From the IMG/VR virus record IMGVR_UViG_3300045988_173816, positions 1 through 64,000 of that record: a DNA stretch of 64,000 bases. One strand, 5' to 3'. This document shows, piece by piece, positions 1 to 64,000 of the stretch (positions are counted from its first letter, which is position 1; every line of letters begins with the position of its first letter). The stretch comes from a virus. The notes beneath the pieces were generated by a model. The model was not told the origin of the DNA and made no database searches. It saw only the letters and a list, made by a program, of their open reading frames with translations. The position numbers were made by a program, and so were the translations under genes.

Positions 1-2
1 AT

Positions 3-93
3 GGAAGATTACCCAAGTCTGGCTATAAGGGGACGGTCTTGAAAACCGTTAGGTCGGTAAAACGGCACGTGGGTTCGAATCCCACATCTTCCG
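3..93 (+). tRNA. tRNA-Ser (anticodon TGA), long variable arm
   Basis: Acceptor GGAAGAT/ATCTTCC, anticodon stem ACGGT/ACCGT around loop CTTGAAA, T-arm GTGGG-TTCGAAT-CCCAC; folded by eye. Confidence 0.8.
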
Positions 94-406
94 TTGAGTT
101 AGTGTTTAACTCAAGAAAAAGGCTTTTGACACTAGTGTAGTGTACAATAGAAGTTATAACTTAGTTTTAATTTGGTTTAATTTAATTCAATTAAATTAGA
201 ACTAGTATTTGTTATTGCTTAATACAATCTGAAGACAAGATACGGAAAGATTGTGAAGTTAAGTAATATACTTTAGTGTTTGGGACAAATTTTATTGTTT
301 TGAAATAAAATGGACTCTTAAACTATTTAAAGAACTGACCGTACAGTTCGTCTAATTGAAATATTAGATAAGAGGAATAGGGTAACTATTTATAGTTACT
401 TCTTTA

Positions 407-427
407 CGGAAGATGTGGGATTCGAAC
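407..427 (-). repeat. 21-nt perfect inverted copy of the 3' end (T-arm 3' half plus acceptor) of tRNA-Ser at 73-93
   Basis: CGGAAGATGTGGGATTCGAAC is the exact reverse complement of GTTCGAATCCCACATCTTCCG at 73-93; flanks do not fold into a tRNA. Confidence 0.85.
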
Positions 428-489
428 ACTTCGATAAACTATAACATTATTCAAAGTGTTAAATCGAAAGTAATCTAACCCAGTTTGGG

Positions 490-826
490 GTATCCACTGT
501 CAAAGGTGGGTACTTTGTAAGTCTAATTAGATTTTATTCTTTTATCTTCTTAGACTAGCTCTAGCGTTTCGTTAGACTTTCTTTTTCTAATTTATTTGGT
601 GTAACAATTGTCAAAGGTTGTTACATCGTTTCTCTTATTATTATTTGGATGTGATAAGGGAGAGATTAGCTTTCATTAAACCTTCCTTTCGGTTTAGGGG
701 TATCTACTGTTAAAGGTGGTTGCCTCGTTTCCTCTCTGCCTTTTTCTTGAGTTTTAGGTGTTGAGGGGAATTAGTCATATTGTTATCCTTTTAGGATAAA
801 GTTACTAACTGTAAAAGGTTAGTGAC
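490..826 (+). ncRNA. Array of 4 hairpins with conserved 8-nt loop TGTNAAAG and unrelated stems (same family as 35.7-36.5 kb)
   Basis: Hairpins at 490-513 (GTATCCAC/GTGGGTAC), 601-624 (GTAACAAT/GTTGTTAC), 700-723 and 801-826 (GTTACTAAC/GTTAGTGAC); loops TGTCAAAG, TGTCAAAG, TGTTAAAG, TGTAAAAG; no ORF. Confidence 0.6.
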
Positions 827-976
827 TATTTGAATCGTTAAGGTTCCTAAATATCGTCATTTGAGGAATGACAAAATCCTCTAACCTACAAAAGTTAGGG
901 TTTTAAAGAACCTCCGTTACGCTCATGTTCGCGACAAGAAGCGTAGAAGTATTGTCAACTTCGGATAAAGACAGGT

Positions 977-1047
977 TGAGCTATGTCTAAGCGGTAAAGA
1001 TAGACTTTGATAGTCGAAATGCGTGGGTTCGATTCCCACTAGCTCGA
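977..1047 (+). tRNA. tRNA-like gene with non-canonical anticodon arm (identity unresolved)
   Basis: Acceptor TGAGCTA/TAGCTCG and T-arm GTGGG-TTCGATT-CCCAC are good; putative anticodon loop TTTGATA sits in a mismatched stem. Confidence 0.4.
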
Positions 1048-1109
1048 TAACTTTCTGAGTAAGACTTTAATAAAACTTTGTTCATCACTTACTTGCTTAG
1101 AAAGGTTTT

Positions 1110-1195
1110 GGAGAATTACTCAAGAGGTTGAAGAGGATGGTTTGCTAAGTCATTAGGTCGTTCGCGGCGCAGGGGTTCGAATCCCTTATTCTCCG
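1110..1195 (+). tRNA. tRNA-Ser (anticodon GCT), long variable arm
   Basis: Acceptor GGAGAAT/ATTCTCC, anticodon loop TTGCTAA, T-arm AGGGG-TTCGAAT-CCCTT. Confidence 0.75.
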
Positions 1196-1397
1196 TAGTT
1201 TGTTGAAGCGAGGTGAATGGACAGAAGTCTAAAACGCTTTTGAGGTACTTGTTTTCTAGAGTTAAGTCTTTCAAAAGTAAGACTCGCTATATAAATCACA
1301 TAATGTCCCCGTTTACTGGTATAACCTCTTGCTGGTAAACTTTTTTATTAGGCACAGATATACTTTTAATGAGTAAAGAGAGTGAGGTATCCGAGAA

Positions 1398-1685
1398 ATG
1401 CTAACCTACAACAAAATGTTGAAATTACATAAGGAATTATCTTCTAGTTTAGATGATTTGCGACAATATTTGGAACATGTACTTGGAGATATTGGGTATG
1501 ATAATGGAGTTTCCACCCAATTTAGAGTGGATGAAAGAACTTGTTTAACTATAGGTTTTTACGATTCAACACAAGGTATGGACTTTGAAGTTATGATTGT
1601 TGATGAAAAAGAGTTTAAACAAATGATGAAACTTCAAACAACAGAAGACCTTATTGCGTTCTTATCTGCTCGTACAATTGCTTAA
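1398..1685 (+). CDS. hypothetical protein (95 aa)
   Basis: ORF track; RBS GAGTGAGG upstream; terminator follows. Confidence 0.7.
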   Translation: MLTYNKMLKLHKELSSSLDDLRQYLEHVLGDIGYDNGVSTQFRVDERTCLTIGFYDSTQGMDFEVMIVDEKEFKQMMKLQTTEDLIAFLSARTIA

Positions 1686-1692
1686 TAAGTTC

Positions 1693-1723
1693 AGTGAACA
1701 TTTCAACAACTGTTCACTTTTTT
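1693..1723 (+). terminator. Rho-independent terminator
   Basis: Stem AGTGAACA/TGTTCACT followed by a T-run. Confidence 0.7.
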
Positions 1724-1842
1724 ATTGCCAATTTTAAGATTTTTCTTAGAAAATAGTTGCTTTAATTTAAAGACTTTGGTACAATAAGTTCAACATTAAG
1801 TCATAGAGGTTTAATGATTTCAAATTTTCGTGAGGTTAATTC

Positions 1843-4800
1843 ATGTTAAAAGTAAGTGGACACGGTTCAATTCGTAAAATTAAAGGTGGAGCTGCGGGTA
1901 TCATTACGCTTTCTGCTCTATTTTTGGGGTTGCAAGGAGTGAGTGCTGATGAGGTAACATCAACAAGTACAAATGAACTAACAACTGAGCTTTCATCTGC
2001 AACGGATAAGGGAGAAGTTTCCAAGGAAGAGACTAAAGTTGAAGATAAGAAAACAGAAGAAAAAACTGAGGTTAAATCTGATGTAGTTTCAACTGAAGCT
2101 TCTACTGAGAAGAAGGAAGAAGTAAAACCTTCTGAAAAAGAAGTCCCAAAAGATACAGATACAGAAACTTTTACTAAAGCTGAAAGTAAAGAGTTTGATA
2201 TTGCTAAGAAAGATGCTGTGGAAAATGGGGTTTCTGTAAAAGAAGACACTAAACCAAGCATTAAAGATTCTGAGAAAGAAGCTCAAGAAGATTTAGCAAA
2301 ACAAACAAAAGACTTGAAAGATGCTCAGAAAACACAAGTAGGTTCTGATGCGATTACTTCTTTGGATAAAGAAAAACTAACAGAAGCAGGAATTAAGGTT
2401 AAAGATGGGAAAGTCGAAATCTTTACAGACCTTGAAAAAATGGCTGCTTTTGTAAACCAACAAAGTAAAAATATTGCTAAAGATATTGAGTCTAAACACG
2501 GTATCGAAAAAGATGTGGCTTTAGCAACTAAAGAGCTTAAAGGTGCAGGTATTGAAGTAGTTGTTGGTGCAGAGGTTGTTAAATCTTCACCAGATGAAGC
2601 TTTAAAAGCAGTAGCTGAACTTCAAACACAAGTAGCAAGTGCTCTTAAAACTAAACAAGAGTTGGATAGTGCTTTTCTTGCTTTACAAGAACGTGCTAAA
2701 GCAGCAGGTTTGTTAACTAAAGAAGGTAAAACAGTTACTTTAGAAAGTGCTAAAGATGCTAAAGACTTTCTAGCAAAACAAACTGAAGAAGTAAATGCTT
2801 TGATTAAGTCTCTAACTGAGGGGAATAAACAAGTTAAAGCTGCAGTAGCTAAAGTTGAATCTTATGGTGTTAAAGTCACTACAACTGAGGGTACTAAAGT
2901 TGACACTGTTGAAAACCTAACTAAATTGGTTTCTGCACAAGTAAGTAAATTTGATGCTTTGATTAAGTCAATTGATGAAAGCAAAGGTCTAATTGATTCT
3001 ACCGTAGCTAAAGCAAAACAAGCAGGTGTATCCTTGGAGGGTGAAACTGTTGTTAATTTGGCTAAAGGTGAAGAAACTAGCTTGAAAGAAAAAGTTGCAA
3101 GTGCTTTGAAAGAGTTGGATGCTGCAACTCAAGTGCAAACTTCAACTAAAGCTGAGTTTGAGAAATTAGTTTCTGATGCACGCGCTAAAGGTTTAACTGT
3201 AAATATTACAGGTGCTAAGAAAGTTGAAGTTTCAGGGGTATCAAAAGAACTTGAAGCGATTAAAACTAAGATTGCACAGGCTTTGGCAAATAAAAATAAA
3301 GCACAAGTTGATTATGAGACTGCTTTGAAGAACTCACAAGAAGCTAGTCGTTTAGCAGAAGGTTCAACGGCTAAAAAAGAGGGTAATGTTTATAAACAAA
3401 GTTTGACCATTAAGTCCAATGGTACAAAAGGTTCTGTAAGTGTGAAGGTTACGGGTAGCGCTGAGATTGTATCTGTAGAATTGGTTGATCCTACAGGTGC
3501 AAAAGTACCTTCTGTTAAAACTTTAGCAGACTTAACTGCGTACACTGATTTTAGTAAGACTGGAAATTACACAGTTAATTATACTTTCCGAGCTAAAGAT
3601 AACGGTACAGGTTCAGTGGTATCTTCTGCAAACACTCAAGGTGTAGCAGCAGTAGAGGGTAAAGCTACAGGTACTTTGTCAGTTACTACTAAGGCTCCAG
3701 TTTCTACAAATGTAACTAATGAGTCTAAACCTACTGTTTTGGATATTGTTTTAGACTTTAGTTCATCTTACCGTTATAAGATTTTCGATTCAATTGATCA
3801 AGCTAAGATGTTAATTAAAGAGGCTTTGACAAATGATAAGTCAAAAGTAATTATTCAAGCTTATAATTACAATAGTAAAACTTCTTATGGCGTTCAAACT
3901 GGTGATTCCGAGGGGTATTCAACTACTTTATTAACTAAACAAGAAGCTTTAGATATTTTAGACAAACTAAAAGCATTGGCTAAACGTCAACCGTCCTTGG
4001 GTAGTTCAGATGCTTTGGGGTACAACGAGTATTTCGCTGCTATCGGTAAAACTTTTGGAGATAAAAATTACACAGATTCAACTTCTGCAACAGCCATTAT
4101 CCCATTCGAGGATGTAGTTCGTAAGTTCATCACAGATACAGATATCGTTTCAGTTATTCAGTTTACAGATGGTTGGACTGCAGGAGTATCTAGTAATGGT
4201 ACAACTGCTTCAGTCGAAAATATTGATATTACTTTTGCTGAATGGGCTAAGCATAGAGCTAAAACTTTCATGACTGTTATTAACAAAAACGTTACAAAGG
4301 CTTCTGAGGGTGATTCAGATAAAGACACAAACTCCGACCAGGCATTTGAAGCTATGCAACGCGTAGGACACCCAAATATCTATGATATGACAGGTAAAGA
4401 TCGTGCAGTTGTGGATAAAGAGTTGTTAGCTAAATTTAAAGAAACTGCAATTGAAAAAGTAACTTCTACAAAAGGCGAAGACCAACTAGTAACTGTATCT
4501 ATCACTGGTACTAAAACTGCAAAAGTTACTAAAGCAACTCTCAAAGGTGCTACTAACAAAGACTTACCTATTAAAGATGGTAAAGTTAACTTCTCTGAAA
4601 AACTACCAGACGGAACTTGGACAGTTAACTACGAACTTTCAGGAGATGGTGATGTTACCGTAACTGCAACTGTCGCAGGAAAAGAAGTAGTAAAAGAAAC
4701 TAAGAGTCTTAAAGAAGTTAAAGGTGCTGAAGGTACTTCTGCAACTAAGACTGATAACATTAAAGCATTGGTTGTTCCAAACAAACCTTCTACTGCTCCA

Positions 4801-5151
4801 ATTTCAGTTGAGGGGTTAGTTGTAACTGCTAAGTCTGTACGTTTAGGTACTGTTGAGTCTGACGCTACTACAGTAACTATTGAGAAAGAAGTTAAGAAAG
4901 CTACTTTCAAAGAAACTGTTTCTCCGATTACATTTGAGCGTGAGGTTGTTCCTACACAAGCAGAGGTAACTACGCATGATGTTTACGTTAAGACTCCAAA
5001 ACCTCAACCTAAACCTCAACCAGAAGGTAAAACATTGCCTAAAACTGGTGAATCTAGTGATATTTCTGTACAAGCTGCGGGTGCGGGTATCGGTTTAGTA
5101 GGTCTTCTAGCTTTAGCTGGAGCTTCAAAACGTTCTCGTAAAGAAGACTAA
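1843..5151 (+). CDS. Cell-wall-anchored surface protein: YSIRK-like signal peptide, long helical Ala/Lys/Glu-rich repeats, vWA-like domain, LPXTG sorting signal
   Basis: N-term GSIRKIKGGAAGIITLSALFLG; DxSxS-like motif VLDFSSSY; C-term LPKTGE plus hydrophobic stretch plus KRSRKED. Confidence 0.85.
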   Translation: MLKVSGHGSIRKIKGGAAGIITLSALFLGLQGVSADEVTSTSTNELTTELSSATDKGEVSKEETKVEDKKTEEKTEVKSDVVSTEASTEKKEEVKPSEKEVPKDTDTETFTKAESKEFDIAKKDAVENGVSVKEDTKPSIKDSEKEAQEDLAKQTKDLKDAQKTQVGSDAITSLDKEKLTEAGIKVKDGKVEIFTDLEKMAAFVNQQSKNIAKDIESKHGIEKDVALATKELKGAGIEVVVGAEVVKSSPDEALKAVAELQTQVASALKTKQELDSAFLALQERAKAAGLLTKEGKTVTLESAKDAKDFLAKQTEEVNALIKSLTEGNKQVKAAVAKVESYGVKVTTTEGTKVDTVENLTKLVSAQVSKFDALIKSIDESKGLIDSTVAKAKQAGVSLEGETVVNLAKGEETSLKEKVASALKELDAATQVQTSTKAEFEKLVSDARAKGLTVNITGAKKVEVSGVSKELEAIKTKIAQALANKNKAQVDYETALKNSQEASRLAEGSTAKKEGNVYKQSLTIKSNGTKGSVSVKVTGSAEIVSVELVDPTGAKVPSVKTLADLTAYTDFSKTGNYTVNYTFRAKDNGTGSVVSSANTQGVAAVEGKATGTLSVTTKAPVSTNVTNESKPTVLDIVLDFSSSYRYKIFDSIDQAKMLIKEALTNDKSKVIIQAYNYNSKTSYGVQTGDSEGYSTTLLTKQEALDILDKLKALAKRQPSLGSSDALGYNEYFAAIGKTFGDKNYTDSTSATAIIPFEDVVRKFITDTDIVSVIQFTDGWTAGVSSNGTTASVENIDITFAEWAKHRAKTFMTVINKNVTKASEGDSDKDTNSDQAFEAMQRVGHPNIYDMTGKDRAVVDKELLAKFKETAIEKVTSTKGEDQLVTVSITGTKTAKVTKATLKGATNKDLPIKDGKVNFSEKLPDGTWTVNYELSGDGDVTVTATVAGKEVVKETKSLKEVKGAEGTSATKTDNIKALVVPNKPSTAPISVEGLVVTAKSVRLGTVESDATTVTIEKEVKKATFKETVSPITFEREVVPTQAEVTTHDVYVKTPKPQPKPQPEGKTLPKTGESSDISVQAAGAGIGLVGLLALAGASKRSRKED

Positions 5152-5167
5152 ATAAAGAAATTTAAGA

Positions 5168-5193
5168 GCAATCCCTTATAGGGGTTGCTTTTT
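5168..5193 (+). terminator. Rho-independent terminator
   Basis: Stem GCAATCCC/GGGGTTGC, then TTTTT. Confidence 0.75.
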
Positions 5194-5240
5194 CCTATGT
5201 TTCACAGAGTTCTTAATTTTAAAATTACTCTGAATAGTTC

Positions 5241-5269
5241 TTGACAAGATAGGGTTTTTCTGATATAAT
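5241..5269 (+). promoter_or_regulatory. sigma-70-type promoter with extended -10
   Basis: TTGACA, 17-nt spacer, TGATATAAT. Confidence 0.75.
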
Positions 5270-5295
5270 AAGGTTATCTTAATGAGGAGGGGAAT

Positions 5296-5565
5296 ATGAA
5301 TCTTAGAGTAATTGTAAAGGGTTGTGACGATAGTACAGACTTTGAATTAGTTTGTACTGATGAGCAATACGCTTTCCTAAGAGAGTTTGCAAGTGCAACA
5401 CAAACGGTATCCACTTTTTCTTGCATGCCTATTGTCAAATTGCAAACTAGTTCAGGGGAGGAGGAAGATATTCCAACTAACTCAGATAACCTTAAATGGG
5501 TTGAAGAGGTCGAAGAAAATGGGGATGATAATTCTCACTATGTGTTAGACACCACCAAACTTTAA
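5296..5565 (+). CDS. hypothetical acidic protein (89 aa)
   Basis: ORF track; strong RBS GAGGAGGGG. Confidence 0.75.
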   Translation: MNLRVIVKGCDDSTDFELVCTDEQYAFLREFASATQTVSTFSCMPIVKLQTSSGEEEDIPTNSDNLKWVEEVEENGDDNSHYVLDTTKL

Positions 5566-5571
5566 TATTAA

Positions 5572-5944
5572 GGGGTCGTCTGGATTCGACAGGCGGTTAG
5601 ACTTTTTAACCTCGCACCGAGTGACTACGTTATAGTCGAACTTAAACATAACTGCAAATAACAATGCACCAGTTCGTATGGCTGCCTAAGCCTTTGGCTT
5701 CGGTAGTTGATATGAACACAAGTAAAATAGTCGAATAGACGAGCGACTGAGATAGGTACCGGTATCTTTTAGTTGCTATAAATCTCGGTACTCGCAACTA
5801 AGGTTTCTCAACTTAGTGTGTTAAATAGAGATATAACTTTTAGTTTTGTGCGTTTCCTAAAAGTCGAATGTTGAAACGTAGCAGTGCGCAGTAAGGTTAA
5901 CTGGAAAGGTCGTTTGGACGTGGGTTCGACTCCCACCGGCTCCA
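5572..5944 (+). ncRNA. ssrA: tmRNA (transfer-messenger RNA), predicted tag ANNNAPVRMAA
   Basis: 5' GGGGTCGTCTGGATTCGACAGG hallmark; 3' T-arm GTGGG-TTCGACT-CCCAC with acceptor CGGCTCC pairing the 5' end; internal frame GCA AAT AAC AAT GCA CCA GTT CGT ATG GCT GCC TAA. Confidence 0.85.
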
Positions 5945-5977
5945 TAAACTAACGAAAAAAACATACACAAAGGGGAT

Positions 5978-6319
5978 ATGATGTCATTTCTTACGAAAAA
6001 CTTAGCTAAAGAAGCTTTAGATGAATACCCTTGTGGTGTTCATATTTGTATCAATCCTTATTATTGGCAATTGGGTAATTCTATTTGTGGTTTAGGTGAT
6101 TTTAAACCTACTGATGTAGATAAATTAGCGGAAATTTTAGATGAAGTTTCTGCACAGATTTATGAAGAAACAGGTTTTCACCCCACAAGTTTAGATTGGT
6201 TAGATATTTTCCCAGAGGATATGTCTTTACTTGATGCTCGCAATAAAAAAGCTAATGAGGACCTTGACGCTCTACTAGATTCTTTACAGTCTGAGTTAAT
6301 TGAGGAAAGTGAGAGGTAA
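5978..6319 (+). CDS. hypothetical acidic protein (113 aa)
   Basis: ORF track; RBS AAAGGGGA. Confidence 0.7.
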   Translation: MMSFLTKNLAKEALDEYPCGVHICINPYYWQLGNSICGLGDFKPTDVDKLAEILDEVSAQIYEETGFHPTSLDWLDIFPEDMSLLDARNKKANEDLDALLDSLQSELIEESER

Positions 6320-6326
6320 GTAGTAA

Positions 6327-6548
6327 ATGGCTAAAGAACACTATCGATGTAGCTTAGGAACTAAAAAGGTCACTAAGTGGGGAAACAGTAAGGGTATCCT
6401 TATACCAACTGCGGTTTTAGAAAACTTAAATTTGTCTGAGGGTAGTGAGGTAGAGTTTATTTTTGAAGATGGGAAGATTGTTTTAAGAAATAAGTCTGAG
6501 CAGTTGGATATTCCAAACTATGATTTAGATGAACTTTTAAAAGAATAG
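6327..6548 (+). CDS. AbrB/MazE/SpoVT-type antitoxin-like DNA-binding protein (73 aa)
   Basis: KVTKWGNSKGILIPTAVLENLNLSEGSEVEF matches the swapped-hairpin MazE/AbrB signature; no toxin gene adjacent. Confidence 0.65.
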   Translation: MAKEHYRCSLGTKKVTKWGNSKGILIPTAVLENLNLSEGSEVEFIFEDGKIVLRNKSEQLDIPNYDLDELLKE

Positions 6549-6603
6549 GAACCTTCAAGTGAATTGTTGTAAGTAAGTCTTAGCTGACTTACTTATTTTA
6601 TAC

Positions 6604-6632
6604 TTGTAATTTTTAGGTTTATTTGATATACT
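6604..6632 (+). promoter_or_regulatory. sigma-70-type promoter
   Basis: TTGTAA, 17 nt, TGATATACT. Confidence 0.55.
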
Positions 6633-6664
6633 ATAATAAATAAAGAGATTTAAGGTGGCTTACT

Positions 6665-7159
6665 ATGAAATTACTAAGAATGAGTGAGGGTTCTACTCTT
6701 ATATACAGTGAAACTATTCGTTACTTTTCACTTCCTAAGAGCTATCCTAGGTTATTAAAGATTTTTGAGAGATGTGGGTATCAATCTAATACTGATATGC
6801 TTTCGTTACTAGATACTTCCTCATTTAATCCTTTGTCTGGGGAATATAAAACTACTCAGAGTAATGAAAATGAACGTATGGGTTTCACTTTTGAGCAACT
6901 TGCTTTAAACCCATTAAATGAGATTCTAAACTGTGGGATTCAACTAATTTTAAATACTAAAACAAATCCTAATGGAGCTAATTTTCTTTGGTTTGTTGTT
7001 GTAGACTTCAATGATACTTATGAGTTGTTTACTCATAATTACGCCTCAATGCTTTCTGAAATCCCTATGACTGAAGAAACAAAGTTTGAACGACTACATC
7101 TCCAACGTGAGTACGAAAGAGAGATTAAACTATTGCAAGAGTACCGAAAAGCTCTCTAA
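6665..7159 (+). CDS. hypothetical protein (164 aa)
   Basis: ORF track; RBS AAGGTGG. Confidence 0.7.
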   Translation: MKLLRMSEGSTLIYSETIRYFSLPKSYPRLLKIFERCGYQSNTDMLSLLDTSSFNPLSGEYKTTQSNENERMGFTFEQLALNPLNEILNCGIQLILNTKTNPNGANFLWFVVVDFNDTYELFTHNYASMLSEIPMTEETKFERLHLQREYEREIKLLQEYRKAL

Positions 7160-7214
7160 ATTTTTCTAAGTATCACTCTTTTCTAGTAAAAACGAAACTT
7201 TTCAAGAAAACTTG

Positions 7215-7243
7215 TTGACAAATATACCTAAGTGTGTTATAAT
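7215..7243 (+). promoter_or_regulatory. sigma-70-type promoter driving the tRNA island
   Basis: TTGACA, 17 nt, TGTTATAAT. Confidence 0.75.
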
Positions 7244-7408
7244 ATAAAACATAGAAGTTAAGTTTTTGCAGTAGACGGATTTAACTGAGCAGTAACGACT
7301 ATAAACATCTGCACATATTTGTCTACAAGGAGTTGGGGTCGCCTTTAAAGAACACGGTCGCGAAAGCCAAATCTGTCTGCGGAAAAGCAGAGACTTACCT
7401 CAAGTTGA

Positions 7409-7468
7409 GACTTGATTGCTGATGATGGATGAGCATTTAGAACGGAGGTTCGATTCCTCCTCAAGTCA
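7409..7468 (+). ncRNA. 60-nt tRNA-like minihelix (acceptor plus T-arm, no recognisable D-arm)
   Basis: GACTTGA/TCAAGTC acceptor, GGAGG-TTCGATT-CCTCC T-arm; central arm TGCT/AGCA with an 11-nt loop. Confidence 0.35.
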
Positions 7469-7601
7469 TTGTTGGAAATAGCATACCATTTCTCAGAGTG
7501 GAGGTGTGGGTTCAAGTCCTTCCTAGATCGTTAATCTAGTAGTATAAGCAACAAATGTTTAAAAGAGGTTACGCAACTGAGATAAGGGTATCCTCAAACA
7601 T

Positions 7602-7673
7602 GCACCATTGGTCAAGTGGTTAAGACACTGCCTTTTCACGGCAGTAACAGGGGTTCGATTCCCCTATGGTGTA
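7602..7673 (+). tRNA. tRNA-Glu (anticodon TTC)
   Basis: Acceptor GCACCAT/ATGGTGT, anticodon stem CTGCC/GGCAG with loop TTTTCAC, T-arm AGGGG-TTCGATT-CCCCT. Confidence 0.85.
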
Positions 7674-7945
7674 TTGTCGGAAACGACAAGGGCGACAGCC
7701 AGCCCCTAAATGGTGTACAACATTTAGAAGTTGCATTAGTGGTAACATACTCTAAGTACAAGGGTATGGGCGCATTAGTGGGTTTACGGTGTTTTGTGTG
7801 TTATAAGCCTTGGACGAAGGTCTAGTTAGTTATCAGAATTAAAAACACATGTGGCTTTGACATGGAGTTACTGTACTGCAGTGCAGTAGTGGGTTCGAAT
7901 CCCATCTTAGTCGTATCATTTATCAAAAAGAAAGAGGGGAGTAGA

Positions 7946-8230
7946 ATGAAACGGGTTAGAAAACCGTTACCAGTGAGTCTCAGACGTTTGATTATCAAAC
8001 ACAGAAATAGAGCTAGAGATGTATATTTTATAGCAGGTACTAAAGCAGTTATGGTGCGTAATCGACATACAGGAGAACTTCTTGGTAATGTTTATTATAA
8101 TGGTACTGAGTTCTACTTTTCAAAGCAGTTGATAAACTATGAATGTAAATTAGGATATCCAAGTTATCTTAAGTTTCGCAAGCTTGTTCTCAGACCTTTG
8201 GAAGAGTGTTTAGTTCTTGGTGGTTTTTAA
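7946..8230 (+). CDS. hypothetical basic protein (94 aa)
   Basis: Track ORF 7862-8230 trimmed to the ATG at 7946 behind RBS AGAGGGGAG; the upstream part overlaps a T-arm-like RNA element. Confidence 0.65.
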   Translation: MKRVRKPLPVSLRRLIIKHRNRARDVYFIAGTKAVMVRNRHTGELLGNVYYNGTEFYFSKQLINYECKLGYPSYLKFRKLVLRPLEECLVLGGF

Positions 8231-8246
8231 TACTTAATTTTGTTGA

Positions 8247-8329
8247 GTGATAGAAGCATTTGTAGGGTGATGCAGTAAGGAGAAGTAGCGCTACTTCTAG
8301 GGAAGTTGGTTCAAGACCATCCTATCACA
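8247..8329 (+). ncRNA. 83-nt tRNA-like element with aberrant anticodon arm (8-nt loop)
   Basis: Acceptor GTGATAG/CTATCAC, D-like arm GCAT/ATGC, arm AGAAG-TAGCGCTA-CTTCT, T-like arm GTTGG-TTCAAGA-CCATC. Confidence 0.35.
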
Positions 8330-8349
8330 TTAGTTTAGAGGTGTTTTAC

Positions 8350-8463
8350 ATGTATGAGATGTTGCTAGATGATTTATTAAGTGCTTTAGAATTAAGAGGT
8401 ATAGACACTTCTAAATTGCATTTAGTTGAGGAACTTGACGGTGATGTTGAACCTCTTAATTAA
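8350..8463 (+). CDS. small ORF (37 aa, MYEMLLDDLLSALELRG...)
   Basis: ATG behind RBS AGAGG; below the ORF-track length cutoff; lies between tRNA genes. Confidence 0.5.
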   Translation: MYEMLLDDLLSALELRGIDTSKLHLVEELDGDVEPLN

Positions 8464-8469
8464 ATTTTA

Positions 8470-8542
8470 GGTCTCGTAGCGTAGAGGTTATCGCGCTGCC
8501 TTGTCACGGCAGAGATCGAGGGTTCGATTCCCTTCGAGACCG
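8470..8542 (+). tRNA. tRNA-Asp (anticodon GTC)
   Basis: Acceptor GGTCTCG/CGAGACC, stem CTGCC/GGCAG with loop TTGTCAC, T-arm GAGGG-TTCGATT-CCCTT. Confidence 0.9.
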
Positions 8543-8589
8543 TTTGTTGGTTTATATGTGCGAAATCCTAAAGGATATCCACATTTTTC

Positions 8590-8670
8590 GGAAAGGTAGC
8601 GAAGAGGTTAAACGCGGCGGACTGTAAATCCGCTCTTTCGGGTTCGGGGGTTCAAATCCCTCTCTTTCCA
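8590..8670 (+). tRNA. tRNA-Tyr (anticodon GTA), long variable arm
   Basis: Anticodon stem GCGGA/TCCGC with loop CTGTAAA; T-loop TTCAAAT; acceptor GGAAAGG/TCTTTCC. Confidence 0.85.
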
Positions 8671-8675
8671 TTATT

Positions 8676-8746
8676 ACGAGTATAGTTTAAAGGTAGAACT
8701 ACGGTCTCCAAAATCGTCAGTGTGGGTTCAATTCCTACTGCTCGTG
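8676..8746 (+). tRNA. tRNA-Trp (anticodon CCA)
   Basis: Acceptor ACGAGTA/TGCTCGT, anticodon stem ACGGT/ATCGT with loop CTCCAAA, T-arm GTGGG-TTCAATT-CCTAC. Confidence 0.85.
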
Positions 8747-8760
8747 TTTAATAAAATATA

Positions 8761-8831
8761 GCGGAATGGTAGCAGTGGTAGCTCGCTTGGTTCATACCCA
8801 AGAGGTCGCAGGTTCGAGTCCTGTTTCCGCA
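8761..8831 (+). tRNA. tRNA with anticodon CAT (Met or Ile2)
   Basis: Anticodon stem CTTGG/CCAAG with loop TTCATAC; T-loop TTCGAGT; acceptor GCGGAA/TTCCGC. Confidence 0.8.
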
Positions 8832-8866
8832 ATAAAATTATTATTATAACTTTAAAGGAGGATAAA

Positions 8867-9034
8867 ATGGTACGTAGATTGTTCCCAAATCATAAACGAT
8901 ATACTAAAAAGGGTGTTACAGCTTTTTATCATCCTGTTTATAAGTGGGTTCATTTGATTTACCCAGATACGATAGACAATCCCTTTTTAGGAGGGAGTTT
9001 GATTGAGGACTCTATAGATAAGTTTAAACAATAA
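8867..9034 (+). CDS. small ORF (55 aa)
   Basis: Strong RBS AAAGGAGGA 7 nt upstream of the ATG; below the ORF-track cutoff. Confidence 0.65.
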   Translation: MVRRLFPNHKRYTKKGVTAFYHPVYKWVHLIYPDTIDNPFLGGSLIEDSIDKFKQ

Positions 9035-9327
9035 ACAGGCTTGAGGGTATCTAACACCCCTGTAGGTTCCTTGTACGGTTTAAAAGATGATAGAAATGAA
9101 CTAGTTGGTGTGGAAGAGGTGCTTTTGTGAATTCTTCTAGTCAACAAAGTAACAAAGAACCGAGATATTCGGATTATTTGAGTTTAAACACTTTAAACAG
9201 TATGTTTCAATCTATAGCTTCAGTTTCTTATGTTGATTACAGAGTTGTAGCAACTGTTTTACATTTAATTATTGAACTTTGTTTAAAGAAAAGGTGTTCT
9301 CCCACCTATTAAGCGGAGGCGATAAAG

Positions 9328-9860
9328 ATTGTCCTAAATAAGACAATTAAACTGTTTCATTATGTAACTTAAATCTAATGGTAAAACCATTATTATCGAG
9401 CTTTGCTTGTAAATTTTGCCACTTGCCGATGAGGTGGGATATAAATGATTCGGTTCGTGAAATTTTGCCACATACTAGGTTGTGGGATATAAATAATCTA
9501 GTTTGTAAAAAAAATTGCCCTAAATAAGACAACTAAACTGTTTCGTTAAGTAAAACGTTAAACCAACGGAGATACCATTACCGTCAAGCTTTGCTTGTAA
9601 AGTTGGCAATTAAATCGACCTGAGTAAGTCACCTTAACTGCTCTAGGTGATACCATACCTTTGTACTTAGATACATAAAGTTGGCAAAAATTTGTCCTAA
9701 ACACGACATTAAACTATTTCGTCTCTTAGACGTTAAACGAGCGTTGACTTTAGGTAGCTACCTCACGGTTATCTAAACGAGCTTCTGATTAGGGTTTTCG
9801 GTATACACCGCGGGTGGGGATTCAAAACCGAAGTTTACTTGTAGTTGATTTGTAAATTTG
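9328..9860 (+). ncRNA. Three tandem units of about 180 nt, each opening with the box (A/T)TTG(T/C)CCTAAA(T/C)A(A/C)GACA-N-TAAACT(G/A)TTTC (orphan guide-RNA-scaffold-like units)
   Basis: Unit starts at 9328, 9514 and 9691. The same box follows the stop codon of the TnpB/Cas12-like ORF at 15951. Units A and B also share AGCTTTGCTTGTAAA. No credible ORF. Confidence 0.55.
9792..9833 (+). ncRNA. Hairpin GGTTTT/AAAACC with loop core CCGCGGGTGGGGA
   Basis: Same stem and loop core as 10301-10332; loop core shared with 10171-10213. Confidence 0.45.
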
Positions 9861-10072
9861 ATATAACATGGCCCCCTGTCTAACATAGTCATTTATGGAA
9901 AACGTGTTAAGAACTTCTAACTGCTTGTTCCCTGCTTTGTCAAAATAACTTTTAGGGGAGAACACATTTGCAAAATTGAAATTATAAGTAAATAATTTTA
10001 TGGTGTAGTCCAGTCGCGCTTAGCGATTGGTGCAAAAGAAAGGTCGTGCGCAAGACTAATCTGCTACACATA

Positions 10073-10145
10073 GCCGATCTAGCTCAGTTGGTAGAGCCTC
10101 TGATTTGTAATCAGACGGTCAACGGTTCGAATCCGTTAATCGGCA
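10073..10145 (+). tRNA. tRNA-Thr (anticodon TGT)
   Basis: GCCGATC-TA-GCTC-AGTTGGTA-GAGC D-arm, anticodon stem TCTGA/TCAGA with loop TTTGTAA, T-arm AACGG-TTCGAAT-CCGTT. Confidence 0.85.
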
Positions 10146-10170
10146 TGGAGCATAGCTCCCAAGTATACTT

Positions 10171-10213
10171 GGTAGGTCTGTACATCCCCGCGGTTGGGAA
10201 GATACAGACCTAC
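10171..10213 (+). ncRNA. 11-bp hairpin with loop core CCCGCGGTTGGGA
   Basis: GGTAGGTCTGTA/TACAGACCTAC stem; loop related to those at 9792 and 10301. Confidence 0.45.
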
Positions 10214-10300
10214 TTACTTACTTAGACTGTTACCTATAGTATGGTCAAGCGTTATAAAGTTTTTAGACTACCCACAGGTCTAATTACAAGCTTTGTTTAG

Positions 10301-10332
10301 GGTTTTCGGTGAAGACCTCGTTGGGGAAAACC
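10301..10332 (+). ncRNA. Hairpin GGTTTT/AAAACC with loop core CCTCGTTGGGGA
   Basis: Near-copy of 9792-9833. Confidence 0.45.
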
Positions 10333-10426
10333 GAGTTTTGTCAGATAAGAGACATTAAATCTTATCGAGTGAATGTGCGGAAGATAAAATCTTTCGCATT
10401 TTTGATAGAAAGGGAGTGGTTTCACA

Positions 10427-10573
10427 ATGTACAAAGAAGTTGTTTTAGATGAGTCTATTTTGGACTTAGAATCTTGGTTGCCACAATCTACAATAGATGA
10501 GGTTGCTGCTTTAATTTTATATTTAGAATCACAGGAAGAAAACACTCAGTCGGTATCCTCAACAAACCTTTGA
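10427..10573 (+). CDS. small acidic ORF (48 aa, MYKEVVLDESILDLESW...)
   Basis: RBS AAGGGAGTGG upstream; below the ORF-track cutoff; the track only shows an antisense ORF here. Confidence 0.55.
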   Translation: MYKEVVLDESILDLESWLPQSTIDEVAALILYLESQEENTQSVSSTNL

Positions 10574-10598
10574 TTTTTCAAGGTTTTTATGTTATACT
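10570..10598 (+). promoter_or_regulatory. sigma-70-type promoter overlapping a terminator-like hairpin
   Basis: TTGATT, 17 nt, TGTTATACT; hairpin CCTTTGA/TCAAGG spans the -35. Confidence 0.6.
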
Positions 10599-10635
10599 TA
10601 ATTTAAATTTTAGAAACACAAAGAGAGAAAGAAAG

Positions 10636-11382
10636 ATGATAAAGAAAATAATGAGTCAGTCACTTACTGGTACAAACCACGACAATGAAGACATTTATAA
10701 AGTCTATAAGAACTATGTTTGGGTTATGGATGGTGCTACAGATTTATTTGATACACCTAGTAAGTATGGGTTTTCGGTATCCCAAGTCATGCAAACTTTA
10801 AATCAAGCTTTACCTAAAGAATGTAAAGCTTATAAAGGGTTGAAAGACATTTTAGCTTCTGCAATCTCACAAGTGCAAGCTACATATTTATCCTCTGATT
10901 TAATTTATGATTACTCTGAGTTACCAACTTTTGCTTTTATGTTTGGTCGCTTTATTGGAGATATTTTTGAGTATATTTACTTAGGAGATTGTTATTTAGT
11001 GGTAAATCAAGTAGATTTGATTACAGATAATTCCTTTGCTCCTTTTGTACAAGCAAATAGAGAAGAAATTGCTCACTTAAAGACTCTCAGCGATATTGAT
11101 TTAGAGTTTGAGGTTAGAGAAGTTTATAAACGAACTCGCCACTTAGCAAACCATCCTCAAGGGTATCGAATTGGGAGTCTCGATCCAGAGTGTGCTTATT
11201 TGAGTAATCAAGGTTATTTCCCTTATAATGGTCAAGAGTTGATGTTTATGACAGATGGTTTTTACAATATGTTTTCCAAGTTTGGTTCTATAAGTCGAAC
11301 ACTTTACGAAATTCAAAACTTGCATTTAGAAGGTTCAGTTAAACTAGACGATGCAACCGTTGTAGTAGTGAGAGGGAGTTAA
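10636..11382 (+). CDS. PP2C-like protein phosphatase domain protein
   Basis: GTNHDNEDIY...VMDGATDLF near the N-term and DDATVVVV at the C-term; start moved to the ATG at 10636 behind RBS AGAGAGAAAGAAAG. Confidence 0.5.
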   Translation: MIKKIMSQSLTGTNHDNEDIYKVYKNYVWVMDGATDLFDTPSKYGFSVSQVMQTLNQALPKECKAYKGLKDILASAISQVQATYLSSDLIYDYSELPTFAFMFGRFIGDIFEYIYLGDCYLVVNQVDLITDNSFAPFVQANREEIAHLKTLSDIDLEFEVREVYKRTRHLANHPQGYRIGSLDPECAYLSNQGYFPYNGQELMFMTDGFYNMFSKFGSISRTLYEIQNLHLEGSVKLDDATVVVVRGS

Positions 11383-11383
11383 G

Positions 11384-12118
11384 TTGTTTATTCCTTTTCA
11401 AGAGGGGTATTCTATTTCATATGTACCCTCTACATATACTCCTTACTTCTCTAATGAGTTTCAACAAGATTATATTTCTAGTAATTATCCAACTGCCTTT
11501 AATGGTTCTACTGTTCGGTTAGAAAATATAGACAGACATGAGAGTGGTGCAGTTTCCTTAACTTGTTCACCTTTAGACTTTTACTCATTTCTAATAAGTA
11601 ATTTATTAGTAACTCCTACAGAGATAACTTCAGACACCTTTGAAAACTATCTTACTTGTTCCTATTTAGCGAATGTGATAGCAGTAAGTGTTTTGATATA
11701 TGACTCAAAATCCGTGTTGTTAACTAAACGAAGTGCGACTGTTTCTATTAGTCCAAACTCAGTAGGGGTATCCGTCACAGGTGGAGTTACTTTAAATGAC
11801 CTAAGATCATCTGATTGTTTGCGCTCTGCAGTTCAAATTGAGGTAAAAGAAGAGTTAGGTTTGTCTGTTTCTTTTGCAGATATAATAGTTTCAGGTCTTT
11901 ATATCAGTAAAGATAAACTTCAACCTGTTGCAATTTGTTTTGTTAAGGTGTCTGACATAAGGTCATTATGTTTGTGCGGTGAGGATATTGAGTTTGAGGT
12001 GCAGTCTTTTGAATTTGTGTCTTTTCACGCTTTATCTAAACTAGATTTAACCTCATCTACGGACACTACACAGTTTCACTTGAATTATTTTATTTCTGAG
12101 GTTGTTCCCACTCCCTAG
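11384..12118 (+). CDS. Nudix-like hydrolase (degenerate Nudix box)
   Basis: GGVTLNDLRSSDCLRSAVQIEVKEELGL resembles GX5EX7REUXEEXGU with R replaced by I; TTG start abutting the upstream stop. Confidence 0.4.
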   Translation: MFIPFQEGYSISYVPSTYTPYFSNEFQQDYISSNYPTAFNGSTVRLENIDRHESGAVSLTCSPLDFYSFLISNLLVTPTEITSDTFENYLTCSYLANVIAVSVLIYDSKSVLLTKRSATVSISPNSVGVSVTGGVTLNDLRSSDCLRSAVQIEVKEELGLSVSFADIIVSGLYISKDKLQPVAICFVKVSDIRSLCLCGEDIEFEVQSFEFVSFHALSKLDLTSSTDTTQFHLNYFISEVVPTP

Positions 12119-12140
12119 TTGAAACAAACTAACTAAAACC

Positions 12141-12169
12141 TTGACTTTTCAAGGTTTTTATGGTATAAT
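12141..12169 (+). promoter_or_regulatory. sigma-70-type promoter whose -35 lies inside terminator hairpin 12137-12159
   Basis: TTGACT, 17 nt, TGGTATAAT; hairpin AACCTTGA-CTTT-TCAAGGTT plus T-run. Confidence 0.75.
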
Positions 12170-12201
12170 TAAGAAAATTAACTTGGAAAGAAGTAAAGAA
12201 A

Positions 12202-12882
12202 ATGAAACTTACTAAGAAAATGGAACATGATTACCAAACTTACTTAGATCAGTTTGGTTCGCAAACAACTGTAGATGAGTATAAGCACCTTATACGAAAG
12301 TGCAATCCGAATGCTTTGTCTGATAGCTTAACTCATTATTTAAAACGTTTCTTCTTCGATATTGTAGAGGTTTCTGTTTCAGAAGACAAACTTAAAGTTG
12401 TAGTAAAGGATAGAGGAGAAGTAGAGCTAGGAGTGATTACTAGCCACTACGCAAACTTTCCTATGCTATACTCGGTATCCACACATGATGCAGTCAAATT
12501 GTTGTCTCACATTTGGTACAGTTTTGAAGATGGTTTTGATTTAGCTTGTCTGACTGGGTATTGGGATTACCCGGAGAAGTTTGAGGGTAGTGATGTTCTT
12601 CAGTTTGAACAACCTATTCCTCAAATCACCTCGGTTCAATTCAGAACTTCGATTGAAGAGGTTTTTATTACAAATAAAAGTGCAGGAAAACGAGTTTACC
12701 TAGAAAAGTTAGAGCATTTGCATGAGTTAAGTAAAGTTTTAGATTGGTTGTCTTGTTCTAACTATGTAGAACTTCCCAATTCCGATTGGGTATCCTCACT
12801 AGAAGTTTTACCTTACACATCTGAGTCTACGATTAACACTCAAGTTTGTGTTCGTCCATTTATTGAGGTGAAGGTCATTTAA
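12202..12882 (+). CDS. hypothetical protein (226 aa)
   Basis: ORF track. Confidence 0.7.
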   Translation: MKLTKKMEHDYQTYLDQFGSQTTVDEYKHLIRKCNPNALSDSLTHYLKRFFFDIVEVSVSEDKLKVVVKDRGEVELGVITSHYANFPMLYSVSTHDAVKLLSHIWYSFEDGFDLACLTGYWDYPEKFEGSDVLQFEQPIPQITSVQFRTSIEEVFITNKSAGKRVYLEKLEHLHELSKVLDWLSCSNYVELPNSDWVSSLEVLPYTSESTINTQVCVRPFIEVKVI

Positions 12883-12884
12883 CT

Positions 12885-13235
12885 ATGGTCAAGTTATATA
12901 ATACACAAACAGTAGGTGTTCGTTACTTTTCTGATAAAATTGTTGAGCAAAATGAAGTCACTCTTGAAAATCCAACCTCAAATTGTAAAATTGTTAAAAT
13001 AAAAGCAGACAGGATTTGTAAAGACTGTGAAGCAGTTATTCCAAAGGGTACAAGATGTTATACTTTCAATCCTAGGTTGAAATCTCGCTATTGGGATTGT
13101 TTTGATTGTCTTCCAGAACCGGACCAGATGGTTGAGAGGGAAGTTGGGGTAGTAACTAGTAGTGACCATTTACTTTATTACTCCGACCGTTTCGGTAGAT
13201 TGGGTCAGCGTGTTTCAAAAAAAGCAAGCTACTAG
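12885..13235 (+). CDS. zinc-ribbon-like protein (116 aa)
   Basis: CKDC...CYTF...CFDC cysteine pairs; RBS GAGGTGAAGG; an A7 run sits just before the stop. Confidence 0.65.
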   Translation: MVKLYNTQTVGVRYFSDKIVEQNEVTLENPTSNCKIVKIKADRICKDCEAVIPKGTRCYTFNPRLKSRYWDCFDCLPEPDQMVEREVGVVTSSDHLLYYSDRFGRLGQRVSKKASY

Positions 13236-13438
13236 AGAAGAGATAAAGCACTTTTATTCTGTAAAAGAAGAAGTGGAAGAAGAGTCTTTATTTGGCTTGC
13301 ATTTTGATGATTATTAAACCGAGGGGTATCTTAAAATTTCCTTGTTTATTTGTATAATAGCTTTTGCAAATGAGATAGAGTCATTTATTCGAAATAAAAT
13401 GATTGAAATTTAAAAATTAGAGAAAGGATTGGTAAATT

Positions 13439-14287
13439 ATGTCTTATATCAAACCACCCACTAAAGAGGAAAAAGCAGCTTATTTGGAGAAATTTCAAAC
13501 TGTATTTTTGTTTACTTTTTTAGCTTCAGTTTTTGTAGTTTTACTTTTTGTTTTAGGTTATTTATTGTATCGTCACGCGGATACAATAAATTATATAGGT
13601 TTACCATTATTGATGGTAGTTATTCTTTCGGGAGTTATAGGTTCCACTTATGTTGAAGTTTATGAAAATTGGAATGTGATTTACAATCGCCATAGAGTAG
13701 GACATTATGCTTACTACATGAACTCCATATTCGTAGCCTTATTTATGACTGTGGTATCCTTTGGTTCTTACTTTGCTTTACCTCTAGTTGGTGTGCAGGT
13801 ATTAAACCCATACTTGTTATCTTTTATCTCTATAGTCTTGACTACTATATTTACTTTGTACTACATATTTAAAGTAAAGAAAGACAAACCTCCTTTACCT
13901 TCTTTGACTACAGAAGAGAGTGAAGCTAGAGAGTTTTTAAAAGACCTTTATTACAGAAAACTTGGCTTAAACAGTTCACTTAATGGTACAGAGTACCTTT
14001 TACTATCTGATAATTATTCTAGGTTAGGTTGTCTTGATTATTACATCAATTACGGAGTATTTAATCTCTCGCAAGTTGCTGAGTGGGTAGAACATTTAGA
14101 GAATAATGAGATAACAGTAAGTACGCTCTTTGTTCAAATGGATCAACTTAATAAAGAGCATAACAAAGAGAAGTGCAAAGAAGTGTATGAAAAAGCCAGT
14201 GATTTACTGAGTTACTGGAGAGAGCTACCAGCACTTATGAGAGATTCTAAAAGACTTAGAAGTAGACTTCAACGTTATTTAGACTAG
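13439..14287 (+). CDS. membrane protein (about 4 TM helices) with charged C-terminal domain
   Basis: Hydrophobic segments FLFTFLASVFVVLLFVLGYLL, LPLLMVVILSGVIGS, FVALFMTVVSFGSYF and LLSFISIVLTTIFTLYYIF. Confidence 0.7.
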   Translation: MSYIKPPTKEEKAAYLEKFQTVFLFTFLASVFVVLLFVLGYLLYRHADTINYIGLPLLMVVILSGVIGSTYVEVYENWNVIYNRHRVGHYAYYMNSIFVALFMTVVSFGSYFALPLVGVQVLNPYLLSFISIVLTTIFTLYYIFKVKKDKPPLPSLTTEESEAREFLKDLYYRKLGLNSSLNGTEYLLLSDNYSRLGCLDYYINYGVFNLSQVAEWVEHLENNEITVSTLFVQMDQLNKEHNKEKCKEVYEKASDLLSYWRELPALMRDSKRLRSRLQRYLD

Positions 14288-14435
14288 TTAGTTGCTTAAA
14301 ACAAACACCTTTGAAGAAATAGTGCTTGTTTCTCTTTACGTACACTTAAGGTTAATTTCGGTATCCTACTTTTAGGTTATTTCTTTGCACTTTCAATACT
14401 TTTTAATAAGTTTTTCAAATTTAGCTAATTTTTTA

Positions 14436-14464
14436 TTGACAAAATTTACCTAATGTAGTAAAAT
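14436..14464 (+). promoter_or_regulatory. sigma-70-type promoter
   Basis: TTGACA, 17 nt, TAAAAT. Confidence 0.55.
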
Positions 14465-14499
14465 AAATACAGTTAAAACTTGAAAGGAGGTCTCTTCAC

Positions 14500-15948
14500 A
14501 TGGAGAAAGGTAAACAAATCTTTATCTATACGCGTAAACTAAATGCAAATAAGTCTCATAAAGAGCAGTTTGCAAAACGTTTCCATATGGCAGAAGATAT
14601 TTATAAGAAAACGCTGATTACATTGTTAAAGCGTTACTCCAAGATGAAGAAAGACCCCCTGTACAAGAGAGCTTACAAGTTCCCTAAAGGAAAAGAGCGT
14701 AATGCGATTTTGAAAGATTTAGGGGTTAAGTACGACCTTGTAGGTAAGTTCACGGCAGGTAAGATTGCTAATGATTACCGTAATGCTCGTAATTACAGTG
14801 ATTATATTCCCTCTGATACTGCTGTTCGATTAGGACATAGAGCTTGGGGTGCTTTTAGCAAAGTTAGGTTTGCTAAAGGTGCGGATAAAGTAAATCTTAA
14901 AGGTACGTTGATTTCATTTGAGGGTAGTAGAGATATAGGAATTAGCGTAAAAGGTAATGTTTTCACTATTTCTACTCGCAAAAAGAAAGTTTCATGTACT
15001 ATTCGTAACGAAAATGATGATTTTGAAGAAGAAGTCTTGCGTAATACATTGAAGTACAATCGTCTCGTTCGTAGGTTTGAGTTTGGAGAGTGGAATTATT
15101 ATGTACAATCTATTTTTGAAGGAACTCTCCCAACAAAGTACACTTCCGAACTTGAAGGTTCTGTAGGGATTGATATTGGTATATCAACCATTGCGGTATC
15201 TTCTTATTACCAAACAGAGTTAGAAGAACTAGCTAAAGATGTAACTTTGGATCAACAAGAGGTTACTCGTTTAAGTCGCAAACTTGACCGTCAACGACGA
15301 GCAAATAACCCTCATAAATACAATGAAGATGGTACTATTAAATGTGGTGTTTGTCAACCTTGGGTTGACTCTAAAGAGTATTTGAAAACCAAAGCAGAAC
15401 TTTCTGAGTTACACCGTAAATCAAAAGAACAGCGTAAATTGGCTCATAAAACTCTAGCTAACAGAATCGTCCGTATGGGTTCTACTTTTGTGGTTGAGCA
15501 GATATCCTTTAAAGAATTACAAGCTCGCACTAAGGAAACAAAAATCAATGAACATACTGGTAAATTTCAATCTAAGAAACGCTTTGGTAAAACTATTTTA
15601 CACAAAGCACCAGCTATGTTGATTGAGCAAATTCGTTATAAAACCATGTATCAAGGTAAAACTTTCATTCTTGCAAATACCAGAGAAGTAAAGGCTTCTC
15701 AGCTAAATCATTTAACTGAAGAGTACACAAAACCTTCTTCAAGTACACGTGTGAAGATGATTGGTGATGATTTAGTTCAACGTAACTTATACTCTGCTTA
15801 TTTACTTCAGCATGTAGGGTTAGATGGTGTAACAGTAGACATTAAGGGATGTAAATCAGATTTTGACACATTTTTACGCAATCAAGAGTTTACAATGTCT
15901 CAACTAACTACAGATTTAAAATCTATAGGTAAAGAATACTTTAATTAA
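14500..15948 (+). CDS. TnpB/Cas12-like RNA-guided-nuclease homolog (482 aa) without zinc-ribbon cysteines; third RuvC acidic residue apparently Asn
   Basis: RuvC-I VGIDIGISTIAV and RuvC-II FVVEQISFKEL present. TnpB-typical RRANNPHKYNEDGTIKCG present. The C-terminal motif reads DDLVQRNLYSAYLL where TnpBs carry (R/A)DxNAAxNI. No CxxC pairs. Strong RBS GAAAGGAGG. Confidence 0.7.
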   Translation: MEKGKQIFIYTRKLNANKSHKEQFAKRFHMAEDIYKKTLITLLKRYSKMKKDPLYKRAYKFPKGKERNAILKDLGVKYDLVGKFTAGKIANDYRNARNYSDYIPSDTAVRLGHRAWGAFSKVRFAKGADKVNLKGTLISFEGSRDIGISVKGNVFTISTRKKKVSCTIRNENDDFEEEVLRNTLKYNRLVRRFEFGEWNYYVQSIFEGTLPTKYTSELEGSVGIDIGISTIAVSSYYQTELEELAKDVTLDQQEVTRLSRKLDRQRRANNPHKYNEDGTIKCGVCQPWVDSKEYLKTKAELSELHRKSKEQRKLAHKTLANRIVRMGSTFVVEQISFKELQARTKETKINEHTGKFQSKKRFGKTILHKAPAMLIEQIRYKTMYQGKTFILANTREVKASQLNHLTEEYTKPSSSTRVKMIGDDLVQRNLYSAYLLQHVGLDGVTVDIKGCKSDFDTFLRNQEFTMSQLTTDLKSIGKEYFN

Positions 15949-15950
15949 AA

Positions 15951-16198
15951 ACTTGTCCTAAATAAGACTTTAAACTGTTTCGGAGTTAATTTGGAGACTT
16001 CGTGAGGAGGTCGTTAATTCAAACACAGGTTTGATTGACTTCTGAGTGACTAGGTGTTTATTCTTGACTCAAAAAAGCAATGTACATAAGAGGTAACTCT
16101 CACTTGAGGGGTATCCAGTAGTAACTTCTGAGTAGACAATAACATTTATGTTGCAGCTTTGTCTAATAGATAGGTTCATTAAAAAACTAAATATTCGA
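15951..16198 (+). ncRNA. Putative guide-RNA scaffold or leader between the TnpB/Cas12-like ORF and its array
   Basis: Starts 3 nt after the stop with the box CTTGTCCTAAATAAGACTTTAAACTGTTTCG, also found 3 times at 9.3-9.7 kb; no ORF. Confidence 0.45.
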
Positions 16199-16433
16199 GG
16201 TTTTGGTACTTATTTGAACATCAAGTTTCCAAAGGTACTAGATGCTGAGTTATTGAGGTGAGGAATTTTTGATATCTGTTTGAACGTCAAGTTTCCAAAG
16301 GACATCGTAATTAACAAGTATGATTTGTCATGTTTGGGTACCTATTTGAAACTCAAGCTTCCAAAGGATATCTTTTTCTTTTTCATTATACTTTATTGGT
16401 TTGGCACCTTCTTAATTTAATACAGTTTCAAAG
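16199..16433 (+). CRISPR. Mini CRISPR-like array 1: three 37-nt repeats plus a degenerate fourth, 29-nt spacers, 66-nt period
   Basis: Repeats at 16199-16235, 16265-16301, 16331-16367 and a degenerate one at 16397-16433. The 3' halves are nearly identical (TTTGAACATCAAGTTTCCAAAGG); the 5' halves diverge (GGTTTTGGTACTTA versus ATTTTTGATATCTG). Confidence 0.65.
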
Positions 16434-16551
16434 ACGTGTGAGCAAATTATATAAGGTTTGGTAATACTATGTTTATCAAGGATTTATAACCTATATATAA
16501 GGGAAATTTTGATTTAGATTTAATAGAACACTTACTTTAAGTGTTTTTTTT

Positions 16552-16580
16552 TTGACTTTTTATAAGTTTTTTGATATAAT
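16552..16580 (+). promoter_or_regulatory. sigma-70-type promoter just after a terminator
   Basis: TTGACT, 17 nt, TGATATAAT; preceded by hairpin AACACTTA/TAAGTGTT plus T9. Confidence 0.75.
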
Positions 16581-16611
16581 AAAGAAAATAAATGAAAGAG
16601 AAGTTTAAAAT

Positions 16612-17886
16612 ATGTATGTTTTGTCTATTAAATTAGATCCTAGAGGTTACGAAAAGCAGTTAGAAAAACGCTTTTGGTTGATGTATAAGTTGAAAAGAGC
16701 TACTATTCAGTGGTTCAATACACAGGAGCACAGAAGGGTATCCTCAGAAGAATATAAACTCCTAGCAACTGAATTTAAAGAGTATTTAGAGGTTAAAGAT
16801 ACTTTATCTAAAGCAGACCAAAAAGCTCAAGATAAAGAGTTCATGAAGAAGTGGGGCGAGTTAAATTCGACATTCAAGTTAGACTCTAGTAAGTTTGTGA
16901 AGTATACTGATTTGGGGCAAGCGACTAATATGTTCAGACGCTATTCCGAAGAAGGTTATGTGAATTGGTCTACCTTTGAAGATTTAGCTTTAGCAGTTAA
17001 GAAAGGGTATTTGAAGCGCAGAAAACAACCTAACTCAGAGAATACTATGAAAATTCCTCGCTATGTAGACTTTCATGGTTTTATTGTTCGTAAGCGTAAT
17101 TTAAATATCACTCAAGATGGGTTATATTTAGGTGGAAATAGAGGAGCTGAGAAAGAGAAGGGTATTTACTTACCGTTTGATTTTGAAGCAAACAAAGGTA
17201 AAGATATTGAGTTAGCTTATGCCTTATCTGAACAAAAGATGTCATATTGGGGTATTTATCGAAAACAAGACAAGTTTGGAAATTGGGTTTATTACGCACA
17301 GATTATATTTGATGGAGAACCTTATCGTTACCAGCTTGTTAAAGGTAACGAAAAAGTTCTTATTTCAGTTGATGTAGATACTTTAGAGTTGACTGCAACC
17401 AATAGTAAGAATACTATTCGTTATGATTTAACTAGAGATTTCGGTATCTCAGATAAATTATCTAATTTGGATCGTTTGATTGAAAACTCTCGTCGAGTAA
17501 ACAATCCTCAAAATTTCAATGAAGATGGTACAATTAAACAAGGTCGTCTCAAGTGGAACAATACGAAGACTTATTACAAATTGTTAGGTAAGCGCAGATA
17601 TATTTGGCACAAGCTAACTCAGACTCGTAAGAACTTTTATGGTCGCGTAATCAATGATTTGTTAGGTTTTGGTTCTGAATTTGAGGTTCACATGCAAGAC
17701 TTCAAAGCATTGCAGGAGCGTATCCAGTATAACAAGGAAACTATGTCTTGGTTTGACTCTCGCAAGTCAAGAGGTGCTGAGATTATGTTCAATGCCCCTT
17801 CTGAGTTTATTCGAATGTTAGATACTAAATTAGCGTATAATGGTTTATCAGCAGTAAAACAAATAAAAGTAAAAGAAAAACAATAA
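16612..17886 (+). CDS. Truncated TnpB/Cas12-like protein (424 aa), predicted nuclease-dead
   Basis: Aligns by eye to the 482-aa neighbour (RRVNNPQNFNEDGTIKQG; FEVHMQDFKALQ versus FVVEQISFKELQ, so RuvC-II Glu is His). It ends before the zinc-ribbon/RuvC-III segment. Confidence 0.65.
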   Translation: MYVLSIKLDPRGYEKQLEKRFWLMYKLKRATIQWFNTQEHRRVSSEEYKLLATEFKEYLEVKDTLSKADQKAQDKEFMKKWGELNSTFKLDSSKFVKYTDLGQATNMFRRYSEEGYVNWSTFEDLALAVKKGYLKRRKQPNSENTMKIPRYVDFHGFIVRKRNLNITQDGLYLGGNRGAEKEKGIYLPFDFEANKGKDIELAYALSEQKMSYWGIYRKQDKFGNWVYYAQIIFDGEPYRYQLVKGNEKVLISVDVDTLELTATNSKNTIRYDLTRDFGISDKLSNLDRLIENSRRVNNPQNFNEDGTIKQGRLKWNNTKTYYKLLGKRRYIWHKLTQTRKNFYGRVINDLLGFGSEFEVHMQDFKALQERIQYNKETMSWFDSRKSRGAEIMFNAPSEFIRMLDTKLAYNGLSAVKQIKVKEKQ

Positions 17887-17891
17887 ACCTC

Positions 17892-17920
17892 TTGACAATC
17901 AAGAGGTTTTATGCTATACT
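17892..17920 (+). promoter_or_regulatory. sigma-70-type promoter for array 2, with its -35 inside terminator hairpin 17888-17910
   Basis: TTGACA, 17 nt, TGCTATACT; hairpin CCTCTTGA-CAA-TCAAGAGG plus TTTT. Confidence 0.75.
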
Positions 17921-18018
17921 TATAAATAGTTAGGGCAGTTCACAGTCCTGTGGAGATATTTTATATCTTTGCGAATAACCTTGCATAAAGGGAAACTACG
18001 GTAAGAACTTAGTTGTGA

Positions 18019-18684
18019 GGTTTTGGTACTGGCTTGTTTGTACACATAGTGAAACATCGGTTGCTTGAACTTGTATATAACAAGCGTTTTAATAACTGTT
18101 TGTATACTTAGTGAAACGACTGCCTGTTTTTCAGCAATGAGTCAGATGTTTAGGTGCTTAGTTCTTCATTTGGTGAAATACTAGACTAGATAACTCTTGA
18201 TTGCTAAAGGTGTTGGTACTCGTTAATTTGTACACTTGGTGAAACTCCGTTACTAGCCACATGAACAACAAAGAAGTTTTGGTTCTTGTATATGTAAATT
18301 TAGTGAAATCTGGTTAACCGAATAATGTAAAACAAACCTATTTTGGTATCGGTTTATTTGTACAATTAGTGAAATTCGTTTTTGTTAACAACTTTAGATT
18401 TCTATTAAGTTTTGGTACTAGTTAATTTGTATAGGTAGTGAAACTCAGTCAAAGCAGATATAGTAGTGAACTCATTTATTTGTAACTCTTTGGTATTCAA
18501 AATTTAGGTGTTTGTTTATTTGTACACTTAGTGAAACTTCATCGAAAATCAGGTAAAACTCTCTTCTGAGTTTTAATCTTAGTGAAATAAGCTATATTTA
18601 CGAATATTAGTAGTTGATTTAGTGTATTTATCATTTTAAACGGTGTTAAATATATAGCGTAAAGCTGATTACTTTACGTGAAAC
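18019..18684 (+). CRISPR. CRISPR-like array 2: about 9-11 strongly degenerate repeats (19-37 nt) with 29-33-nt spacers
   Basis: Repeat 3' ends (TTAGTGAAAC/T) at 18055, 18117, 18179, 18245, 18309, 18375, 18444, 18537 and 18588, possibly 18684. Consensus GTTTTGGTACT...TTTGTACANTTAGTGAAAY. The 5' GGTTTTGGTACT is shared with array 1. Confidence 0.7.
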
Positions 18685-18798
18685 AAATTATACATATAGA
18701 AAGGTTCTTATTTTCCGACTTTTACTTGTCTTAAAGGAACGTACTCTAGGTTTAATTTGTGATGTTTCATATTTTCTTCTTTTTAGCAGCGCTAGAAA

Positions 18799-18874
18799 GA
18801 AGGTGGAGATTAGTAGAACTGTTGCTCCAATTACAGTTCGGTCTAAGTTTGAGGTTCGAGTCCTCAAGTCTTCA
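18799..18874 (+). ncRNA. 76-nt tRNA-like element with a 10-nt loop containing CTCCAA
   Basis: Acceptor GAAGGTG/AGTCTTC (6 of 7 pairs), T-arm TGAGG-TTCGAGT-CCTCA, central stem AACTGT/ACAGTT with loop TGCTCCAATT; D-arm poor. Confidence 0.35.
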
Positions 18875-18905
18875 TTCCAATTTAGCAGTTTGGACAGAAG
18901 AATAA

Positions 18906-18929
18906 AGCAGATGTTTGTCTGCTCTTTTT
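18906..18929 (+). terminator. Rho-independent terminator
   Basis: AGCAGA-TGTTTG-TCTGCT followed by CTTTTT. Confidence 0.65.
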
Positions 18930-18946
18930 CGTAGGGAGAAAATTTT

Positions 18947-18990
18947 ATCTCAGATAGCTCTCAGAAGTCCCAGATTGCCTCAGATTAAAT
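18947..18990 (+). promoter_or_regulatory. Four CAGAW repeats phased about 10 bp apart
   Basis: atCTCAGATAgctCTCAGAAgtcCCAGATTgcCTCAGATTaaa; a related pair plus an inverted copy lies at 39931-39990. Confidence 0.4.
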
Positions 18991-19066
18991 TCTAAATGTG
19001 AGGTTGATAATTTATATCTCCTAAACTTAAAACTCGTTAGAAAGCAAATTAGAATGGTTTTACGTT

Positions 19067-19279
19067 ATGAATGAAAAAGATAAGAAAGTAGTAGACTTTT
19101 TAAAAGCACAGAGACTCTTCATAGCAGATAAGAATCGGTATCAATACTTGACGGACTTGATTTCTGCTTTTGAAAACGGTATTTATTCCTCAGATATGTC
19201 AGAGGAAGAGTTGCCACATAAGGTTTGGTTGAACATTCAAATGGCTCTAGGTGGGTGGTTTGAGCGAGACCTTGATTAG
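19067..19279 (+). CDS. hypothetical protein (70 aa)
   Basis: ORF track; weak RBS. Confidence 0.55.
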   Translation: MNEKDKKVVDFLKAQRLFIADKNRYQYLTDLISAFENGIYSSDMSEEELPHKVWLNIQMALGGWFERDLD

Positions 19280-19282
19280 GGG

Positions 19283-19999
19283 GTGCGAATTTTGTTTTTA
19301 AACAAGTCTGAAATTTTAGCTCGATTGAGAGACTTAGATTTAAAGTCAGAAGGAGTATCTTCACCAACTGAGGTGCTAATTGTAGGTGGTTCTGCACTAG
19401 CCTTACTAGGTGAACCTCGACTAACTTCGGATATTGATTACCTTGGTTCTCTTAACTATTTACCTAAAGAGTACCTAGCAAGTTTAGGTTTTTCAAATAA
19501 TGTGAAGACTTTTTTCGCTTTGTACGGTACTGATGAATATAGCGCTTTAGAACTGAGTGGGTTTAAGAATTTAATCGTTAAAGTTCTGTCTTACGAGGAC
19601 ATAACAGTTATGAAGTTGTTCTCTTCACGCAAGAAAGATTTAGAAGACCTAATTCAATACATACTTCCTAAATTGACAAGTTATTCTAAATTAAAGCAGA
19701 AGATTGAAACTTATAAAGAGTATTATTTCTTTAATTCTGACTTACCTGAATTGAACCTGAACCAGTTTGACTTAATTAGAGACAGATTAAGAAAAGAACA
19801 GAGGGTTATTTTGGTAGAAGATGCTTCAGTTTCTTTAGGTACTTTCTTAAAGTCACTTCGATTATTGACTTATACTCAGAACACCTATGGAAGAGATTCT
19901 ATGTCTCACTGGTTAGATAAACCTTTAATTGAAGTTGCAACTCAAACTAGTCTGCTGGGGTATCTTTATGCTCACAAGGGTTTAAAAGTTTTAATTTAA
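19283..19999 (+). CDS. minimal nucleotidyltransferase (MNT/DUF6036-like) domain protein
   Basis: LIVGGSALALLGEPRLTSDIDYLG NTase-fold motif; start uncertain (GTG 19283 or TTG 19292). Confidence 0.5.
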   Translation: MRILFLNKSEILARLRDLDLKSEGVSSPTEVLIVGGSALALLGEPRLTSDIDYLGSLNYLPKEYLASLGFSNNVKTFFALYGTDEYSALELSGFKNLIVKVLSYEDITVMKLFSSRKKDLEDLIQYILPKLTSYSKLKQKIETYKEYYFFNSDLPELNLNQFDLIRDRLRKEQRVILVEDASVSLGTFLKSLRLLTYTQNTYGRDSMSHWLDKPLIEVATQTSLLGYLYAHKGLKVLI

Positions 20000-20009
20000 G
20001 GGGAAGTTC

Positions 20010-20471
20010 ATGACACTAAAAACATTACAAAAACTAGACAAGGAACTTAATTACTTGTTGAAAGATGGAACGCTCGAAGAGGTTCTAACTTTTCTCGGTA
20101 TCCGATACTACGAAGGTAGTCTAAACTATGGTAATGAGAATAGACTTGTCTACGAATTTGAAGGTAATGGTCTGATAGCCATTTCGATTTCTACTATAGA
20201 CGGTTCGGTTAAATTATGGGGTAAAGTTCATAATTCTATTACTAGTGGACGCTATCGTTCCTTTTGGGTATGGTTGATTCAACACTATAATCTACTATTT
20301 GAGCGTTTGATTTATTTGTTGAATGAGGAGTATAAGTCTCTAGGTGATTTAGAATACACAATCGATATTCAAGGTGAATGTTTCAATCTTGAATTACCTT
20401 CTAATAATTTAGATTCACTGGAAACTGTAAAACTCGTTTTACTTTCAGCGGTTGACTTAGAGAAATTATAA
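20010..20471 (+). CDS. hypothetical protein (153 aa)
   Basis: ORF track; RBS AAGGGGAAG. Confidence 0.7.
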   Translation: MTLKTLQKLDKELNYLLKDGTLEEVLTFLGIRYYEGSLNYGNENRLVYEFEGNGLIAISISTIDGSVKLWGKVHNSITSGRYRSFWVWLIQHYNLLFERLIYLLNEEYKSLGDLEYTIDIQGECFNLELPSNNLDSLETVKLVLLSAVDLEKL

Positions 20472-20473
20472 TC

Positions 20474-20731
20474 ATGAATTATTCACACTTGTGGAAAACT
20501 CTCCAAAATTATGTGCATAACTTTTTAAGTTTCATGGATCAACATCCTTACGTATTCGTAGGTTTGTTAATCTTTCTGTTTTTGAGTTGGTTTCGAATTG
20601 GTTGGCTCATGTTTCATAGAGCTAAGACTAAAGCAGATAAGAAGAAAACTGTGCAATGGTTTTTCAATGGGTTGATTGTCTTACTTTTAGTATCCCTTTT
20701 GTTGCTTTTATTAGTTATGGGAGTGTTTTGA
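20474..20731 (+). CDS. small membrane protein (85 aa, 2 TM)
   Basis: YVFVGLLIFLFLSWFRIGWLMF and GLIVLLLVSLLLLLLVMGVF. Confidence 0.65.
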   Translation: MNYSHLWKTLQNYVHNFLSFMDQHPYVFVGLLIFLFLSWFRIGWLMFHRAKTKADKKKTVQWFFNGLIVLLLVSLLLLLLVMGVF

Positions 20732-20743
20732 GTAGTATAATAC

Positions 20744-20772
20744 TTGACTTATTCTTTTATTTGTGTTATAAT
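20744..20772 (+). promoter_or_regulatory. sigma-70-type promoter
   Basis: TTGACT, 17 nt, TGTTATAAT. Confidence 0.75.
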
Positions 20773-20813
20773 AAGACATACTTAAAATAAAAGATAAATA
20801 GGAGAGCAAAATT

Positions 20814-21161
20814 ATGGCTACAACATATAAATTAGGTTTGTGTGACAACCGACATGAAATAAAAGATGTAACAACTTACATCTTTTCTGAAGGTGATATT
20901 AGCTTCCCTATTAACCCTAAGACTTTGAGAAATAAAGTTGTAGAAAAGTTCAATGAGTTAGGCTTTACTGATGGTGATGATTTAGTCATTTATGTGACTG
21001 GATTGACTCCAGCTTTAACTGCGGTTATTAGAATTGCATTTAAACATTCTATGACTTTAACTGCGATGCACTATGATAAGGATTCTAAGTCCTATATTAA
21101 AGATGTAATCTTCTCTCAGAATGATGTAGATGATTCGTCAACAGTTTCTACAAACTATTAA
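20814..21161 (+). CDS. hypothetical protein (115 aa)
   Basis: ORF track; RBS TAGGAGAG. Confidence 0.7.
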   Translation: MATTYKLGLCDNRHEIKDVTTYIFSEGDISFPINPKTLRNKVVEKFNELGFTDGDDLVIYVTGLTPALTAVIRIAFKHSMTLTAMHYDKDSKSYIKDVIFSQNDVDDSSTVSTNY

Positions 21162-21198
21162 ATAGTTAAAACTTTATTTAACTATTTAATAGTTTTTT

Positions 21199-21228
21199 CT
21201 TGCACTTTATTTTGATTTGTAGTATAAT
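21199..21228 (+). promoter_or_regulatory. sigma-70-type promoter
   Basis: TTGCAC, 18 nt, TATAAT. Confidence 0.55.
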
Positions 21229-21253
21229 AAACTTATCACAGATGGAGGTTTCT

Positions 21254-21778
21254 ATGTATAGAGATAGTGAATTAACTCAGTCTACTTATAAATTAAACCA
21301 AGTAGCAAAGATGTTAAGTGTAACTCCTACTACATTAAGGAATTGGGAGAAGATAGGGAAGGTTGAGTTTGATAGAACTCCTACAAATATTAGATGTCTC
21401 CCTAGAAATAAGTTGATAGACTTGTTAGATGAACAAGGTTTGTATTACAATGACAGTAATACTCAACAAAAAGATGTTATTTATGCTAGAGTTTCGTCTC
21501 ATGACCAAAAGAAACAAGGTGATTTAGATAGTCAAGTTCATTTCTTAGTGACTGAGATTAAAGATTTACAAAATGTCGTTGTACTTTCAGAAGTTGGTTC
21601 TGGTGTAGATGATAAACGAAAGAAACTCCAACAACTTATTAAAATGGTTATGAGCAATGAAGTGAATAGGGTTTTTATTGCTAATAGAGATAAATTGGCT
21701 CAAGTGGGTTTTCACTATTTAGAGACAGTCTTTAATGCTAAAGGTGTTGAGATTATAGAAGTTAAACAAGATATGTAA
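21254..21778 (+). CDS. tnpA: IS607-type serine recombinase (MerR-like HTH plus resolvase catalytic domain)
   Basis: YKLNQVAKMLSVTPTTLRNWEKIGK HTH and VIYARVSSHDQKKQGDLDSQ catalytic-Ser motif; start set to the ATG at 21254 behind RBS GATGGAGG (the track start lies in the promoter). Confidence 0.7.
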   Translation: MYRDSELTQSTYKLNQVAKMLSVTPTTLRNWEKIGKVEFDRTPTNIRCLPRNKLIDLLDEQGLYYNDSNTQQKDVIYARVSSHDQKKQGDLDSQVHFLVTEIKDLQNVVVLSEVGSGVDDKRKKLQQLIKMVMSNEVNRVFIANRDKLAQVGFHYLETVFNAKGVEIIEVKQDM

Positions 21779-21819
21779 GAACGGTCTATATAATAAACCT
21801 ACATAGAAAGGAGACATAC

Positions 21820-23154
21820 ATGCGTAAGCGAAAATATATTGTGGTTACACAATTACACGAGCAAAATAACAAAGATTTGATTGAATATGTAGAAGTTGCT
21901 CGTCATGCTTACGCTAAAGCTGTGCGTGAAACTTTCTATTGTATTAAAAACTTAGAAGAGTTTAATAAGTCTAGTTTTAACACTTATTTACAAGACTCTT
22001 ACAGTATTACCAAACGAACTGCTAACTCAATTATATCAGATGCTCAAGGTCAAATAAATAGGCTCAAAGGGTTAAAATGTTATGAGAAAACTCAGTTAGA
22101 GCGAAAAATAAAGCAGTTGGAAACAAATGTTATTCCAAAACTAGAACAAAAACGAGATGATACCTCAACTATGTTGAGGTTAGGTTTAGCGGTATCCTTA
22201 GTTTCTCAACGAAATTTAAGGCGCAAGATAGTTGCTAAGAAACAAAAGTTAAATCGCTTAAAACAAAAATTAGCTAATTTAACTTATCAGATTGAAACTT
22301 CTAGTTTTAAATTGTGTTTTGGTACAAAATACTTGTTGCAAAGAGATTATACTGCCTTTGTAGAAGGTAGAGACAGTCAGATGTCTTTCGTGGGTGCGAA
22401 ATGTGAAACCTCTTGTAATCATCAACTACAACTTAGGTATAACTCTAAAAATAATCAATTTGAACTTAAGATGCGAAAAGATTTTGGTGGATTTAAAGAC
22501 TTAAAAGGCTCTGGTCGTTTCGTACTTGGTAAACTTTACTTTAGACATCATAAGGATAAGATAGTCCGTATCCTTAAAGAGAAGAATAGTCCTCTAAGTT
22601 TTAAAATTATCAAGAGAAATAATAGATACTATCTCTATTGTACGTTTGAAGTACAACTTGATTCTGATGATTTCTTAACACGTTCTACTTATGGTACTAT
22701 TGGTTTAGACTTCAATAAAGGGTTCATTACTTTGTCTGAGATTAATCGATATGGTCACTTAGTTCAAACTCAGTTTTTACCTTATCGGTTTAAGTCTGGG
22801 AATAGAACTAGAACCGATTTACAACAGATTGTAGCTAATGTAGTGCATTTGTCATTGAATGAGGGTAAGGATTTATGTATTGAAAATTTGAACTTTGATA
22901 GAAAAAGAGCTAAAACCGAAACAAAACAAGGTAAGAAGTATAATGATATGATTCATTCTCTTGCATATAGTCAGTTTGTAGATTTAGTAGAAACTATAGC
23001 TTACAGGAATAAAGTATTTATTAGGAAGGTCAATCCAGCTTGGACGAGTTGGATTGCAAAACAGAAATATTGTCCACAAATGAAGCTAAATGTTCATGTC
23101 GGAGCTTCATTTGTAATTGCAAGACGTGGACAAGGTTACAAAGACACCGTATAA
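21820..23154 (+). CDS. tnpB: TnpB (IS607-associated type, 444 aa)
   Basis: RuvC-I IGLDFNKG, RuvC-II LCIENLNF, C-term NPAWTSWIAK...HVGASFVIARRG. Confidence 0.75.
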   Translation: MRKRKYIVVTQLHEQNNKDLIEYVEVARHAYAKAVRETFYCIKNLEEFNKSSFNTYLQDSYSITKRTANSIISDAQGQINRLKGLKCYEKTQLERKIKQLETNVIPKLEQKRDDTSTMLRLGLAVSLVSQRNLRRKIVAKKQKLNRLKQKLANLTYQIETSSFKLCFGTKYLLQRDYTAFVEGRDSQMSFVGAKCETSCNHQLQLRYNSKNNQFELKMRKDFGGFKDLKGSGRFVLGKLYFRHHKDKIVRILKEKNSPLSFKIIKRNNRYYLYCTFEVQLDSDDFLTRSTYGTIGLDFNKGFITLSEINRYGHLVQTQFLPYRFKSGNRTRTDLQQIVANVVHLSLNEGKDLCIENLNFDRKRAKTETKQGKKYNDMIHSLAYSQFVDLVETIAYRNKVFIRKVNPAWTSWIAKQKYCPQMKLNVHVGASFVIARRGQGYKDTV

Positions 23155-23421
23155 GTTCTTTGAACAGACAACCTTATACAAATGTATTAACTGCAAGACA
23201 AGTTAGCATTTCCCTGTAAGGTGGTGTTAAGTAGAAGCTTTAACAATAAGTGCTATTGTGTAGCTTTTAAAGTTGAAATAGTATGAGTTAAAGTGGAATA
23301 GGTTAACTGTAAGACCTTAAGTTGAAAAACTTTAAAATTGACCTTAATGATTTTATAATTATTGAGTTACGGTTGCTTGTCCGTAGTATTTTAATAGAAT
23401 TAAAAGTGAAGGAGAATTACC

Positions 23422-24258
23422 ATGTCTATTGTTACATTTAAAGATTTTACGATTGACAATATTACAGATAGAGTCCATAATGTACGTGAGTTTCACGGTA
23501 CTTTCGCAGATAACTACACAAATATTTGTGAGATTTTAATTGAGATTTCAACTACTATTGACGGTAAAGAGGTTGAGTTAGATATGACAATCGAACCACA
23601 AGAAATTGGAGAATATGGTTGTTATGGAGATGATAGAGACAAAGGTTTCGGTATCTCTACTGAAATTTTCAAAGATTTGATTTCTCATGCTATTGAAGGT
23701 GTAGATACTTTGACTTTGAATGACTTTATTCATCATTATTTTGAAAAGTTTGGGCATACACATAGCGTAGAATTGCGTTATGGGAAACGTGCTTATCTAG
23801 GTCACACAAGTTTGTATTTGACAACTGAGGAGTCTAAGACTAAGAACGCTGTGTCTTTGGTAGATATTCTAGGTGATAAAGTACAGTTAATAGATTTAAC
23901 AACTGAGGTTATTTCATTTACTTTAGATGATGTGACCGTAGAGCAAGTTGAAGAATTAGTTGAGGGTGTGAAACTTAGTAAATCGAATCACAGAGCCTAT
24001 GAATTATCTTTAGACCACTTGCAATATGCAAAAGAGGTAGCAGAGAAGCGTAGTTCTTTTGTTTATTACAAGTCAGCTTTGGAGTTATTACTAGAAGTTA
24101 AATCAAAACACCCTTGGGGAATCCTTCCATTGGAGCTTGTTTGCAAAAACAATATTGTCAGAGGAGAGCTTAAATCTTTGCTCCCAAGTTCAATTAAGAA
24201 AATGGAAGGTGATAACCTTGTTTATAGTTTGGAAGAGTTGTTGAGAAGGGTTAAGTAA
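23422..24258 (+). CDS. hypothetical protein (278 aa)
   Basis: ORF track; RBS GAAGGAGA. Confidence 0.7.
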   Translation: MSIVTFKDFTIDNITDRVHNVREFHGTFADNYTNICEILIEISTTIDGKEVELDMTIEPQEIGEYGCYGDDRDKGFGISTEIFKDLISHAIEGVDTLTLNDFIHHYFEKFGHTHSVELRYGKRAYLGHTSLYLTTEESKTKNAVSLVDILGDKVQLIDLTTEVISFTLDDVTVEQVEELVEGVKLSKSNHRAYELSLDHLQYAKEVAEKRSSFVYYKSALELLLEVKSKHPWGILPLELVCKNNIVRGELKSLLPSSIKKMEGDNLVYSLEELLRRVK

Positions 24259-24259
24259 C

Positions 24260-24679
24260 ATGACAGTGCCAAAAATAAGAGCTTGGGATTCAGAGCTTTG
24301 TCTTATGATCCCAGATAATTGTTTAGAAAAAGATGTAAGTGGTAAAATTTATGTAGTTTGTTCACCTGTTACCGGTAGGAAGTTACTGATTGCGCATGAA
24401 ATAGATCCACAACATGTTATGCAATCTTTCCATGTCTTTGATAAAAGATTGAACGGTACTGAGCTTTATGAGGGTGATATTGTAGAGTTTGAAGATTATA
24501 ATTCAGACTATGGCGATACCTATATGAATTTTGGTGTCGTGGAGCTTACTGACTTAGGTTTAAACATAACTAATCGTTTTGAGGTTGAGTTAGAAGATTT
24601 ATTACTAGGTAATAATCAACTTGACGTGAAAGTTGTTGGTAACATTTATCAGAACAAAGATTTGTTAGAGGAAAATTAA
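24260..24679 (+). CDS. YopX-family protein
   Basis: IRAWDSE... ELYEGDIVEF ... VVGNIYQNKDLLEEN, the C-terminal hallmark of YopX. Confidence 0.7.
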   Translation: MTVPKIRAWDSELCLMIPDNCLEKDVSGKIYVVCSPVTGRKLLIAHEIDPQHVMQSFHVFDKRLNGTELYEGDIVEFEDYNSDYGDTYMNFGVVELTDLGLNITNRFEVELEDLLLGNNQLDVKVVGNIYQNKDLLEEN

Positions 24680-24680
24680 G

Positions 24681-25098
24681 ATGACATTTAATTTGAAACA
24701 ACTGCAAAAAACTATATACAGAAAGTCAGTTGACTGATTTTGCTTTGAAAGATTTACCAACTTATCCAGACTCTTATACATTGGTGAGTTTGACTGAGTT
24801 GATAGAGTTTGAGTCTGAACTACGTAAGCAGTTTCGTGGAGTCTTTGTAAAACAAGAGGTTCAACATTATCAATATGATTTTGAAACTGGTACAGTCTTT
24901 CTTTATAATGAGTATGTTGGCTTCTGAGACTTGTATCACTACAAAGTAACTATCTCAGAATTAGTAGATATTGTAAAAGGTAAGCGCTCTTTGGACGAAT
25001 TTCCGATTGACTCTGATTTAGACCTGTATTGGTTCCTAGAGAACCAAGAAAAGGAAGTCTTGCTAGGTTTGCTTTACAAAGCGTTGAAAGGGAAGTAA
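24681..25098 (+). pseudogene. Disrupted ORF: 18-codon head, +1 shift into 24730-24927, then an in-frame TGA with 57 further open codons
   Basis: Good RBS AGAGGAAAA precedes the ATG at 24681. The frame of 24730 has no ATG or RBS. Sequence after the TGA at 24925 reads DLYHYKVTISELVDIVKGKRSLDEF... up to the TAA at 25096. Confidence 0.45.
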
Positions 25099-25106
25099 AG
25101 GATTTC

Positions 25107-25601
25107 ATGAATAAGACAATGACTTACAAAGTTTGGGACACTAAGACGAAGCAGTTGTTCCAAGTAACTGGGATTGATTATACCCAACAAGAGATTTACC
25201 CAGTAACGGAAGATGAAGATAAACGGTTAATCCCAATGTCTGAGGGTCTCCTCTTACCCTAAACTCCTTTCGTAGACTCCAAAGGTCAACCTTTGTTTGC
25301 AGGACACATTATTGAAGATGCTGATACAGTTTATTTTTCTGATGGTTCTTTCTACGAAAACCAAGATGAAGCTTATGGTGAAACTGAAACTAAGAACTAT
25401 TTTGCTTTAGAGTTTGATGATTTTAAATTTCTGCTTACTAAGAGTAAGTATGGTTTATTGGGAGATTCTGCTTTGTGGTCTTCTATTTGTGAGGATAATA
25501 TGCGAGTTTTGAGTGATTTTCTACGGTCGTCAGAGGATTTCACGATTGTAGGGAATATTTACGAGAGCAAAGATTTGATTGAAAATAACGAACAAAATTA
25601 A
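25107..25601 (+). pseudogene. YopX-family gene interrupted by an in-frame TAA (25260-25262)
   Basis: Track ORFs 25029-25262 and 25293-25601 share one frame. Read-through gives ...EGLLLP*TPFVDSKGQPLFAGHIIED...IVGNIYESKDLIENN, a continuous YopX domain. Confidence 0.65.
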
Positions 25602-25614
25602 AAGAGGTTAAGTT

Positions 25615-25881
25615 ATGAATGAATTAGTAAATGAATTGAATGCAGTAATGGACAGCAGTTTCGAGCGCATTGTGGGTATAGGTAAATGGATTTTGTACTT
25701 TGAGCGCTTGAAAGCCAACAATGTAAAAGAGATTTTCCGAGTAAGTGTTAAATCTAAGAATATTCGATATTACTGTGTGAGTCATGATACCTCTGTAATA
25801 GATGTGTCATTGCAACGACCTACGGATAAGGTTACATTTAATACTGTTGATGAGATTTTAGAGTACATTTACGGTGGGTAG
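25615..25881 (+). CDS. hypothetical protein (88 aa)
   Basis: ORF track; RBS AAAGAGG. Confidence 0.7.
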   Translation: MNELVNELNAVMDSSFERIVGIGKWILYFERLKANNVKEIFRVSVKSKNIRYYCVSHDTSVIDVSLQRPTDKVTFNTVDEILEYIYGG

Positions 25882-25938
25882 TCCAAAATATCCTCAACGT
25901 TTATAAAAGTTTTAATAAATAGAAAAGAAGGACTTTGT

Positions 25939-26391
25939 ATGTTTAATAATTTAAAACCAGAGGAGCTAGACTCCATTGTACGCAGCATTTCACTCTTTAA
26001 ATTACCAAAAGATGTTGTTTATTATAGTGAGCGTACTTTAGAAGATAACCTCCCTCACATGTTGGAAGAAACCAAAGAGCAAGAAGGTTGGCTCTTTGTT
26101 GAAGGTAACAAAAAGTTTTACTACAACCCTCACAGAGAGTCTTTACTAGTGAAATTTTCTGATTCGGTACTGAGCAAACCTTACAGGGTATCCCTTTCTG
26201 AGCTACCTTCTGTACTGCAAGGAGAGTGTAACTTATCTGAGTTCTCCGTAGATAAAGAAATTTACCTAGCAGATTTTGTTCAGGAGTTGACTCCAACAAC
26301 TAGATTGATTTTGTTATATCAACTATTGCTAGAAGGTGCTGATTTTGATGTAGAAGCTTTTTTAGAACGACAAGGAAACAAAGATGATTAA
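25939..26391 (+). CDS. hypothetical protein (150 aa)
   Basis: ORF track; RBS AAGAAGGA. Confidence 0.7.
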   Translation: MFNNLKPEELDSIVRSISLFKLPKDVVYYSERTLEDNLPHMLEETKEQEGWLFVEGNKKFYYNPHRESLLVKFSDSVLSKPYRVSLSELPSVLQGECNLSEFSVDKEIYLADFVQELTPTTRLILLYQLLLEGADFDVEAFLERQGNKDD

Positions 26392-26902
26392 AAATGAACT
26401 AAAAGAAATGCCCCTCTTAATTGCCAAAATAGAAGAGTGGTCTAAGGTTAGGGGTATCGACAAACTTCCTTACGAAACCCAACGCTACAAAATTATGGAA
26501 GAGTTTGGAGAGCTTTTCGGTGCTTATTACCGAGGAGATTTAGAATTATTAAAAGACTCTCTAGGCGATATTGTTGTCACTTTGATTATCTATGTTCAGC
26601 AGTTCTCAAAAGGTGAGCGTAATTTCTTTGAAGAATATTGGTGGATTGACAAGGGTGGGTTTAATTACTTAGGTTTCCATCTAGACCAAATCGCTATTTC
26701 GACTAATTTAATTTGGTCAGGTGCAAGCGGTATCTGGGTTTTACGAGATGTTGTTGCAGACTTGAAGCATATTGCGAAGTATTATGGTTGGAGTTTGACT
26801 GAATGTGTAGAACACGCTTGGGACGAGATTAAAGATAGACGGGGTAAAGTTGTGGATGGAAAATGGATAAAAGAGAAGGATTTGAAAGATGCAACAAATT
26901 AA
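26384..26902 (+). CDS. mazG: MazG-like nucleoside triphosphate pyrophosphohydrolase
   Basis: IMEEFGELFGAY...LKDSLGDIVVTLIIY (EExGE...D motifs of all-alpha NTP-PPases). Confidence 0.6.
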   Translation: MIKNELKEMPLLIAKIEEWSKVRGIDKLPYETQRYKIMEEFGELFGAYYRGDLELLKDSLGDIVVTLIIYVQQFSKGERNFFEEYWWIDKGGFNYLGFHLDQIAISTNLIWSGASGIWVLRDVVADLKHIAKYYGWSLTECVEHAWDEIKDRRGKVVDGKWIKEKDLKDATN

Positions 26903-27185
26903 AATTTTTACAACGGATTCTGGTTTTAGAGAAAACTGGGTTTCGGCAGATGACAAAGCAAACAAGTGGCTTTCTGAAAACCCAAATGTCCGAGTCTTAG
27001 ATATGCGTTATCAAGCAAATGTCTCAGGTTTTGCTGACAGTGGGGTATCCGCTTCTGACTTCCACGAGTCGATTTGTTTGTTGTATGAAATTTCTGACAT
27101 AGTTATTACATCTCGCACAGAGGATGTTCTTTTAAGTGATAAGAGAGACTATTCTAGCGAGAAATATAAAGTTGATTTTGATTGA
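26889..27185 (+). CDS. hypothetical protein; N-terminus paralogous to the next ORF (Cse60-like?)
   Basis: MQQIKIFTTDSG...ANKWLSENPNVRVLDMRYQ versus MLQTKIFLSDSD...FNAWVKDNPTVEIKDVKFQ. Confidence 0.65.
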   Translation: MQQIKIFTTDSGFRENWVSADDKANKWLSENPNVRVLDMRYQANVSGFADSGVSASDFHESICLLYEISDIVITSRTEDVLLSDKRDYSSEKYKVDFD

Positions 27186-27198
27186 GAGGGTATTTAAT

Positions 27199-27690
27199 AT
27201 GTTACAAACAAAGATCTTTCTAAGTGATAGTGATGGTAACTCTTCACAATTCTGCAGTGCTGCAGATTATTTCAATGCTTGGGTAAAAGATAACCCTACT
27301 GTAGAAATTAAAGATGTGAAGTTCCAACACGCTATGACTACTGATAAGTATAATGATGATTCTGTTATGCAAGCTAGTTCTATCTTTGTTTTGTTTGAGC
27401 TACCTCTTGGTTTAGAGCCTTTTACACGCTTTAAATGGAACTCTATTTGGAATCGCGCTTCTTTATTTAAAGATAAGCTTGAAGATAGAGATTGGGTGTT
27501 CGATAAGCGAAAGGAAGACCTACATTTTCCTTTAGTTGGTAATATTCCTTCGGCTGATATCTCAGTATTGGTAAAACTAACAGATGGTACTTATAGAATT
27601 TCTGAATTAGTTTACAGTTATGAATATGGTTACTACTATTTCAAGGGTATCACTGCAGAGCATTTTTCTTGGCAATATTTACCGGAATAG
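27199..27690 (+). CDS. hypothetical protein; N-terminus paralogous to the previous ORF
   Basis: Start moved to the ATG at 27199 behind RBS GAGAGGG. Confidence 0.65.
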   Translation: MLQTKIFLSDSDGNSSQFCSAADYFNAWVKDNPTVEIKDVKFQHAMTTDKYNDDSVMQASSIFVLFELPLGLEPFTRFKWNSIWNRASLFKDKLEDRDWVFDKRKEDLHFPLVGNIPSADISVLVKLTDGTYRISELVYSYEYGYYYFKGITAEHFSWQYLPE

Positions 27691-27706
27691 AAAGAGGTTG
27701 GTTTTT

Positions 27707-28072
27707 ATGGTAAAAGAACAGTTAGTAAAAATAAATCCTAGAAATTTGGAGTATTGTTCGATTGAGTTGAAGTCCTTACTCAATAAGAAGTTGAACGATA
27801 GAGACTTAAAGTTAGAAGTTAATATCTACTCTGACACGAATAGTCCTTTAAACGTTGAAATTGAAGAGAACTCCTTAAATGGGGCTACAGTTTGTTCGGG
27901 GTTTATTTGGTGTAACACTACTGATATGGTGTGGAACAGGAAGAGTTCTCTTCTTCCTCTGAGTGCTATTTCCATGCTTGACAATAATCAACTTGCAAAA
28001 ATCAAACGTTGGACAAAGCGTTACATGGCTGAGCTTGCAACTTATTACACAGATGAATTGAAAGGAAAATAG
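27707..28072 (+). CDS. hypothetical protein (121 aa)
   Basis: Start moved to the ATG at 27707 behind RBS AAGAGG. Confidence 0.65.
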   Translation: MVKEQLVKINPRNLEYCSIELKSLLNKKLNDRDLKLEVNIYSDTNSPLNVEIEENSLNGATVCSGFIWCNTTDMVWNRKSSLLPLSAISMLDNNQLAKIKRWTKRYMAELATYYTDELKGK

Positions 28073-28073
28073 T

Positions 28074-28217
28074 ATGACTAAAACACAGATGGTATCATTA
28101 CCTTTGGCTGAGTTAAATGAGCTTTTGGTTAAGGAATTTGTAGTAGAAGAAGCTTTGAAACAAGGTTTAATCTCAGACGATTTTGTTGAAGAAATGCGTA
28201 GTGAATTTGAGGGGTAA
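28074..28217 (+). CDS. small acidic ORF (47 aa)
   Basis: ATG 2 nt after the upstream stop; below the track cutoff. Confidence 0.5.
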   Translation: MTKTQMVSLPLAELNELLVKEFVVEEALKQGLISDDFVEEMRSEFEG

Positions 28218-28330
28218 GGTATGGCTTGGAGAATACATGACTTGGTTCATATAGATATCTAAACGATGGAAACCTTTGATTTCAATTGAGGTGAAAATCT
28301 TTTTTAGTTGTCAATGATTTGACTTTTTAT

Positions 28331-28359
28331 TTGTTTTCACTTAAATTTTATGGTATAAT
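28331..28359 (+). promoter_or_regulatory. sigma-70-type promoter
   Basis: TTGTTT, 17 nt, TGGTATAAT. Confidence 0.6.
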
Positions 28360-28393
28360 TATTTTATGAAGTTTAGTGAAAGGGGTTCGAAAA

Positions 28394-29620
28394 ATGGAAA
28401 TTAGTTTGACATCCAAATTACGTATTGTGTTTCAATCTGAAGATGATAGAAAAAGTGTTTTTGCTACTCTCATTGCTTATCGTGACGCGTGTAATTTTGT
28501 TTCACAATATATTTTCGATCATAATTTTGTTCTAAAACAAAGAGAATTACAAGCTACTCTTTATCATGAGCTTCGTAATCGATTTGGTTTGAAATCGCAA
28601 ATGGTATTATCTGTTTTTAGAACAGTTATTGCGCAATATAAAACGGTTCAAACGCAACTTCGTAAACAACGAGTTTGGGATGGTTATAAAAAGGATAATC
28701 ACGGAAAAGATGTTCCTAATTATATTAAAAAGGATTTGACTTTTTTATGGAAACCAATTAAATTTAAACGTCCGCAATTAGATTTAGTACGTAATCGCGA
28801 CTATAGTTTCAAAAATGATATGTTGTCTATGAACACAATTAATGGACGTGTTTTCGTCAAAGTATATTATCTTGAAGAAAATCCGTATTTCGATGGTTCA
28901 TGGAAATTAGGAACAGGGAAAGTAGTTCGAAGTGGAAAGCATTGGTTCTTTCATGTCTCAGCAACTAAAGAAGTTTCTGATTTCGAGATGCAAAACTTAA
29001 AACATGTAGTTGGAATCGATCGTGGATTGCGTCAAGTCTTAACGACTTATGATGAAAAAGGTCAAACTCGTTTCGTTAATGGTGCATTTATTTCGAAGAA
29101 ACGCAAACATTATGTTCAATTAAGATCCTGTCTTCAAGCTAAAGGGACGAAATCAGCTAAACGTCGTTTACGTTCTCTAAGTGGACGAGAATCCCGTTGG
29201 ATGAGTGATGTTAATCATCAACTATCTAAGACACTCGTTGAAACTTATGGTAAACAGACGTTGTTTATACTTGAAGATTTAACTGACGTAACCTTCGACA
29301 CGGTTCACTCACGTAGAAAAGAGAATCGATATGAGCATCATTCTTGGTCATTTTATGACTTGGAACAAAAACTGAGATATAAAGCTCGCTTAAACGAAAG
29401 TGAAGTCGTTTTAGTGGGTGCTCATTATACTAGTCAGCGATGTCCTAAATGTGGAACAATTGATAAATCGAACCGTGATAAAAACATTCACCAATATACC
29501 TGTTCTAATTGCGGTTACTCGAGTAATGACGACCGAGTAGGTGCTATGAACATTTATGAACTAGGTAAATGGTTTGTATCAGGTATTGAGAAACCCTCTT
29601 TTGTAATTTCAAATGAATAG
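28394..29620 (+). CDS. tnpB: TnpB, IS605/IS1341-type RNA-guided endonuclease with an intact catalytic set
   Basis: RuvC-I VVGIDRGL, RuvC-II FILEDLTDV, zinc ribbon YTSQRCPKCG...CSNCGY, RuvC-III NDDRVGAMNI; no tnpA nearby. Confidence 0.85.
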   Translation: MEISLTSKLRIVFQSEDDRKSVFATLIAYRDACNFVSQYIFDHNFVLKQRELQATLYHELRNRFGLKSQMVLSVFRTVIAQYKTVQTQLRKQRVWDGYKKDNHGKDVPNYIKKDLTFLWKPIKFKRPQLDLVRNRDYSFKNDMLSMNTINGRVFVKVYYLEENPYFDGSWKLGTGKVVRSGKHWFFHVSATKEVSDFEMQNLKHVVGIDRGLRQVLTTYDEKGQTRFVNGAFISKKRKHYVQLRSCLQAKGTKSAKRRLRSLSGRESRWMSDVNHQLSKTLVETYGKQTLFILEDLTDVTFDTVHSRRKENRYEHHSWSFYDLEQKLRYKARLNESEVVLVGAHYTSQRCPKCGTIDKSNRDKNIHQYTCSNCGYSSNDDRVGAMNIYELGKWFVSGIEKPSFVISNE

Positions 29621-29800
29621 ACACGCGTATACGTATGTCATTGCCGTAGTTCGTCAATCTGCGGATTTAGAAAGTTATTTCTGAAAAGAAGTCTCAATTG
29701 TTTTACTCAAATGAGTAAAGAAGGTGGGAGGGAGTTTCTTCTGTTTGACCACCTTCAAATTAGGGACAAGCCACTTACCTTAGTTGGTGGTAATTGACTT
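29621..29800 (+). ncRNA. Probable omega-RNA (reRNA) region of the IS605-type tnpB
   Basis: Structured, ORF-free 3' flank (for example GGTGGGAGGGAG...GACCACC); position as in known TnpB loci; extent uncertain. Confidence 0.4.
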
Positions 29801-29901
29801 GCATTTAACGAATATTCGACTTCCAGATTTAAAGATGTCTCAGTATCCTTCAAGTTTATGTGATGATTTACTGGTGGTTATAGAATTTGAGGACTAAAAT
29901 A

Positions 29902-30168
29902 ATGTTAGAAATACAAGAAAACAAACCATTCCGTATCAACTTCAAAAACGGAGATCAAACTATTTATATGGTCAAAGACCGATTTCTAAAAATATTCTTC
30001 AGAAATGATTTTGGTTGGAGAATTGTGCCAGAGGAAATGTATAACCGCACTTGGTCTTACATAAAGCGTAAGGGTATCACCTATATTTCTGAGTCTGAGC
30101 TTCTAGAACTTTCTAAACAGTTCACAAACGGCTCAGAGTTGCTAATTTCAAAAATAGAAAAGGAATAA
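29902..30168 (+). CDS. hypothetical protein (88 aa)
   Basis: Start moved to the ATG at 29902. Confidence 0.6.
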   Translation: MLEIQENKPFRINFKNGDQTIYMVKDRFLKIFFRNDFGWRIVPEEMYNRTWSYIKRKGITYISESELLELSKQFTNGSELLISKIEKE

Positions 30169-30171
30169 TTT

Positions 30172-30750
30172 ATGGATAATTTAACTAAACCAGTGAAGAT
30201 TGGAATTGCAGTAGTTTTAGGACTTGTCCTCCTTGGACTTTTCCGTTTAACCGCAGTAAAACGAATCCCAGCTAACACAGTGGGGGTGAAAGTCAGTGCT
30301 TTTGGTGGTGTTCAAGATACTACACTTCAAACGGGGTATCACTTACTTGTGCCTTTTATTGACAAAGTTTATACTTTGCCTACTTCGGTGCAGACTAAAA
30401 CGATGGAGAAAATCACAACTCAGACCAAAGATGGTCAGTGGCTCAATACCAATATTGACGTGAAGTACCGTGTTAACAAAGAAAAAGCCATGACGGTCTT
30501 CTCTAACTATACCACTTTGGAAAATGTTAACAATAGTGTGGTATCACCAGCAGTTCAACGTGCAATTGAGTCTGTCACAGGCAGTTATGACATTTATGAT
30601 ATTTTGGGAGATAAGCGTACAGAGGTGTACGAAATGATTGACAAGGCTCTAAAAGATAAGTTTGAGTCTTATGACTTGGAATTTGTTTCATTCACAATCA
30701 CCGACCAAAAGGTCTTGCTTTTTATAATTGACAAATTTATCTATTTTTGA
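30172..30750 (+). CDS. SPFH/band-7 (prohibitin-like) membrane protein
   Basis: N-terminal TM helix followed by TVGVKVSAFGGVQDTTLQTGYHLLVPFIDKVYTLPTSVQT. Confidence 0.6.
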   Translation: MDNLTKPVKIGIAVVLGLVLLGLFRLTAVKRIPANTVGVKVSAFGGVQDTTLQTGYHLLVPFIDKVYTLPTSVQTKTMEKITTQTKDGQWLNTNIDVKYRVNKEKAMTVFSNYTTLENVNNSVVSPAVQRAIESVTGSYDIYDILGDKRTEVYEMIDKALKDKFESYDLEFVSFTITDQKVLLFIIDKFIYF

Positions 30751-30756
30751 TATAAT
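30728..30756 (+). promoter_or_regulatory. sigma-70-type promoter inside the 3' end of the SPFH ORF
   Basis: TTGACA, 17 nt, TGATATAAT. Confidence 0.75.
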
Positions 30757-30785
30757 AGAGAAAATATAGGAGGAACAATAATTAC

Positions 30786-31100
30786 ATGAGAAAGAAATTT
30801 ATGGTTTATTCAGCAGAAGAAGTAAGTAAGAAGTTAAAGAAAGTTTTAATAGATGACGAACAACTGTATATAGTTTCTGTTTTTGAAACGGACTTGTTTG
30901 GAAATGACTCTATTTCGCAACAACATAACTACTTAACTTTAGATGATGTACATACGTTGCTTTTAGACTTGTTGGAAGAAACTTATGTTACTTTTTCGGT
31001 TAGCAAAGATTCCAAATGGGTATCATTAGGTGTTGTTAACAAAAATTCCAAGATTGCGATTATGAGTATAGAAGATTTGAGAAAACGTAAGAAGTGGTAG
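30786..31100 (+). CDS. hypothetical protein (104 aa)
   Basis: ORF track; RBS TAGGAGGAA. Confidence 0.7.
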   Translation: MRKKFMVYSAEEVSKKLKKVLIDDEQLYIVSVFETDLFGNDSISQQHNYLTLDDVHTLLLDLLEETYVTFSVSKDSKWVSLGVVNKNSKIAIMSIEDLRKRKKW

Positions 31101-31111
31101 GAAATAAAAAA

Positions 31112-31486
31112 ATGGACAAACTATTTGATGAATTGGCAAAATCGCTAAATGTAAGCACAGACTTAGTTCAACAATTTGTAGGGAATTACCCACAATTACG
31201 CTCCCAGTGGCAAATATATAAGGTTTTCGACCTTTGGGACGATTTCCTCAGTTTCACTGCCTTGGTTGTACTAGGTATAATGATTTACCTTGGTTTTAAG
31301 TACCATTCTGATTTAGAATATGAGTCAGAAGTTGAAGTGAATAACATTCGCAAGAGGTGGATTAAGCACCTAGTGGTATCCTTCCTTGTGCTTTGCTTGG
31401 TTGACTATACCTTGTTGTCGATTCAAACCTATTTGGCGCCAGATATTACCATGCTCTTTGAGGTTTTAAAGCAGTTGAAGAAATAA
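31112..31486 (+). CDS. membrane protein (2-3 TM)
   Basis: Start moved to the ATG at 31112; FLSFTALVVLGIMIYLGF and LVVSFLVLCLVDYTLL. Confidence 0.6.
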   Translation: MDKLFDELAKSLNVSTDLVQQFVGNYPQLRSQWQIYKVFDLWDDFLSFTALVVLGIMIYLGFKYHSDLEYESEVEVNNIRKRWIKHLVVSFLVLCLVDYTLLSIQTYLAPDITMLFEVLKQLKK

Positions 31487-31508
31487 GTAGAGAGTCAACT
31501 TAGTTAGG

Positions 31509-31537
31509 TTGACTTTTAACTTAGTTCATGATAAACT
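31509..31537 (+). promoter_or_regulatory. sigma-70-type promoter
   Basis: TTGACT, 17 nt, TGATAAACT. Confidence 0.6.
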
Positions 31538-31566
31538 AAATTAAAATATCGGTAAAGGGGTTTTAT

Positions 31567-32346
31567 ATGTTATTTACAACAAATAAGAAAGACTATCATG
31601 ATAGATTGCTGCAATTAGCCTACCAAGTTTTGTGTGAAATCGGTGATATTGCAGATAAAGTAACACTAGGTGGTGCTTATGCTATTTATTCTTCCTATTT
31701 CGGGGGTATCTACTCTTTGAGTTCTAGTTCTCGCGAAACTTCTGACTTGGATATTGATTTATACATGAAAGTTGGAGATTTAGATTATACAGAGTTTCAA
31801 CAACGGTATATTCGGAAAGTACAATCCACATTTGGTTTAAGTTCTAAAGTAGATTTTTTTGCTTTAAAGACAAGAGATACTTCTGTCACTTATCCATTTA
31901 AAGTCTATACCGAAGAATTTGGAACGTCAGGTCGTTTGAAGATTGACTTTAAAGAGACTGAGGGTGAACGTTTGTTTTCAATTGCTCCTTTAGAATTATC
32001 TTTTATTCGTAAGTTGAGTGTTTCAAACACTTATGTAGACAGAAGACCTAAAGATAAAATAGATGTTTGTAGTATTTTAGTTTACTTTTACACAAATGGT
32101 ATTTCTAAGGGTGAGATTTTAGAATTAGGTCAACGTTATGGGTTCACTTTTGAATTAAATCCTTCTTGGTATTCCATAGATGCAATCGATAAAGGATTAT
32201 ATTCTTTGAGAAATTTTAAACCTTCACCTTCTATCCCTCATTTATCAAATGATACTTGTTTGTTTTGGGTTCAAGCTTTATTATTGGGGTTGTTTAATTC
32301 AAATATACCGGTTAGTGCAGTATTTAAAGAAGGAGTTTGGTATTAA
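31567..32346 (+). CDS. AbiEii/AbiGii-like nucleotidyltransferase
   Basis: VTLGGAYAIYSSYFG...SRETSDLDIDLY matches the GG...S-D-x-D NTase motif of AbiEii toxins. Confidence 0.5.
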   Translation: MLFTTNKKDYHDRLLQLAYQVLCEIGDIADKVTLGGAYAIYSSYFGGIYSLSSSSRETSDLDIDLYMKVGDLDYTEFQQRYIRKVQSTFGLSSKVDFFALKTRDTSVTYPFKVYTEEFGTSGRLKIDFKETEGERLFSIAPLELSFIRKLSVSNTYVDRRPKDKIDVCSILVYFYTNGISKGEILELGQRYGFTFELNPSWYSIDAIDKGLYSLRNFKPSPSIPHLSNDTCLFWVQALLLGLFNSNIPVSAVFKEGVWY

Positions 32347-32793
32347 GTGGTGCCTGTATTTTTTGGAGTAGATGGTGGTGTTTTGACAGGGGTTAGTGCT
32401 TGTGCAGAATATGGTTTGTGCGCAGGTTCTGATTTTTATACTGAATATAGAGTTCAAGGTTCTTCAAATTATTTAGCAGAAGGGTCTTATATTCATATTA
32501 TTTCTTCATCTAAACCATTTGAAGTTGTGGAGATGGGGGGACAACCGTTAGTTAGCAAATACCAAGCTATAGTGGATGCTTGTTACTTTTATCATGATGA
32601 TTCTGCTTTAGCTGAAATTTTTGAAGAACTAGAATATGAGGGTGAACTAGATGTTTGGGTATCTTATGCTAAATCAGTAAATATGGATTCATCTTTATTA
32701 CAGTTTATTTTATCTATGTTTACAGACGCTTATAGAGACACTTACGATGGTGGTTTTCCTTTAGTTTTATCTAATCGATCATTGTTTACTTAG
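32347..32793 (+). CDS. hypothetical protein (148 aa) abutting the NTase gene
   Basis: GTG start 1 nt after the upstream stop, behind RBS GAAGGAG. Confidence 0.6.
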   Translation: MVPVFFGVDGGVLTGVSACAEYGLCAGSDFYTEYRVQGSSNYLAEGSYIHIISSSKPFEVVEMGGQPLVSKYQAIVDACYFYHDDSALAEIFEELEYEGELDVWVSYAKSVNMDSSLLQFILSMFTDAYRDTYDGGFPLVLSNRSLFT

Positions 32794-32830
32794 GTATAAA
32801 GAGAAACAAGTTTAGAGCTTGTTTTCTTTT

Positions 32831-32859
32831 TTGACTTTTTTGTACTTTTGTGCTATAAT
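32831..32859 (+). promoter_or_regulatory. sigma-70-type promoter after a terminator
   Basis: TTGACT, 17 nt, TGCTATAAT; preceded by hairpin GAAACAAG/CTTGTTTTC plus T-run. Confidence 0.75.
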
Positions 32860-32893
32860 AAAAGAAATTTAAAGGAAAGGAAGAACTTAAAAT

Positions 32894-33664
32894 TTGAGAA
32901 CCAAAGAAGAGGTCTTTGAGTTGGTTAAATCACATCTTATTGATTTAGATTCGGTATCAGAAGTCGCCACTCAGCGTAAGTATATTCATGATGAGATTAA
33001 GTCTTATTTAGTTGAGAATTATTTAGGTTTCGCAACAAGTCCTTCGGTCAATATTGAGTTGATGAACGCTTTAGATGAGGTTGGTTGGCTTGACAAAGGT
33101 ACATTTACCTTGGAGGGTAGAGTAGTTGTACCTATTCGCAACGCAGATGGTTCGATTGCTACCTTGGTAGGTTGGCGAAAAGGATTTCCAAAATACTACA
33201 CGATTGCAGATAAGGATTTTTCTAAAGAAAGTCATTGGTTTAATTTAGACAGAGCCTTGGATAAGTCCTTTAATGGAGATAAGCGGTATCGAGGTTCTAT
33301 TGTGGTGGTTGAGGGTATATTTGATGCTCTTCATTTGGATGCTTATGGTGTACCAGCTATTGCGACTGTGGGAGCGGACGTAAATGCTTATAAGGGAGCA
33401 GTTCTTAACTTGTTCGACAAAGTGATTTGTGTCCCGGATAATGATAGAGCAGGGCAGAGAGCTTTACTAGAGAAGAAATGGCAAGTACCGACTAGTGCAA
33501 CTTTCTTATATGTAGAAGAAAAGCGGTATCAATTTGGAGAAGGTCTTTCTTTTCAAGTAAAAGATATTGATAACTTTTTAAGTCTATTCGGTTCTCAAAT
33601 TCATGAGGTTCTAGTGCCTTTGGTGGAGAACAAAGCAGCAGTAGTGGAGAGGTTGAGTTTATGA
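32894..33664 (+). CDS. TOPRIM-domain DnaG-like primase
   Basis: IVVVEGIFDALHL and CVPDNDRAGQRA (TOPRIM E and DxD motifs); TTG start behind RBS AAAGGAAAGGAAG. Confidence 0.6.
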   Translation: MRTKEEVFELVKSHLIDLDSVSEVATQRKYIHDEIKSYLVENYLGFATSPSVNIELMNALDEVGWLDKGTFTLEGRVVVPIRNADGSIATLVGWRKGFPKYYTIADKDFSKESHWFNLDRALDKSFNGDKRYRGSIVVVEGIFDALHLDAYGVPAIATVGADVNAYKGAVLNLFDKVICVPDNDRAGQRALLEKKWQVPTSATFLYVEEKRYQFGEGLSFQVKDIDNFLSLFGSQIHEVLVPLVENKAAVVERLSL

Positions 33665-33927
33665 GTTTATTACAAGATTTAGAGAAAAGTTATGAAGAAA
33701 TACCAATAGGTTCCCTTTGGCGACACCTCAAGACAGACAACCTTTATACTGTCAAAGATATTGTAGTAGTTGAGTCTGATTTAACTCTCGCGGTATCTTA
33801 CAAGCGCCTTGGAGATACTAATCGTCTACATTGGCTTCGTCCATTAGATGAGTTTTTAGATGGTCGCTTTAAAAGAGAAGTTCTGTTCAAAGATGAGGTG
33901 GAAAATGGGAGTAACAGTGGAAGATAA
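33661..33927 (+). CDS. DUF1653-like protein
   Basis: LWRHLKTDNLYTV...AVSYKRL...WLRPLDEFLDGRFKRE. Confidence 0.55.
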   Translation: MSLLQDLEKSYEEIPIGSLWRHLKTDNLYTVKDIVVVESDLTLAVSYKRLGDTNRLHWLRPLDEFLDGRFKREVLFKDEVENGSNSGR

Positions 33928-34141
33928 GGTAAATTATTGGAAGAACTGGATTGGCATAGGTTCTGAGTGGTTAACTGTCGATTTTGAGCCAATAGCAATA
34001 ATGGTTACAGACATTGTATATAATAGTGATACTGGCTCGATTGAGGTAGAGTATATCTCTGAGGATAATCCTCATTCGATTAACTTTAGTTCAGTAGATC
34101 AATTTGTAGATGGTCGTTTTATTCGCGATTATAGAAATTAA
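33905..34141 (+). CDS. hypothetical protein, paralog of the previous ORF
   Basis: Start moved to the ATG at 33905 behind RBS GAGGTGGAA; C-term VDQFVDGRFIRDY parallels LDEFLDGRFKRE. Confidence 0.55.
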   Translation: MGVTVEDKVNYWKNWIGIGSEWLTVDFEPIAIMVTDIVYNSDTGSIEVEYISEDNPHSINFSSVDQFVDGRFIRDYRN

Positions 34142-34160
34142 AAGTGAAAGCAGGAAACAC

Positions 34161-34499
34161 ATGAAAATTGTAAAACGTGATGGTGCAGTAGAAGACTTCG
34201 ATGCAAATAAGATTTATGGTGCTTTGATTAAAGCAGCGCAGTCTGTATTTGTAGTGAGTGATGATTTGAGACAGAATTTAGCTAGGATTGCACAGAGCGT
34301 AGCTAATCAACTTGAGGAGACGCACTCAGAGAATATTACTATTTCTATGATTCAAGCTTTGGTTGAGGAAAAACTCCTCTCCGCAGGGTATCTTCACATT
34401 GCTGAACACTATATTTCGTATCGTTTGCAACGAGACATTGATCGTACAGACTACAAGGATAATGTAGTTGTGCATTTGCATTTGGAACGCATTCGCTAA
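34161..34499 (+). CDS. stand-alone ATP-cone-like protein
   Basis: MKIVKRDGAVEDFDANKIYGALIKA resembles the N-terminal ATP-cone of ribonucleotide reductases and NrdR; start moved to 34161. Confidence 0.45.
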   Translation: MKIVKRDGAVEDFDANKIYGALIKAAQSVFVVSDDLRQNLARIAQSVANQLEETHSENITISMIQALVEEKLLSAGYLHIAEHYISYRLQRDIDRTDYKDNVVVHLHLERIR

Positions 34500-34535
34500 T
34501 AACTTCCTAATTGTTGAAAAGAAAGAAGAAATAAG

Positions 34536-35207
34536 ATGATTGATATGAGACTGTGGCACTTATACAAGCAGAAGTGGGTTTATGATTTTACACTTACGAG
34601 TGATGGATTGGTTTACTTAACTGAGTGGAACAAAAACTCCCTTTTAACTCCACAACCTTTTGAGAAAGCTGGAGTTGTACCTTGTCGAAAAACTCATTTG
34701 CTTTCCGATGAGGGTGAGCCGATTTATGAAGGTGATTATATTCACATTCGGTATCATTTACTTGGTTTGGACTTCAAACACTATGAGGGTTTTGTCACTT
34801 ATACTCCTTTAGGTTTCTACTTAACTAGTGTAGATGGTGCCGTTTTGCCTTTAACTGAGATTATAACTATGTCCTTAGAAGGTACTGTACATATTGACTT
34901 ATTAGGTACTCGTTTTGAAGATTATTATGAGCAATATAAAGAACTAAGTAAAATTGAATATGTAATTTCAGCAACCGGTGTTTCTTTAGGTATTCCAATA
35001 GGATTTCGTTATTACTATGCTGGTTTTAAGGATTTTGATGAAGAATTGAATTTTTTAGAGGATGAGAGTCCTCAAGCAGTTTGTCGTTATGATTCTTATT
35101 ATCTAGCAGTTCAAACTATGTTGAATTTAAGGTCTGAAGTTCCAGATGAGCGTTGGTACTTTAGAATTGAAATAGCGGGCACTAAGAAAGATGCACATTT
35201 GGAGTAA
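34536..35207 (+). CDS. hypothetical protein with a YopX-like core
   Basis: DEGEPIYEGDYIHIRY...GFVTYTPLGFYL. Confidence 0.4.
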   Translation: MIDMRLWHLYKQKWVYDFTLTSDGLVYLTEWNKNSLLTPQPFEKAGVVPCRKTHLLSDEGEPIYEGDYIHIRYHLLGLDFKHYEGFVTYTPLGFYLTSVDGAVLPLTEIITMSLEGTVHIDLLGTRFEDYYEQYKELSKIEYVISATGVSLGIPIGFRYYYAGFKDFDEELNFLEDESPQAVCRYDSYYLAVQTMLNLRSEVPDERWYFRIEIAGTKKDAHLE

Positions 35208-35211
35208 AAAT

Positions 35212-35616
35212 ATGAGTGATTTCCACCAAGAATTAGTAAACGCATACCCTTTGGTAAGTCAATTAAACGAACTAGCTTACAATTTAGTTTATCAAGATAC
35301 TTCTTTTCTTGACTTTGTAGATTCCATTTGTCAACAAGCTAATGTTGAGTATATAGAGTTTCGAGATAAACCTAGCACTATTCCTAGTGGTATCTTTGTT
35401 TTGCGCTTCAAGTACAAAAATATAAACAGTGAAATTGAAGTACATATTTTTGAGTTGGTCAGTAATGCCTTGCCTTACACAGATTACGATTTAGTTGGTC
35501 GCATTTCAGAAAAGATTGATGCTAGAAAGCGTGAGTTAGACGTTGTTTTAGGTAATTTAGATTATCAAATCAACCAACATTTAGAAAAAGTAGCAAAAAT
35601 CACAGAAAACCATTGA
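35212..35616 (+). CDS. hypothetical protein (134 aa)
   Basis: Start moved to the ATG at 35212 behind RBS GGAG. Confidence 0.6.
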   Translation: MSDFHQELVNAYPLVSQLNELAYNLVYQDTSFLDFVDSICQQANVEYIEFRDKPSTIPSGIFVLRFKYKNINSEIEVHIFELVSNALPYTDYDLVGRISEKIDARKRELDVVLGNLDYQINQHLEKVAKITENH

Positions 35617-35641
35617 CATTTCACTTAGTTTGTGCTATACT
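35613..35641 (+). promoter_or_regulatory. sigma-70-type promoter driving the 35.65-36.6 kb noncoding island
   Basis: TTGACA, 17 nt, TGCTATACT. Confidence 0.75.
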
Positions 35642-35649
35642 ATTTATTG

Positions 35650-36560
35650 TTGGTTGGTAATCGTTTGTGAATCTAACTTTAGTGATCGGTTGGATGATTT
35701 GGATACTTCACAACGATAAGGCTTACAGTTTGTGAAAGGACTGTAAGTCGTAGGTGTCTTACGACACCGAAAGACGTTTCAAATGAACTTCTTTTCTTTT
35801 TCGGATTTAGGACTGTCGAAGGTTCTAGGTTCGTAGGTGAGTTATAGTTCACCTAACGATTAGGGTTCATGTTTGAACCTCTAGTTTTATTTTGCGTAGG
35901 TACTTGTGAAAGGGTATCTATGCATAAAGTTGCTTCATTTATAGGTTGTAACTTTAGTTAGACATAAAAGTAAAACATGATAAGACTGAAATAGTCTTGG
36001 ATTGTATAGAGGGTAGTTGCAGTCGCCTCAACTCCGACTCTTGTGCAGTACACTGCACAAGAGTAAGGTGAGAAACAACATTAGTTGGAAACTTTAATTT
36101 TGTTAAGCAATTAAAGAACTGTTTCGTCTAATTGGTTTTCTGGATAATTTGCGTGATTCAGAAATACTTCCTTTCTATTTATTTTTGGCTTGCAATCTGT
36201 GATAGGATTGTGAGTCTTAGAAACCTATAAAGTTTCTAACTTACGTTTAAAAACGTTAAGTTCACCTTATATTATTTTGCTAGGTTACAGATTATAAAAG
36301 GTCTGTAGCTTATAGAAACTTTTAGGTTTCTTAACGTTCCTACGTGGTAGGTTCTCCAAATATTATTCTAGGTTGCAAATTGTCAAAGGTTTGCAACTTA
36401 TAGAAGCCTTTTGGTTTCTAAAACAATGATTTGATTCGTTGTTCATCGTTCTTCTTTAATTTAAATGGGTTGTAGACTGTCAAAGGTTTATGACTCTTAG
36501 GTAACATTGTTACCCTACTGTACCGAACTATCGGTACCTTTTAGACTGTCGAGATGATAG
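35650..36560 (+). ncRNA. About 0.9-kb ORF-free transcript with at least 7 hairpin modules bearing the loop TGTNAAAG, each followed by 1-2 further hairpins
   Basis: Hairpins at 35722-35747, 35808-35827, 35897-35920, 36189-36214, 36284-36309, 36372-36397 and 36469-36494. Loops are TGTGAAAG, TGTCGAAG, TGTGAAAG, TGTGATAG, TATAAAAG, TGTCAAAG, TGTCAAAG. Stems are all different but complementary. Box TTAAAGAACTGTTTCGTCTAATTG lies at 36111-36134. Confidence 0.6.
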
Positions 36561-36842
36561 GCGAAACCAATGAATAGAACACTTTTCTTAAAGTGCTTTT
36601 TCGTTGGTTTTTAAATACGGCTGAGAAGTCGCATAATTGGTTTTATAAGATTACCTCAAAAGGCTAGAATTGTTGTTAAACTAAGGTCTTAAGTAAATTT
36701 GTTGGTGGTTTGATTTTGGTTATCTTAGTAACTCTTCTTTAAAATTTGTTACACGCTAGTTTATCTAGCTTCTTTAAATACTAAATAAACTAAAACAGAA
36801 AGCTTTACAAAAGAAATAGACAGTTTGCAACAGTTCGGTTAA

Positions 36843-36899
36843 TTGCTAAGAAAATGCTTAAATAATGCTAAGAAAATTGCTAATTATTGCTAAGAAAAA
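36843..36899 (+). promoter_or_regulatory. Three (A/T)TGCTAAGAAAA direct repeats at exact 22-bp spacing upstream of the 36912 gene
   Basis: Copies start at 36843, 36865 and 36887, plus a partial TTGCTAATT at 36877; no TTGACA/TATAAT promoter here. Confidence 0.5.
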
Positions 36900-36911
36900 T
36901 TGAGGTAAAAC

Positions 36912-38288
36912 ATGGTAAAAATCGATCTAAATCAAATCTCTGCTGAACAAATGGCTCAAATGCAACAAGTGTTGGCTAAAGACACTGCGGGAGCTAAACG
37001 TTCACCACTTACTGAGCTTGGTGAAGAGCTTGGAATTCAAATTTTCAACCGTGCCAAAGACGGTTACACAAACCAAAAACTCTTGGTTTACATTCCTCGC
37101 ATGGGGTATCCTACTGTTGATGAAAAAGGTGACTTGATTCCGTTCCGTGTTCCTATGCGTAGCGTAACAATGAAAGCCTTCAACAACGGTGATTCTAAGA
37201 GCAACTGGAAAGGTTCTATGCCTTACTTTGAAGAAGCTAAAGAAGAGAACCGTATCTTTGCACCTTGGGGTCAATCAGGTAACAATGAGTACCTTCGTGA
37301 CTACATTAGTGCTGCATTTGACATGCGCCGTGCGAAAATTGAGCTTGAAGTAGCTCGTCAAGGGTATTCTTCTGTTGCTGAGTTGGTTGCAAACGAACCT
37401 CAGTACAAAGAAGAAAAAGACTTCACTAAAACGTTTATGGAATATGTGTTCTTGCAAGTTCAAAGTAACTCAGACATGTGGTTCCCAATCGTAGTGATTC
37501 CTACTAAAAAGGATGCTCATGGTAAGTTCACAACTACACCAGAAACAAAACCTTTGCTTGATGAAGATGGAAACCCAACTTCTGTGACGAAACCAATTCC
37601 ACGTATTGACAATTATGGGAAACCTATTTGTGATAACGATGGAAACCAATTGTTTGAGGAACGTGTCTTTGCTCACACGATTGAAGGCGAATTGAAGTGG
37701 CATAAACTCACTACAAAAGCTTTCACTGAAAAATTGGTGAAAGCCCTAGAGTTGCAAGCACAACAACCGGGTATCACTGAGCTTGGTGGGTTCTTCGTTC
37801 TCTTCAATTATGAAATTGACGAGAAAGCTCTTGAAAAAGCGAAGAACAACGGTGGTGCTGCTTACGAAAGTGAAGATTCTAAGTCAGGTGCTTCATTGAA
37901 TATTCAAGTTATGCAAAAAGTGGCTCCGTTCACAGACTTGTACGACTTGACTGAGTACCTTGGTCTTCAAGAGCAGTGGGATAAAGAAGCGCAAGCTCAC
38001 TACAACGCTCTTCATCTTGTACAGACTGTTCGTGCTTGTGAATTGCTTTCTGACGAAGAGGTAAATGACAAGCTGGATAAATTGTATGGTGGACTTGAGA
38101 AAGTGAAAGCTGAGATTGAAAACATTCAAGCGACTGCTGAAAACCTTAAAAAAGGTGTAGCAGCAGGTGGTTCGACTAACCATATCGCTAATTCTGCAGC
38201 TAACCGACTAGGTGCTAACGCTGGTCAACTTCCTCCAGGTGTGGATGTTGACCCAGCAAGTGCTTTGGATTTCGGTGCTGACGAATAA
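36912..38288 (+). CDS. abundant-looking protein with acidic C-terminal tail, possible ssDNA-binding protein
   Basis: Codon usage differs from neighbours (CGT, GGT, AAC, TTC rich); C-term DVDPASALDFGADE; replication/recombination gene context; function not established. Confidence 0.35.
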   Translation: MVKIDLNQISAEQMAQMQQVLAKDTAGAKRSPLTELGEELGIQIFNRAKDGYTNQKLLVYIPRMGYPTVDEKGDLIPFRVPMRSVTMKAFNNGDSKSNWKGSMPYFEEAKEENRIFAPWGQSGNNEYLRDYISAAFDMRRAKIELEVARQGYSSVAELVANEPQYKEEKDFTKTFMEYVFLQVQSNSDMWFPIVVIPTKKDAHGKFTTTPETKPLLDEDGNPTSVTKPIPRIDNYGKPICDNDGNQLFEERVFAHTIEGELKWHKLTTKAFTEKLVKALELQAQQPGITELGGFFVLFNYEIDEKALEKAKNNGGAAYESEDSKSGASLNIQVMQKVAPFTDLYDLTEYLGLQEQWDKEAQAHYNALHLVQTVRACELLSDEEVNDKLDKLYGGLEKVKAEIENIQATAENLKKGVAAGGSTNHIANSAANRLGANAGQLPPGVDVDPASALDFGADE

Positions 38289-38370
38289 AAACAAACACTC
38301 TATTTTAAGAGTCTTTAACCTTTAGACTCTCCTTAATTGGTAGAGAAGTGTATCTTATAAAACCGAGAAG

Positions 38371-38395
38371 GTCAAACCATTTGGGTTTGACTTTT
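38371..38395 (+). terminator. Rho-independent terminator
   Basis: GTCAAACC-ATTTG-GGTTTGAC followed by TTTT. Confidence 0.65.
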
Positions 38396-38482
38396 AATAA
38401 AGAAAGAAATTTCTTTATTTTCTCTAAGTTCCTAGCATTTTCTAGGAATTTTGCGAAGATAAAGAAGAAAGGAAGAACAAAT

Positions 38483-39928
38483 TTGGCAACAGTAGATGAA
38501 CTATTTGCTGACTTACAGGTTAGTAAAGGTGAGAGTAAGAGTGAGTTGAAGCAAACTTCACTATTTGACTCAGAAGAACATCGTAATTACCTAGAGGGTA
38601 TTATTGCTAGGGGTCAAAAATCCAAGTTATTGGCTTGGGAAATTGAGAACTTTGCTCAATATGAGAAAGAACGCTTTGAGTTTGGTTCTCATTGGGTTTT
38701 GTTATTGAAAGCTTTCAACTCAACTGGAAAATCCAACGCTTTAAAGGCTTTGGAATATAACCTAACAACTAAGGGTATCGGCTTGCAACTAGCGAAAGGT
38801 TTTATTAAACATGGAGCGTTAGAATCGAAGATTACAACTTTTTGGTCGGATGGTTTGGAAGTTGAGTATTACTTAATCCGAACTAGTTTGGGTGCTCGTT
38901 CAGTATTTAAGAATGGTTATAGAGTTTACTTAAATGAGGACGGTAAGCGCACTGAGGTATATAATACTCTTGTAGATGGTCGCTTTGTAAAAATAACTGA
39001 GATTCCAAGTTTCTTGAAACGTTACTTCAACTTAGCAGAGGTTGGAGGTCGTTACTTGAACTTAATGAGGGGTGCAGAAGGTCTTCCAGTATTGGAACAG
39101 TCTCCAGCTTCTCTTAATCGAATGCTATCTCAAGCAGCAGATTTAGAAACTGCAGAGCAAGCGATTAAACAAATGACGGATGATAACAAGGAGACGTTCC
39201 AACAGTTAGAGGTTGTGGAAGGTCGGATTCGAGTCTATTCACAAGATATTGTAGAGCGTAGGCACTTAACCAAAGAGGTTATTCGACAATTAGAGGGTAA
39301 AACAACTCAATTTGAGCTATTAGAAAAAGGCTCAGAGGGTATCCTTGCAGTTGCAAGCGACTTAAAAGCTATGTCGGATTTAGAAGGTACGACTATGGTT
39401 GAGGGAGTTGACTTAAAGGCACTTAACCAAGTTTACGCTATTCAAACCAAGTTAAATGAATTTGGCTCAGAAGTTTCATTACCAACGGTAGAAGTTGCGA
39501 ATTTAAGTGATTTAGCTACTCTTGATAAGATTTCAAAAGGCTTAGTTGCTTTAAATGAGGTTGAAAGTTTTGGACAAGCGCCTAGTGTCTCTTCCACTCA
39601 AGTTTTGAAAGTTGTTTCAACTTTAAACTCAGCTTTAGAAGATTTAGATACTGCACCTAGTTTTGGTTTAGTTGAAGAAAGTAGAAGTGATGAAGTTCTA
39701 TCTCTCTTGGCTTTAGAGTCTCAGTTCTCAGAATTGAGTACCTTGGATAAGCAGTTAGAACTTGAGGGTTCAGAGAAAGAGTCTTGCTTTAAAGAGAGCG
39801 AAGAACTCTTACAAGAGTTAAAAACCCAAGGGTATCCAGTAGGGGTATGTTCACACTGTGGTCATCTTTCAATTACTGAACCTTTTGAGATTGGTTCAAC
39901 CGTAGTGAATCCACATGAGCATAGCTGA
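38483..39928 (+). CDS. Rad50/SbcC-like ATPase, N-terminal half (Walker A, coiled coil, terminal CxxC)
   Basis: WEIENFAQYEKERFEFGSHWVLLLKAFNSTGKSNALKAL, a long heptad-rich region, CSHCGH near the C-term. Start set to the TTG at 38483 behind RBS AAAGGAAG (the track start at 38348 runs through the terminator). Confidence 0.55.
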   Translation: MATVDELFADLQVSKGESKSELKQTSLFDSEEHRNYLEGIIARGQKSKLLAWEIENFAQYEKERFEFGSHWVLLLKAFNSTGKSNALKALEYNLTTKGIGLQLAKGFIKHGALESKITTFWSDGLEVEYYLIRTSLGARSVFKNGYRVYLNEDGKRTEVYNTLVDGRFVKITEIPSFLKRYFNLAEVGGRYLNLMRGAEGLPVLEQSPASLNRMLSQAADLETAEQAIKQMTDDNKETFQQLEVVEGRIRVYSQDIVERRHLTKEVIRQLEGKTTQFELLEKGSEGILAVASDLKAMSDLEGTTMVEGVDLKALNQVYAIQTKLNEFGSEVSLPTVEVANLSDLATLDKISKGLVALNEVESFGQAPSVSSTQVLKVVSTLNSALEDLDTAPSFGLVEESRSDEVLSLLALESQFSELSTLDKQLELEGSEKESCFKESEELLQELKTQGYPVGVCSHCGHLSITEPFEIGSTVVNPHEHS

Positions 39929-39930
39929 GG

Positions 39931-39990
39931 AGTCTCAGATTGGCTCAGAATTGATTTTAAATTATCTTAGGTCTATTTCTACCTCTGAGA
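39931..39990 (+). promoter_or_regulatory. CTCAGAW repeats (two direct at 10-bp spacing, one inverted) upstream of the Mre11-like gene
   Basis: gtCTCAGATtggCTCAGAAtt ... cCTCTGAGATtt; the same word is repeated at 18947-18990. Confidence 0.4.
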
Positions 39991-40040
39991 TTTAAAATCG
40001 AATAGAGAGTAAATGAGAGCATTTTGAGAGGTAAGTAAAT

Positions 40041-41078
40041 TTGAAAAAAGTAATCGGCAACACCTCAGTTACTTTTGGAGACCGCCACATTGAAAATGTG
40101 TATAGAGGTCAACACATCAACTACCAAGAGAACTGTTATTGGTGTATGGATCAAACTTTGGAGAGGGTTCAACTCCTTGAGCCAGAGTTATATAATGAAA
40201 CAGGCGACTTTATTGGAGTCAGAACAGGGGTATCATGGCTCTCTGGCGACCGCATTATGTTGAGTCGCACTATGAAATTCTTAGATTCAATTAAAGGTCA
40301 CAAGGTCATAAATCGTGGAAATCATGACTTGCATGGGTCTGAGGAGCGAAACGACTACTTGTTCTTGTCTTCTCTTGGGTACTTTGACTCCCCAGCTCAT
40401 TTAGCAGAAGAGGACAAGCAAGTAGGTCGAGTGATGTTAGAGTCACCTGACTTGATTGACCCAGACACAAATGAACCTATGAGAGTGGTTTTCCACTATG
40501 TTCCTTACGGTAAAGAGTTTGAGAAATTGGATATTGTAGAAGGTATCACTAATATTGCGATAACTCACTATGATTTCCGAGTTGGTTTAACAAACTTTAC
40601 AAACAATCCTGAAGCGATTGACTTAACAACTCATGAACCGTTTTATGGAGTGGATTTGGTTTTAAATGGTCACATCCACCAACCAAGTGAGTTGAAAGCC
40701 TTTAAGACTGAGGGTGGTACGAAGTGCGCCTTTATGAATTTAGGTTGTATGGCTCGTCCGAAACGCTCAGAAGATTATAGCTTTGTATGGTGTGCAGTAG
40801 TGAAGATGCGTAAGAATCCAATTACAGGTTTACCAGAGGTTCACTTTGACCCACAAGTATTTGAATTAAAACCACCTTTTGAGATTTTCTTGGAGGAGAC
40901 AGAAGGTTCAGTAGCAGAACAAGTCAAAGCAGAGGGAAAACAAGCTCAACTCTCAGAAGCCTTAGAAGGGTTGAGAGATTTCAACTGGGCAGGGGTATCT
41001 CTCGCAGAGCGCTTAAATCTTATGGTCTTAGAACCAGAGATTAAAGACTTGATTAAGCACTACTTGGCGCTTAATTAA
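40041..41078 (+). CDS. Mre11/SbcD-like metallophosphoesterase nuclease
   Basis: INRGNHDLHG and LVLNGHIHQP phosphoesterase motifs; TTG start behind RBS GAGAGG. Confidence 0.65.
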   Translation: MKKVIGNTSVTFGDRHIENVYRGQHINYQENCYWCMDQTLERVQLLEPELYNETGDFIGVRTGVSWLSGDRIMLSRTMKFLDSIKGHKVINRGNHDLHGSEERNDYLFLSSLGYFDSPAHLAEEDKQVGRVMLESPDLIDPDTNEPMRVVFHYVPYGKEFEKLDIVEGITNIAITHYDFRVGLTNFTNNPEAIDLTTHEPFYGVDLVLNGHIHQPSELKAFKTEGGTKCAFMNLGCMARPKRSEDYSFVWCAVVKMRKNPITGLPEVHFDPQVFELKPPFEIFLEETEGSVAEQVKAEGKQAQLSEALEGLRDFNWAGVSLAERLNLMVLEPEIKDLIKHYLALN

Positions 41079-41219
41079 CAGTTATTTCATTATGAAGATA
41101 ATGATAGCAGTAGGTTTGTTGATTGTTTTTCAACTTTCCTACTTAATTTTAGAAATTGTGAAGTTTTCGTTAGTGAACGATAATCGAAGAAAACAAGAAG
41201 AAAATAGGAAGGACGTAAG

Positions 41220-41975
41220 ATGTCAGTAGAACAAACATTGGCTCGTTTGGAGTCATTAAATAAAAAAGCATTGGAACATAACCGTAAAGAGCAAGAAATT
41301 CGAGGGTCTAAAAAAGCACGTGTTCAAGCAATTTTGAAGGAAGTTGAAGTTCTTAACTCTCTTGGGTATCCGATTAAAATGGAGCTCGCTAGTGAAACTG
41401 AGTTCACAACAGAGTCGATTGAAGCTTACAAAGCACTTGCAAGTAAAATTTTGGCTGAGAAAGTTTCTGAAGCAGAGCGTTTAGAGAAGTTCTTTGAAGC
41501 TGTAGAGAAGAAAGACTATGACACCATTAAGGAAATTACAGGAGAAGATGTGTCTGCGGTTTCTTATGATGTTGAAGTAGCAGATAGTAAAGAAGTCAAA
41601 GCAGAAGCAAAAGAAATTACAAGTCAGATGCTCGACAATGATGCAGTCGTTGATATTGCAAATGGTGAGTCTCCTTTGATTCCAGAACCAACAAAAGAAG
41701 TTAAATTTGACGGGGTTTCAGCAACTGAACAAGTGGTATCTCCGACTTCTGTTGAGGTTCAAGTCGAAGAACAGACTCCAACTCAATCTACTGAGACTAA
41801 AACAGATACAAGTGCAGTAGACCTTCTGACAAATGCTTTCGGTAGTGCAACTACAACAGAAACAGTAGAGGTTGAAGTACCTAAAGCAGAAGAAACACCT
41901 AAACCAAGTGATACTTCAAATCCATTTGCAGATTTTAGTATGGGTTCTTGGGAAGATGGTTTCAAGTTAGATTAA
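41220..41975 (+). CDS. hypothetical acidic protein (251 aa)
   Basis: ORF track; RBS TAGGAAGGA. Confidence 0.7.
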   Translation: MSVEQTLARLESLNKKALEHNRKEQEIRGSKKARVQAILKEVEVLNSLGYPIKMELASETEFTTESIEAYKALASKILAEKVSEAERLEKFFEAVEKKDYDTIKEITGEDVSAVSYDVEVADSKEVKAEAKEITSQMLDNDAVVDIANGESPLIPEPTKEVKFDGVSATEQVVSPTSVEVQVEEQTPTQSTETKTDTSAVDLLTNAFGSATTTETVEVEVPKAEETPKPSDTSNPFADFSMGSWEDGFKLD

Positions 41976-41991
41976 GGAGAGCGTTTGAAGT

Positions 41992-43218
41992 ATGTTTTTA
42001 AAGATTGAATTTAACACTTTGGCAGAAGAAAGTCGTTTGCTGATTGATACTGTAAAGCGTTCTATGATTGACCCTCGAAGTAAAAATGTCGTTATTAAGG
42101 TAGAACCTAATGGTTCGGTATCCTTCCTAGCTCTTACGGATATTGTAGTAGCTAAAACAGAAGTTACTGCTTCTGCGGTAGAGGTTACGGACTTTGAGGG
42201 AGAAGAACCTATTTACTTCCAAGTACCAGCTCTTACATTAGAGAAATTAGTTTCAACTTATGCTGCAAGTGAATTAACTACGCCACTGAGTGTAACTTTC
42301 CATCCTCTAACGGATATTGAGGTTGCCATCACGGTTCAAGAAAGCTTGAAGTTACCAGACAAAGATGAAGAGATTCGCAACTCTTCTCTCATTGCAACTA
42401 CTTCACCGTTTTATGTTTCGGACTTGTACCGTTTGGAGTATATTAGCATTGCAGATAATGAAGAGGTTCCGTTTGTGGAGTTGACAGAGCAACAACGTGA
42501 GGATATGATTCAAACTTTGAATGACTTAGCTCCTTACACTCCAACAACGAATGAAATCCACAACGATTTAATGTTCAACCCAAGTACAAAGGCTTTGGAG
42601 TTCTACAAAGACACTTATATGCCTAGTGTTCAGAACAATATGGACTTCTTCTTGGAAGAAGGTGGTCTTCGTCCAATGAGTTTGATTGCTTTGAAAGACT
42701 TGTTGGCTAAAGGCTTATTCTCATTCTACAAAGATGAAGAAAAACACTTCTTTGTCTTGAAACAAGGTGCTACTGTATTAGGTGTTCTTTATGATGTAGA
42801 TGTGGCTTACCCACCAAACTCTTTGGATCAACTAGGCGACTTACCTTGGGTATCCTTGTCTCGTCCCCTTGTCGAAATGTACTTGAAGCGTATTAACGCT
42901 TTAAGTGGTCTTATGTCTGCAGAGCGTATTCAAGTTATTATTTCTGAGGATTTGAAGAATGTGACTTTCAAGTATGGAGACTTGGACTTAACTGCTCCTA
43001 TTGAACAAGTACATAAGGTGACAGAAGGTAACCAAGCGAAGTTGGAGCTAGGTGGTTTCCAATTCGGACTTTCGCCAGTTTACTTCGATTACTTGTTGTA
43101 TGGTAGGGGTGAGTTTGCTGATGATATTCGCTTTGGTTTTGCTGGTGCGGGTAAATATGTCTTTATCAAGAGTTTTGACTCATCTAACATTTGGTCGGTT
43201 GCTATGAGTAGTAATTAA
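41992..43218 (+). CDS. possible DnaN-like sliding clamp (408 aa)
   Basis: The N-terminal pattern (FNTLAEESRLLIDTVKRSM...VVIKVEPNGSVSFLALTDIVVAKTEV...FQVPALTLEKLV) resembles beta-clamp domain I; size fits. Confidence 0.4.
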   Translation: MFLKIEFNTLAEESRLLIDTVKRSMIDPRSKNVVIKVEPNGSVSFLALTDIVVAKTEVTASAVEVTDFEGEEPIYFQVPALTLEKLVSTYAASELTTPLSVTFHPLTDIEVAITVQESLKLPDKDEEIRNSSLIATTSPFYVSDLYRLEYISIADNEEVPFVELTEQQREDMIQTLNDLAPYTPTTNEIHNDLMFNPSTKALEFYKDTYMPSVQNNMDFFLEEGGLRPMSLIALKDLLAKGLFSFYKDEEKHFFVLKQGATVLGVLYDVDVAYPPNSLDQLGDLPWVSLSRPLVEMYLKRINALSGLMSAERIQVIISEDLKNVTFKYGDLDLTAPIEQVHKVTEGNQAKLELGGFQFGLSPVYFDYLLYGRGEFADDIRFGFAGAGKYVFIKSFDSSNIWSVAMSSN

Positions 43219-43251
43219 ACCAAAGTTAGTGAATAGAAAAAGGAGGTTTCC

Positions 43252-43914
43252 TTGGTTTCAGAAACATTCGCAAATCGTCTTGGTGCAATTAAACAAGATT
43301 ACTCCTTAAAAGAGGATAGACTTAGAAAGCGCCAAGATGATATTGCACAACTAGAAGATTTGCGTACTCTCTATTTGAATAGAGCGAAAGCCTTGCAATA
43401 CGTTGTTATGTTAAGTAATGATGGTACAAAAGGTTTGCGTGACTATATGGAGGGTATCATTAACCGAGCTTTGGCTTTGGTCTTTGGAGAAAATGTCTAT
43501 AAGTTCTCCTTGATTTCTGATTTGAAAGCTCAGAAAGTTCACTTGAACTTATTGGAGTTTAAGAACGGTCAGTGGAACGAACTAGTGATTGGTAAACAAA
43601 CTGGTGATGGTATGGGTCAAATCATTGCCTTTCTGTTCTCTGTAGTATTGACTGAGATTACAAATCACCGTATGTTGTTTGTAGTAGACGAGTTGATGGG
43701 TGGTCTTCACGAAAAGGCAGTAGAATTGGTACAACGTTGTATTGCTGAGTTTGAAGGTCATGGTGGTCAGTTTGCTATGATTGAGTACACCTTTGAGGGC
43801 TTTGGTAAAGAGTTGATGTTGGCTTTCGACAACAAGAAAGAGCGTACTAACATTGTGGATTCGAGAGAATATCCATTGTTACCGGAAGAAAAAGAAAGCA
43901 CAGTTGTTGCTTAG
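43252..43914 (+). CDS. Rad50/SbcC-like ATPase, C-terminal half (signature-like motif, Walker B)
   Basis: N-terminal coiled coil, GKQTGDGMGQIIAFLFSVVL, then MLFVVDELMGGLH; TTG start behind RBS AAAGGAGG. Confidence 0.5.
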   Translation: MVSETFANRLGAIKQDYSLKEDRLRKRQDDIAQLEDLRTLYLNRAKALQYVVMLSNDGTKGLRDYMEGIINRALALVFGENVYKFSLISDLKAQKVHLNLLEFKNGQWNELVIGKQTGDGMGQIIAFLFSVVLTEITNHRMLFVVDELMGGLHEKAVELVQRCIAEFEGHGGQFAMIEYTFEGFGKELMLAFDNKKERTNIVDSREYPLLPEEKESTVVA

Positions 43915-43925
43915 TTATTAAAAAG

Positions 43926-43958
43926 AGAGGATCATCTTTAAGAGGTATCCTCTTTTTT
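43926..43958 (+). terminator. Rho-independent terminator
   Basis: AGAGGAT/ATCCTCT stem followed by T6. Confidence 0.65.
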
Positions 43959-44009
43959 CTTGCTTTTTTAATGTGGTTTTGCTAAACTAGACGAATAAAG
44001 AAACGAAAG

Positions 44010-44222
44010 GTGGTTTGCGCTTTGAACTTAACGGAAAATAGACTTTATAAACACAGGCTGGATTCCAACAAAGTTGTTGTAGTTAAAGAAATAAAACAAG
44101 GTCAAGTCACGTTTCTTCACGCACCTCCAATGAATAGTGACATACAGTGGCTTGTACCTCCGAAACGTGACACTTTGTCTTTAAGTGACTTTAAGTCAAT
44201 TTACCAACTTTTTAAGCATTAA
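44010..44222 (+). CDS. hypothetical protein (about 66-70 aa)
   Basis: ORF track; the TTG at 44022 behind AAAGGTGG is an alternative start. Confidence 0.55.
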   Translation: MVCALNLTENRLYKHRLDSNKVVVVKEIKQGQVTFLHAPPMNSDIQWLVPPKRDTLSLSDFKSIYQLFKH

Positions 44223-44270
44223 AACACTTGCGGTATCTACCTCTGCCAACCAAATCGAAAATGTAACAGA

Positions 44271-44295
44271 GTCGTAATAGAACTTACGACTTTTT
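44271..44295 (+). terminator. Rho-independent terminator followed by an extended -10 (TGTTATAAT at 44297-44305)
   Basis: GTCGTAA-TAGAAC-TTACGAC followed by TTTTT. Confidence 0.6.
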
Positions 44296-44343
44296 CTGTT
44301 ATAATAGAGACTATCAATTGAATGAAAAGGATGAAATTCTCGT

Positions 44344-45603
44344 ATGAAAAAGAAAACCGTATCGACATTATTATTAAGTACAGTTCTATTGAGTCAATTT
44401 TTCACAGTAGTTCCATCAGTTCACGCTGGTGTTTTACAATCGGACACTAATTTAGAAAAACAAACTCAAAAAGTGGAACAGTTGACAGATAAACAATTAG
44501 AAGCTACTAAACAGTTAGATGAAGTTCAAGCTAAAGTAATGGTTTTAGAAACTGAGCAGTCTAATTTAGAGAGTGAAAATGAGCATTTAGAGTCGGTGTC
44601 TAAGACTTTGGAGCAAGATATTGATACTTTATCTAAGAATATTGTGTCAAGACAAAGTTCGTTAGAGGAACAAGCTAGAAGTGCTCAAACAAAAGGTACT
44701 GCGCTTGATTATGTGAATGCAGTTATCAATTCTAAATCTATTTCTGATGCTATTTCTAAAGTTTCTGCTATGAGTCAGATTGTAGAAGCTAGTAACAAGA
44801 TGTTAACTGAGCAGAAGAAGGATAAGGAAGCTATTTTAGCGAAGCAAGAAGAAAACAATAACGCTATTAACACAGTTATTGCAAATAAAGAGAAATTACA
44901 AGATGATGCACAGTCTTTAAATGCTCGCAAAGCAGAGTTAGAAGTAGCGAAGTTAAATTTGGAAGTTGAAAAGAATGAAGCAGAAGATAAGAAAGCTGAA
45001 CTATTAGCACAGAAAGAAGAGTTGGAGCGTAAAGCTACACAAGCTTTGGAAGAAGAAAAAGCATATTTAGCTCAAAAAGAGAGTGAAAAAGCAGTAGTTA
45101 CTAACTCTGCCAACACTTCTTTAGAAAAAGAGGTTTCAGCGGTATCAGCACCGTCTGCACCAATTACCTCAGAAGAAGAAGTAACTTCAAGCTCTGAACC
45201 TCAAGAAGAACTTTCAACACCAGCAGTAACTACAACTGTTACTACAACAAGTCATCCTAAGTACAATACAGACGCTTCAAGTTACCCAATGGGAGAGTGT
45301 ACTTGGGGAGCTAAGACATTAGCACCTTGGGCTGGAGACTATTGGGGTAATGGAGCGCAGTGGGCGACAAGTGCTACCGCCGCAGGATTTAGAACAGGTT
45401 CAACTCCACAAGTCGGTGCGATTGCTTGTTGGAACGATGGTGCTTATGGTCACGTGGCAGTTGTAACTGCGGTTGAGTCTAATACTCGTATTCAAGTTTC
45501 TGAGTCTAACGTTGGTGGAAAACGTTACATTGGCAACCACCGTGGCTGGTTTAACCCAACTACAACTTCAGAAGGATTCGTAACTTACATTTATCAAAAC
45601 TAA
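44344..45603 (+). CDS. Secreted PcsB/GbpB-like protein: signal peptide, coiled coil, C-terminal CHAP amidase/peptidase domain
   Basis: [29 protein letters not shown], a long heptad region, then [24 protein letters not shown]...[13 protein letters not shown] (CHAP Cys and His). Confidence 0.8.
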
Positions 45604-45619
45604 GAAAATAGTAAATTTT

Positions 45620-45650
45620 ATCCAGTATGTGAGGGCATGCTGGATTTTTT
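45620..45650 (+). terminator. Rho-independent terminator
   Basis: ATCCAG/CTGGAT stem followed by T6. Confidence 0.6.
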
Positions 45651-45682
45651 CGTGTTCTCGTTTGGATAGTAAGTAGAAAATC

Positions 45683-47941
45683 TTGAAAGTTGAGATAAAA
45701 CAAATGTTTGAACTACTAAAAGGTTCCCAACCTGTTTCAACTCAAAACCAACAAGGTCAAGGAGTTGTACAAGGTAAAGTAACCAATAAATACGTTGAAA
45801 ATTTTGAAAGGCTCTTGTGTGCAGGAGCATATAAACAGTTAAAAGAGAGAAAAGACAAGGGAATTACTGAGGGTATCATTTCCAAGTTCTCGCCTAACAA
45901 TGTGCGTAGAGTTGTTCTTGGGTTAGATGGTATTTACGTTCAGTTTTATGTTTCCCCGGTTAATTTTAAGGCAAAGGAGCAGTTCGTACCAATTACCTTT
46001 ACAGAGCAGTTAGGTACAGAATTATCAGCAGAAAGCAAGTCTACTCCAATTACTAAAGTGTTGAGAGGTGACAGTCGCTCTCTCTTTGGTTCACGTGTCT
46101 TCTCTAGTGTTGAAGAGATTATTATCTTGAGCAGTAGTCCAGAAGTTCAAGGGTATCTTTTAGACAACCACGGTCTCGATTGGTTCTTAGACCCAAGTAG
46201 AAAACAAACTGTGGAGTCTTCCTTTAAGCGATTGAGAGCAGTTGGTTTAGTGGAAGATAGTGTGACTTGTAAAGAGTTTGTCGAAAGTCATAGAGAACAA
46301 ATCAATGATCCGTATGGTTTAATTTTGAGAGACACCGAATTGAACTATGTTGGTGCTTTGTTCAATGATGATTTGTATTATACCCACACGGCTCTTCGTC
46401 CTCAATATTATGAGATGGATGAAGAAGGTGGCGCTCTGTGGAATTATTTCCAAGAGGTTAAGAAAGGTTCTCCAAGTAGAGCAAAGGCTTCAACTACGGA
46501 TAGTAAAGAGATTGGTAAAGGGTTCTTAAAAGAAACCGACTTAACCTTAGTAAACAATTTCTTAGGTTTAGTACATGTGCTAGAGGGGTATCAACAAGAT
46601 ATTTCGGCTGATTTTCCAACTTTAAAGGAGACTTTAGAAGTAGGAGAGCATAATAAAGCTCTAGCAAAAGAGTATGTAAACTCTATGGTTGCTTTTGTAA
46701 AAGAGCATCGAGATATTACTTCTTATCCAACTCCAAAAGTAGCTATTACAACTGATACAACTTATTTAAGAGCAGTTTCTGTCGCTAATTACCTCTTGAA
46801 GAACAAAGACAAGGTGGGGTTAAGTAAAGGTGTGGATTCAGTATTTGTAGGGTATCTCACTGCGCTCACCACTTGCTTGGAGTTGGCTTTAGAACATATC
46901 ACCTTTGACTTTATGAGTTCAGAGTTTGTTTCAAGTTATAAGAGTGGGTTAGAGTTGTATTTTAGCAACTTATCTGATGAAAGAGAAGAAACAGAAGAAC
47001 CTTTGGAAACAGAAGAAGAGGTCTCAGAAGAACCAACCGAAGAAGACAACATTATTGAGAAGTACCAAGGACTTTATGATAAATTAGATAGTTTCGGTTT
47101 TGATTTAGAGGGTGTAGACTTTAAACCTTTAGAGAGAGAAATTACTTTAGAGGGTGTAGATTTCTTACCAGAGAGTGTGTTAGACACAGTAGGAGAAGTT
47201 TCTCCTTTATTTGCAGTAATCAGTTGGTTGTCTATGAACTCGGTTTACTCTTTCGATACATTCTTTAACGAAAAAGATTTCTTCCAACTAGCTTGTTCTT
47301 TAAAAGACCTTGATTTATCAGATGAAGAAGCACTTAAACTAGCAAGTTTCGGTATCTTTGGTTTAGAGTCAGATTCTGTATTTGAGGGTTACAATGATTT
47401 TATTGATAAGAACTCTAAGTTAAAAGAGCAGTTCGGAGAGTTTGATAGTTACTTCGTAAATGAGGGTAAAGGCTCAGAGTTTAAACAAATTAGACCGTCC
47501 TTTAAAGAGTTTGCAGAGCGTTTTGCTAATGAAGTCTCAGTTGAATTACTGACTGCTCCTAACTATTTAGCAGTAGATGTCTTACGTTCTGCTTATGGTT
47601 TCAATGCTTGGGGTGTTCCATTACCTAAAGTTTCTCAACTACCTAAATTGAGTAAACTTCTGACTGATTTGGTAAACACCACACGGGTATCCTATCGTTT
47701 CCGTCGAGATTTTGAGAAGTTTGAAAAAGAGTTTGGAGCTGATGTTATTAGTCGTTTGAGTAGTAAACACTTAACAAAAGAGGGTGATTTCCTAAGTTGT
47801 ACTATTGACCCTAATACTTTTGTGAAGGTAGTAAGTAGCATTTTCAGTTATTATCCGCCTAGCGAAGTAAGAGACATTAGTGGAGTCTTCCAAAAAGCAT
47901 TAGAATTAGTAGAGAAGAAAGAAGGTGATGAGCGTGAGTAA
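45683..47941 (+). CDS. large hypothetical protein (about 750 aa) with an acidic linker
   Basis: ORF track; the start could be the ATG at 45704. Confidence 0.65.
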   Translation: MKVEIKQMFELLKGSQPVSTQNQQGQGVVQGKVTNKYVENFERLLCAGAYKQLKERKDKGITEGIISKFSPNNVRRVVLGLDGIYVQFYVSPVNFKAKEQFVPITFTEQLGTELSAESKSTPITKVLRGDSRSLFGSRVFSSVEEIIILSSSPEVQGYLLDNHGLDWFLDPSRKQTVESSFKRLRAVGLVEDSVTCKEFVESHREQINDPYGLILRDTELNYVGALFNDDLYYTHTALRPQYYEMDEEGGALWNYFQEVKKGSPSRAKASTTDSKEIGKGFLKETDLTLVNNFLGLVHVLEGYQQDISADFPTLKETLEVGEHNKALAKEYVNSMVAFVKEHRDITSYPTPKVAITTDTTYLRAVSVANYLLKNKDKVGLSKGVDSVFVGYLTALTTCLELALEHITFDFMSSEFVSSYKSGLELYFSNLSDEREETEEPLETEEEVSEEPTEEDNIIEKYQGLYDKLDSFGFDLEGVDFKPLEREITLEGVDFLPESVLDTVGEVSPLFAVISWLSMNSVYSFDTFFNEKDFFQLACSLKDLDLSDEEALKLASFGIFGLESDSVFEGYNDFIDKNSKLKEQFGEFDSYFVNEGKGSEFKQIRPSFKEFAERFANEVSVELLTAPNYLAVDVLRSAYGFNAWGVPLPKVSQLPKLSKLLTDLVNTTRVSYRFRRDFEKFEKEFGADVISRLSSKHLTKEGDFLSCTIDPNTFVKVVSSIFSYYPPSEVRDISGVFQKALELVEKKEGDERE

Positions 47942-50900
47942 AGTACAAGATCAGATGGAGAAAATCTCAAATCAGCTTGGGCTTGGTTTGGATAATCAAC
48001 AGATTGTAGATGTAGTTTATAGTTCAGTTGAGGAACTAGTAGAGAATGGACTTGAAGGTTCAGATGAGGTCGTTTATTTCTATGCTACTTGTATGTTAGC
48101 TTGCGCCTTCGGTCAGCTTTCTTTAGATAGAAAAGAGAGTGGCTTTACTTTTGGGTTCAGTGATTTAAAACCAATTTACACTCAATTAGAGTCAGAATTG
48201 GCAGTCCATTCCGTTGAAAACCAACTAAAAAACCAACTAGCGGTATCCGACTTGCGTTCAACTTCTTTGAGAGAATTGAAAGCAGAGCAATTAGAATACT
48301 TCTTAATTGATGATATTGCAACTGTTTCAAAGGCTTTAGATTTAGAGTTTGACCCTACTTCGGTATCTACCGAGGTCAAAGATAGCTTGGTTTCTGTAGA
48401 AGATGAGACCTTTGCACGAAAGATTAAAGCTTTAAAATCTTCAAGTAAATTGAACGCTGATGTTGTGTCTTTAGTTGATTCTTTACTTGATATTTATGAT
48501 TTTGCCTTTGAAGCAGGTTATGAGCTAGATAAATACGAAGGGGTTGTAGTTGGTTTACCAGATTTGCCTATGGTTATTATCCAAGGAGAGCAAGCAGTTC
48601 AACCAAATTATACTGCATCTTATTATGCAGGGGAAGCGATGTTTTCTCCTCTTCGTTCTATTTCTGTAAATACTTCAAGACAAGTGGATTTAAAAGAAAT
48701 TGTAGAGTCAAGCAAACCGATTTATTACCCTTACAAGATGTTAGAGTTTGCATTAAGTCGTAAAGTAACTGTTCAAAAAGATGATTTGAACTTTCCTTCA
48801 GTTCCTATGAAGTGGAAAGGTTCAGACGGTCAACGTGAAGCGATTAAAGATTACTTAACAAAGAGAGCTTGGGAATATTTAGTTTTAGTTTGTGATACTT
48901 ACCAAGATGGGTATTTTTGGTCTGATAAGGTTGCTTATTTTGGGAAAGGCGCAACAAGACCGATTACTCCAACAGATAACCAAGTATTTAAAGAGTATTT
49001 AGCTAAATTTAAAGCGACTTTCTCAACATTTTCTATATTGAAAAACCACGTTGGCATGATGGAAGATGAGAAATGGGCTTCCGCCGAGTGGGTGGTATCA
49101 GCTCCAATTTCTGAACTTCAAAACAGCGAATTTAATCATAGTAGTGCTTTATACACTGATGTATTTGAATATGGTGGTGACTTTGAAGTTCCTTTGGTGA
49201 GAGATTTTAAAGATGTTCGTGTAAGTCACTACACCCACATTGCTAAACCAGAAATTGCCGAGAGCGAACCTTTGTTTGCATATAAGGCTTTAGAGTCCTT
49301 ACAACGTAAAGGTGAGAAACTAACTTATGGCTACCAGTTATTGGGTAAAGGTCTTGATGGTCGTATTCTAACTGCTTCAAACGATATGACTGCAGCAGTA
49401 AATGCTGGAGCTAAGTTAGTTCTCACTTATTGGGCTGGTTCTCGCTCGGGTAAAGGAGTCTCCATTTCAAACGGTCTAGCGGTATCGATTGCGAATGGTC
49501 GTCCAGTGTTTGGTGGTGATGGTAAACCAGACACAATGGTTCCTTACTATATTGCCTTTGGTGGAGCTGATGAAAACGGTATTCCTAAAGGTTATTTCAT
49601 TCAAGCGGGTGTTTTCAATAAATCTGCTATGCCAGTAGTCAATAACATTTCTGAGCAGTTGGATTGGGATAATAACTCTACTATCATGGGTTGGTTCGAT
49701 AAATCTATTCCTAAATGGTTTAGTGGTGTAAGTAGTTCTCAAAAGCGCTACACAGGTGCTTGGGGAGATATGGCTTTCTATCGCCACATGTTGCTTGTTA
49801 TGGGTATTGTTTCACTTCGTGCTACGGTTAAAGCTAGTGACGTTGCTCTTTACGAAAAACTTGGAGGTGATGAAGGTATCCTCGGAATTTTTGATGAGGT
49901 AACAAACTGGTCGAATTTGTTTGGGTCTAAGGCTCTCAGCTCGAATGGTGGTTGGTTCCAAAGCATCATGTCTGACCCAGAACTTGAAGAATTTGTGGAT
50001 TTAGGTCAAAATTACTTAGGTGGTTTACTGAAAGAACAAGCAACTCGCAAATTTGAACGTACTTTAGATGATAAAGCAGGTGAGCTGAGAAACAGAGCAT
50101 ACTTACGAGATTTGTACGATAAGCTTGATGAAAGCATGCAACTGTTGAACAAGCTGAAAAAAGCAGGTTTCCAAAACGAGGAGAGCTTGCGCTCAAGTAT
50201 TTACTTAGTAGGTCAAAGTTTCAACATGGGTGGTTTTGATAAACTTCCTAGAAACAAAGGGAATGATGCATCCTCATTTAAAGCAGCTTGTGATTATAAG
50301 AACGGTGTAGTAGATCCTTGGTTGTATACTCTTTTAAATTTGGACACTGGGTTTATGGTTGGGTACAAAGGTACTGAAAAATCTCAGTATTGGTCTAGCC
50401 AAAACGGGTCAGATTCCAAGCGGTATCTCACTTCAAGTTCTCGAAGGTTTGCTTATTTTGGTAGTGTGGATTTCCCAACCATTCGAGATGAAAACCCTCA
50501 AAATAAAGGGTTGGCTCGCTCTGTAAATTCTCAAATGGAAGGTGGAGCAGTCTACTTTAAACCTTATTTGATTTTAGGTGACTCCCAAGGTTCCTGTGTC
50601 ACTCAGTTGGAGAAGAACTTAGGAAGTAAAGCTGAGTCTATCAAGTCTCGTAATTCAAACCCTAACAATCCTAATGAGTGGGATGAAAGAATTGGTGTTC
50701 TAGGGTATCTGAAGGCTCTCGGTTCTAGTGATATTAGTAAGTCTTTTGTCCGAGCTAGAGAGATTGCTGATTTGGTTGTAGCTCAAATGGGTTATGAGGG
50801 TTCTTACTTGGAGTTTCTTTTAGACCTAAGACCTGAGTGGAATTTCTCTTGTGAAGATGTCGTTATGGCTTTCACAAACCAAGACGCTTATTTAGCTAAG

Positions 50901-52181
50901 AAAAAAGAGACTATTTACTACAAAGTGGATTCATTGTTAACTGAATTGGTTGAGTTTAAACAAAGTGGTGGAGCTACAGAAGGTAGTGATTTAACTACAT
51001 CAAACACAGTAGACCTCCGCCCAGAGTTTGCAACTAAAGAGATAAAAGCAGATGAAGTAGAAGAACCAACCTCTCTTTCTGAGGAAGAAGACACTTCCCA
51101 CTTCTCAAACCTCCATGAAGAAATTACCTCAGAACCTACCTCAGAGTTCCCAGTTTCGTCTGAGAGCGACTTAAATCAGTCAGTCGATAATTTAGAGGGT
51201 GAACCTCAAAAATGGACTAGAGAGCAATCTGAACCTTCTGAGAGCGTACAGGGGAAAATACCTAATGTAGCTGACTCTGTAAATGTTGCTTCTGCTTTAG
51301 CGAGTCAGCTAGGGGTATCCGAATCGACACTTATGTCCGTTTTGCAGTCTGCTTTTGGTTTACAAGGTTCTAGCATTCCTAAAGTAGACACGATTGTGTC
51401 TACTGAAGAATTAAACGATAGAACGACAATGAGTCGAGTTGCTGCAAATAAAGCAGATGAAAGCAAGTTGCTCATTCAAAACGACCAAGACTTGAGAGAA
51501 TACTTGTTAGAAGACATTTACACTTACTTTGGAGATTGGAGTCGCGTTCGTAAGATTGAAATTATTGGTCGTCAGTTGTACTTCAATGGTTTGCTTTATG
51601 AACCAGAGAAAGAGGGTATCCAATTTAGCCCAGAAGTTTCTCCATATTCTATTTCCTTGTGGGATAGTGATGGGTTTGGGGAATTGTTTGATTGGAAATT
51701 GATTAGACAGTATTTAAATCCAACTTCTTTGGTATTTGACTCTATGGATTATGCTTATAGAGAGTTTGACCTTATGGAGTCAAGTAGTTCTAAAGCAGTT
51801 GTAGAAACTGCGTTTAAGCGTTATTCTATGTTGCAAGACTTACAAGTAGGTACATATACTTTTACAAGAGCAGAAGTTGAGGAAATGATACTTGAAAGAC
51901 AACCATTCCTATCAAGTTATGACCGCAGACAACAAGTTTTCCGTAGAGGAAATAGCAAAGGTAAGTCTTTCCGTCAAAAACGTTGGCAGAAAGCAAGAGA
52001 ACACATGGCTGAGGGGCATACAGGTCGAGCAGTAGCTTCGGCTTTAGGTGCTGGTCTTGGGGTTGGTTTCCAAGGAGCAAGTCATGTAGGTGGTTTCTTC
52101 AATAAGGCAGCTAGGGTATTCCGCCAAGCAGGTTCTTCTGTTGCTGAGAATTGGAAGGAAGCCGATAAGTCGAAACACTAA
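47928..52181 (+). CDS. giant protein (about 1417 aa) with a P-loop-like motif and Gly/Ala-rich basic C-terminus
   Basis: YWAGSRSGKGVS (Walker-A-like), ILGIFDEVTNW (Walker-B-like), C-term GRAVASALGAGLGVGFQGASHVGGFF; overlaps the upstream ORF end. Confidence 0.65.
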   Translation: MSVSKVQDQMEKISNQLGLGLDNQQIVDVVYSSVEELVENGLEGSDEVVYFYATCMLACAFGQLSLDRKESGFTFGFSDLKPIYTQLESELAVHSVENQLKNQLAVSDLRSTSLRELKAEQLEYFLIDDIATVSKALDLEFDPTSVSTEVKDSLVSVEDETFARKIKALKSSSKLNADVVSLVDSLLDIYDFAFEAGYELDKYEGVVVGLPDLPMVIIQGEQAVQPNYTASYYAGEAMFSPLRSISVNTSRQVDLKEIVESSKPIYYPYKMLEFALSRKVTVQKDDLNFPSVPMKWKGSDGQREAIKDYLTKRAWEYLVLVCDTYQDGYFWSDKVAYFGKGATRPITPTDNQVFKEYLAKFKATFSTFSILKNHVGMMEDEKWASAEWVVSAPISELQNSEFNHSSALYTDVFEYGGDFEVPLVRDFKDVRVSHYTHIAKPEIAESEPLFAYKALESLQRKGEKLTYGYQLLGKGLDGRILTASNDMTAAVNAGAKLVLTYWAGSRSGKGVSISNGLAVSIANGRPVFGGDGKPDTMVPYYIAFGGADENGIPKGYFIQAGVFNKSAMPVVNNISEQLDWDNNSTIMGWFDKSIPKWFSGVSSSQKRYTGAWGDMAFYRHMLLVMGIVSLRATVKASDVALYEKLGGDEGILGIFDEVTNWSNLFGSKALSSNGGWFQSIMSDPELEEFVDLGQNYLGGLLKEQATRKFERTLDDKAGELRNRAYLRDLYDKLDESMQLLNKLKKAGFQNEESLRSSIYLVGQSFNMGGFDKLPRNKGNDASSFKAACDYKNGVVDPWLYTLLNLDTGFMVGYKGTEKSQYWSSQNGSDSKRYLTSSSRRFAYFGSVDFPTIRDENPQNKGLARSVNSQMEGGAVYFKPYLILGDSQGSCVTQLEKNLGSKAESIKSRNSNPNNPNEWDERIGVLGYLKALGSSDISKSFVRAREIADLVVAQMGYEGSYLEFLLDLRPEWNFSCEDVVMAFTNQDAYLAKKKETIYYKVDSLLTELVEFKQSGGATEGSDLTTSNTVDLRPEFATKEIKADEVEEPTSLSEEEDTSHFSNLHEEITSEPTSEFPVSSESDLNQSVDNLEGEPQKWTREQSEPSESVQGKIPNVADSVNVASALASQLGVSESTLMSVLQSAFGLQGSSIPKVDTIVSTEELNDRTTMSRVAANKADESKLLIQNDQDLREYLLEDIYTYFGDWSRVRKIEIIGRQLYFNGLLYEPEKEGIQFSPEVSPYSISLWDSDGFGELFDWKLIRQYLNPTSLVFDSMDYAYREFDLMESSSSKAVVETAFKRYSMLQDLQVGTYTFTRAEVEEMILERQPFLSSYDRRQQVFRRGNSKGKSFRQKRWQKAREHMAEGHTGRAVASALGAGLGVGFQGASHVGGFFNKAARVFRQAGSSVAENWKEADKSKH

Positions 52182-52189
52182 GAGATGAA

Positions 52190-52216
52190 AGAGAACTTAG
52201 GTTCTCTTTTGTTTTT
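52190..52216 (+). terminator. Rho-independent terminator
   Basis: GAGAAC-TTAG-GTTCTC followed by TTTTGTTTTT. Confidence 0.7.
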
Positions 52217-52218
52217 CC

Positions 52219-52247
52219 TTGACAATAGCATAGAATTTTGATATAAT
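52219..52247 (+). promoter_or_regulatory. sigma-70-type promoter
   Basis: TTGACA, 17 nt, TGATATAAT. Confidence 0.75.
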
Positions 52248-52278
52248 AAAAGAAAATAAAAGCAAAAGGATTAAAAAG

Positions 52279-52515
52279 ATGAAAGAACTAAGAGAGCGAG
52301 TTGAACTTAACACTGAAACACTTCCTATGTTGTTAAGTAAGTAGTATCGATTTCAAAATCAAGTCCTTGTAAAACTTGAAGGGGGAGTTATTTTAGAGAT
52401 GCTTGAGCTTGTTGACTTAAATGACTTTTTAGTTACCAAAGGGTATCCTTATGTAACTGTGGTTTCCAAAAGCTACGGTTATGAGTTAGAAGTTCCAACT
52501 TCGATAGAAAGATAG
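52279..52515 (+). CDS. small ORF(s): 21 codons, an in-frame TAG (52342), then 56 more open codons
   Basis: MKELRERVELNTETLPMLLSK*YRFQNQVLVKLEGGVILEMLELVDLNDFLVTKGYPYVTVVSKSYGYELEVPTSIER*; the internal ATG at 52399 is an alternative start. Confidence 0.35.
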
Positions 52516-52522
52516 GCTTGTT

Positions 52523-52978
52523 ATGTTAATTTTAAAATCAGGCATTACAAAAGCTCCCAAACTAAAAGGGGTATCCTTAGTTTCTGCTTGCGGTTTGTCT
52601 TTGCGTTTCTCGTCTAAAGAGAATTTAACTAGAGTGGACTCTTTTATTGAATATAGAGCTTCTGATATTTCTAAGGTTTGTTTGAATAAACCAGAGGCTT
52701 ATTTCCATAATTATGATTTATATGACTTTGCGAAACATCTTGCAATTCTACTAAACAAAGGGGTTCACATTGAGATTTCTGTTCATACTGATGAACTGGT
52801 AAATATAGTTGGTAGAATGATTGGAGATGGGCTTATTTCAGAGGATTTGGTTGAGTTGCAGTTAGAAGTCTCACCTATGGCTTTGGAGGGTCGAGGTGAA
52901 ATTGACCTTATCCACTATGATTCTGAGGGGTATTTGAAAGAGCCTTACGGAGTTGGTTACTTTACGCCTAGATGTTAG
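52523..52978 (+). CDS. hypothetical protein (151 aa)
   Basis: ORF track. Confidence 0.6.
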   Translation: MLILKSGITKAPKLKGVSLVSACGLSLRFSSKENLTRVDSFIEYRASDISKVCLNKPEAYFHNYDLYDFAKHLAILLNKGVHIEISVHTDELVNIVGRMIGDGLISEDLVELQLEVSPMALEGRGEIDLIHYDSEGYLKEPYGVGYFTPRC

Positions 52979-52992
52979 AAAGTGGTGCTATT

Positions 52993-53265
52993 ATGGTTAC
53001 TGTAGAAGAAATTGAACAGTTCGTAGTTGGACAGTTGTACTACACGGATATTCAGAGAGTTCAAAACACTTTGGAAGTAGTTTTCAAGCGAGAAAACGGT
53101 GAGTATGTTGTACTCATAACAGTAGTTGACGGTATTGCCAAGGTAGTTGAGACTTATTTCTCAAGAGAACTTGCTGGGGATATTTCCAAGGTTCGCAGAT
53201 ATAAGTCTTTTAAGCGATTGCAGTCGTTTTTGCGATTGTTTAGTGAAGGTTGCATAACAAAATAA
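52993..53265 (+). CDS. hypothetical protein (90 aa)
   Basis: Start moved to the ATG at 52993 (MVTVEEIEQF). Confidence 0.6.
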   Translation: MVTVEEIEQFVVGQLYYTDIQRVQNTLEVVFKRENGEYVVLITVVDGIAKVVETYFSRELAGDISKVRRYKSFKRLQSFLRLFSEGCITK

Positions 53266-53286
53266 TTAGTAAGGTAGGTAAAAGAA

Positions 53287-53565
53287 ATGACTGTAGCAGA
53301 ACTAGTCCAAAAGATTTTTGACGAACCTGACTTTGAAAACGATGGTAATTGTTCTGATTTCAGATTGGAGCGTATATCTGACACACTTAGTGTGCGTCTT
53401 GTTGAACGAGACTCTGACTTTATAGTACTTGAAGTCTTAAATAGAGTTAATAGAATTGGTAAAATTAAGCGTACTCACGAATTAAAAACGATTGAAGAAT
53501 TGGAATTGCATTTACGAAACATTCGAAAAGAGTATCCTAGTTTTAGGTTCCATTCTCGGTTTTGA
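53287..53565 (+). CDS. hypothetical protein (92 aa)
   Basis: ORF track; RBS AAGGTAGG. Confidence 0.7.
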   Translation: MTVAELVQKIFDEPDFENDGNCSDFRLERISDTLSVRLVERDSDFIVLEVLNRVNRIGKIKRTHELKTIEELELHLRNIRKEYPSFRFHSRF

Positions 53566-53583
53566 GTTTAGTTAGGAGACTTC

Positions 53584-55014
53584 ATGTTCGACAAATTAAG
53601 AAACTTAATCAAAGGACAACCTTCCTTTGATTTGTCTCTTTCTCGGAACTACACGGAAAAGGAATTACAAAATATTGCGTTACTCCTTAAAGATAACCCA
53701 GATCGACAAAGAGAATTTGAAAACCTTTATACTCAGTTTGGGATTGATACAGAGAACTTGAATTTGTTTCAACAAAATGCTGCAAAAGTGATTGATAAAT
53801 TAGATAAGTTTGTTTCTTTGTCTAAGAGTGCAGAGAATTTAGTTGAGCAATTAGTTGAAGAATTAGTTTCTCAAACAGTTATTTGGGACTCTACAAAAGG
53901 AGAGGTTTTACCTTCTCCTAAACCAGTGCGATATCTAGCAGATGCGAAAACTCTCGTTTCCTTGCAAGAGCAAGGTGTTCAGTTTAGTGGGTATATGTGT
54001 AAGACAGATATACCAGAGTCAAGCTCTAAAGTTCTTCTAAGTCAATACAACTCGTATGTAAAGACTGGGAACAAACTTTTCTATGACTTATTTAGACAAG
54101 GGTTGGACATTTTAGATTTAGACCCTTTTGTATATGAGTTATTAAACCACGACCCAAACACAATGTCAAATTGGCTCTTTGCGATTAAAGAGGTTGTAGA
54201 TAAAACTCAGTTCTTCAAAATTCCAAAGACTCGTATCATAAAAGTACCTTTAGCTTTATTACAAAGTACACGTGTATACGAGTTTCAAGATTTAAACCCT
54301 TTAAGTTTGGAGATTATTAACCGTTTTGCTATGAAGGTTTTTGATTTAGACTTGGAAAAAGATTACTTTATCAAAACAGGTACGTTCTCGTCTAAGTTTG
54401 ACTTTAGAAACGCCAAAGTTACCAAAGGTCAAGAAGTTTCAGAGCTAGGTTCGTACTTGTGGTTTATTCAACACCAAGCAAGTCAGTTCGCTTCTCCATT
54501 AAATAATAAAGTGGTTTATGGTGTTTCTTCAAACAATGAATGGGTGGTTCGTGAATTTATTGAGGATAAAGAAGACAATCCTACAATTTACAATGGTTTA
54601 CCTTTGCACACCGAATACCGAGTGTTTGTAGACTTTGATACAAAAGAGATTATCGGTATCTCCCCGTACTGGGAACCCTCAGTTATGAAAGAACACTTCT
54701 TAGACTTAGGTAGTTTAAATGATGTTCAAAAACAACACGATTACATCAACTACATCAACCATGAAGAAACTTTAATGAAACGCTACGAAGATAACAAAGA
54801 CCTAGTGGTATCCGAAGTTACCAAGTTGCTCAAAGATTGTAAATTGAATGGTCAATGGTCTATAGATATCATGCAAAATGGGTCTGATTTTTGGTTAATT
54901 GATATGGCCAGAGCTTCTGAGTCTGCTTTGTCAGAGTGCGTACCAAAGGAAAAATTAAAACAAGCACCGTTGCCTTTTATGATTGAAGATAGGTTGCTTG
55001 AACTAGGAGATTAA
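53584..55014 (+). CDS. hypothetical protein (476 aa), possibly ATP-grasp-like
   Basis: FIKTGTFSSKFDFRNAKV and WSIDIMQNGSDFWLIDMARASES recall phage R2K-type ATP-grasp proteins; weak. Confidence 0.3.
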   Translation: MFDKLRNLIKGQPSFDLSLSRNYTEKELQNIALLLKDNPDRQREFENLYTQFGIDTENLNLFQQNAAKVIDKLDKFVSLSKSAENLVEQLVEELVSQTVIWDSTKGEVLPSPKPVRYLADAKTLVSLQEQGVQFSGYMCKTDIPESSSKVLLSQYNSYVKTGNKLFYDLFRQGLDILDLDPFVYELLNHDPNTMSNWLFAIKEVVDKTQFFKIPKTRIIKVPLALLQSTRVYEFQDLNPLSLEIINRFAMKVFDLDLEKDYFIKTGTFSSKFDFRNAKVTKGQEVSELGSYLWFIQHQASQFASPLNNKVVYGVSSNNEWVVREFIEDKEDNPTIYNGLPLHTEYRVFVDFDTKEIIGISPYWEPSVMKEHFLDLGSLNDVQKQHDYINYINHEETLMKRYEDNKDLVVSEVTKLLKDCKLNGQWSIDIMQNGSDFWLIDMARASESALSECVPKEKLKQAPLPFMIEDRLLELGD

Positions 55015-55016
55015 AC

Positions 55017-55397
55017 ATGTTACATCGAATTGAAATTTTTAAGGAGCCATACTCCCTCGCAAAAGATAACAACTCAGATTTCAAATTAAAGTTGCTACAA
55101 ACTATTGAAAGTGAACACTTATCTACAGTTGTTGATTTCGGTATCGACTTCATGCGCTCAGAGTTTGAGTTTGCTGATTTGAGTGCTGATGATATAACTG
55201 TAGGTAGTTTTATATGTTCTGATCCAAGTGGCTCGGATAATTCTGTAAAAGAAGATGCTTTAAGGCTACTATATCAATACTTAGTAGGAGATTTGTACTC
55301 TTTCATTCTCATTACTTTTTATGATAAGAGGGTTTGGTCTAAGGTTTCTTATATTGTCAAATATGAAGAACTGATTTCTGAGGAAGTAGGTGACTAA
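55017..55397 (+). CDS. hypothetical protein (126 aa)
   Basis: ORF track; RBS TAGGAGA. Confidence 0.7.
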   Translation: MLHRIEIFKEPYSLAKDNNSDFKLKLLQTIESEHLSTVVDFGIDFMRSEFEFADLSADDITVGSFICSDPSGSDNSVKEDALRLLYQYLVGDLYSFILITFYDKRVWSKVSYIVKYEELISEEVGD

Positions 55398-55399
55398 CT

Positions 55400-55630
55400 G
55401 TGGTTTCCAAAGAAAGAAAATTTCTAAAGACGGTTGACTTATATTCTAGGGTAGTTGATGCAGGTTTAACTTGGGGTTTTACAGATTATGAAGAAGTTGC
55501 TGAACACAAGCGGTTAACGGGGTTGTTTGCAACTCAAATTAGTCGCCAAAATCTTTGTACAAAGAGAAACCAAAAGAGTACACTCGGTATCTCTCGCAGA
55601 TTTTTGCTTATGTTTTTGGTTATTTGTTAG
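55400..55630 (+). CDS. hypothetical protein, possibly the 5' part of a frameshifted gene
   Basis: GTG start behind RBS GAGGAAGTAGG; overlaps 55555-55890, which has no RBS or ATG. Confidence 0.45.
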   Translation: MVSKERKFLKTVDLYSRVVDAGLTWGFTDYEEVAEHKRLTGLFATQISRQNLCTKRNQKSTLGISRRFLLMFLVIC

Positions 55631-55890
55631 CTTTTTTGCTTGCTTTTGTTACTGCTTTTAGTATTGTTTACCTTTTTCTGATACACTCTGAATATTGTGT
55701 AGACAGTAGATTAGTTCAAATGCCTATTATATTTTCAGTTGCATATATTCTATTTTTGTCTTTTATTTTAGAGATGACTTACACTGATATTTATATGTGG
55801 TGGTTTAGGAAAACTTCTTTAAGCAAGAGAATTAGTGATGTTTTACATTTTGGTTATTTAGATTCCATTGACAAACCTAAGGTTTTATGA
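55555..55890 (+). CDS. membrane protein segment (-1 frame relative to 55400 ORF)
   Basis: Hydrophobic LSQIFAYVFGYLLAFLLAFVTAFSIVYLFL and PIIFSVAYILFLSFILEM; TTG start without RBS. Confidence 0.4.
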   Translation: MYKEKPKEYTRYLSQIFAYVFGYLLAFLLAFVTAFSIVYLFLIHSEYCVDSRLVQMPIIFSVAYILFLSFILEMTYTDIYMWWFRKTSLSKRISDVLHFGYLDSIDKPKVL

Positions 55891-55896
55891 TATAAT
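55868..55896 (+). promoter_or_regulatory. sigma-70-type promoter
   Basis: TTGACA, 17 nt, TGATATAAT. Confidence 0.75.
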
Positions 55897-55934
55897 TTTT
55901 AATTATAATAGAAAGATTTTGAAAGGTAATTTTT

Positions 55935-56576
55935 ATGAAATTGTTTAAAGATAGGTCTTACTCTGAGTTACTTGTAAAATATCAAGCGTTGCTAACTGAT
56001 AATAGTGCTTTGAATGCAGAGCGTAAAAAACTTGAACAGTTAACGGAGTTGATTAAACCAGAGGTTGAAAAAGCCAAAGAACTTGATATGATTGAGTTTA
56101 CAGTTGATGTAACTGATGTAAAAACTATGGAGTATGATTACTTGGGTATCATTATGGGGAAACTAGAAAGTCCTTATATTTACTGTAAGTATTTCAAGGT
56201 AAAGGATCGATTGTACTTGACTTGTGCTAAAGAGAAGTTTAAAGCTTATAAGCGATTAAGTCACTTGGAAAATTGGATGCTTCTATTCTCTGCTTTAATT
56301 GCATTGACAATTAGTCCTTTAGTTCATTGGATTATTGTTTGGTTGTTTAGAGGGTACTATGACACTTCTATACCTTATCCATTTACCGACTGGAATGCTA
56401 CTGTTACAGGTGAGCAAATAGGTACTTACATCAGTACTCATGGGTTTGTACCAGCTTTTACTTTCTTAGTAAGTGTAATAATCGGCATGCTTTCCGTATT
56501 GATTTTTACTCGTTACAGTAAGTTTAGTCCTTACAATAAGGATTTAATTTACTGGTCAAATGTTAAGAAAAACTAA
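55935..56576 (+). CDS. membrane protein (coiled-coil N-term, 2-3 C-terminal TM helices)
   Basis: ORF track; LLFSALIALTISPLVHWIIVWLF and FVPAFTFLVSVIIGMLSVLIF. Confidence 0.7.
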   Translation: MKLFKDRSYSELLVKYQALLTDNSALNAERKKLEQLTELIKPEVEKAKELDMIEFTVDVTDVKTMEYDYLGIIMGKLESPYIYCKYFKVKDRLYLTCAKEKFKAYKRLSHLENWMLLFSALIALTISPLVHWIIVWLFRGYYDTSIPYPFTDWNATVTGEQIGTYISTHGFVPAFTFLVSVIIGMLSVLIFTRYSKFSPYNKDLIYWSNVKKN

Positions 56577-56581
56577 TAAAA

Positions 56582-56602
56582 AGAGCAGTTTTGCTCTTTT
56601 TA
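56582..56602 (+). terminator. Rho-independent terminator
   Basis: AGAGCA-GTTT-TGCTCT followed by TTTT. Confidence 0.7.
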
Positions 56603-56604
56603 TG

Positions 56605-56633
56605 TTGACTTTTTCTTTTTATTTTGATATAAT
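56605..56633 (+). promoter_or_regulatory. sigma-70-type promoter
   Basis: TTGACT, 17 nt, TGATATAAT. Confidence 0.75.
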
Positions 56634-56660
56634 AAAGGAAATAGAAAAGAGGTTTTGGGT

Positions 56661-57005
56661 ATGGTCGTTTTAAGTACAAATCATATAAACAAACTGACTA
56701 CTTTGATTGAAGATAATCCTTTAGTTAAAACGTTTTCTGATGTAGAGCTGGTACTTACGCATTTATATGGTTCCAGTTACTTTTCTGAAGTTTCTAGTGA
56801 GATAGTGTCTCCAAAAGTTCAACTTGTGGGTATAGATACGGAGCCAACACCAGAGGTTTTGGTTGTTAAAACTTATAAGATTGACTTTGAGTCACAAACG
56901 TTTAGTATTAAAGTTGAGCAATTTGTTAGTGGTGGTGTCGGTAGGTTTTTATTGAACTTTATCTATGAAGAGGGTTCTGGAACTTACGTAACCACCTTGT
57001 TGTAA
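56661..57005 (+). CDS. hypothetical protein (114 aa)
   Basis: Start moved to the ATG at 56661 behind RBS AAGAGG. Confidence 0.65.
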   Translation: MVVLSTNHINKLTTLIEDNPLVKTFSDVELVLTHLYGSSYFSEVSSEIVSPKVQLVGIDTEPTPEVLVVKTYKIDFESQTFSIKVEQFVSGGVGRFLLNFIYEEGSGTYVTTLL

Positions 57006-57036
57006 GGGTATCAACGTTATTTAGGGGGTTAAAGGT

Positions 57037-57366
57037 GTGAAACTATATGCAATTTACTTAAATTTTGTGGATAACTTAGTTGGTACTTATAGCGCGAGAC
57101 ATTGTGTTTGTTTATCTACGGATAGAACGGTAATGGAGTATTTAGGTAGAAAGTACTTAAAGCGCACAAATAAAGATTGTTTTCCACAACAAATTTATAC
57201 TTTTGAGACTCTTGATTGGGATGAATTACAGGAGAAATTTGATTTAACACCACAACAAGTTCAATATTTTCTAAATCGTATGGATGATAAGATGATTGTA
57301 AGCGAGTTTGAGATGAACAACTACGATTTTAGTCTTGCTAAGCTTATAGCTCATTATGTTGATTGA
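57037..57366 (+). CDS. hypothetical protein (109 aa)
   Basis: GTG start behind RBS TAGGGGG. Confidence 0.6.
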   Translation: MKLYAIYLNFVDNLVGTYSARHCVCLSTDRTVMEYLGRKYLKRTNKDCFPQQIYTFETLDWDELQEKFDLTPQQVQYFLNRMDDKMIVSEFEMNNYDFSLAKLIAHYVD

Positions 57367-57379
57367 GAGGGTTTAGCTT

Positions 57380-57790
57380 ATGTGTAAGAAACGTTTGATT
57401 TTAGCTAGTTATTCATTGATTTACCTTAGTGTATTTAGTTTTACTTATTGGCTCACGTGGTTACAGGTTAGTCAAACAGAGGTAACTAATTTAGGTAAAC
57501 TCTTACTTATATTAGGTGTATTAACTAATTTTATTGTAATACCGTTTATGCTTGATGATTCTTATTTTGAGGGGTTGCTTGGCTCTTTTTCTCAAGAAGT
57601 ACAAAGTAAGTATAGGATTTACACTAATTATTTAGATAAAGTTTCATTGATTTTGTTTATTGGGTTGGGGGCATCTCTCTTCTTTGGAGAGTTTATTTAT
57701 GTACTCTTAACTAAGATTTTATTTTATGTTGCTTTAGGTTTTTATTTAAGTTCAAGCGCAGTAATTCTGCTAGTTTTAAGTCGAAAATAA
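57380..57790 (+). CDS. membrane protein (4 TM)
   Basis: ORF track; strongly hydrophobic throughout. Confidence 0.7.
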   Translation: MCKKRLILASYSLIYLSVFSFTYWLTWLQVSQTEVTNLGKLLLILGVLTNFIVIPFMLDDSYFEGLLGSFSQEVQSKYRIYTNYLDKVSLILFIGLGASLFFGEFIYVLLTKILFYVALGFYLSSSAVILLVLSRK

Positions 57791-57814
57791 TTTGAAAGAT
57801 AGGGGTTAACATAA

Positions 57815-57946
57815 ATGAATGAAGGTTATGTTGTAGTTGAGTGCCTTGTTTGTGGTAAAACAGAACAGGTTCCTATGTTTACGGGTGATACAGTAGAAGA
57901 TTTATACTGTTCAAGGTGTGAGTCTAAGGATATTGAGGTTTGGTAA
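57815..57946 (+). CDS. small zinc-ribbon ORF (43 aa)
   Basis: MNEGYVVVECLVCGK...YCSRCES, with two CxxC pairs; RBS TAGGGG; below the track cutoff. Confidence 0.6.
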   Translation: MNEGYVVVECLVCGKTEQVPMFTGDTVEDLYCSRCESKDIEVW

Positions 57947-57958
57947 AAGGAGTGGAGA

Positions 57959-58186
57959 GTGAATTTAGCAGTAAGTTTTTATAAATCTTTGAACTTCGGT
58001 AGGCGGGTTCAAATTATTCGGACTTTAGTACTGATTCAAGTACTTGGGTTTCAATTGATTTGGTATTTTGCAGCTACTCAATCAGTTCGTTTCTATTTAG
58101 AAACTTGGGTAGGTGCTTCATGGTTTGTAGTAATCGCTTTGTTGCTAGTAGAGATTGCTTATGAGGTAAAAACCTATGACGATTAA
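57959..58186 (+). CDS. small membrane protein (75 aa)
   Basis: GTG start behind RBS AAAGGAGTGGAG. Confidence 0.6.
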   Translation: MNLAVSFYKSLNFGRRVQIIRTLVLIQVLGFQLIWYFAATQSVRFYLETWVGASWFVVIALLLVEIAYEVKTYDD

Positions 58187-58325
58187 AGAGCTACATGAAC
58201 TTGCGGTATCTTTGAAAATTGAGGATTTTGAGATTTACGCTAGGGGTAATGATGGCGACTTTTCTTGTTTTTATGACTTAGATTATGATAAGTCTGGAAC
58301 AAATAAAGAAGTCTATTTATATTAA
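58176..58325 (+). CDS. small ORF (49 aa)
   Basis: The ATG overlaps the upstream stop region; below the track cutoff. Confidence 0.45.
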   Translation: MTIKELHELAVSLKIEDFEIYARGNDGDFSCFYDLDYDKSGTNKEVYLY

Positions 58326-58338
58326 GAAAGGAATAAAA

Positions 58339-58584
58339 ATGAAATTTAACCAAACACCTACCGTTATCGGTATTATAGACTTTGACTTTCCTACGCAAGA
58401 TAGCGTAGAGAATACTGTTACTGCATTTTATCATAGTAAAGTAGGTGTTATTTTACCTAATGGTAAGATTTTAACAAGTACGGTTGAAAGTTTGTACGTT
58501 CAAACGGAAACAGGTTTAACGTTCTTTTGGACAGCTCACAAAGACAAGCGTTACATCAGACGTAGTTTCAAGTCTTATCGTTAA
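58339..58584 (+). CDS. hypothetical protein (81 aa)
   Basis: Start moved to the ATG at 58339 behind RBS AAGAAAGGAA. Confidence 0.6.
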   Translation: MKFNQTPTVIGIIDFDFPTQDSVENTVTAFYHSKVGVILPNGKILTSTVESLYVQTETGLTFFWTAHKDKRYIRRSFKSYR

Positions 58585-58631
58585 AACACCTAGCGGTATC
58601 TTATAAAATCAATAAAAGTCAAGGTTAAACC

Positions 58632-58660
58632 TTGACTTTTTATTTTATTTTTGATATAAT
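58632..58660 (+). promoter_or_regulatory. sigma-70-type promoter whose -35 is the 3' arm of terminator hairpin 58619-58640
   Basis: TCAAGG-TTAAA-CCTTGA, CTTTTT; TTGACT, 17 nt, TGATATAAT. Confidence 0.75.
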
Positions 58661-58691
58661 AAAGATAAGAAAATGAAAGAGGTTATTCTTT

Positions 58692-59486
58692 ATGAAACAG
58701 TCATCACAGTTGGATCAAGAGATTAAAGAGCTAGAAGACAAATTAGGTTCTTTGAGAGCAGAACAACAACTATTAAAAGCACAAGAGAGTTTGGCAAGAG
58801 AGAAAGCTTCTAGTTTGCTTGAAGACGAAACTTTGAGCAATTTAATTCAAAAACTTCAGAATGAGCTAGTGAAATGTGACTTAGGTTTGGCTTTAGGTAT
58901 TGACTACAAGCGTAATTGGGTATTTATCGTTAGTGATCGAGAGTCTAAAGACGGTCTTTCTAGCTTTAAAATCTTAGACCCTAAAGATAAACGTGTATTC
59001 TTTGGTTTAGTAGAATCTTTTAACCAAACAATTACTTTTGAAGGTATCCAAACTTGGTTGCAAAGCTCCTTGAAATTGGTGGTTAGTTTATTGAAAATTA
59101 AAAACTTGATTTGTTTGAGTGGTGCAAGTTTAACTTTTAGGTCTTATGATAATGTTTTGGATAACCTACACTTTACTCTAAATGGTTTAGATTTAGTAGC
59201 TTATGAGTGTGTACTAACAGTAAAAAGACCATATACATTAGTTATGACTCGGTTGTTGAACTATGACTCTGAATTTTCAGATATTTATTTCTTAGGTGAT
59301 GGGGTATCGCTCCAAACACGGGCTAACTTCTACAATATTCATGATGACGGTTACCTCGGAAATTTTGAACAAAGATTATCTGTACATCAGTCGTTTACAA
59401 AGTTCAGCGAACTTACTAAAGTAGCAAAAGAGTTGGAAGACAAACTTATTGCATTTTATGAAGCCATAGAGATTCGATTTGAGTAG
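58692..59486 (+). CDS. hypothetical protein with N-terminal coiled coil (264 aa)
   Basis: ORF track; RBS AAAGAGG. Confidence 0.7.
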   Translation: MKQSSQLDQEIKELEDKLGSLRAEQQLLKAQESLAREKASSLLEDETLSNLIQKLQNELVKCDLGLALGIDYKRNWVFIVSDRESKDGLSSFKILDPKDKRVFFGLVESFNQTITFEGIQTWLQSSLKLVVSLLKIKNLICLSGASLTFRSYDNVLDNLHFTLNGLDLVAYECVLTVKRPYTLVMTRLLNYDSEFSDIYFLGDGVSLQTRANFYNIHDDGYLGNFEQRLSVHQSFTKFSELTKVAKELEDKLIAFYEAIEIRFE

Positions 59487-59511
59487 AATTAACTAACAGA
59501 AAGGACTTGTA

Positions 59512-60126
59512 ATGATTACAGAAGAATTGGACTACACAGATTTGAAGAGAGTTTTCTATGATGAAAATTCTCAAACTCCTAGTACACAAAGGTTTAATGA
59601 ATTACTTAAAGAAAATGATATTGACTTTGAGGTTTGTATTAGTAGAGAAGATAACCACTTATACATGTACACGGAGTTTCTAAAAAGACCATTATTTAAG
59701 TCTCGATATACCTGTGATGACAACTCTTGGGCATCCAACCAAACCAAACTCATTCCATTGTATAAAGTTTTAAAAACTTTTAGTTCTGATATTAAACATG
59801 GAAAGTTTGAATTTTCAACAAAATCTGAACTTGCCTTTGTTTATGCTAAAGAATTTGAAGTAAATTTGGAGCTTTTAGATAACGATGAGGTAAAAATTAC
59901 TCTTACTTATTACTACAAAAGAGGGAAGTTTTCTTCTTTCGATTTTAATGTAGGAGAAGGTTTTTTGACTGTTTATTCTACTGAGTGGAGTGGTTCTAAT
60001 CAATTTTGTTTTGGTTTAACTGAGATAGTGCCTTTGAGTGATTTTACAAGTTCTACACTTTATCATTTGAAAGTTAAACTCAAGACTAACTTAAAAGCTT
60101 TAGGGTATAATCTTTGGGAGGATTAA
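59512..60126 (+). CDS. hypothetical protein (204 aa)
   Basis: ORF track; RBS GAAAGGA. Confidence 0.7.
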   Translation: MITEELDYTDLKRVFYDENSQTPSTQRFNELLKENDIDFEVCISREDNHLYMYTEFLKRPLFKSRYTCDDNSWASNQTKLIPLYKVLKTFSSDIKHGKFEFSTKSELAFVYAKEFEVNLELLDNDEVKITLTYYYKRGKFSSFDFNVGEGFLTVYSTEWSGSNQFCFGLTEIVPLSDFTSSTLYHLKVKLKTNLKALGYNLWED

Positions 60127-60129
60127 ATT

Positions 60130-60939
60130 ATGAAAACAACAGAAGAATTGAGAAAAGAAGTAGAAAAGTTGAGACGAGAAGAGTTTGATGCTTGTTTAGA
60201 CTTTTCTCATGAAATTAAACCTTTAGAGGAGCAATTAAAGGCAGCAAAACAAGGCGATTTGCTTTTTGAAGATGTTCAATTACAAAGTAAACTTGCGTAT
60301 GTAAATGATTTACTCAGCAATAGCGGTATCCCACTTGTGGTTGCTCGCAAGTCTGATGTGTTGGGAATTACTTCAAAAGAACAAACCTTAAATGTTTATA
60401 AACAACTTGGTTTGTTTTTTAGAAATAATTATGATGTAGGACTTCAGCTCTTAGATTCTTTTGAGGTTGCAGAGTCGGTTGGAGAATTATTAGCTCAACT
60501 GAACTTAGTGGAACAACAACTAGATTTTCTAGGTTTCTTGTGTTCTTTAAATCCAAATTGGGAATTTCCACCTTACTTCATAGGTACGCTTGGTGAAGAA
60601 GTTTCCCTTTTATATTATGAATTGGGAGGTTTTCCAGTCATTGATACAAAGTTGCTTGTGTCTTATGACAAAGAAACTGACCGCTATACAGTTAAGCTCA
60701 AAAACCTGATAGAGTGGTTCTGTGAAGAAGATGTTGAAGTGCCTTCTGATACATTTAAAGATGTCAAAACAACTGTAGGTTTTAAGGACGTAGAGAGTTT
60801 GACTTTAACTGTTAGTAAAGAAGGTGTTCGCTCTACCGATTTAAAGAGCGCCTTAGAAGAACTGAAAGCTCGCTTGTTAGAACTCAATGAAAAAGGTAAA
60901 GACAAAGTACCTGTGCAGATTACCTTAGTTACAGAATAG
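60130..60939 (+). CDS. hypothetical protein with N-terminal coiled coil (269 aa)
   Basis: ORF track; RBS GGGAGGA. Confidence 0.7.
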   Translation: MKTTEELRKEVEKLRREEFDACLDFSHEIKPLEEQLKAAKQGDLLFEDVQLQSKLAYVNDLLSNSGIPLVVARKSDVLGITSKEQTLNVYKQLGLFFRNNYDVGLQLLDSFEVAESVGELLAQLNLVEQQLDFLGFLCSLNPNWEFPPYFIGTLGEEVSLLYYELGGFPVIDTKLLVSYDKETDRYTVKLKNLIEWFCEEDVEVPSDTFKDVKTTVGFKDVESLTLTVSKEGVRSTDLKSALEELKARLLELNEKGKDKVPVQITLVTE

Positions 60940-60953
60940 AGAAGGAGATTTAC

Positions 60954-61634
60954 ATGATTGATTTACTAAAAACAAAACCGAACTTGATTTGCGAGTCTGA
61001 GACTGTCTTTGATTGGTTAGAGGGTAAGCTACTCGTTACTGGTTCGCTACTGTCTTTTTTGGATGCATTAGAAGTTCATGATATACCTTACTTTGTAGTT
61101 CTAAATTTAGAGGGTATCGTCAGTCCTCCGACTTTTTTAACTGTCACTTTACAAAACCCTTTAGCTTGTTCTAAACGGACAAACCTTAACCTAGCGACTT
61201 ATTACCGTAGTCTCGAATCCCAAGAGGAAAGCTTGGACTTATTTAACACTTTAAGATCTTATGTGCCTTTGATGGAAGTTCTCTATACTTATAACAAAAG
61301 AAAACCAAATTTGGTTATAAATTACACTGAGATACTTCAAGGTGTAGTTACCATGAGTTACTATGACTTCTCAGTTCGTTTGACTCATGATTCTAAATTT
61401 GGACTAACAGATGTATTTGTAAGTACCTATTCAGACACGGCTAACTACTTTGAATTGAAAACTCAAGGTGCACAAGGTTCTCCATTAGTTGTTCAACTTT
61501 CTGTAGATGAACAAACTGAGTTAACGCTTACAAGTAAGAATAACTATGTACGTTTGAGTCTTTTAACTGAGACTTTGGACTCTATGTTCTCAGACCTTGC
61601 GCAGTACAAAGAAACGGGTCTTAAAATTGATTAA
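60954..61634 (+). CDS. hypothetical protein (226 aa)
   Basis: ORF track; RBS GAAGGAGA. Confidence 0.7.
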   Translation: MIDLLKTKPNLICESETVFDWLEGKLLVTGSLLSFLDALEVHDIPYFVVLNLEGIVSPPTFLTVTLQNPLACSKRTNLNLATYYRSLESQEESLDLFNTLRSYVPLMEVLYTYNKRKPNLVINYTEILQGVVTMSYYDFSVRLTHDSKFGLTDVFVSTYSDTANYFELKTQGAQGSPLVVQLSVDEQTELTLTSKNNYVRLSLLTETLDSMFSDLAQYKETGLKID

Positions 61635-61651
61635 AAGAAAAGGAAGTAAAC

Positions 61652-62353
61652 ATGAAACAAAAACTAAAACAGTTCGCCACTTCTCAGTGGTTCGATTTAC
61701 TAGGTGTAGTGATGGTTCTCACCATAGCAATTTCTGCAGGGTATCATACTAAATGGCTCAACCAGTTAGTTGATTGGGGTGCTTGGACTGTCTTCATTCC
61801 TTTTGGTTGGATTTCCGTAGTAAATGTAGTGATTTCTATGATGTCCACTCGATTTACGGGAAAATTGAGTAAGTTAGGAAATTATCTTGGAATTATCAAT
61901 GCAGTTTTGTCTGGTTTGATTGACTACATTTTGGGTAACAAAGCTGCGATTATCACTTACCCAGTAACTTTCTTGATTTATCTAGGGGCTATTTATTGGT
62001 GGGGTAAATCACAAGAGGGGAAAGCGAATACGTTGTCTAAAGCTCAACTTAATTGGATTGTACCAGTTATGATTGTGGGTTCTTTTGCCTTTTCTTATTG
62101 GACTAACTACTTGGGGTATCAGGGAAATATGAACCCTCTCGCTTATGTAACAACTGTAGCATTTGCTTTGTCTTTGGTGGCTAATGGTTTGAATGTACTT
62201 AAACTCACAACTCAATGGAGTTTTTGGTTGTTTTATAACTTCGTACAATTAGCAAAAGCACTTATTCAAGGGAACTTTGCTAATGTTGGTAAATATATTT
62301 TCTATATTCTGAATAGTCTTGGTGCTTTGTTTATTTGGAAGGACAGTGAATAA
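61652..62353 (+). CDS. pnuC: PnuC-like nicotinamide riboside/NMN transporter (about 7 TM)
   Basis: Multi-TM, Trp-rich pattern (WFDLLGV..., IYWWGK, WSFWLFYNFVQL) and a size typical of PnuC. Confidence 0.45.
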   Translation: MKQKLKQFATSQWFDLLGVVMVLTIAISAGYHTKWLNQLVDWGAWTVFIPFGWISVVNVVISMMSTRFTGKLSKLGNYLGIINAVLSGLIDYILGNKAAIITYPVTFLIYLGAIYWWGKSQEGKANTLSKAQLNWIVPVMIVGSFAFSYWTNYLGYQGNMNPLAYVTTVAFALSLVANGLNVLKLTTQWSFWLFYNFVQLAKALIQGNFANVGKYIFYILNSLGALFIWKDSE

Positions 62354-62354
62354 A

Positions 62355-62615
62355 ATGGGTGTTGAATTAGGTAAACAATTAGAAGATAAAGTAGTTATTT
62401 TAGGTAGGACTTCTGATGACTACTTTAAAGATACTCGTAAGTTAGATTTCTTGCTGGGACGTCTTTCTTCCCAACTTTCTTCTGAAGTTATTGATTTAAC
62501 TACTAGAAAGAGTGGGTTAGATTGTCTAATTGAATATAATGATATGATTCGAAAACTACATAGTAAAAACTTTGATTGGCTCAAGAATAACAGAAGTTGG
62601 ATTCGTAAATTTTAG
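62355..62615 (+). CDS. hypothetical protein (86 aa)
   Basis: Start moved to the ATG at 62355. Confidence 0.6.
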   Translation: MGVELGKQLEDKVVILGRTSDDYFKDTRKLDFLLGRLSSQLSSEVIDLTTRKSGLDCLIEYNDMIRKLHSKNFDWLKNNRSWIRKF

Positions 62616-62635
62616 AAAGGTAAAGGTGTTAGTTG

Positions 62636-63097
62636 ATGGTAGTAGAAGATAACTTTGCAGGTCAGCAAGACTTACTGTCTCAAAACTCTTTTTATATGAA
62701 CTTAGGTAAGGATAAGGTTGAGTACCTTTTTAGTTCTATGGAGAGAGCTAAGCAAGTTTCAAATCTTGTGGGAATAGCAGAAAGTTTAGGTTTAAAACAT
62801 TCTCAAAATTTTGTAGATACTCTTGCTATTCGAGTCAATTCTAGCTTTTATATCTCGCAAGATTTGGATGGAAATATTTATATGGTTGGGAAGTATTCAG
62901 ACTTCACCTATATTTCATCTGATACTATAAAAGAGCTAGTCTCAGAGGGGTATGACTTGGAGTTGGATGGTCTTCTAATTTTGATAACTACAAACAAAAG
63001 TGAAACTGAACGAGAACAAATAGAGTCTCTAAAGGCTTTAGGGGATAAGTATCCTCTTGGTTTTTCTAGGTTTAACTCTAATGTCACAAGTCAGTAA
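62636..63097 (+). CDS. hypothetical protein (153 aa)
   Basis: ORF track; RBS AAAGGTAAAGG. Confidence 0.65.
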   Translation: MVVEDNFAGQQDLLSQNSFYMNLGKDKVEYLFSSMERAKQVSNLVGIAESLGLKHSQNFVDTLAIRVNSSFYISQDLDGNIYMVGKYSDFTYISSDTIKELVSEGYDLELDGLLILITTNKSETEREQIESLKALGDKYPLGFSRFNSNVTSQ

Positions 63098-63115
63098 ATG
63101 GGTAAGGATATAGAT

Positions 63116-63508
63116 ATGACAATAATTTTCACAAAAGCAGACATAGAGTCAATGTATATGACTCTTGAAAAATTAGGTTCAACCTTTGATGAAAAGCAAT
63201 TGCAGTTTAAATTAGATGTCTTAAAAGCACGTGGTTTTTACATTGTAGATATTTCTTTGGTATCTTCTCATGTAGGTTCAACTTTCAATACAAATACTTA
63301 TCTTATTCGAGTTGTAAAACCTAAGTACGAAGTTAAAATTGAAAACCAGAACTATGATTCTGATACTAATAATTGGACTTCAACAGGTTCTAAATCGGTA
63401 GGTCTTTATTCTTCGCAGGAGGTTGCTCAAAGGGTTGTTGACAATAAAAAGAAAGATGGTTTCAAAGCAACTATGGTAGTTCATAGTCCTTTAGATTTGC
63501 CTTTATAA
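63116..63508 (+). CDS. hypothetical protein (130 aa)
   Basis: The ATG at 63116 sits behind AAGGA; the ATG at 63098 is an alternative. Confidence 0.6.
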   Translation: MTIIFTKADIESMYMTLEKLGSTFDEKQLQFKLDVLKARGFYIVDISLVSSHVGSTFNTNTYLIRVVKPKYEVKIENQNYDSDTNNWTSTGSKSVGLYSSQEVAQRVVDNKKKDGFKATMVVHSPLDLPL

Positions 63509-63524
63509 GACAAAAGGGGTTTTT

Positions 63525-64000
63525 ATGGTGTTTTACACTGACTTAAATCATCATCAACGTAGTTTAGTAGATTTAGGGTTGATTTTACATGTTGTTTATA
63601 CTTTAAGCAACTTACCCTCTCTAAGTGAAGTTTCTTCTTGTATCAATGTAACTACTGAAGGCTTACATAAACATATTATTTACACAGATGAATACGGAAA
63701 CTGTTTAGAATTTGAGCTTTCAACGAAGATTTGTTCTTCTAAAGCTAATCAAGTTATACGGTTTATGGCTTTTCACTTTTATCATGTTTGCTTTCCAGAT
63801 AATAAATTAACTGTTGATTTAGGAGGACAAATATTGAGAAGTTCTGATATTTCTTTTAAATTAACAGAGTTTATTTGGTATAAAATCTTTGGGGAGTCTT
63901 CTCTTCTCATGAAGAGATTGTTGTTTAGCAGAGATGATTTTCTTGCTTGTTTAAACAAGGATGATACCGAATTAGAGGTACTGATTCAAACTTATGTAGA
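63525..64000 (+). CDS. hypothetical protein, 3'-truncated by the window edge
   Basis: ATG behind RBS AAAGGGG; the frame stays open to the end of the window; absent from the track because no stop is reached. Confidence 0.6.
   Translation, partial: MVFYTDLNHHQRSLVDLGLILHVVYTLSNLPSLSEVSSCINVTTEGLHKHIIYTDEYGNCLEFELSTKICSSKANQVIRFMAFHFYHVCFPDNKLTVDLGGQILRSSDISFKLTEFIWYKIFGESSLLMKRLLFSRDDFLACLNKDDTELEVLIQTYV

Follow-up and report, generated by a model that had tools for sequence, protein, structure and literature searches.

A strand-polar, evenly spaced GGTATC array in a huge phage, possibly a set of lagging-strand priming sites

Results

The + strand of a huge phage carries an array of the word GGTATC that is kept by selection, even within genes. 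No published description of such an array was found, and it looks like an undescribed genome-wide signal. By exact counting, the window (the whole stretch of DNA analysed, 64,000 nt, from a 284-kb contig of a human oral metagenome) contains 102 copies on the + strand, the first at 489 and the last at 63259, and 6 on the - strand (Table 1). The original prediction, made by eye, had given about 102 and about 6. All six of its GATACC positions (9571, 9649, 22159, 24515, 25786 and 63963) were correct and two of its example coordinates were off by one (7587, not 7588; 42117, not 42118). Its base composition (about 18% each G and C, 32% each A and T) was wrong: the window has 32.0% A, 32.5% T, 20.7% G and 14.7% C, and the + strand is the G-rich strand throughout.

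The expected numbers on the + and - strands were 12.6 and 8.4 under an order-2 Markov model and 13.7 and 9.6 from mononucleotide frequencies; dinucleotide shuffles gave 14.3 for both strands together (maximum 22). Clearly, the strands are not comparable in this k-mer check: the + copies are enriched about 8-fold over the order-2 model (Poisson P = 5e-56 for 102 copies), and the - strand shows no depletion (6 vs 8.4 expected, P = 0.26). GGTATC ranks first among 6-mers for z under a maximal-order Markov model and is also the top 6-mer for strand asymmetry. As had been claimed, the base 5' of the word is usually G (53/102) or C (33/102), that is, S in 84% of the copies, and the 3' base is mostly C, T or A (36, 30 and 25 copies, with G in 11).

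The + copies occur in all three codon phases (28, 20 and 33), as predicted, and the 21 non-coding copies match the non-coding share of the window (20%). We compared the genes with 300 synonymous-codon shuffles preserving every protein and the codon usage per gene. The genes hold 83 copies, compared to 17.3 +/- 3.9 in the shuffles (maximum 28), and synonymous codon choice is biased 5-10-fold toward GGTATC. The phase counts, the shuffles and the spacing described next bear out the view that the array is a nucleic-acid-level, strand-polar and evenly spread signal, with no codon or peptide effect.

The gaps between + copies have a mean of 621 bp and a CV of 0.71 (P = 5e-5 against random placement), the lowest among 114 hexamers of similar abundance. 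Only 4 gaps are shorter than 200 bp, with 27.8 expected, and none is shorter than 120 bp; the distribution is not exponential, and the under-dispersion proposed originally was confirmed. In a compact relative the gap CV is 0.48. Within conserved DNA the longest gap in the array is about 1.5 kb, and on the source contig the array runs on beyond either end of the window. GGTATC is distributed uniformly along genes and has no link to gene starts; a promoter or any other gene-linked role was excluded. The best explanation of SGGTATC is a 'coverage' signal under selection, needed every few hundred bases on one strand.

A recently inserted TnpB element, which at least 16 of the 18 relatives lack, lies within an array gap of 1982 bp; apart from its ORF, every ORF longer than 615 bp contains GGTATC. 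In accessory DNA, the density of GGTATC is halved. As stated in the original prediction, one copy (5761) lies inside the tmRNA gene (5572-5944) and others (489, 699 and 35913) lie in hairpins; the hairpin with 35913 is immediately upstream of an IS605-orfB-II RNA, and one further hairpin pairs a GATACC with a + copy (Table 1).

Table 1. Positions of the GGTATC copies (neighbouring bases in lower case) and of related features in the window
Feature	Position	Strand	Remark
GGTATC array, SGGTATC words	1..64000	+ (sense, G-rich)	n=102, exact counting
gGGTATCc	489..494	+	repeated hairpin unit, 5' arm
gGGTATCt	699..704	+	repeated hairpin unit, 5' arm
aGGTATCc	1386..1391	+	
gGGTATCa	1897..1902	+	
cGGTATCg	2500..2505	+	
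gGGTATCa	3237..3242	+	
tGGTATCt	3618..3623	+	
gGGTATCg	5086..5091	+	
cGGTATCc	5406..5411	+	
cGGTATCt	5761..5766	+	inside tmRNA gene
gGGTATCc	6393..6398	+	
gGGTATCa	6777..6782	+	
gGGTATCc	7587..7592	+	
gGGTATCt	9046..9051	+	
cGGTATCc	10552..10557	+	
cGGTATCc	10776..10781	+	
gGGTATCg	11162..11167	+	
gGGTATCc	11767..11772	+	
cGGTATCc	12474..12479	+	
gGGTATCc	12789..12794	+	
gGGTATCt	13325..13330	+	
tGGTATCc	13753..13758	+	
cGGTATCc	14360..14365	+	
cGGTATCt	15195..15200	+	
gGGTATCc	16110..16115	+	
gGGTATCc	16737..16742	+	
cGGTATCt	17443..17448	+	
tGGTATCg	18345..18350	+	
cGGTATCa	19137..19142	+	
gGGTATCt	19959..19964	+	
cGGTATCc	20097..20102	+	
cGGTATCc	22191..22196	+	hairpin 3' arm, with GATACC 22159
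cGGTATCt	23650..23655	+	
gGGTATCc	26187..26192	+	
gGGTATCg	26453..26458	+	
cGGTATCt	26729..26734	+	
gGGTATCc	27044..27049	+	
gGGTATCa	27646..27651	+	
tGGTATCa	28091..28096	+	
gGGTATCa	30073..30078	+	
gGGTATCa	30335..30340	+	
tGGTATCa	30540..30545	+	
gGGTATCa	31019..31024	+	
tGGTATCc	31375..31380	+	
gGGTATCt	31705..31710	+	
gGGTATCt	32658..32663	+	
cGGTATCa	32953..32958	+	
cGGTATCg	33285..33290	+	
cGGTATCa	33525..33530	+	
cGGTATCt	33792..33797	+	
gGGTATCt	34387..34392	+	
cGGTATCa	34750..34755	+	
tGGTATCt	35389..35394	+	
gGGTATCt	35913..35918	+	in hairpin
gGGTATCc	37105..37110	+	
gGGTATCa	37770..37775	+	
gGGTATCg	38774..38779	+	
gGGTATCc	39338..39343	+	
gGGTATCc	39831..39836	+	
gGGTATCa	40229..40234	+	
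aGGTATCa	40542..40547	+	
gGGTATCt	40994..40999	+	
gGGTATCc	41365..41370	+	
tGGTATCt	41735..41740	+	
cGGTATCc	42117..42122	+	
gGGTATCc	42849..42854	+	
gGGTATCa	43453..43458	+	
aGGTATCc	43944..43949	+	
cGGTATCt	44232..44237	+	
cGGTATCa	45141..45146	+	
gGGTATCa	45872..45877	+	
gGGTATCt	46152..46157	+	
gGGTATCa	46587..46592	+	
gGGTATCt	46851..46856	+	
cGGTATCt	47351..47356	+	
gGGTATCc	47686..47691	+	
cGGTATCc	48242..48247	+	
cGGTATCt	48362..48367	+	
tGGTATCa	49094..49099	+	
cGGTATCg	49481..49486	+	
aGGTATCc	49875..49880	+	
cGGTATCt	50422..50427	+	
gGGTATCt	50704..50709	+	
gGGTATCc	51314..51319	+	
gGGTATCc	51615..51620	+	
gGGTATCc	52442..52447	+	
gGGTATCc	52570..52575	+	
cGGTATCt	54655..54660	+	
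tGGTATCc	54807..54812	+	
cGGTATCg	55140..55145	+	
cGGTATCt	55586..55591	+	
gGGTATCa	56145..56150	+	
gGGTATCa	57007..57012	+	
cGGTATCt	58205..58210	+	
cGGTATCt	58595..58600	+	
aGGTATCc	59043..59048	+	
gGGTATCg	59303..59308	+	
cGGTATCc	60325..60330	+	
gGGTATCg	61113..61118	+	
gGGTATCa	61740..61745	+	
gGGTATCa	62115..62120	+	
tGGTATCt	63259..63264	+	
Reverse copy (GATACC on +)	9571..9576	-	total of 6, chance level
Reverse copy (GATACC on +)	9649..9654	-	
Reverse copy (GATACC on +)	22159..22164	-	hairpin 5' arm, with + copy 22191
Reverse copy (GATACC on +)	24515..24520	-	
Reverse copy (GATACC on +)	25786..25791	-	
Reverse copy (GATACC on +)	63963..63968	-	
TnpB (IS605 OrfB) insertion	28250..29854	+	no GGTATC copy
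Stand-alone DnaG-type primase, candidate reader of the word	32894..33664	+	256 aa

The array is kept in about 20 relatives of the phage, with the strand bias retained. At 85% nucleotide identity, 83-95% of the GGTATC sites are kept, compared to 37% expected, and purifying selection acts on the word site by site. Homologues of the primase (43-52% identity) led to more distant relatives, in which sister words occur: GGGTATCT (28:0), GGGGTACT (16:0), TGAGGGTA (13:0) and TTGGGTAT (10:0). Each of these contains the core GGGTA. An unrelated large element with the same IS contains no such word. The presence of sister words in primase-linked phages and their absence from the unrelated IS-bearing element point to a reader encoded by the phage.

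The candidate reader is a primase encoded within the window, called a TOPRIM protein in the original prediction. It matches PHROG 47 'DNA primase' (E 7.5e-22), Pfam Toprim_2 and DnaG cores in the PDB (E about 2e-4). The best Foldseek matches of its AlphaFold model (pLDDT 92) are DnaG RNA-polymerase domains (E about 2e-11), followed by T4 gp61 and T7 gp4. The protein has an RNA-polymerase domain with the TOPRIM fold and the invariant catalytic residues E140, D182 and D184; it is a true catalytic domain of the DnaG primase type and is catalytically intact. No zinc-binding domain, helicase-binding domain or cysteine cluster was found in it, the zinc-binding domain is absent from 16 of 16 homologues, and no zinc-ribbon ORF adjoins the gene. 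Neither a replicative helicase nor a DNA polymerase was identified within the DNA sampled.

Discussion

As the most likely mechanism we tentatively propose, with a probability of roughly 0.35, that the phage DnaG-type primase starts preferentially at SGGTATC words in the template of the lagging strand. If forks travel the same way as transcription, the + strand would be that template. Every TnpB/omega-RNA unit is on the + strand, and when IS200/IS605 elements insert, their active top strand goes into the lagging-strand template (PMC5027513), so the + strand may well have this role; its G-richness was counted toward the same assignment. A primase needing a 6-7-base word would meet it by chance only every ~5 kb; the genome would therefore have accumulated sites on the strand needing repeated priming, to about one per 0.3-0.6 kb, with none beyond chance on the opposite strand. 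We infer this replication direction, the sequence of the primer and the reading of the word by the primase or a partner protein.

Selection on one strand with the other orientation neutral is what priming sites predict, as the template needs the word and the other strand is unharmed by it. Coding independence, coverage-type spacing, site-by-site conservation, lineage-specific sister words and a phage-encoded DnaG-type domain with its catalytic residues also speak for priming. The lack of a zinc-binding domain in the primase and all 16 homologues speaks against it. So does the positive control: T7's own primase words show no polarity or clear enrichment (GGGTC 39:55, TGGTC 79:62), and a genome moulded by its primase is thus without precedent.

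The mechanisms listed originally (Chi, KOPS, primase start sites, T5-like nicks, modification and an RNA-level role) could be narrowed. Neither KOPS nor the known Chi words are enriched. The rivals to priming are a Chi-like nuclease stop signal, one-strand nick sites and an RNA-level signal. A role at the RNA level or one coupled to transcription is just as compatible with the strand data: in ~180 kb sampled from the phage family 100% of the genes are co-oriented and no minus-strand gene was found, so strand cannot separate DNA-level from RNA-level readings. The earlier caveat that the word is mRNA-sense therefore stands.

Priming by T7 offers the closest comparison for the proposed start sites. 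The T7 primase uses the site 5'-GGGTC-3' and makes the primer pppACCC, the 3' base being recognised and left uncopied. The GGGTA core, common to all lineages, resembles this type of site; GTA would stand in for GTC, and the 3' letters that differ between lineages (TC, C, T) would be additional uncopied contacts. Primases of phages and bacteria initiate at specific words of the template whose 3' base is left uncopied, and d(GTA) is accepted by a mutant of the T7 primase (PMC2978363). It is a zinc-binding domain that reads the template word in T7 gp4 and bacterial DnaG (PMC2978363), whereas the primase of this phage has none. The T7 site, 5'-(G/T)2GTC-3', is aided in binding by flanking bases (PMC12839067); around GGTATC, weak flanking preferences span ~35 nt.

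Strand-specific enrichment of GGTATC

By exact counting, GGTATC occurs 102 times on the plus strand of the window and 6 times on the minus strand, almost exactly as the original prediction had it (about 100 and about 6). The window is composed of 32.0% A, 32.5% T, 20.7% G and 14.7% C, and its plus strand is strongly G-rich along the whole length (GC skew ~ +0.17). Base frequencies predict 13.7 copies on the plus strand and 9.6 on the minus strand, an order-2 Markov model 12.6 and 8.4, respectively; dinucleotide-preserving shuffles gave 14.3 copies for both strands combined, with a maximum of 22. The count was far in excess on the plus strand (Poisson P = 5e-56), whereas that on the minus strand was at chance level (6 vs 8.4 expected, P = 0.26). 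Of all hexamers, GGTATC came first in each of two rankings, one by excess over a maximal-order Markov model and one by strand asymmetry.

The base 5' of the word is G in 53 and C in 33 of the 102 copies (hence SGGTATC), and no consensus longer than 7-8 nt was found in the flanks. Among 262 pooled non-identical sites from the phage and its relatives, the flanks showed weak preferences for A at -11, Y at +6, a base other than G at +8 and T-rich sequence at +23 to +26. The word is not a dispersed repeat, because its flanks are not conserved.

All long ORFs of the window lie on the plus strand. The original prediction held that the word occurs in all codon phases and in non-coding DNA and is a signal at the level of the nucleic acid rather than a codon effect, and our counts bear it out on both points. 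The first base of GGTATC falls in codon phases 0, 1 and 2 in 28, 20 and 33 copies, respectively; 80% of the copies are in ORFs and 21 are non-coding, in line with a non-coding fraction of 20%. Peptide contexts that can accommodate the word use it 5-10 times more often than codon usage predicts, in every phase. Synonymous codons were shuffled within each gene so that proteins and codon usage were preserved; 300 such shuffles gave 17.3 +/- 3.9 copies (maximum 28), vs 83 observed in genes. The rare orientation is neutral and the common orientation is under positive selection at synonymous sites.

Many G-rich words are asymmetric in DNA with a strong GC skew and only one coding strand, but the polarity of GGTATC remains in stretches with a GC skew of ~0, and the Markov, dinucleotide-shuffle and synonymous-codon-shuffle controls do not reproduce the count; the chance that the word is an artefact of composition or codon usage is negligible. 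Copies are evenly distributed along genes, and their distances to the next gene start are those of random positions. With no association to gene starts and no extended consensus, a promoter or other gene-linked signal was ruled out. As a positive control, the same de novo scan of T7 picked up the T7 promoters as polar words; therefore, the method is able to see promoters. Predicted single-strandedness (RNA/ssDNA accessibility) showed no difference between the word and controls.

Even spacing of the word

Gaps between GGTATC copies in the window average 621 bp (mode 260-400 bp), and their coefficient of variation (CV) is 0.71, compared to 0.99 +/- 0.09 for random placement (P = 5e-5). The under-dispersion noticed earlier as a scarcity of gaps below 200 bp was confirmed: 4 such gaps were found vs 27.8 expected, and none was shorter than 120 bp. 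The CV of GGTATC is the lowest among 114 hexamers of comparable abundance. A 60-kb block of a compact relative contains 112 copies on the plus strand and 7 on the minus strand; the CV is 0.48 there, and the longest gap measures 1.5 kb. Such spacing is that of a signal required once per neighbourhood.

The source phage and its features

An exact match to the window spans ~12.3-76.3 kb of contig k127_141467 (284,100 bp; ENA ERZ989696), which comes from a human oral metagenome, and ~20 relatives of 200-280 kb are present in IMG/VR. The phage occurs in several public oral metagenomes. Among GenBank phages there was no nucleotide match and, for the conserved 458-aa protein, no protein match; most proteins of the phage matched nothing in PHROGs and Pfam. 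The phage carries a tRNA array with a tmRNA, and several TnpB/IS605 units with their RNAs. The PcsB-type hydrolase, SSSPR-51 and adhesin P1 domains are sequence hints of a Streptococcus-like host among the Lactobacillales. A host search via TnpB in reference genomes gave a best match of 57% identity.

Coordinates of features in the window and in related loci
Feature	Position	Remarks
tRNA array with tmRNA	window 2-10145; L022 6254-9799	~18 tRNAs, including three tRNA-Ser
Antisense copy of the 3' end of tRNA-Ser(tga)	window 406-427	perfect 22-nt copy of 73-94
46-nt hairpin-forming units	window 484-529, 595-640, 694-739	between tRNA genes
tmRNA	window 5572-5944	unusual tag ANNNAPVRMAA
TnpB-like ORFs	window 14500-15948, 16612-17886, 21820-23154, 28376-29620; loci L035-L044	all on the plus strand
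GATACC/GGTATC hairpins	window 22159/22191; L022 7395/7413; L022 7770/7789	
IS605-orfB-I RNA	window 23171-23376	Rfam; directly 3' of the 444-aa ORF 21820-23154
TnpB insertion	window 28250-29854	IS605 OrfB element, plus strand
Primase	window 32894-33664	256 aa, plus strand
ATP-cone ORF	window 34110-34499	
IS605-orfB-II RNA	window 35976-36122	Rfam; solo omega-RNA-like, without upstream TnpB ORF
Conserved 458-aa protein	window 36912-38288	acidic C-terminal tail; may be a single-strand-binding protein
Rad50-like and Mre11-like pair	window 38348-41078	weak AAA_23 and Metallophos, respectively; 3' of the 458-aa protein
PcsB-type coiled-coil and CHAP hydrolase	window 44344-45603	typical of streptococci
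C5-cytosine DNA methyltransferase	L126 10671-11966; L031 6782-7892	in relatives (L126 from IMG/VR); Pfam E = 4e-62

The antisense copy is found 311 nt downstream of tRNA-Ser(tga) itself and may be left over from a site of integration or recombination. The three 46-nt units are spaced at ~100-110 nt, and in two of them the word is in the 5' stem arm. In 82 kb of the source contig, 3 of the 8 reverse-orientation copies form the 5' arms of small hairpins of the type GATACC N12-26 GGTATC, in which the 3' arm is a forward copy of the word; two of these hairpins are located between tRNA genes. The methyltransferase gene of L031 is ~0.9 kb downstream of the primase gene. Two distant relatives, L027 and L029, show an extreme GC skew (G 22-24%, C ~11%) and possess giant surface-protein genes (2,389-2,780 aa; Cna_B/FctA or Big domains) beside the HU and primase genes.

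TnpB elements

The TnpB insertion contains no copy of the word, and its ORF is the only one longer than 615 bp without it. As a TAM or target site of TnpB elements the word was rejected: the copy at 28091 does not adjoin the element boundary at 28250. The TnpB-like ORFs are mutually divergent (~18% identity), and the one within the TnpB insertion is missing from most relatives. The 444-aa ORF has no Pfam match and is TnpB-like by position only. The solo IS605-orfB-II RNA sits in a 1.3-kb gene-free gap 3' of the primase module.

A copy of the TnpB of the insertion, 85% identical, was found in an unrelated large element of 43% GC that comes from other oral or gut metagenomes. This element encodes a sortase, a penicillin-binding protein, an RNase H and a helicase. 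The shared sequence suggests that the IS moves between co-resident mobile genomes.

Conservation and turnover of the word

The relatives, to which the original prediction had pointed as a check, all keep the bias (27-44 copies on the plus strand vs 0-2 on the minus strand per 21 kb). At ~85% nucleotide identity, relatives retain 83-95% of the window sites vs 37% expected, and bases within the word are 96-98% identical vs 85% overall. A relative of 80% identity retains 10 of 25 sites (26% expected), so there is turnover as well; with only 15 lost sites in this comparison, the distance from lost to gained sites had a median like that of the null. Word density is 0.97 per kb in DNA absent from most relatives vs 2.14 per kb in shared DNA.

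More distant relatives were reached via primase homologues (43-52% identity) on other large contigs, and an order-2 Markov model served as background for the de novo scan that found their own words ("sister words").

Sister words in distant relatives (plus:minus copies)
Locus	Sister word	GGTATC
L031	GGGTATCT 28:0	50:0 in 15.9 kb
L033	GGGGTACT 16:0; GGGGTAC 24:3	unbiased, 12:10
L027	TGAGGGTA 13:0	
L029	TTGGGTAT 10:0	

The core GGGTA is common to the sister words of all four loci; in 7-letter form, these lineages carry GGGTATC, GGGGTAC, GAGGGTA and TGGGTAT. In L033 the minimum gap is 197 bp and the CV is 0.70. No comparable word was found in the 43%-GC element, in which GGTATC is distributed 10:7. 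The signal is therefore a property of the phage lineage, with drifting specificity, and these sequence comparisons point to a phage-encoded reader of the word.

Strand and direction of replication

No minus-strand genes were found in the source contig (82 kb) or in the 232-kb relative (74.5-134.4 and 143.2-181.2 kb). The polarity of the word is 131:8 in the former and 178:12 in the latter, even where the GC skew is ~0, and no switch of polarity was seen in ~98 kb of one relative or in the 82 kb of the source contig. Because every gene in these stretches is co-oriented, replication and transcription are not separable by strand. The lagging-strand template is where elements of the IS200/IS605 type insert their active top strand (PMC5027513), and the IS605-type units of the phage are all on the plus strand. 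Their orientation, the GC skew and the co-orientation of genes suggest that forks move with transcription and that the plus strand is the lagging-strand template. No origin, helicase or polymerase was located in the DNA sampled.

A DnaG-type primase as candidate reader of the word

The candidate reader is a stand-alone DnaG-type (TOPRIM) protein. It matched the PHROG 'DNA primase' (E = 7.5e-22) and DnaG catalytic cores in PDB. An AlphaFold model built on an alignment of 16 homologues reached a pLDDT of 92 (33 for the single-sequence model) and superposed over its whole length on DnaG RNA-polymerase domains (Foldseek E ~2e-11), with T4 gp61 and T7 gp4 as the next matches. The TOPRIM glutamate E140 and the DxD motif (D182, D184) are invariant in the homologues. 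By sequence and fold, the protein is the catalytic (RNA-polymerase/TOPRIM) domain of a DnaG-type primase, and its active-site residues are intact.

Known primases owe their template trinucleotide to a zinc-binding domain (PMC2978363). No cysteine cluster indicative of such a domain is present in the primase or 15 homologues, and the helicase-binding domain is absent from the primase and its homologues as well. There is no zinc-ribbon ORF beside the primase gene, and no link to it could be demonstrated for the zinc ribbons located elsewhere in the 82 kb; a partner acting in trans may take the place of the domain. The missing zinc-binding domain is the main weakness of the primase model.

We tentatively propose, with a probability of about 0.35, that the primase starts preferentially at copies of the word on the lagging-strand template. 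Chance alone would provide too few copies of a long recognition word (~1 per 5 kb), and selection would fill long gaps with new sites, but only on one strand; the opposite strand would remain at chance level, newly inserted DNA would lack the word, and synonymous sites would be bent to it. We favour this model because all its predicted consequences (chance level on the opposite strand, bare insertions, bent synonymous sites) were observed. The GGGTA core may be likened to the T7 site GGGTC, at which the primer pppACCC is made. T7 gp4 recognizes 5'-(G/T)GGTC-3' with weak contributions of the flanks (PMC12839067), and its zinc-finger mutant H33A accepts d(GTA) (PMC2978363). In T7 itself, used as a control for a primase imprint, the primase words were neither polar nor clearly enriched; therefore, the primase analogy rests on mechanism only.

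In its wider form, the proposal is slightly more doubtful: a family of huge oral phages may hard-wire lagging-strand synthesis by means of a phage reader, either the zinc-finger-less primase or a partner. Such a reader would need a word of 6-8 bases, and each lineage would write its own version around the core GGGTA, every ~300-600 bases along a single strand of its 230-285-kb genome, at the expense of synonymous codon choice.

Alternative roles of the word

A Chi-like role is unlikely in our judgement. The word on the 3'-ended strand would be read by a processive helicase-nuclease (host AddAB/RexAB or a phage enzyme) whose degradation is then switched off, so that incoming DNA or rolling-circle tails are protected and recombine. 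Chi characteristically shows itself as a short, polar word in excess on the G-rich (leading-sequence) strand; here too the reverse orientation is neutral, and sites as evenly spread as these protect better. The phage is probably recombination-dependent, because it encodes the Rad50/Mre11-like pair, and sister words in other lineages could mirror different hosts. However, known Chi words of Firmicutes are not enriched (AGCGG 19 vs 26.9 expected; GAAGCGG and GCGCGTG 0 each), and the 43%-GC element, probably from a similar host because it shares the IS at 85% identity, is unbiased (10:7). To our knowledge, no Chi attains such a density (1 per 0.3-0.6 kb) and polarity (17:1). The known KOPS/SRS words GAGAAGGG and GGGNAGGG are not enriched in the window and were rejected as candidates; nor was a polarity switch, as at a dif-like terminus, found in the ~98 kb of one relative or the 82 kb of the source contig. 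GAAGAAG, the KOPS word of Lactococcus lactis, is distributed 25:4 between the strands of the window (6.0 and 2.3 expected), a bias probably driven by Glu/Lys codons.

Still less probable is that a phage nickase cuts the plus strand at or near each word and leaves the virion DNA interrupted, for which the one-strand nicks of T5, phiKMV-like and tf/LUZ24-like phages are a direct precedent. In ~60 related phages, WACTRTGAC/TACTRTGMC is the word at 13-14 nicks per 45 kb, which all fall on a single strand, mostly the coding strand, without regard to genes (PMC3517423, PMC11780129), and the conservation and frame-independence of GGTATC match this pattern. Known nick words, however, are 7-19 nt long, 5-10 times sparser and not evenly spread (PMC11780129). 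Nicks numbering ~450 per genome would be without precedent, no candidate for a nickase turned up (in both sequence and fold, the TOPRIM protein is a primase domain), and reverse copies, which would nick both strands, are not avoided. We give slightly less credence again to a role in RNA or coupled to transcription, in which GGUAUC in transcripts, or the word in the non-template strand, would bind a phage or host factor such as an elongation/antitermination factor, an RNA-binding protector or a processing enzyme. The word is always mRNA-sense (all genes in the ~180 kb sampled are on that strand), some copies are in RNA-type hairpins with G-U pairs, and neutrality of the reverse orientation is what an untranscribed strand should show. 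This reading is weakened by the lack of any tie to gene starts, gene ends or codon phase, by the lack of a bias in predicted single-strandedness and by an even spacing without obvious RNA rationale; the copy inside the stable tmRNA argues against a cleavage or decay signal. No factor requiring a 6-mer at intervals of 600 nt is known to us. Very improbable, finally, is a link to DNA modification, with the word as the target of an asymmetric methyltransferase or hypermodification, or as a product of Type III evasion. Relatives do encode a C5-cytosine methyltransferase. The enzyme evaded would be a Type III enzyme that needs inversely oriented sites, and the EcoP15I word, distributed 36:0 between the strands of T7, illustrates that strand-exclusive words are possible in unidirectional phages. 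Evasion explains one absent orientation but not an 8-fold, evenly spaced excess of the other, and the excess in T7, unlike that of GGTATC, lies among codon-driven words.

Significance and comparison with known systems

A full-text literature search for the word or the phenomenon found nothing relevant. If the primase model is true, the phage would provide the first known case of a genome on which the specificity of its primase has left a visible mark, and priming sites would be recognized in a new mode without a zinc-binding domain. As priming sites, the copies would provide a sequence-readable map of potential Okazaki-fragment starts and a natural case of a replisome constraining codon choice genome-wide. 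If the word were instead a private Chi-like or nick signal, the system would be the densest and most polar of its kind known, and a handle on how huge phages distinguish self from host DNA. The word and its sister words are a signature of this uncultured phage family in metagenomes, and of strand and orientation; absence of these words flags recently acquired DNA.

Polar over-represented words are an already known kind of signal (Chi, KOPS, nick words). The GGTATC array is set apart by its density (~450 copies per genome), near-absolute polarity, even spacing, selection at synonymous sites and lineage-specific sister words. Chi (RecBCD/AddAB) is likewise polar, over-represented on the G-rich strand, neutral in reverse and lineage-dependent, but GGTATC is unrelated to the Chi words of Firmicutes, denser, far more polar and strongly under-dispersed. 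KOPS/SRS (FtsK, SpoIIIE), 7-8-mers read on duplex DNA in chromosome segregation, are also polar G-rich words on the leading-sequence strand, but they are much sparser, and a phage is not expected to need them. The EcoP15I word in T7 (CAGCAG 0 : CTGCTG 36) is another short asymmetric word confined to one strand of a unidirectionally transcribed genome; in T7, however, one orientation is avoided, whereas GGTATC is selected in its common orientation and stays at chance level in the rare one. Nick words of T5, phiKMV-like and tf/LUZ24-like phages, like GGTATC, are strand-exclusive, enriched, conserved throughout a family and indifferent to reading frame (PMC3517423, PMC11780129), but they number 4-14 per genome and are clustered, whereas ~450 copies are evenly spread here. 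With T7 gp4 and DnaG, the proposed system shares a short template word, G-rich at its 5' side and followed 3' by GT(N), which would be read on the lagging-strand template, as well as weak flanks and, in the phage, a DnaG-type domain. The primase here is without the word-reading zinc-binding domain of the known systems, and their words are effectively 3-5 nt, frequent by chance and, in T7, without a polar imprint, whereas the word here is 6-8 nt, enriched 8-fold and evenly spaced.

Follow-up and report, generated by a model that had tools for sequence, protein, structure and literature searches.

A conserved H-type RNA pseudoknot at the 5' edges of RNA modules in tailed phages, a candidate boundary element between co-transcribed RNAs

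Short conserved regulatory elements at the boundaries of variable cassettes, which appear to mediate modular shuffling between related phages, are represented in T4-type phages by the PeSL (promoter-early stem-loop) cassettes, in which sigma-70 early promoters are combined with a hairpin. Type III antitoxin RNAs are built of 34-45 nt tandem repeats with a terminator and a toxin gene, and the preQ1-I aptamer folds, in about 34 nt, as an H-type pseudoknot whose third loop is A-rich. The theta ribozymes are HDV-like RNAs that adjoin the tRNAs of tailed phages (PMC10879173); they are small and pseudoknotted, and the sequence upstream of them is free. In T4, RNase E cuts the gene 32 transcript at -71, the gene 32 pseudoknot begins at -67 and the upstream RNA decays; gene 32 mRNA is exceptionally stable, the most stable in phage T4 (PMC3014915). 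This pseudoknot (PMC3014915; PMC535899) is of the H-type and about 28-34 nt long. It has an S1 of 4-5 bp that starts from UGAC, an L1 of 1 nt, an S2 of 6-7 bp, a last loop of 6-7 nt and 0-1 nt between S2 and the return strand of S1. An RNA processing site is found a few nucleotides upstream of it, and a highly expressed gene downstream. In the T-even phages it is known only upstream of gene 32, where it acts together with gp32 and with UUAAA repeats that lie downstream.

The window analysed here is a 64,000-nt stretch of viral DNA (IMG/VR record IMGVR_UViG_3300045988_173816, positions 1 to 64,000). An earlier note, made from the letters of this stretch, had described a box of roughly 30 nt at six loci. 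A scan of the window with an HMM of 26 distinct box copies returned exactly four sites (9329, 9515, 9692 and 15953, E <= 4e-10), all on the plus strand: copy A at 9329..9358 (UUGUC-C-UAAAUA-A-GACA-AUUAAAC-UGUUUC; E = 3.9e-10), copy B at 9515..9544 (E = 1.5e-10), copy C at 9692..9720 (E = 5.1e-11; kept in relatives) and copy D at 15953..15981 (E = 4.3e-13; kept in eight relatives). Four of the six loci thus stood, and those at 326-358 and 36111-36134 fell away (E = 1.7 and 0.76, both at chance level). The position of copy D directly past the stop codon of the 482-aa TnpB/Cas12-like ORF was confirmed, with P1 of the copy beginning 5 nt past the TAA. A fifth copy, absent from the earlier note, was found at 10339..10366 on the plus strand (UGUC-A-GAUAAG-A-GACA-UUAAAU-CUUAUC) through the repeat family and the structural scan, the generic form of which is unspecific, with about 2.4 chance matches expected per window. 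It is kept in relatives, its P2 (GAUAAG/CUUAUC) differs in sequence from that of the other copies with perfect complementarity, and the terminator scan placed a terminator-like hairpin after it at 10375-10399.

Covariation in the aligned copies showed a predicted H-type pseudoknot of 28-32 nt in the box, with the order N-G-N-C, C, UAARYA, N, G-N-C-N, NWAAAC and URYUU. P1 is of 4 bp (UGUC/GACA in the window), and L1 is a single nucleotide, a C that is nearly always kept. P2, of 5-6 bp, joins the hairpin loop (UAAAUA) to the tail (UGUUUC), one unconstrained nucleotide separates P2 from the return strand of P1, and L3 is A-rich, 6-7 nt long and ends in AAAC. These last four letters were invariant in 101/101 sequences (alignment A6), the C not having been imposed by the search. 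Copies A, C and D agreed with the family consensus in sequence and register (alignments A5 and A6). The window copies were weak versions of it, with a P2 of A/U only and 4-5 of 6 pairs; in the structural scan copy A had a P1 of 4 bp and 5/6 pairs in P2, and in copy B a U-to-C change broke one pair of P1 (UUGCC...GACA).

P2 was tested on the 101 sequences of alignment A6, which had been fetched with the tail left free. Columns 13-29 held GC in 60, AU in 37, GU in 2 and other combinations in 2, and columns 14-28 held CG in 45, UG in 32, UA in 12 and others in 12. When the partner was slid by 1-3 columns, pairing fell from 89% to 26-47%. A or G in the loop against U or C in the tail gave counts of 48/0/4/70 (Fisher p = 1e-29), where related sequences are included and p-values overstate independence. 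P1 was tested on 107 sequences found by a search pattern that left out its 5' strand: GTC in the 3' strand paired with 5' GAC, GGC paired with GCC, and a GTC/GAC class was also present. The outer pair covaried as well (AGAC/GTCT, 30; TGAC/GTCA, 18; CGAC/GTCG, 10), counts that again take in related sequences. The covariation of the two helices, seen over a few hundred distinct contexts in phages, shows that the box acts as a folded RNA. A simple hairpin (TTGTC/GACAA, or the palindrome GTCCTA/TAGGAC) was rejected, as its stem extensions were not conserved and the loop in fact pairs with the tail.

The dimensions of the gene 32 pseudoknot given above are those of the box, and UGAC, from which S1 starts, is a common P1 variant of the box family. 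In T2 the classic pseudoknot (UGACC/GGUCA, 1-nt L1, 7-bp S2, 7-nt loop) has the architecture of the box and starts 67 nt ahead of the gene 32 ATG. The T4-like cyanophage S-CRM01 has the motif in the homologous position, where it starts 56 nt ahead of the gp32 ATG in the order gp33-gp59-PK-gp32, which is also the gene order of T2. The sequences differ, T2 having GCUAUGA in S2 and UACAUCG in the loop where the box has UAARYA and NWAAAC. The gene 32 operator context (an SSB leader with UUAAA repeats over the ribosome-binding site) was found only at the S-CRM01 copy and at 0/5 window copies, none of which lies upstream of an SSB gene. Unlike the gene 32 pseudoknot, the box family occurs mostly in tRNA spacers, scaffold-gene leaders and noncoding cassettes, to which autoregulation of the gp32 type is inapplicable. 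The box and the gene 32 pseudoknot may be related by descent or may have converged, and the comparison does not establish homology.

The family was shown to be large and to occur in tailed phages of Firmicutes, cyanobacteria and Proteobacteria. Two family scans gave at least 120 loci each; a first, over-permissive pattern scan had returned mostly unrelated matches, some of which were later seen to be true members. Beside tRNAs, the pseudoknot lay 1-9 nt past 3' ends and 2-9 nt ahead of 5' ends, and at one locus (L252) it filled the inter-tRNA spacers in the order tRNA-Leu, pseudoknot, tRNA-Ser, pseudoknot, tRNA-Thr. Behind an upstream stop codon, 5-7 nt was the commonest distance. In Firmicutes phages about 100 nt separated the pseudoknot from scaffold and major-capsid genes downstream of it. 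Where the scan required G at the third loop position, genes resembling those of capsid scaffolding proteins made up the largest identifiable downstream group, with which annotated records and prophages agreed. In Firmicutes prophages the motif lay directly 3' of an intrinsic terminator. Rfam 15 holds no family for the box, Rfam searches of the window and 11 motif-bearing loci (gathering and E-value thresholds) gave none for the box or the units, and a literature search by the box sequence string yielded nothing relevant.

The junction table of the relatives, together with loci L151 and L023, showed the box to be a portable element. Upstream it was joined to the 3' ends of tRNAs, to a stop codon or to the last part of a different cassette; its downstream partners in the phage group were cassettes A, B and C, an omega-RNA-like RNA and a methyltransferase gene. 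Wherever it occurred, an RNA module had it as its 5' edge, and in the window it opens all three cassettes (A-C) as well as the omega-RNA-like RNA that follows the 482-aa TnpB-like gene.

The spacing of about 180 nt reported for the three units was measured at 186 and 177 nt, and units A and B do have AGCTTTGCTTGTAAA and more in common (box-free A vs B, z = 11). The description as three like units did not survive: box-free unit C scored z < 2 against A or B, so the units are one paralogous pair and one unrelated cassette. The body of cassette A (9359..9415, plus strand) contains hairpins, among them a weak terminator-like one (CGAGCTTTGCTTG, 9397-9409, plus strand), and is homologous to the body of cassette B (9545..9691, plus strand). 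In the relative L151 the homologue of the latter is located directly 3' of tRNA-Ser, with wobble-compatible changes in a hairpin. The two copies of TTTTGCCAC-N10-GTGGGATATAAAT noted in unit A were present and are read as tandem sigma-70-type promoters, TTGCCA-18-TATAAA and TTGCCA-17-TATAAA, by consensus match and repeat structure only (9416..9493, plus strand). The first has TTGCCA at 9416-9421, 18 nt and TATAAA at 9440-9445; the second has TTGCCA at 9465-9470, 17 nt and TATAAA at 9488-9493, and transcription from it would start about 15 nt upstream of pseudoknot copy B. The body of cassette C (9720..9835, plus strand) has three hairpins and is 88-92% conserved in relatives, with compensatory changes such as CG to UA in the first hairpin. 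A promoter-like site of the sigma-70 type, again a consensus match only, lies at 9839..9867 on the plus strand (TTGTAG-17 nt-(TGa)TATAAC) and is kept in alignment A3. The supposed likeness of GGTTTTCGGTA to the repeat arrays came down to a short match with an indel; units and arrays had no significant similarity or complementarity (z <= 2.1), the latter measured for tracrRNA/crRNA anti-repeats with the arrays at 16190-16450 and 17985-18610 taken in reverse complement. Cultured phages gave no megablast match to 8800-16600, and Pfam and PHROGs were almost uninformative on 20 window proteins.

The reading that we prefer, at a probability of roughly 55%, is that the pseudoknot is a cis-acting punctuation element between co-transcribed RNA modules, which would mark and protect the 5' end of the downstream RNA. 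It follows the T4 precedent, in which cleavage just ahead of the pseudoknot is accompanied by upstream decay and downstream stability. An endonuclease would cut in the short A/U-rich linker just 5' of the pseudoknot, which would then cap and shield the new 5' end of the downstream RNA and insulate its folding. Units A-C would be independent small-RNA cassettes, each opened by one pseudoknot, copy D would supply the TnpB-associated RNA with a 5' end of its own, and the identical boxes would offer sites for homologous exchange of cassettes. Against this reading count the weak form of the window copies and, in Firmicutes prophages, the terminator directly ahead of the motif, which transcription is assumed to cross by read-through. 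The suggestion of a common processing signal for all the noncoding islands comes near to the preferred reading: the covariation points to a signal at the RNA level at module 5' edges; the hairpin islands at 480-850 and 35700-36550 carry no box. To our knowledge, cyanobacterial and Firmicutes hosts have no RNase E-type endonuclease in common, which also counts against the preferred reading; an activity that does not depend on the host (RNase P, the ribosome, self-cleavage or a ligand) would fit the breadth of the family better.

More tentatively, and with the odds clearly against it, the box could represent a previously uncurated and very widespread class of phage RNA with an autonomous activity at RNA-module boundaries, of which the T4 gene 32 pseudoknot would be one specialised offshoot. 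The activity could be self-cleavage or RNase P recruitment at the 5' edge, the sensing of a small ligand, or the neutralisation of a host defence protein after release from tRNA arrays. Should the breadth indicated by the scans be borne out, the family would be among the commonest structured RNAs of tailed phages, yet missing from Rfam 15, and the gene 32 pseudoknot, long held to be unique, would become one case of a general phage device. The box provides a testable handle on how phages keep apart and stabilise the segments of their polycistronic RNAs (tRNA arrays, late capsid operons, TnpB guide RNAs), on the shuffling of noncoding cassettes between genomes and on possible functions of tRNA-flanked mini-RNAs. 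In annotation it would flag the 5' boundaries of phage RNA modules, and in engineering it could be a natural 30-nt insulator.

The pseudoknot could instead be the product itself: neighbouring processing (RNase P and RNase Z between tRNAs) would set free a small RNA of about 30-35 nt. In trans, this RNA would serve as a decoy or antitoxin mimic against an RNA-binding defence protein of the host, in the manner of pseudo-ToxI in type III toxin-antitoxin systems. Because the pseudoknot fills whole inter-tRNA spacers, tRNA processing would excise it precisely, and the tRNA arrays and capsid leaders in which it is found are highly transcribed places. We nevertheless consider this unlikely, since the copies are single (177-650 nt apart in the window) and form no tandem repeats, no gene of the ToxN, AbiQ or TenpN type was noted beside copies whose neighbours were examined, and Rfam E-value searches of motif-bearing regions list no antitoxin RNA family. 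In addition, the sequence is near-identical in cyanobacterial, Firmicutes and Proteobacteria phages, whereas type III antitoxins are toxin-specific. The type III arrangement of repeats, terminator and toxin gene was not observed at the copies whose neighbours were examined, and downstream of the box were scaffold proteins, tRNAs and noncoding RNA.

A regulatory aptamer, either a preQ1-I-like riboswitch sensor or a site at which a phage protein represses translation, as gp32 does at T4 gene 32, appears a little less probable again. The size and topology of the box resemble those of the preQ1-I aptamer, and unpaired nucleotides are kept (the C of L1 and the AAAC of L3). Some copies stand 3-35 nt ahead of a ribosome-binding site or start codon, one occupies the gene 32 position in S-CRM01, and one (L196), directly followed by a terminator, precedes queDECF. 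Against this, a sensor or translational operator would be pointless in a tRNA spacer or ahead of noncoding cassettes, the next start codon is 3 to >300 nt away, and the downstream expression platform is inconsistent; most contexts are unfit for a riboswitch. The Rfam preQ1 models fail to match, and the position of the ligand-pairing C of preQ1-I corresponds to the unconstrained nucleotide of the box (T 58, A 45, C 16, G 3).

It is improbable that the pseudoknot is a minimal self-cleaving ribozyme or RNase P substrate cut at its own 5' edge, a functional counterpart to the HDV-like theta ribozymes, by which gut phages have the 3' trailers of their tRNAs trimmed. It does share their niche a few nucleotides from tRNA 3' ends (PMC10879173) and makes no demand on the upstream sequence, and its broad host range suggests independence from host-specific nucleases. 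However, at 28-32 nt and with two short helices it is below any known natural self-cleaving class, and the nested double pseudoknot of the theta ribozymes, with its 7-bp P1, P1.1, P3 and the catalytic C in J4/2, is absent from it. No 5' strand of an HDV-type P1 is present, because the sequence upstream of the motif is unconserved (columns 1-4, alignment A6). The 3' RCCA for RNase P is also absent, and the Rfam ribozyme and HDV models fail to match.

We think it very improbable that the box works at the level of DNA, be it as a promoter for a phage-specific polymerase or sigma factor, as an operator, as a site of recombination or as a transposon end. Its place between terminator and next gene in prophages, the A-rich sequence directly upstream and the junctions of the relatives, which are mosaic exactly at the box, would all suit such an element; compensatory changes in two interleaved helices, however, are unexpected for a duplex DNA site. 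As a sigma-70 promoter the box would read TTGTCC-17-CTGTTT with no A at -11, and it is absent from the promoter scan. The promoter reading was rejected because no fitting -10 element occurs at a workable spacing, only 2-5 copies are carried per genome of about 250 kb, and both helices covary. The box differs from the PeSL cassettes in being an RNA pseudoknot without promoter consensus. An IS200/IS605 end was rejected because the 5' flank (AAGA, AAAA, AAAT, AAAC, ATTA, TAAC and others) shows no fixed target motif; the box also lies inside the TnpB-omega unit and not at its end. Cassettes are still likely to be exchanged at the box, as a side effect of its copies being identical in sequence.

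The 482-aa TnpB-like gene (14500..15948, plus strand) matched only OrfB_IS605 in Pfam. Downstream of copy D, an omega-RNA-like structured RNA at 15982..16176 on the plus strand is 87% conserved with 14 compensatory pairs (alignment A2). It showed weak similarity to the 3' flanks of IS-borne homologues (z = 1.6 and 3.4), and Rfam matched nothing at E <= 10 in 15800-16620, this RNA included. Of the RNAs opened by the box, only the one 3' of copy D sits where an omega RNA would, and in this the locus resembles those of TnpB omega RNAs, with one box copy at the 5' edge of a structured RNA after a TnpB-like gene. That units A-C are stand-alone omega RNAs, tracrRNAs or guide scaffolds serving the TnpB-like proteins in trans, as had been proposed, with the box as a protein-binding handle, can scarcely be credited even with a box copy directly 3' of this gene, three TnpB-type genes and an orphan omega RNA in the window, and a box and omega-RNA-like RNA that in L151 are separate from the gene, since the box is all that the units have in common with that RNA, the box-free units are dissimilar to it and to the IS605-orfB-I and -II RNAs (z <= 1.7), no box accompanies the IS-borne homologues of the gene (L012, L013), the box in relatives also stands 5' of a methyltransferase gene and 3' of tRNAs, most of its hundreds of phage contexts have no TnpB-like gene nearby, and unit C has no variable guide-like segment across seven relatives.

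About 5 kb separates the units from the TnpB-like gene closest to them, and none of the Rfam omega-RNA models matches 9000-10600, even at E <= 10. A guide of the omega-RNA-like RNA that targets the box was considered and dropped, box and tail being without co-variation across relatives. In the 482-aa protein the zinc-finger cysteines are absent and the third RuvC aspartate is an asparagine in the window; an interpretation as a nuclease-dead TldR-like repressor holds in part, the third catalytic Asp being lost in the window and L009 and kept in seven relatives.

The true Rfam IS605-orfB members of the window are at 23171-23376 and 35976-36122, and the box lies outside those models. The resemblance of the IS605-orfB-II 3' end (…AGAACUGU) to the box tail was at chance level by HMM. 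The segments at 326-358 and 36111-36134 are the 3' end of the IS605-orfB-II omega RNA with its flank; a link to the box is not demonstrable, and the two are related to each other. The second forms part of an orphan omega RNA (to 36122; Rfam 145.7 bits) with a guide-like flank, TTCGTCTAATTGG, at 35976..36134 on the plus strand. At 316..358, also on the plus strand, a fragment of the omega-RNA 3' end (TTTAAAGAACTG) is followed by 9 nt and then by the same flank (TTCGTCTAATTG). Other IS605-orfB-II copies end in ...AGAACTGT, after which their flanks differ and are unrelated.

The box, a repeated element of about 30 nt, was located in the window with an HMM built from 26 distinct copies of this phage group. 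Only four sites were matched (E <= 4e-10): 9329, 9515 and 9692, where it opens the noncoding cassettes A, B and C, and 15953 (copy D), after the TnpB-like gene. The earlier note had placed it at six loci; the other two, 326-358 and 36111-36134, scored at chance level (E = 1.7 at 313 and E = 0.76 at 36117). Positions 36111-36122 were the conserved 3' end of the IS605-orfB-II scaffold, whose Rfam consensus ends in AAUUAACGAACUGU, and seven other IS605-orfB-II copies ended in AGAACTG(T), followed by unrelated, guide-like flanks. At 326-358, the last 12 nt of this scaffold were repeated, followed by 9 extra nt and the same flank as at 36111-36134.

A strict box pattern was scanned over 185,579 bacterial and archaeal genomes and gave 13 matches, against about 0.3 expected by chance, in Gemella, Enterococcus, Tissierella, Clostridium and other Firmicutes. 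Eleven of the 13 shared one context, an intrinsic terminator followed by the box and a leader, and in most of these a prophage capsid scaffolding gene and the major capsid gene then followed. The same arrangement was found in the annotated phages Streptococcus Javan407, Clostridium CP51, Enterococcus SEsuP-1 and Lactococcus LLC-1. The boxes of Firmicutes phages and prophages differed from the window box at two positions, which changed together; this suggested base pairing between the hairpin loop and the tail of the box.

For the loop-tail helix (P2), loci were fetched with G required at the third loop position and no constraint on the tail; the predicted tail partner was C in nearly all of about 100 distinct contexts. 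Among 122 in-register instances, tail U accompanied loop A in 48/48, and tail C accompanied loop G in 70/74, the remaining four being G-U (Fisher p = 1e-29). When 101 sequences were aligned without gaps, the declared two-helix structure paired 89% of cells, compared with 26-47% when the partners were slid, and the observed covariation score was reached by none of 500 shuffles. The other helix, P1, had been fixed by the earlier patterns; in the last scan, P2 and the P1 3' strand (given a non-canonical middle base) were fixed, and the pattern did not include the 5' strand. That 5' strand was complementary in 107 distinct sequences (GAC with GTC, GCC with GGC; outer pair A-T, T-A or C-G). Within the box, only the one base that separates P2 from the P1 return strand varied freely. 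A fifth copy in the window, at 10339-10366, had a perfectly paired P2 (GAUAAG/CUUAUC) with little in common with the box. Taken together, the covariation tests, the fifth copy and the one free base identify the element as an H-type RNA pseudoknot: N-G-N-C, C, UAARYA, N, G-N-C-N, NWAAAC, URYUU(A). No family for it was found in Rfam 15, and a literature search by sequence string gave no match.

The family was broad, and its cultured carriers included phages of Streptococcus, Clostridium, Enterococcus, Lactococcus, Synechococcus, Microcystis, Nostoc and Stenotrophomonas. The pseudoknot most often lay 5-7 nt from the upstream stop codon, and many genes downstream encoded proteins of about 160-240 aa, which look like capsid scaffolds. 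In Firmicutes phages, the scaffold-gene leaders carried 2-4 direct repeats, GCAATG-N3-5-GGGGC or GCGTGTATGGG, between the pseudoknot and the ribosome-binding site (fetched loci L200:2540-2592, L202:2530-2628 and L203:2530-2644), and these may be a second conserved element of such leaders. Out of 141 distinct instances, 25 lay within 300 nt of a same-strand tRNA, about 10 of them adjoining it within 10 nt. At locus L252 (4858-5310), the pseudoknot filled tRNA spacers in the order tRNA-Leu, pseudoknot, tRNA-Ser, pseudoknot, tRNA-Thr, tRNA-Asn, pseudoknot; each copy was only 1-9 nt from neighbouring tRNA ends, and a short UCGC linker recurred before the pseudoknot in that lineage. Loci L187 (1850-2050) and L196 (690-900) each carried a small ORF that had a strong ribosome-binding site and encoded MKR[YF][MI]IPRVAHC..GC..KS; its stop codon was inside the pseudoknot, an intrinsic terminator came next, within about 8 nt in L196 and 25 nt in L187, and the next genes in L196 were queD, queE, queC and queF.

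In relatives, the same box followed a tRNA-Met 3' end (6 nt off), another tRNA-like end, a methyltransferase gene end, a B-type cassette end or a TnpB-like stop codon, and it stood at the 5' edge of a methyltransferase gene, cassette C, an omega-RNA-like RNA or other sequences. The box is thus a portable boundary element.

Comparison with known systems showed that the gene 32 pseudoknot of T2, whose sequence was confirmed in 357 T-even records, has the architecture of the box (UGACC/GGUCA, L1 loop of one nucleotide, 7-bp S2 and 7-nt loop). Its start lies 67 nt ahead of the ATG. The T4-like cyanophage S-CRM01 has the same gene order (gp33-gp59-pseudoknot-gp32), and there the motif begins 56 nt ahead of the start codon of gp32. 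In T4, all gene 32 transcripts are cut by RNase E at -71, with the pseudoknot at -67; the RNA upstream of the cut degrades fast, and no T4 mRNA is more stable than that of gene 32 (PMC3014915, section 24; PMC535899).

By analogy with T4, we infer that the pseudoknot is a processing or protection boundary for downstream RNA. The precursor would be cut in the short A/U-rich linker before the pseudoknot, which would then cap, protect and insulate cassettes A, B and C, the TnpB-associated RNA, scaffold mRNAs or the next tRNA. Identical box sequences would also allow cassettes to recombine between genomes. Against such a boundary, the prophage motif is placed right after terminators and the hosts of motif-bearing phages have no common endonuclease; for these reasons three rival readings, a free decoy RNA, a ligand or protein sensor and a self-cleaving element, stay alive. 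The earlier note's fallback, a shared RNA-level signal, came close to the boundary reading that the evidence favours, but the signal was not common to the hairpin clusters at 480-850 and 35700-36550 (its hairpin array A and island B; conserved loop motif CTGTCAAAGG), from which the pseudoknot was absent. Its main idea, that the units are guide or scaffold RNAs for the TnpB-like proteins, was not supported: with the box removed, units A-C showed no resemblance to the RNA after the TnpB-like gene or to either Rfam omega RNA, and no complementarity to the hairpin-repeat arrays.

Of the three tandem units, A and B were paralogues with the box removed (z = 11); C was unrelated to either. Cassettes A and B were extras of the window genome, and cassette C (9692-10001) was 88-92% conserved in relatives, with compensatory changes within hairpins. 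The two TTTTGCCAC-N10-GTGGGATATAAAT copies noted in unit A were present and, by consensus, read as tandem sigma-70-type promoters (TTGCCA-18-TATAAA and TTGCCA-17-TATAAA). Near-consensus sigma-70 promoters do serve genes in the window, for example TTGACA-17-TAAAAT before the 482-aa gene. Two paralogous hairpins, GGGTTTTCGG...CCGA(A/G), shared 81% identity over 27 nt; one (9793-9830) ends cassette C and the other (10300-10335) directly precedes the fifth pseudoknot.

Pfam assigned TnpB domains to ORFs of 482 aa (14500-15948) and 414 aa (28376-29620). The 482-aa protein belonged to a clade without zinc-finger cysteines (also L004-L013). Its RuvC motifs I (GIDIG) and II (VVEQISF) were intact; the third catalytic Asp, within QRD in seven relatives and the IS-borne homologues, was Lys in L009 and Asn in the window, so the window copy may be nuclease-dead or decaying. 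In L013, an IS200-type tnpA lay directly upstream of the IS-borne homologue. The RNA after copy D (87% conservation, 14 compensatory pairs) probably serves the TnpB-like protein as its guide-RNA scaffold; it was weakly similar (z = 1.6 and 3.4) to the 3' flanks of IS-borne homologues, from which the box was absent.

Rfam, at gathering thresholds, called two omega-RNA families in the window, IS605-orfB-I (23171-23376; full-length, 174.8 bits) and IS605-orfB-II (35976-36122). The former lies directly 3' of a 444-aa ORF (21820-23154) that had no match in Pfam or PHROG and, given this RNA, is probably a very divergent TnpB. The latter (35976-36134 with its flank) is an orphan without a tnpB gene, and positions 316-358 hold a fragment of the same RNA end, again with this flank. 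The guide-like flank, TTCGTCTAATTGG, matched 16/18 positions of the junction between pseudoknot tail and first hairpin in relatives' C-type cassettes; the orphan may target a box-led cassette or may have been inserted in one. Degenerate hairpin repeats, each about 40 nt long and beginning GGTTTTGGTAC, formed two arrays (16199-16440 and 17990-18600; spacers about 25-30 nt), placed after the 482-aa ORF and a 424-aa ORF without a match in Pfam or PHROG. They look CRISPR-like, yet conservation between units was poor.

The window resembles a segment of a jumbo phage genome. Its long ORFs were all on the + strand, the GC content was about 35%, and its relatives were IMG/VR contigs of 160-280 kb. A 1102-aa phage-borne protein (1843-5151) carried an LPXTG signal for cell-wall anchoring, which suggests that the host is Gram-positive. 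Ten tRNA genes were found, together with one phage-encoded tmRNA (5572-5947) with the tag ANNNAPVRMAA.
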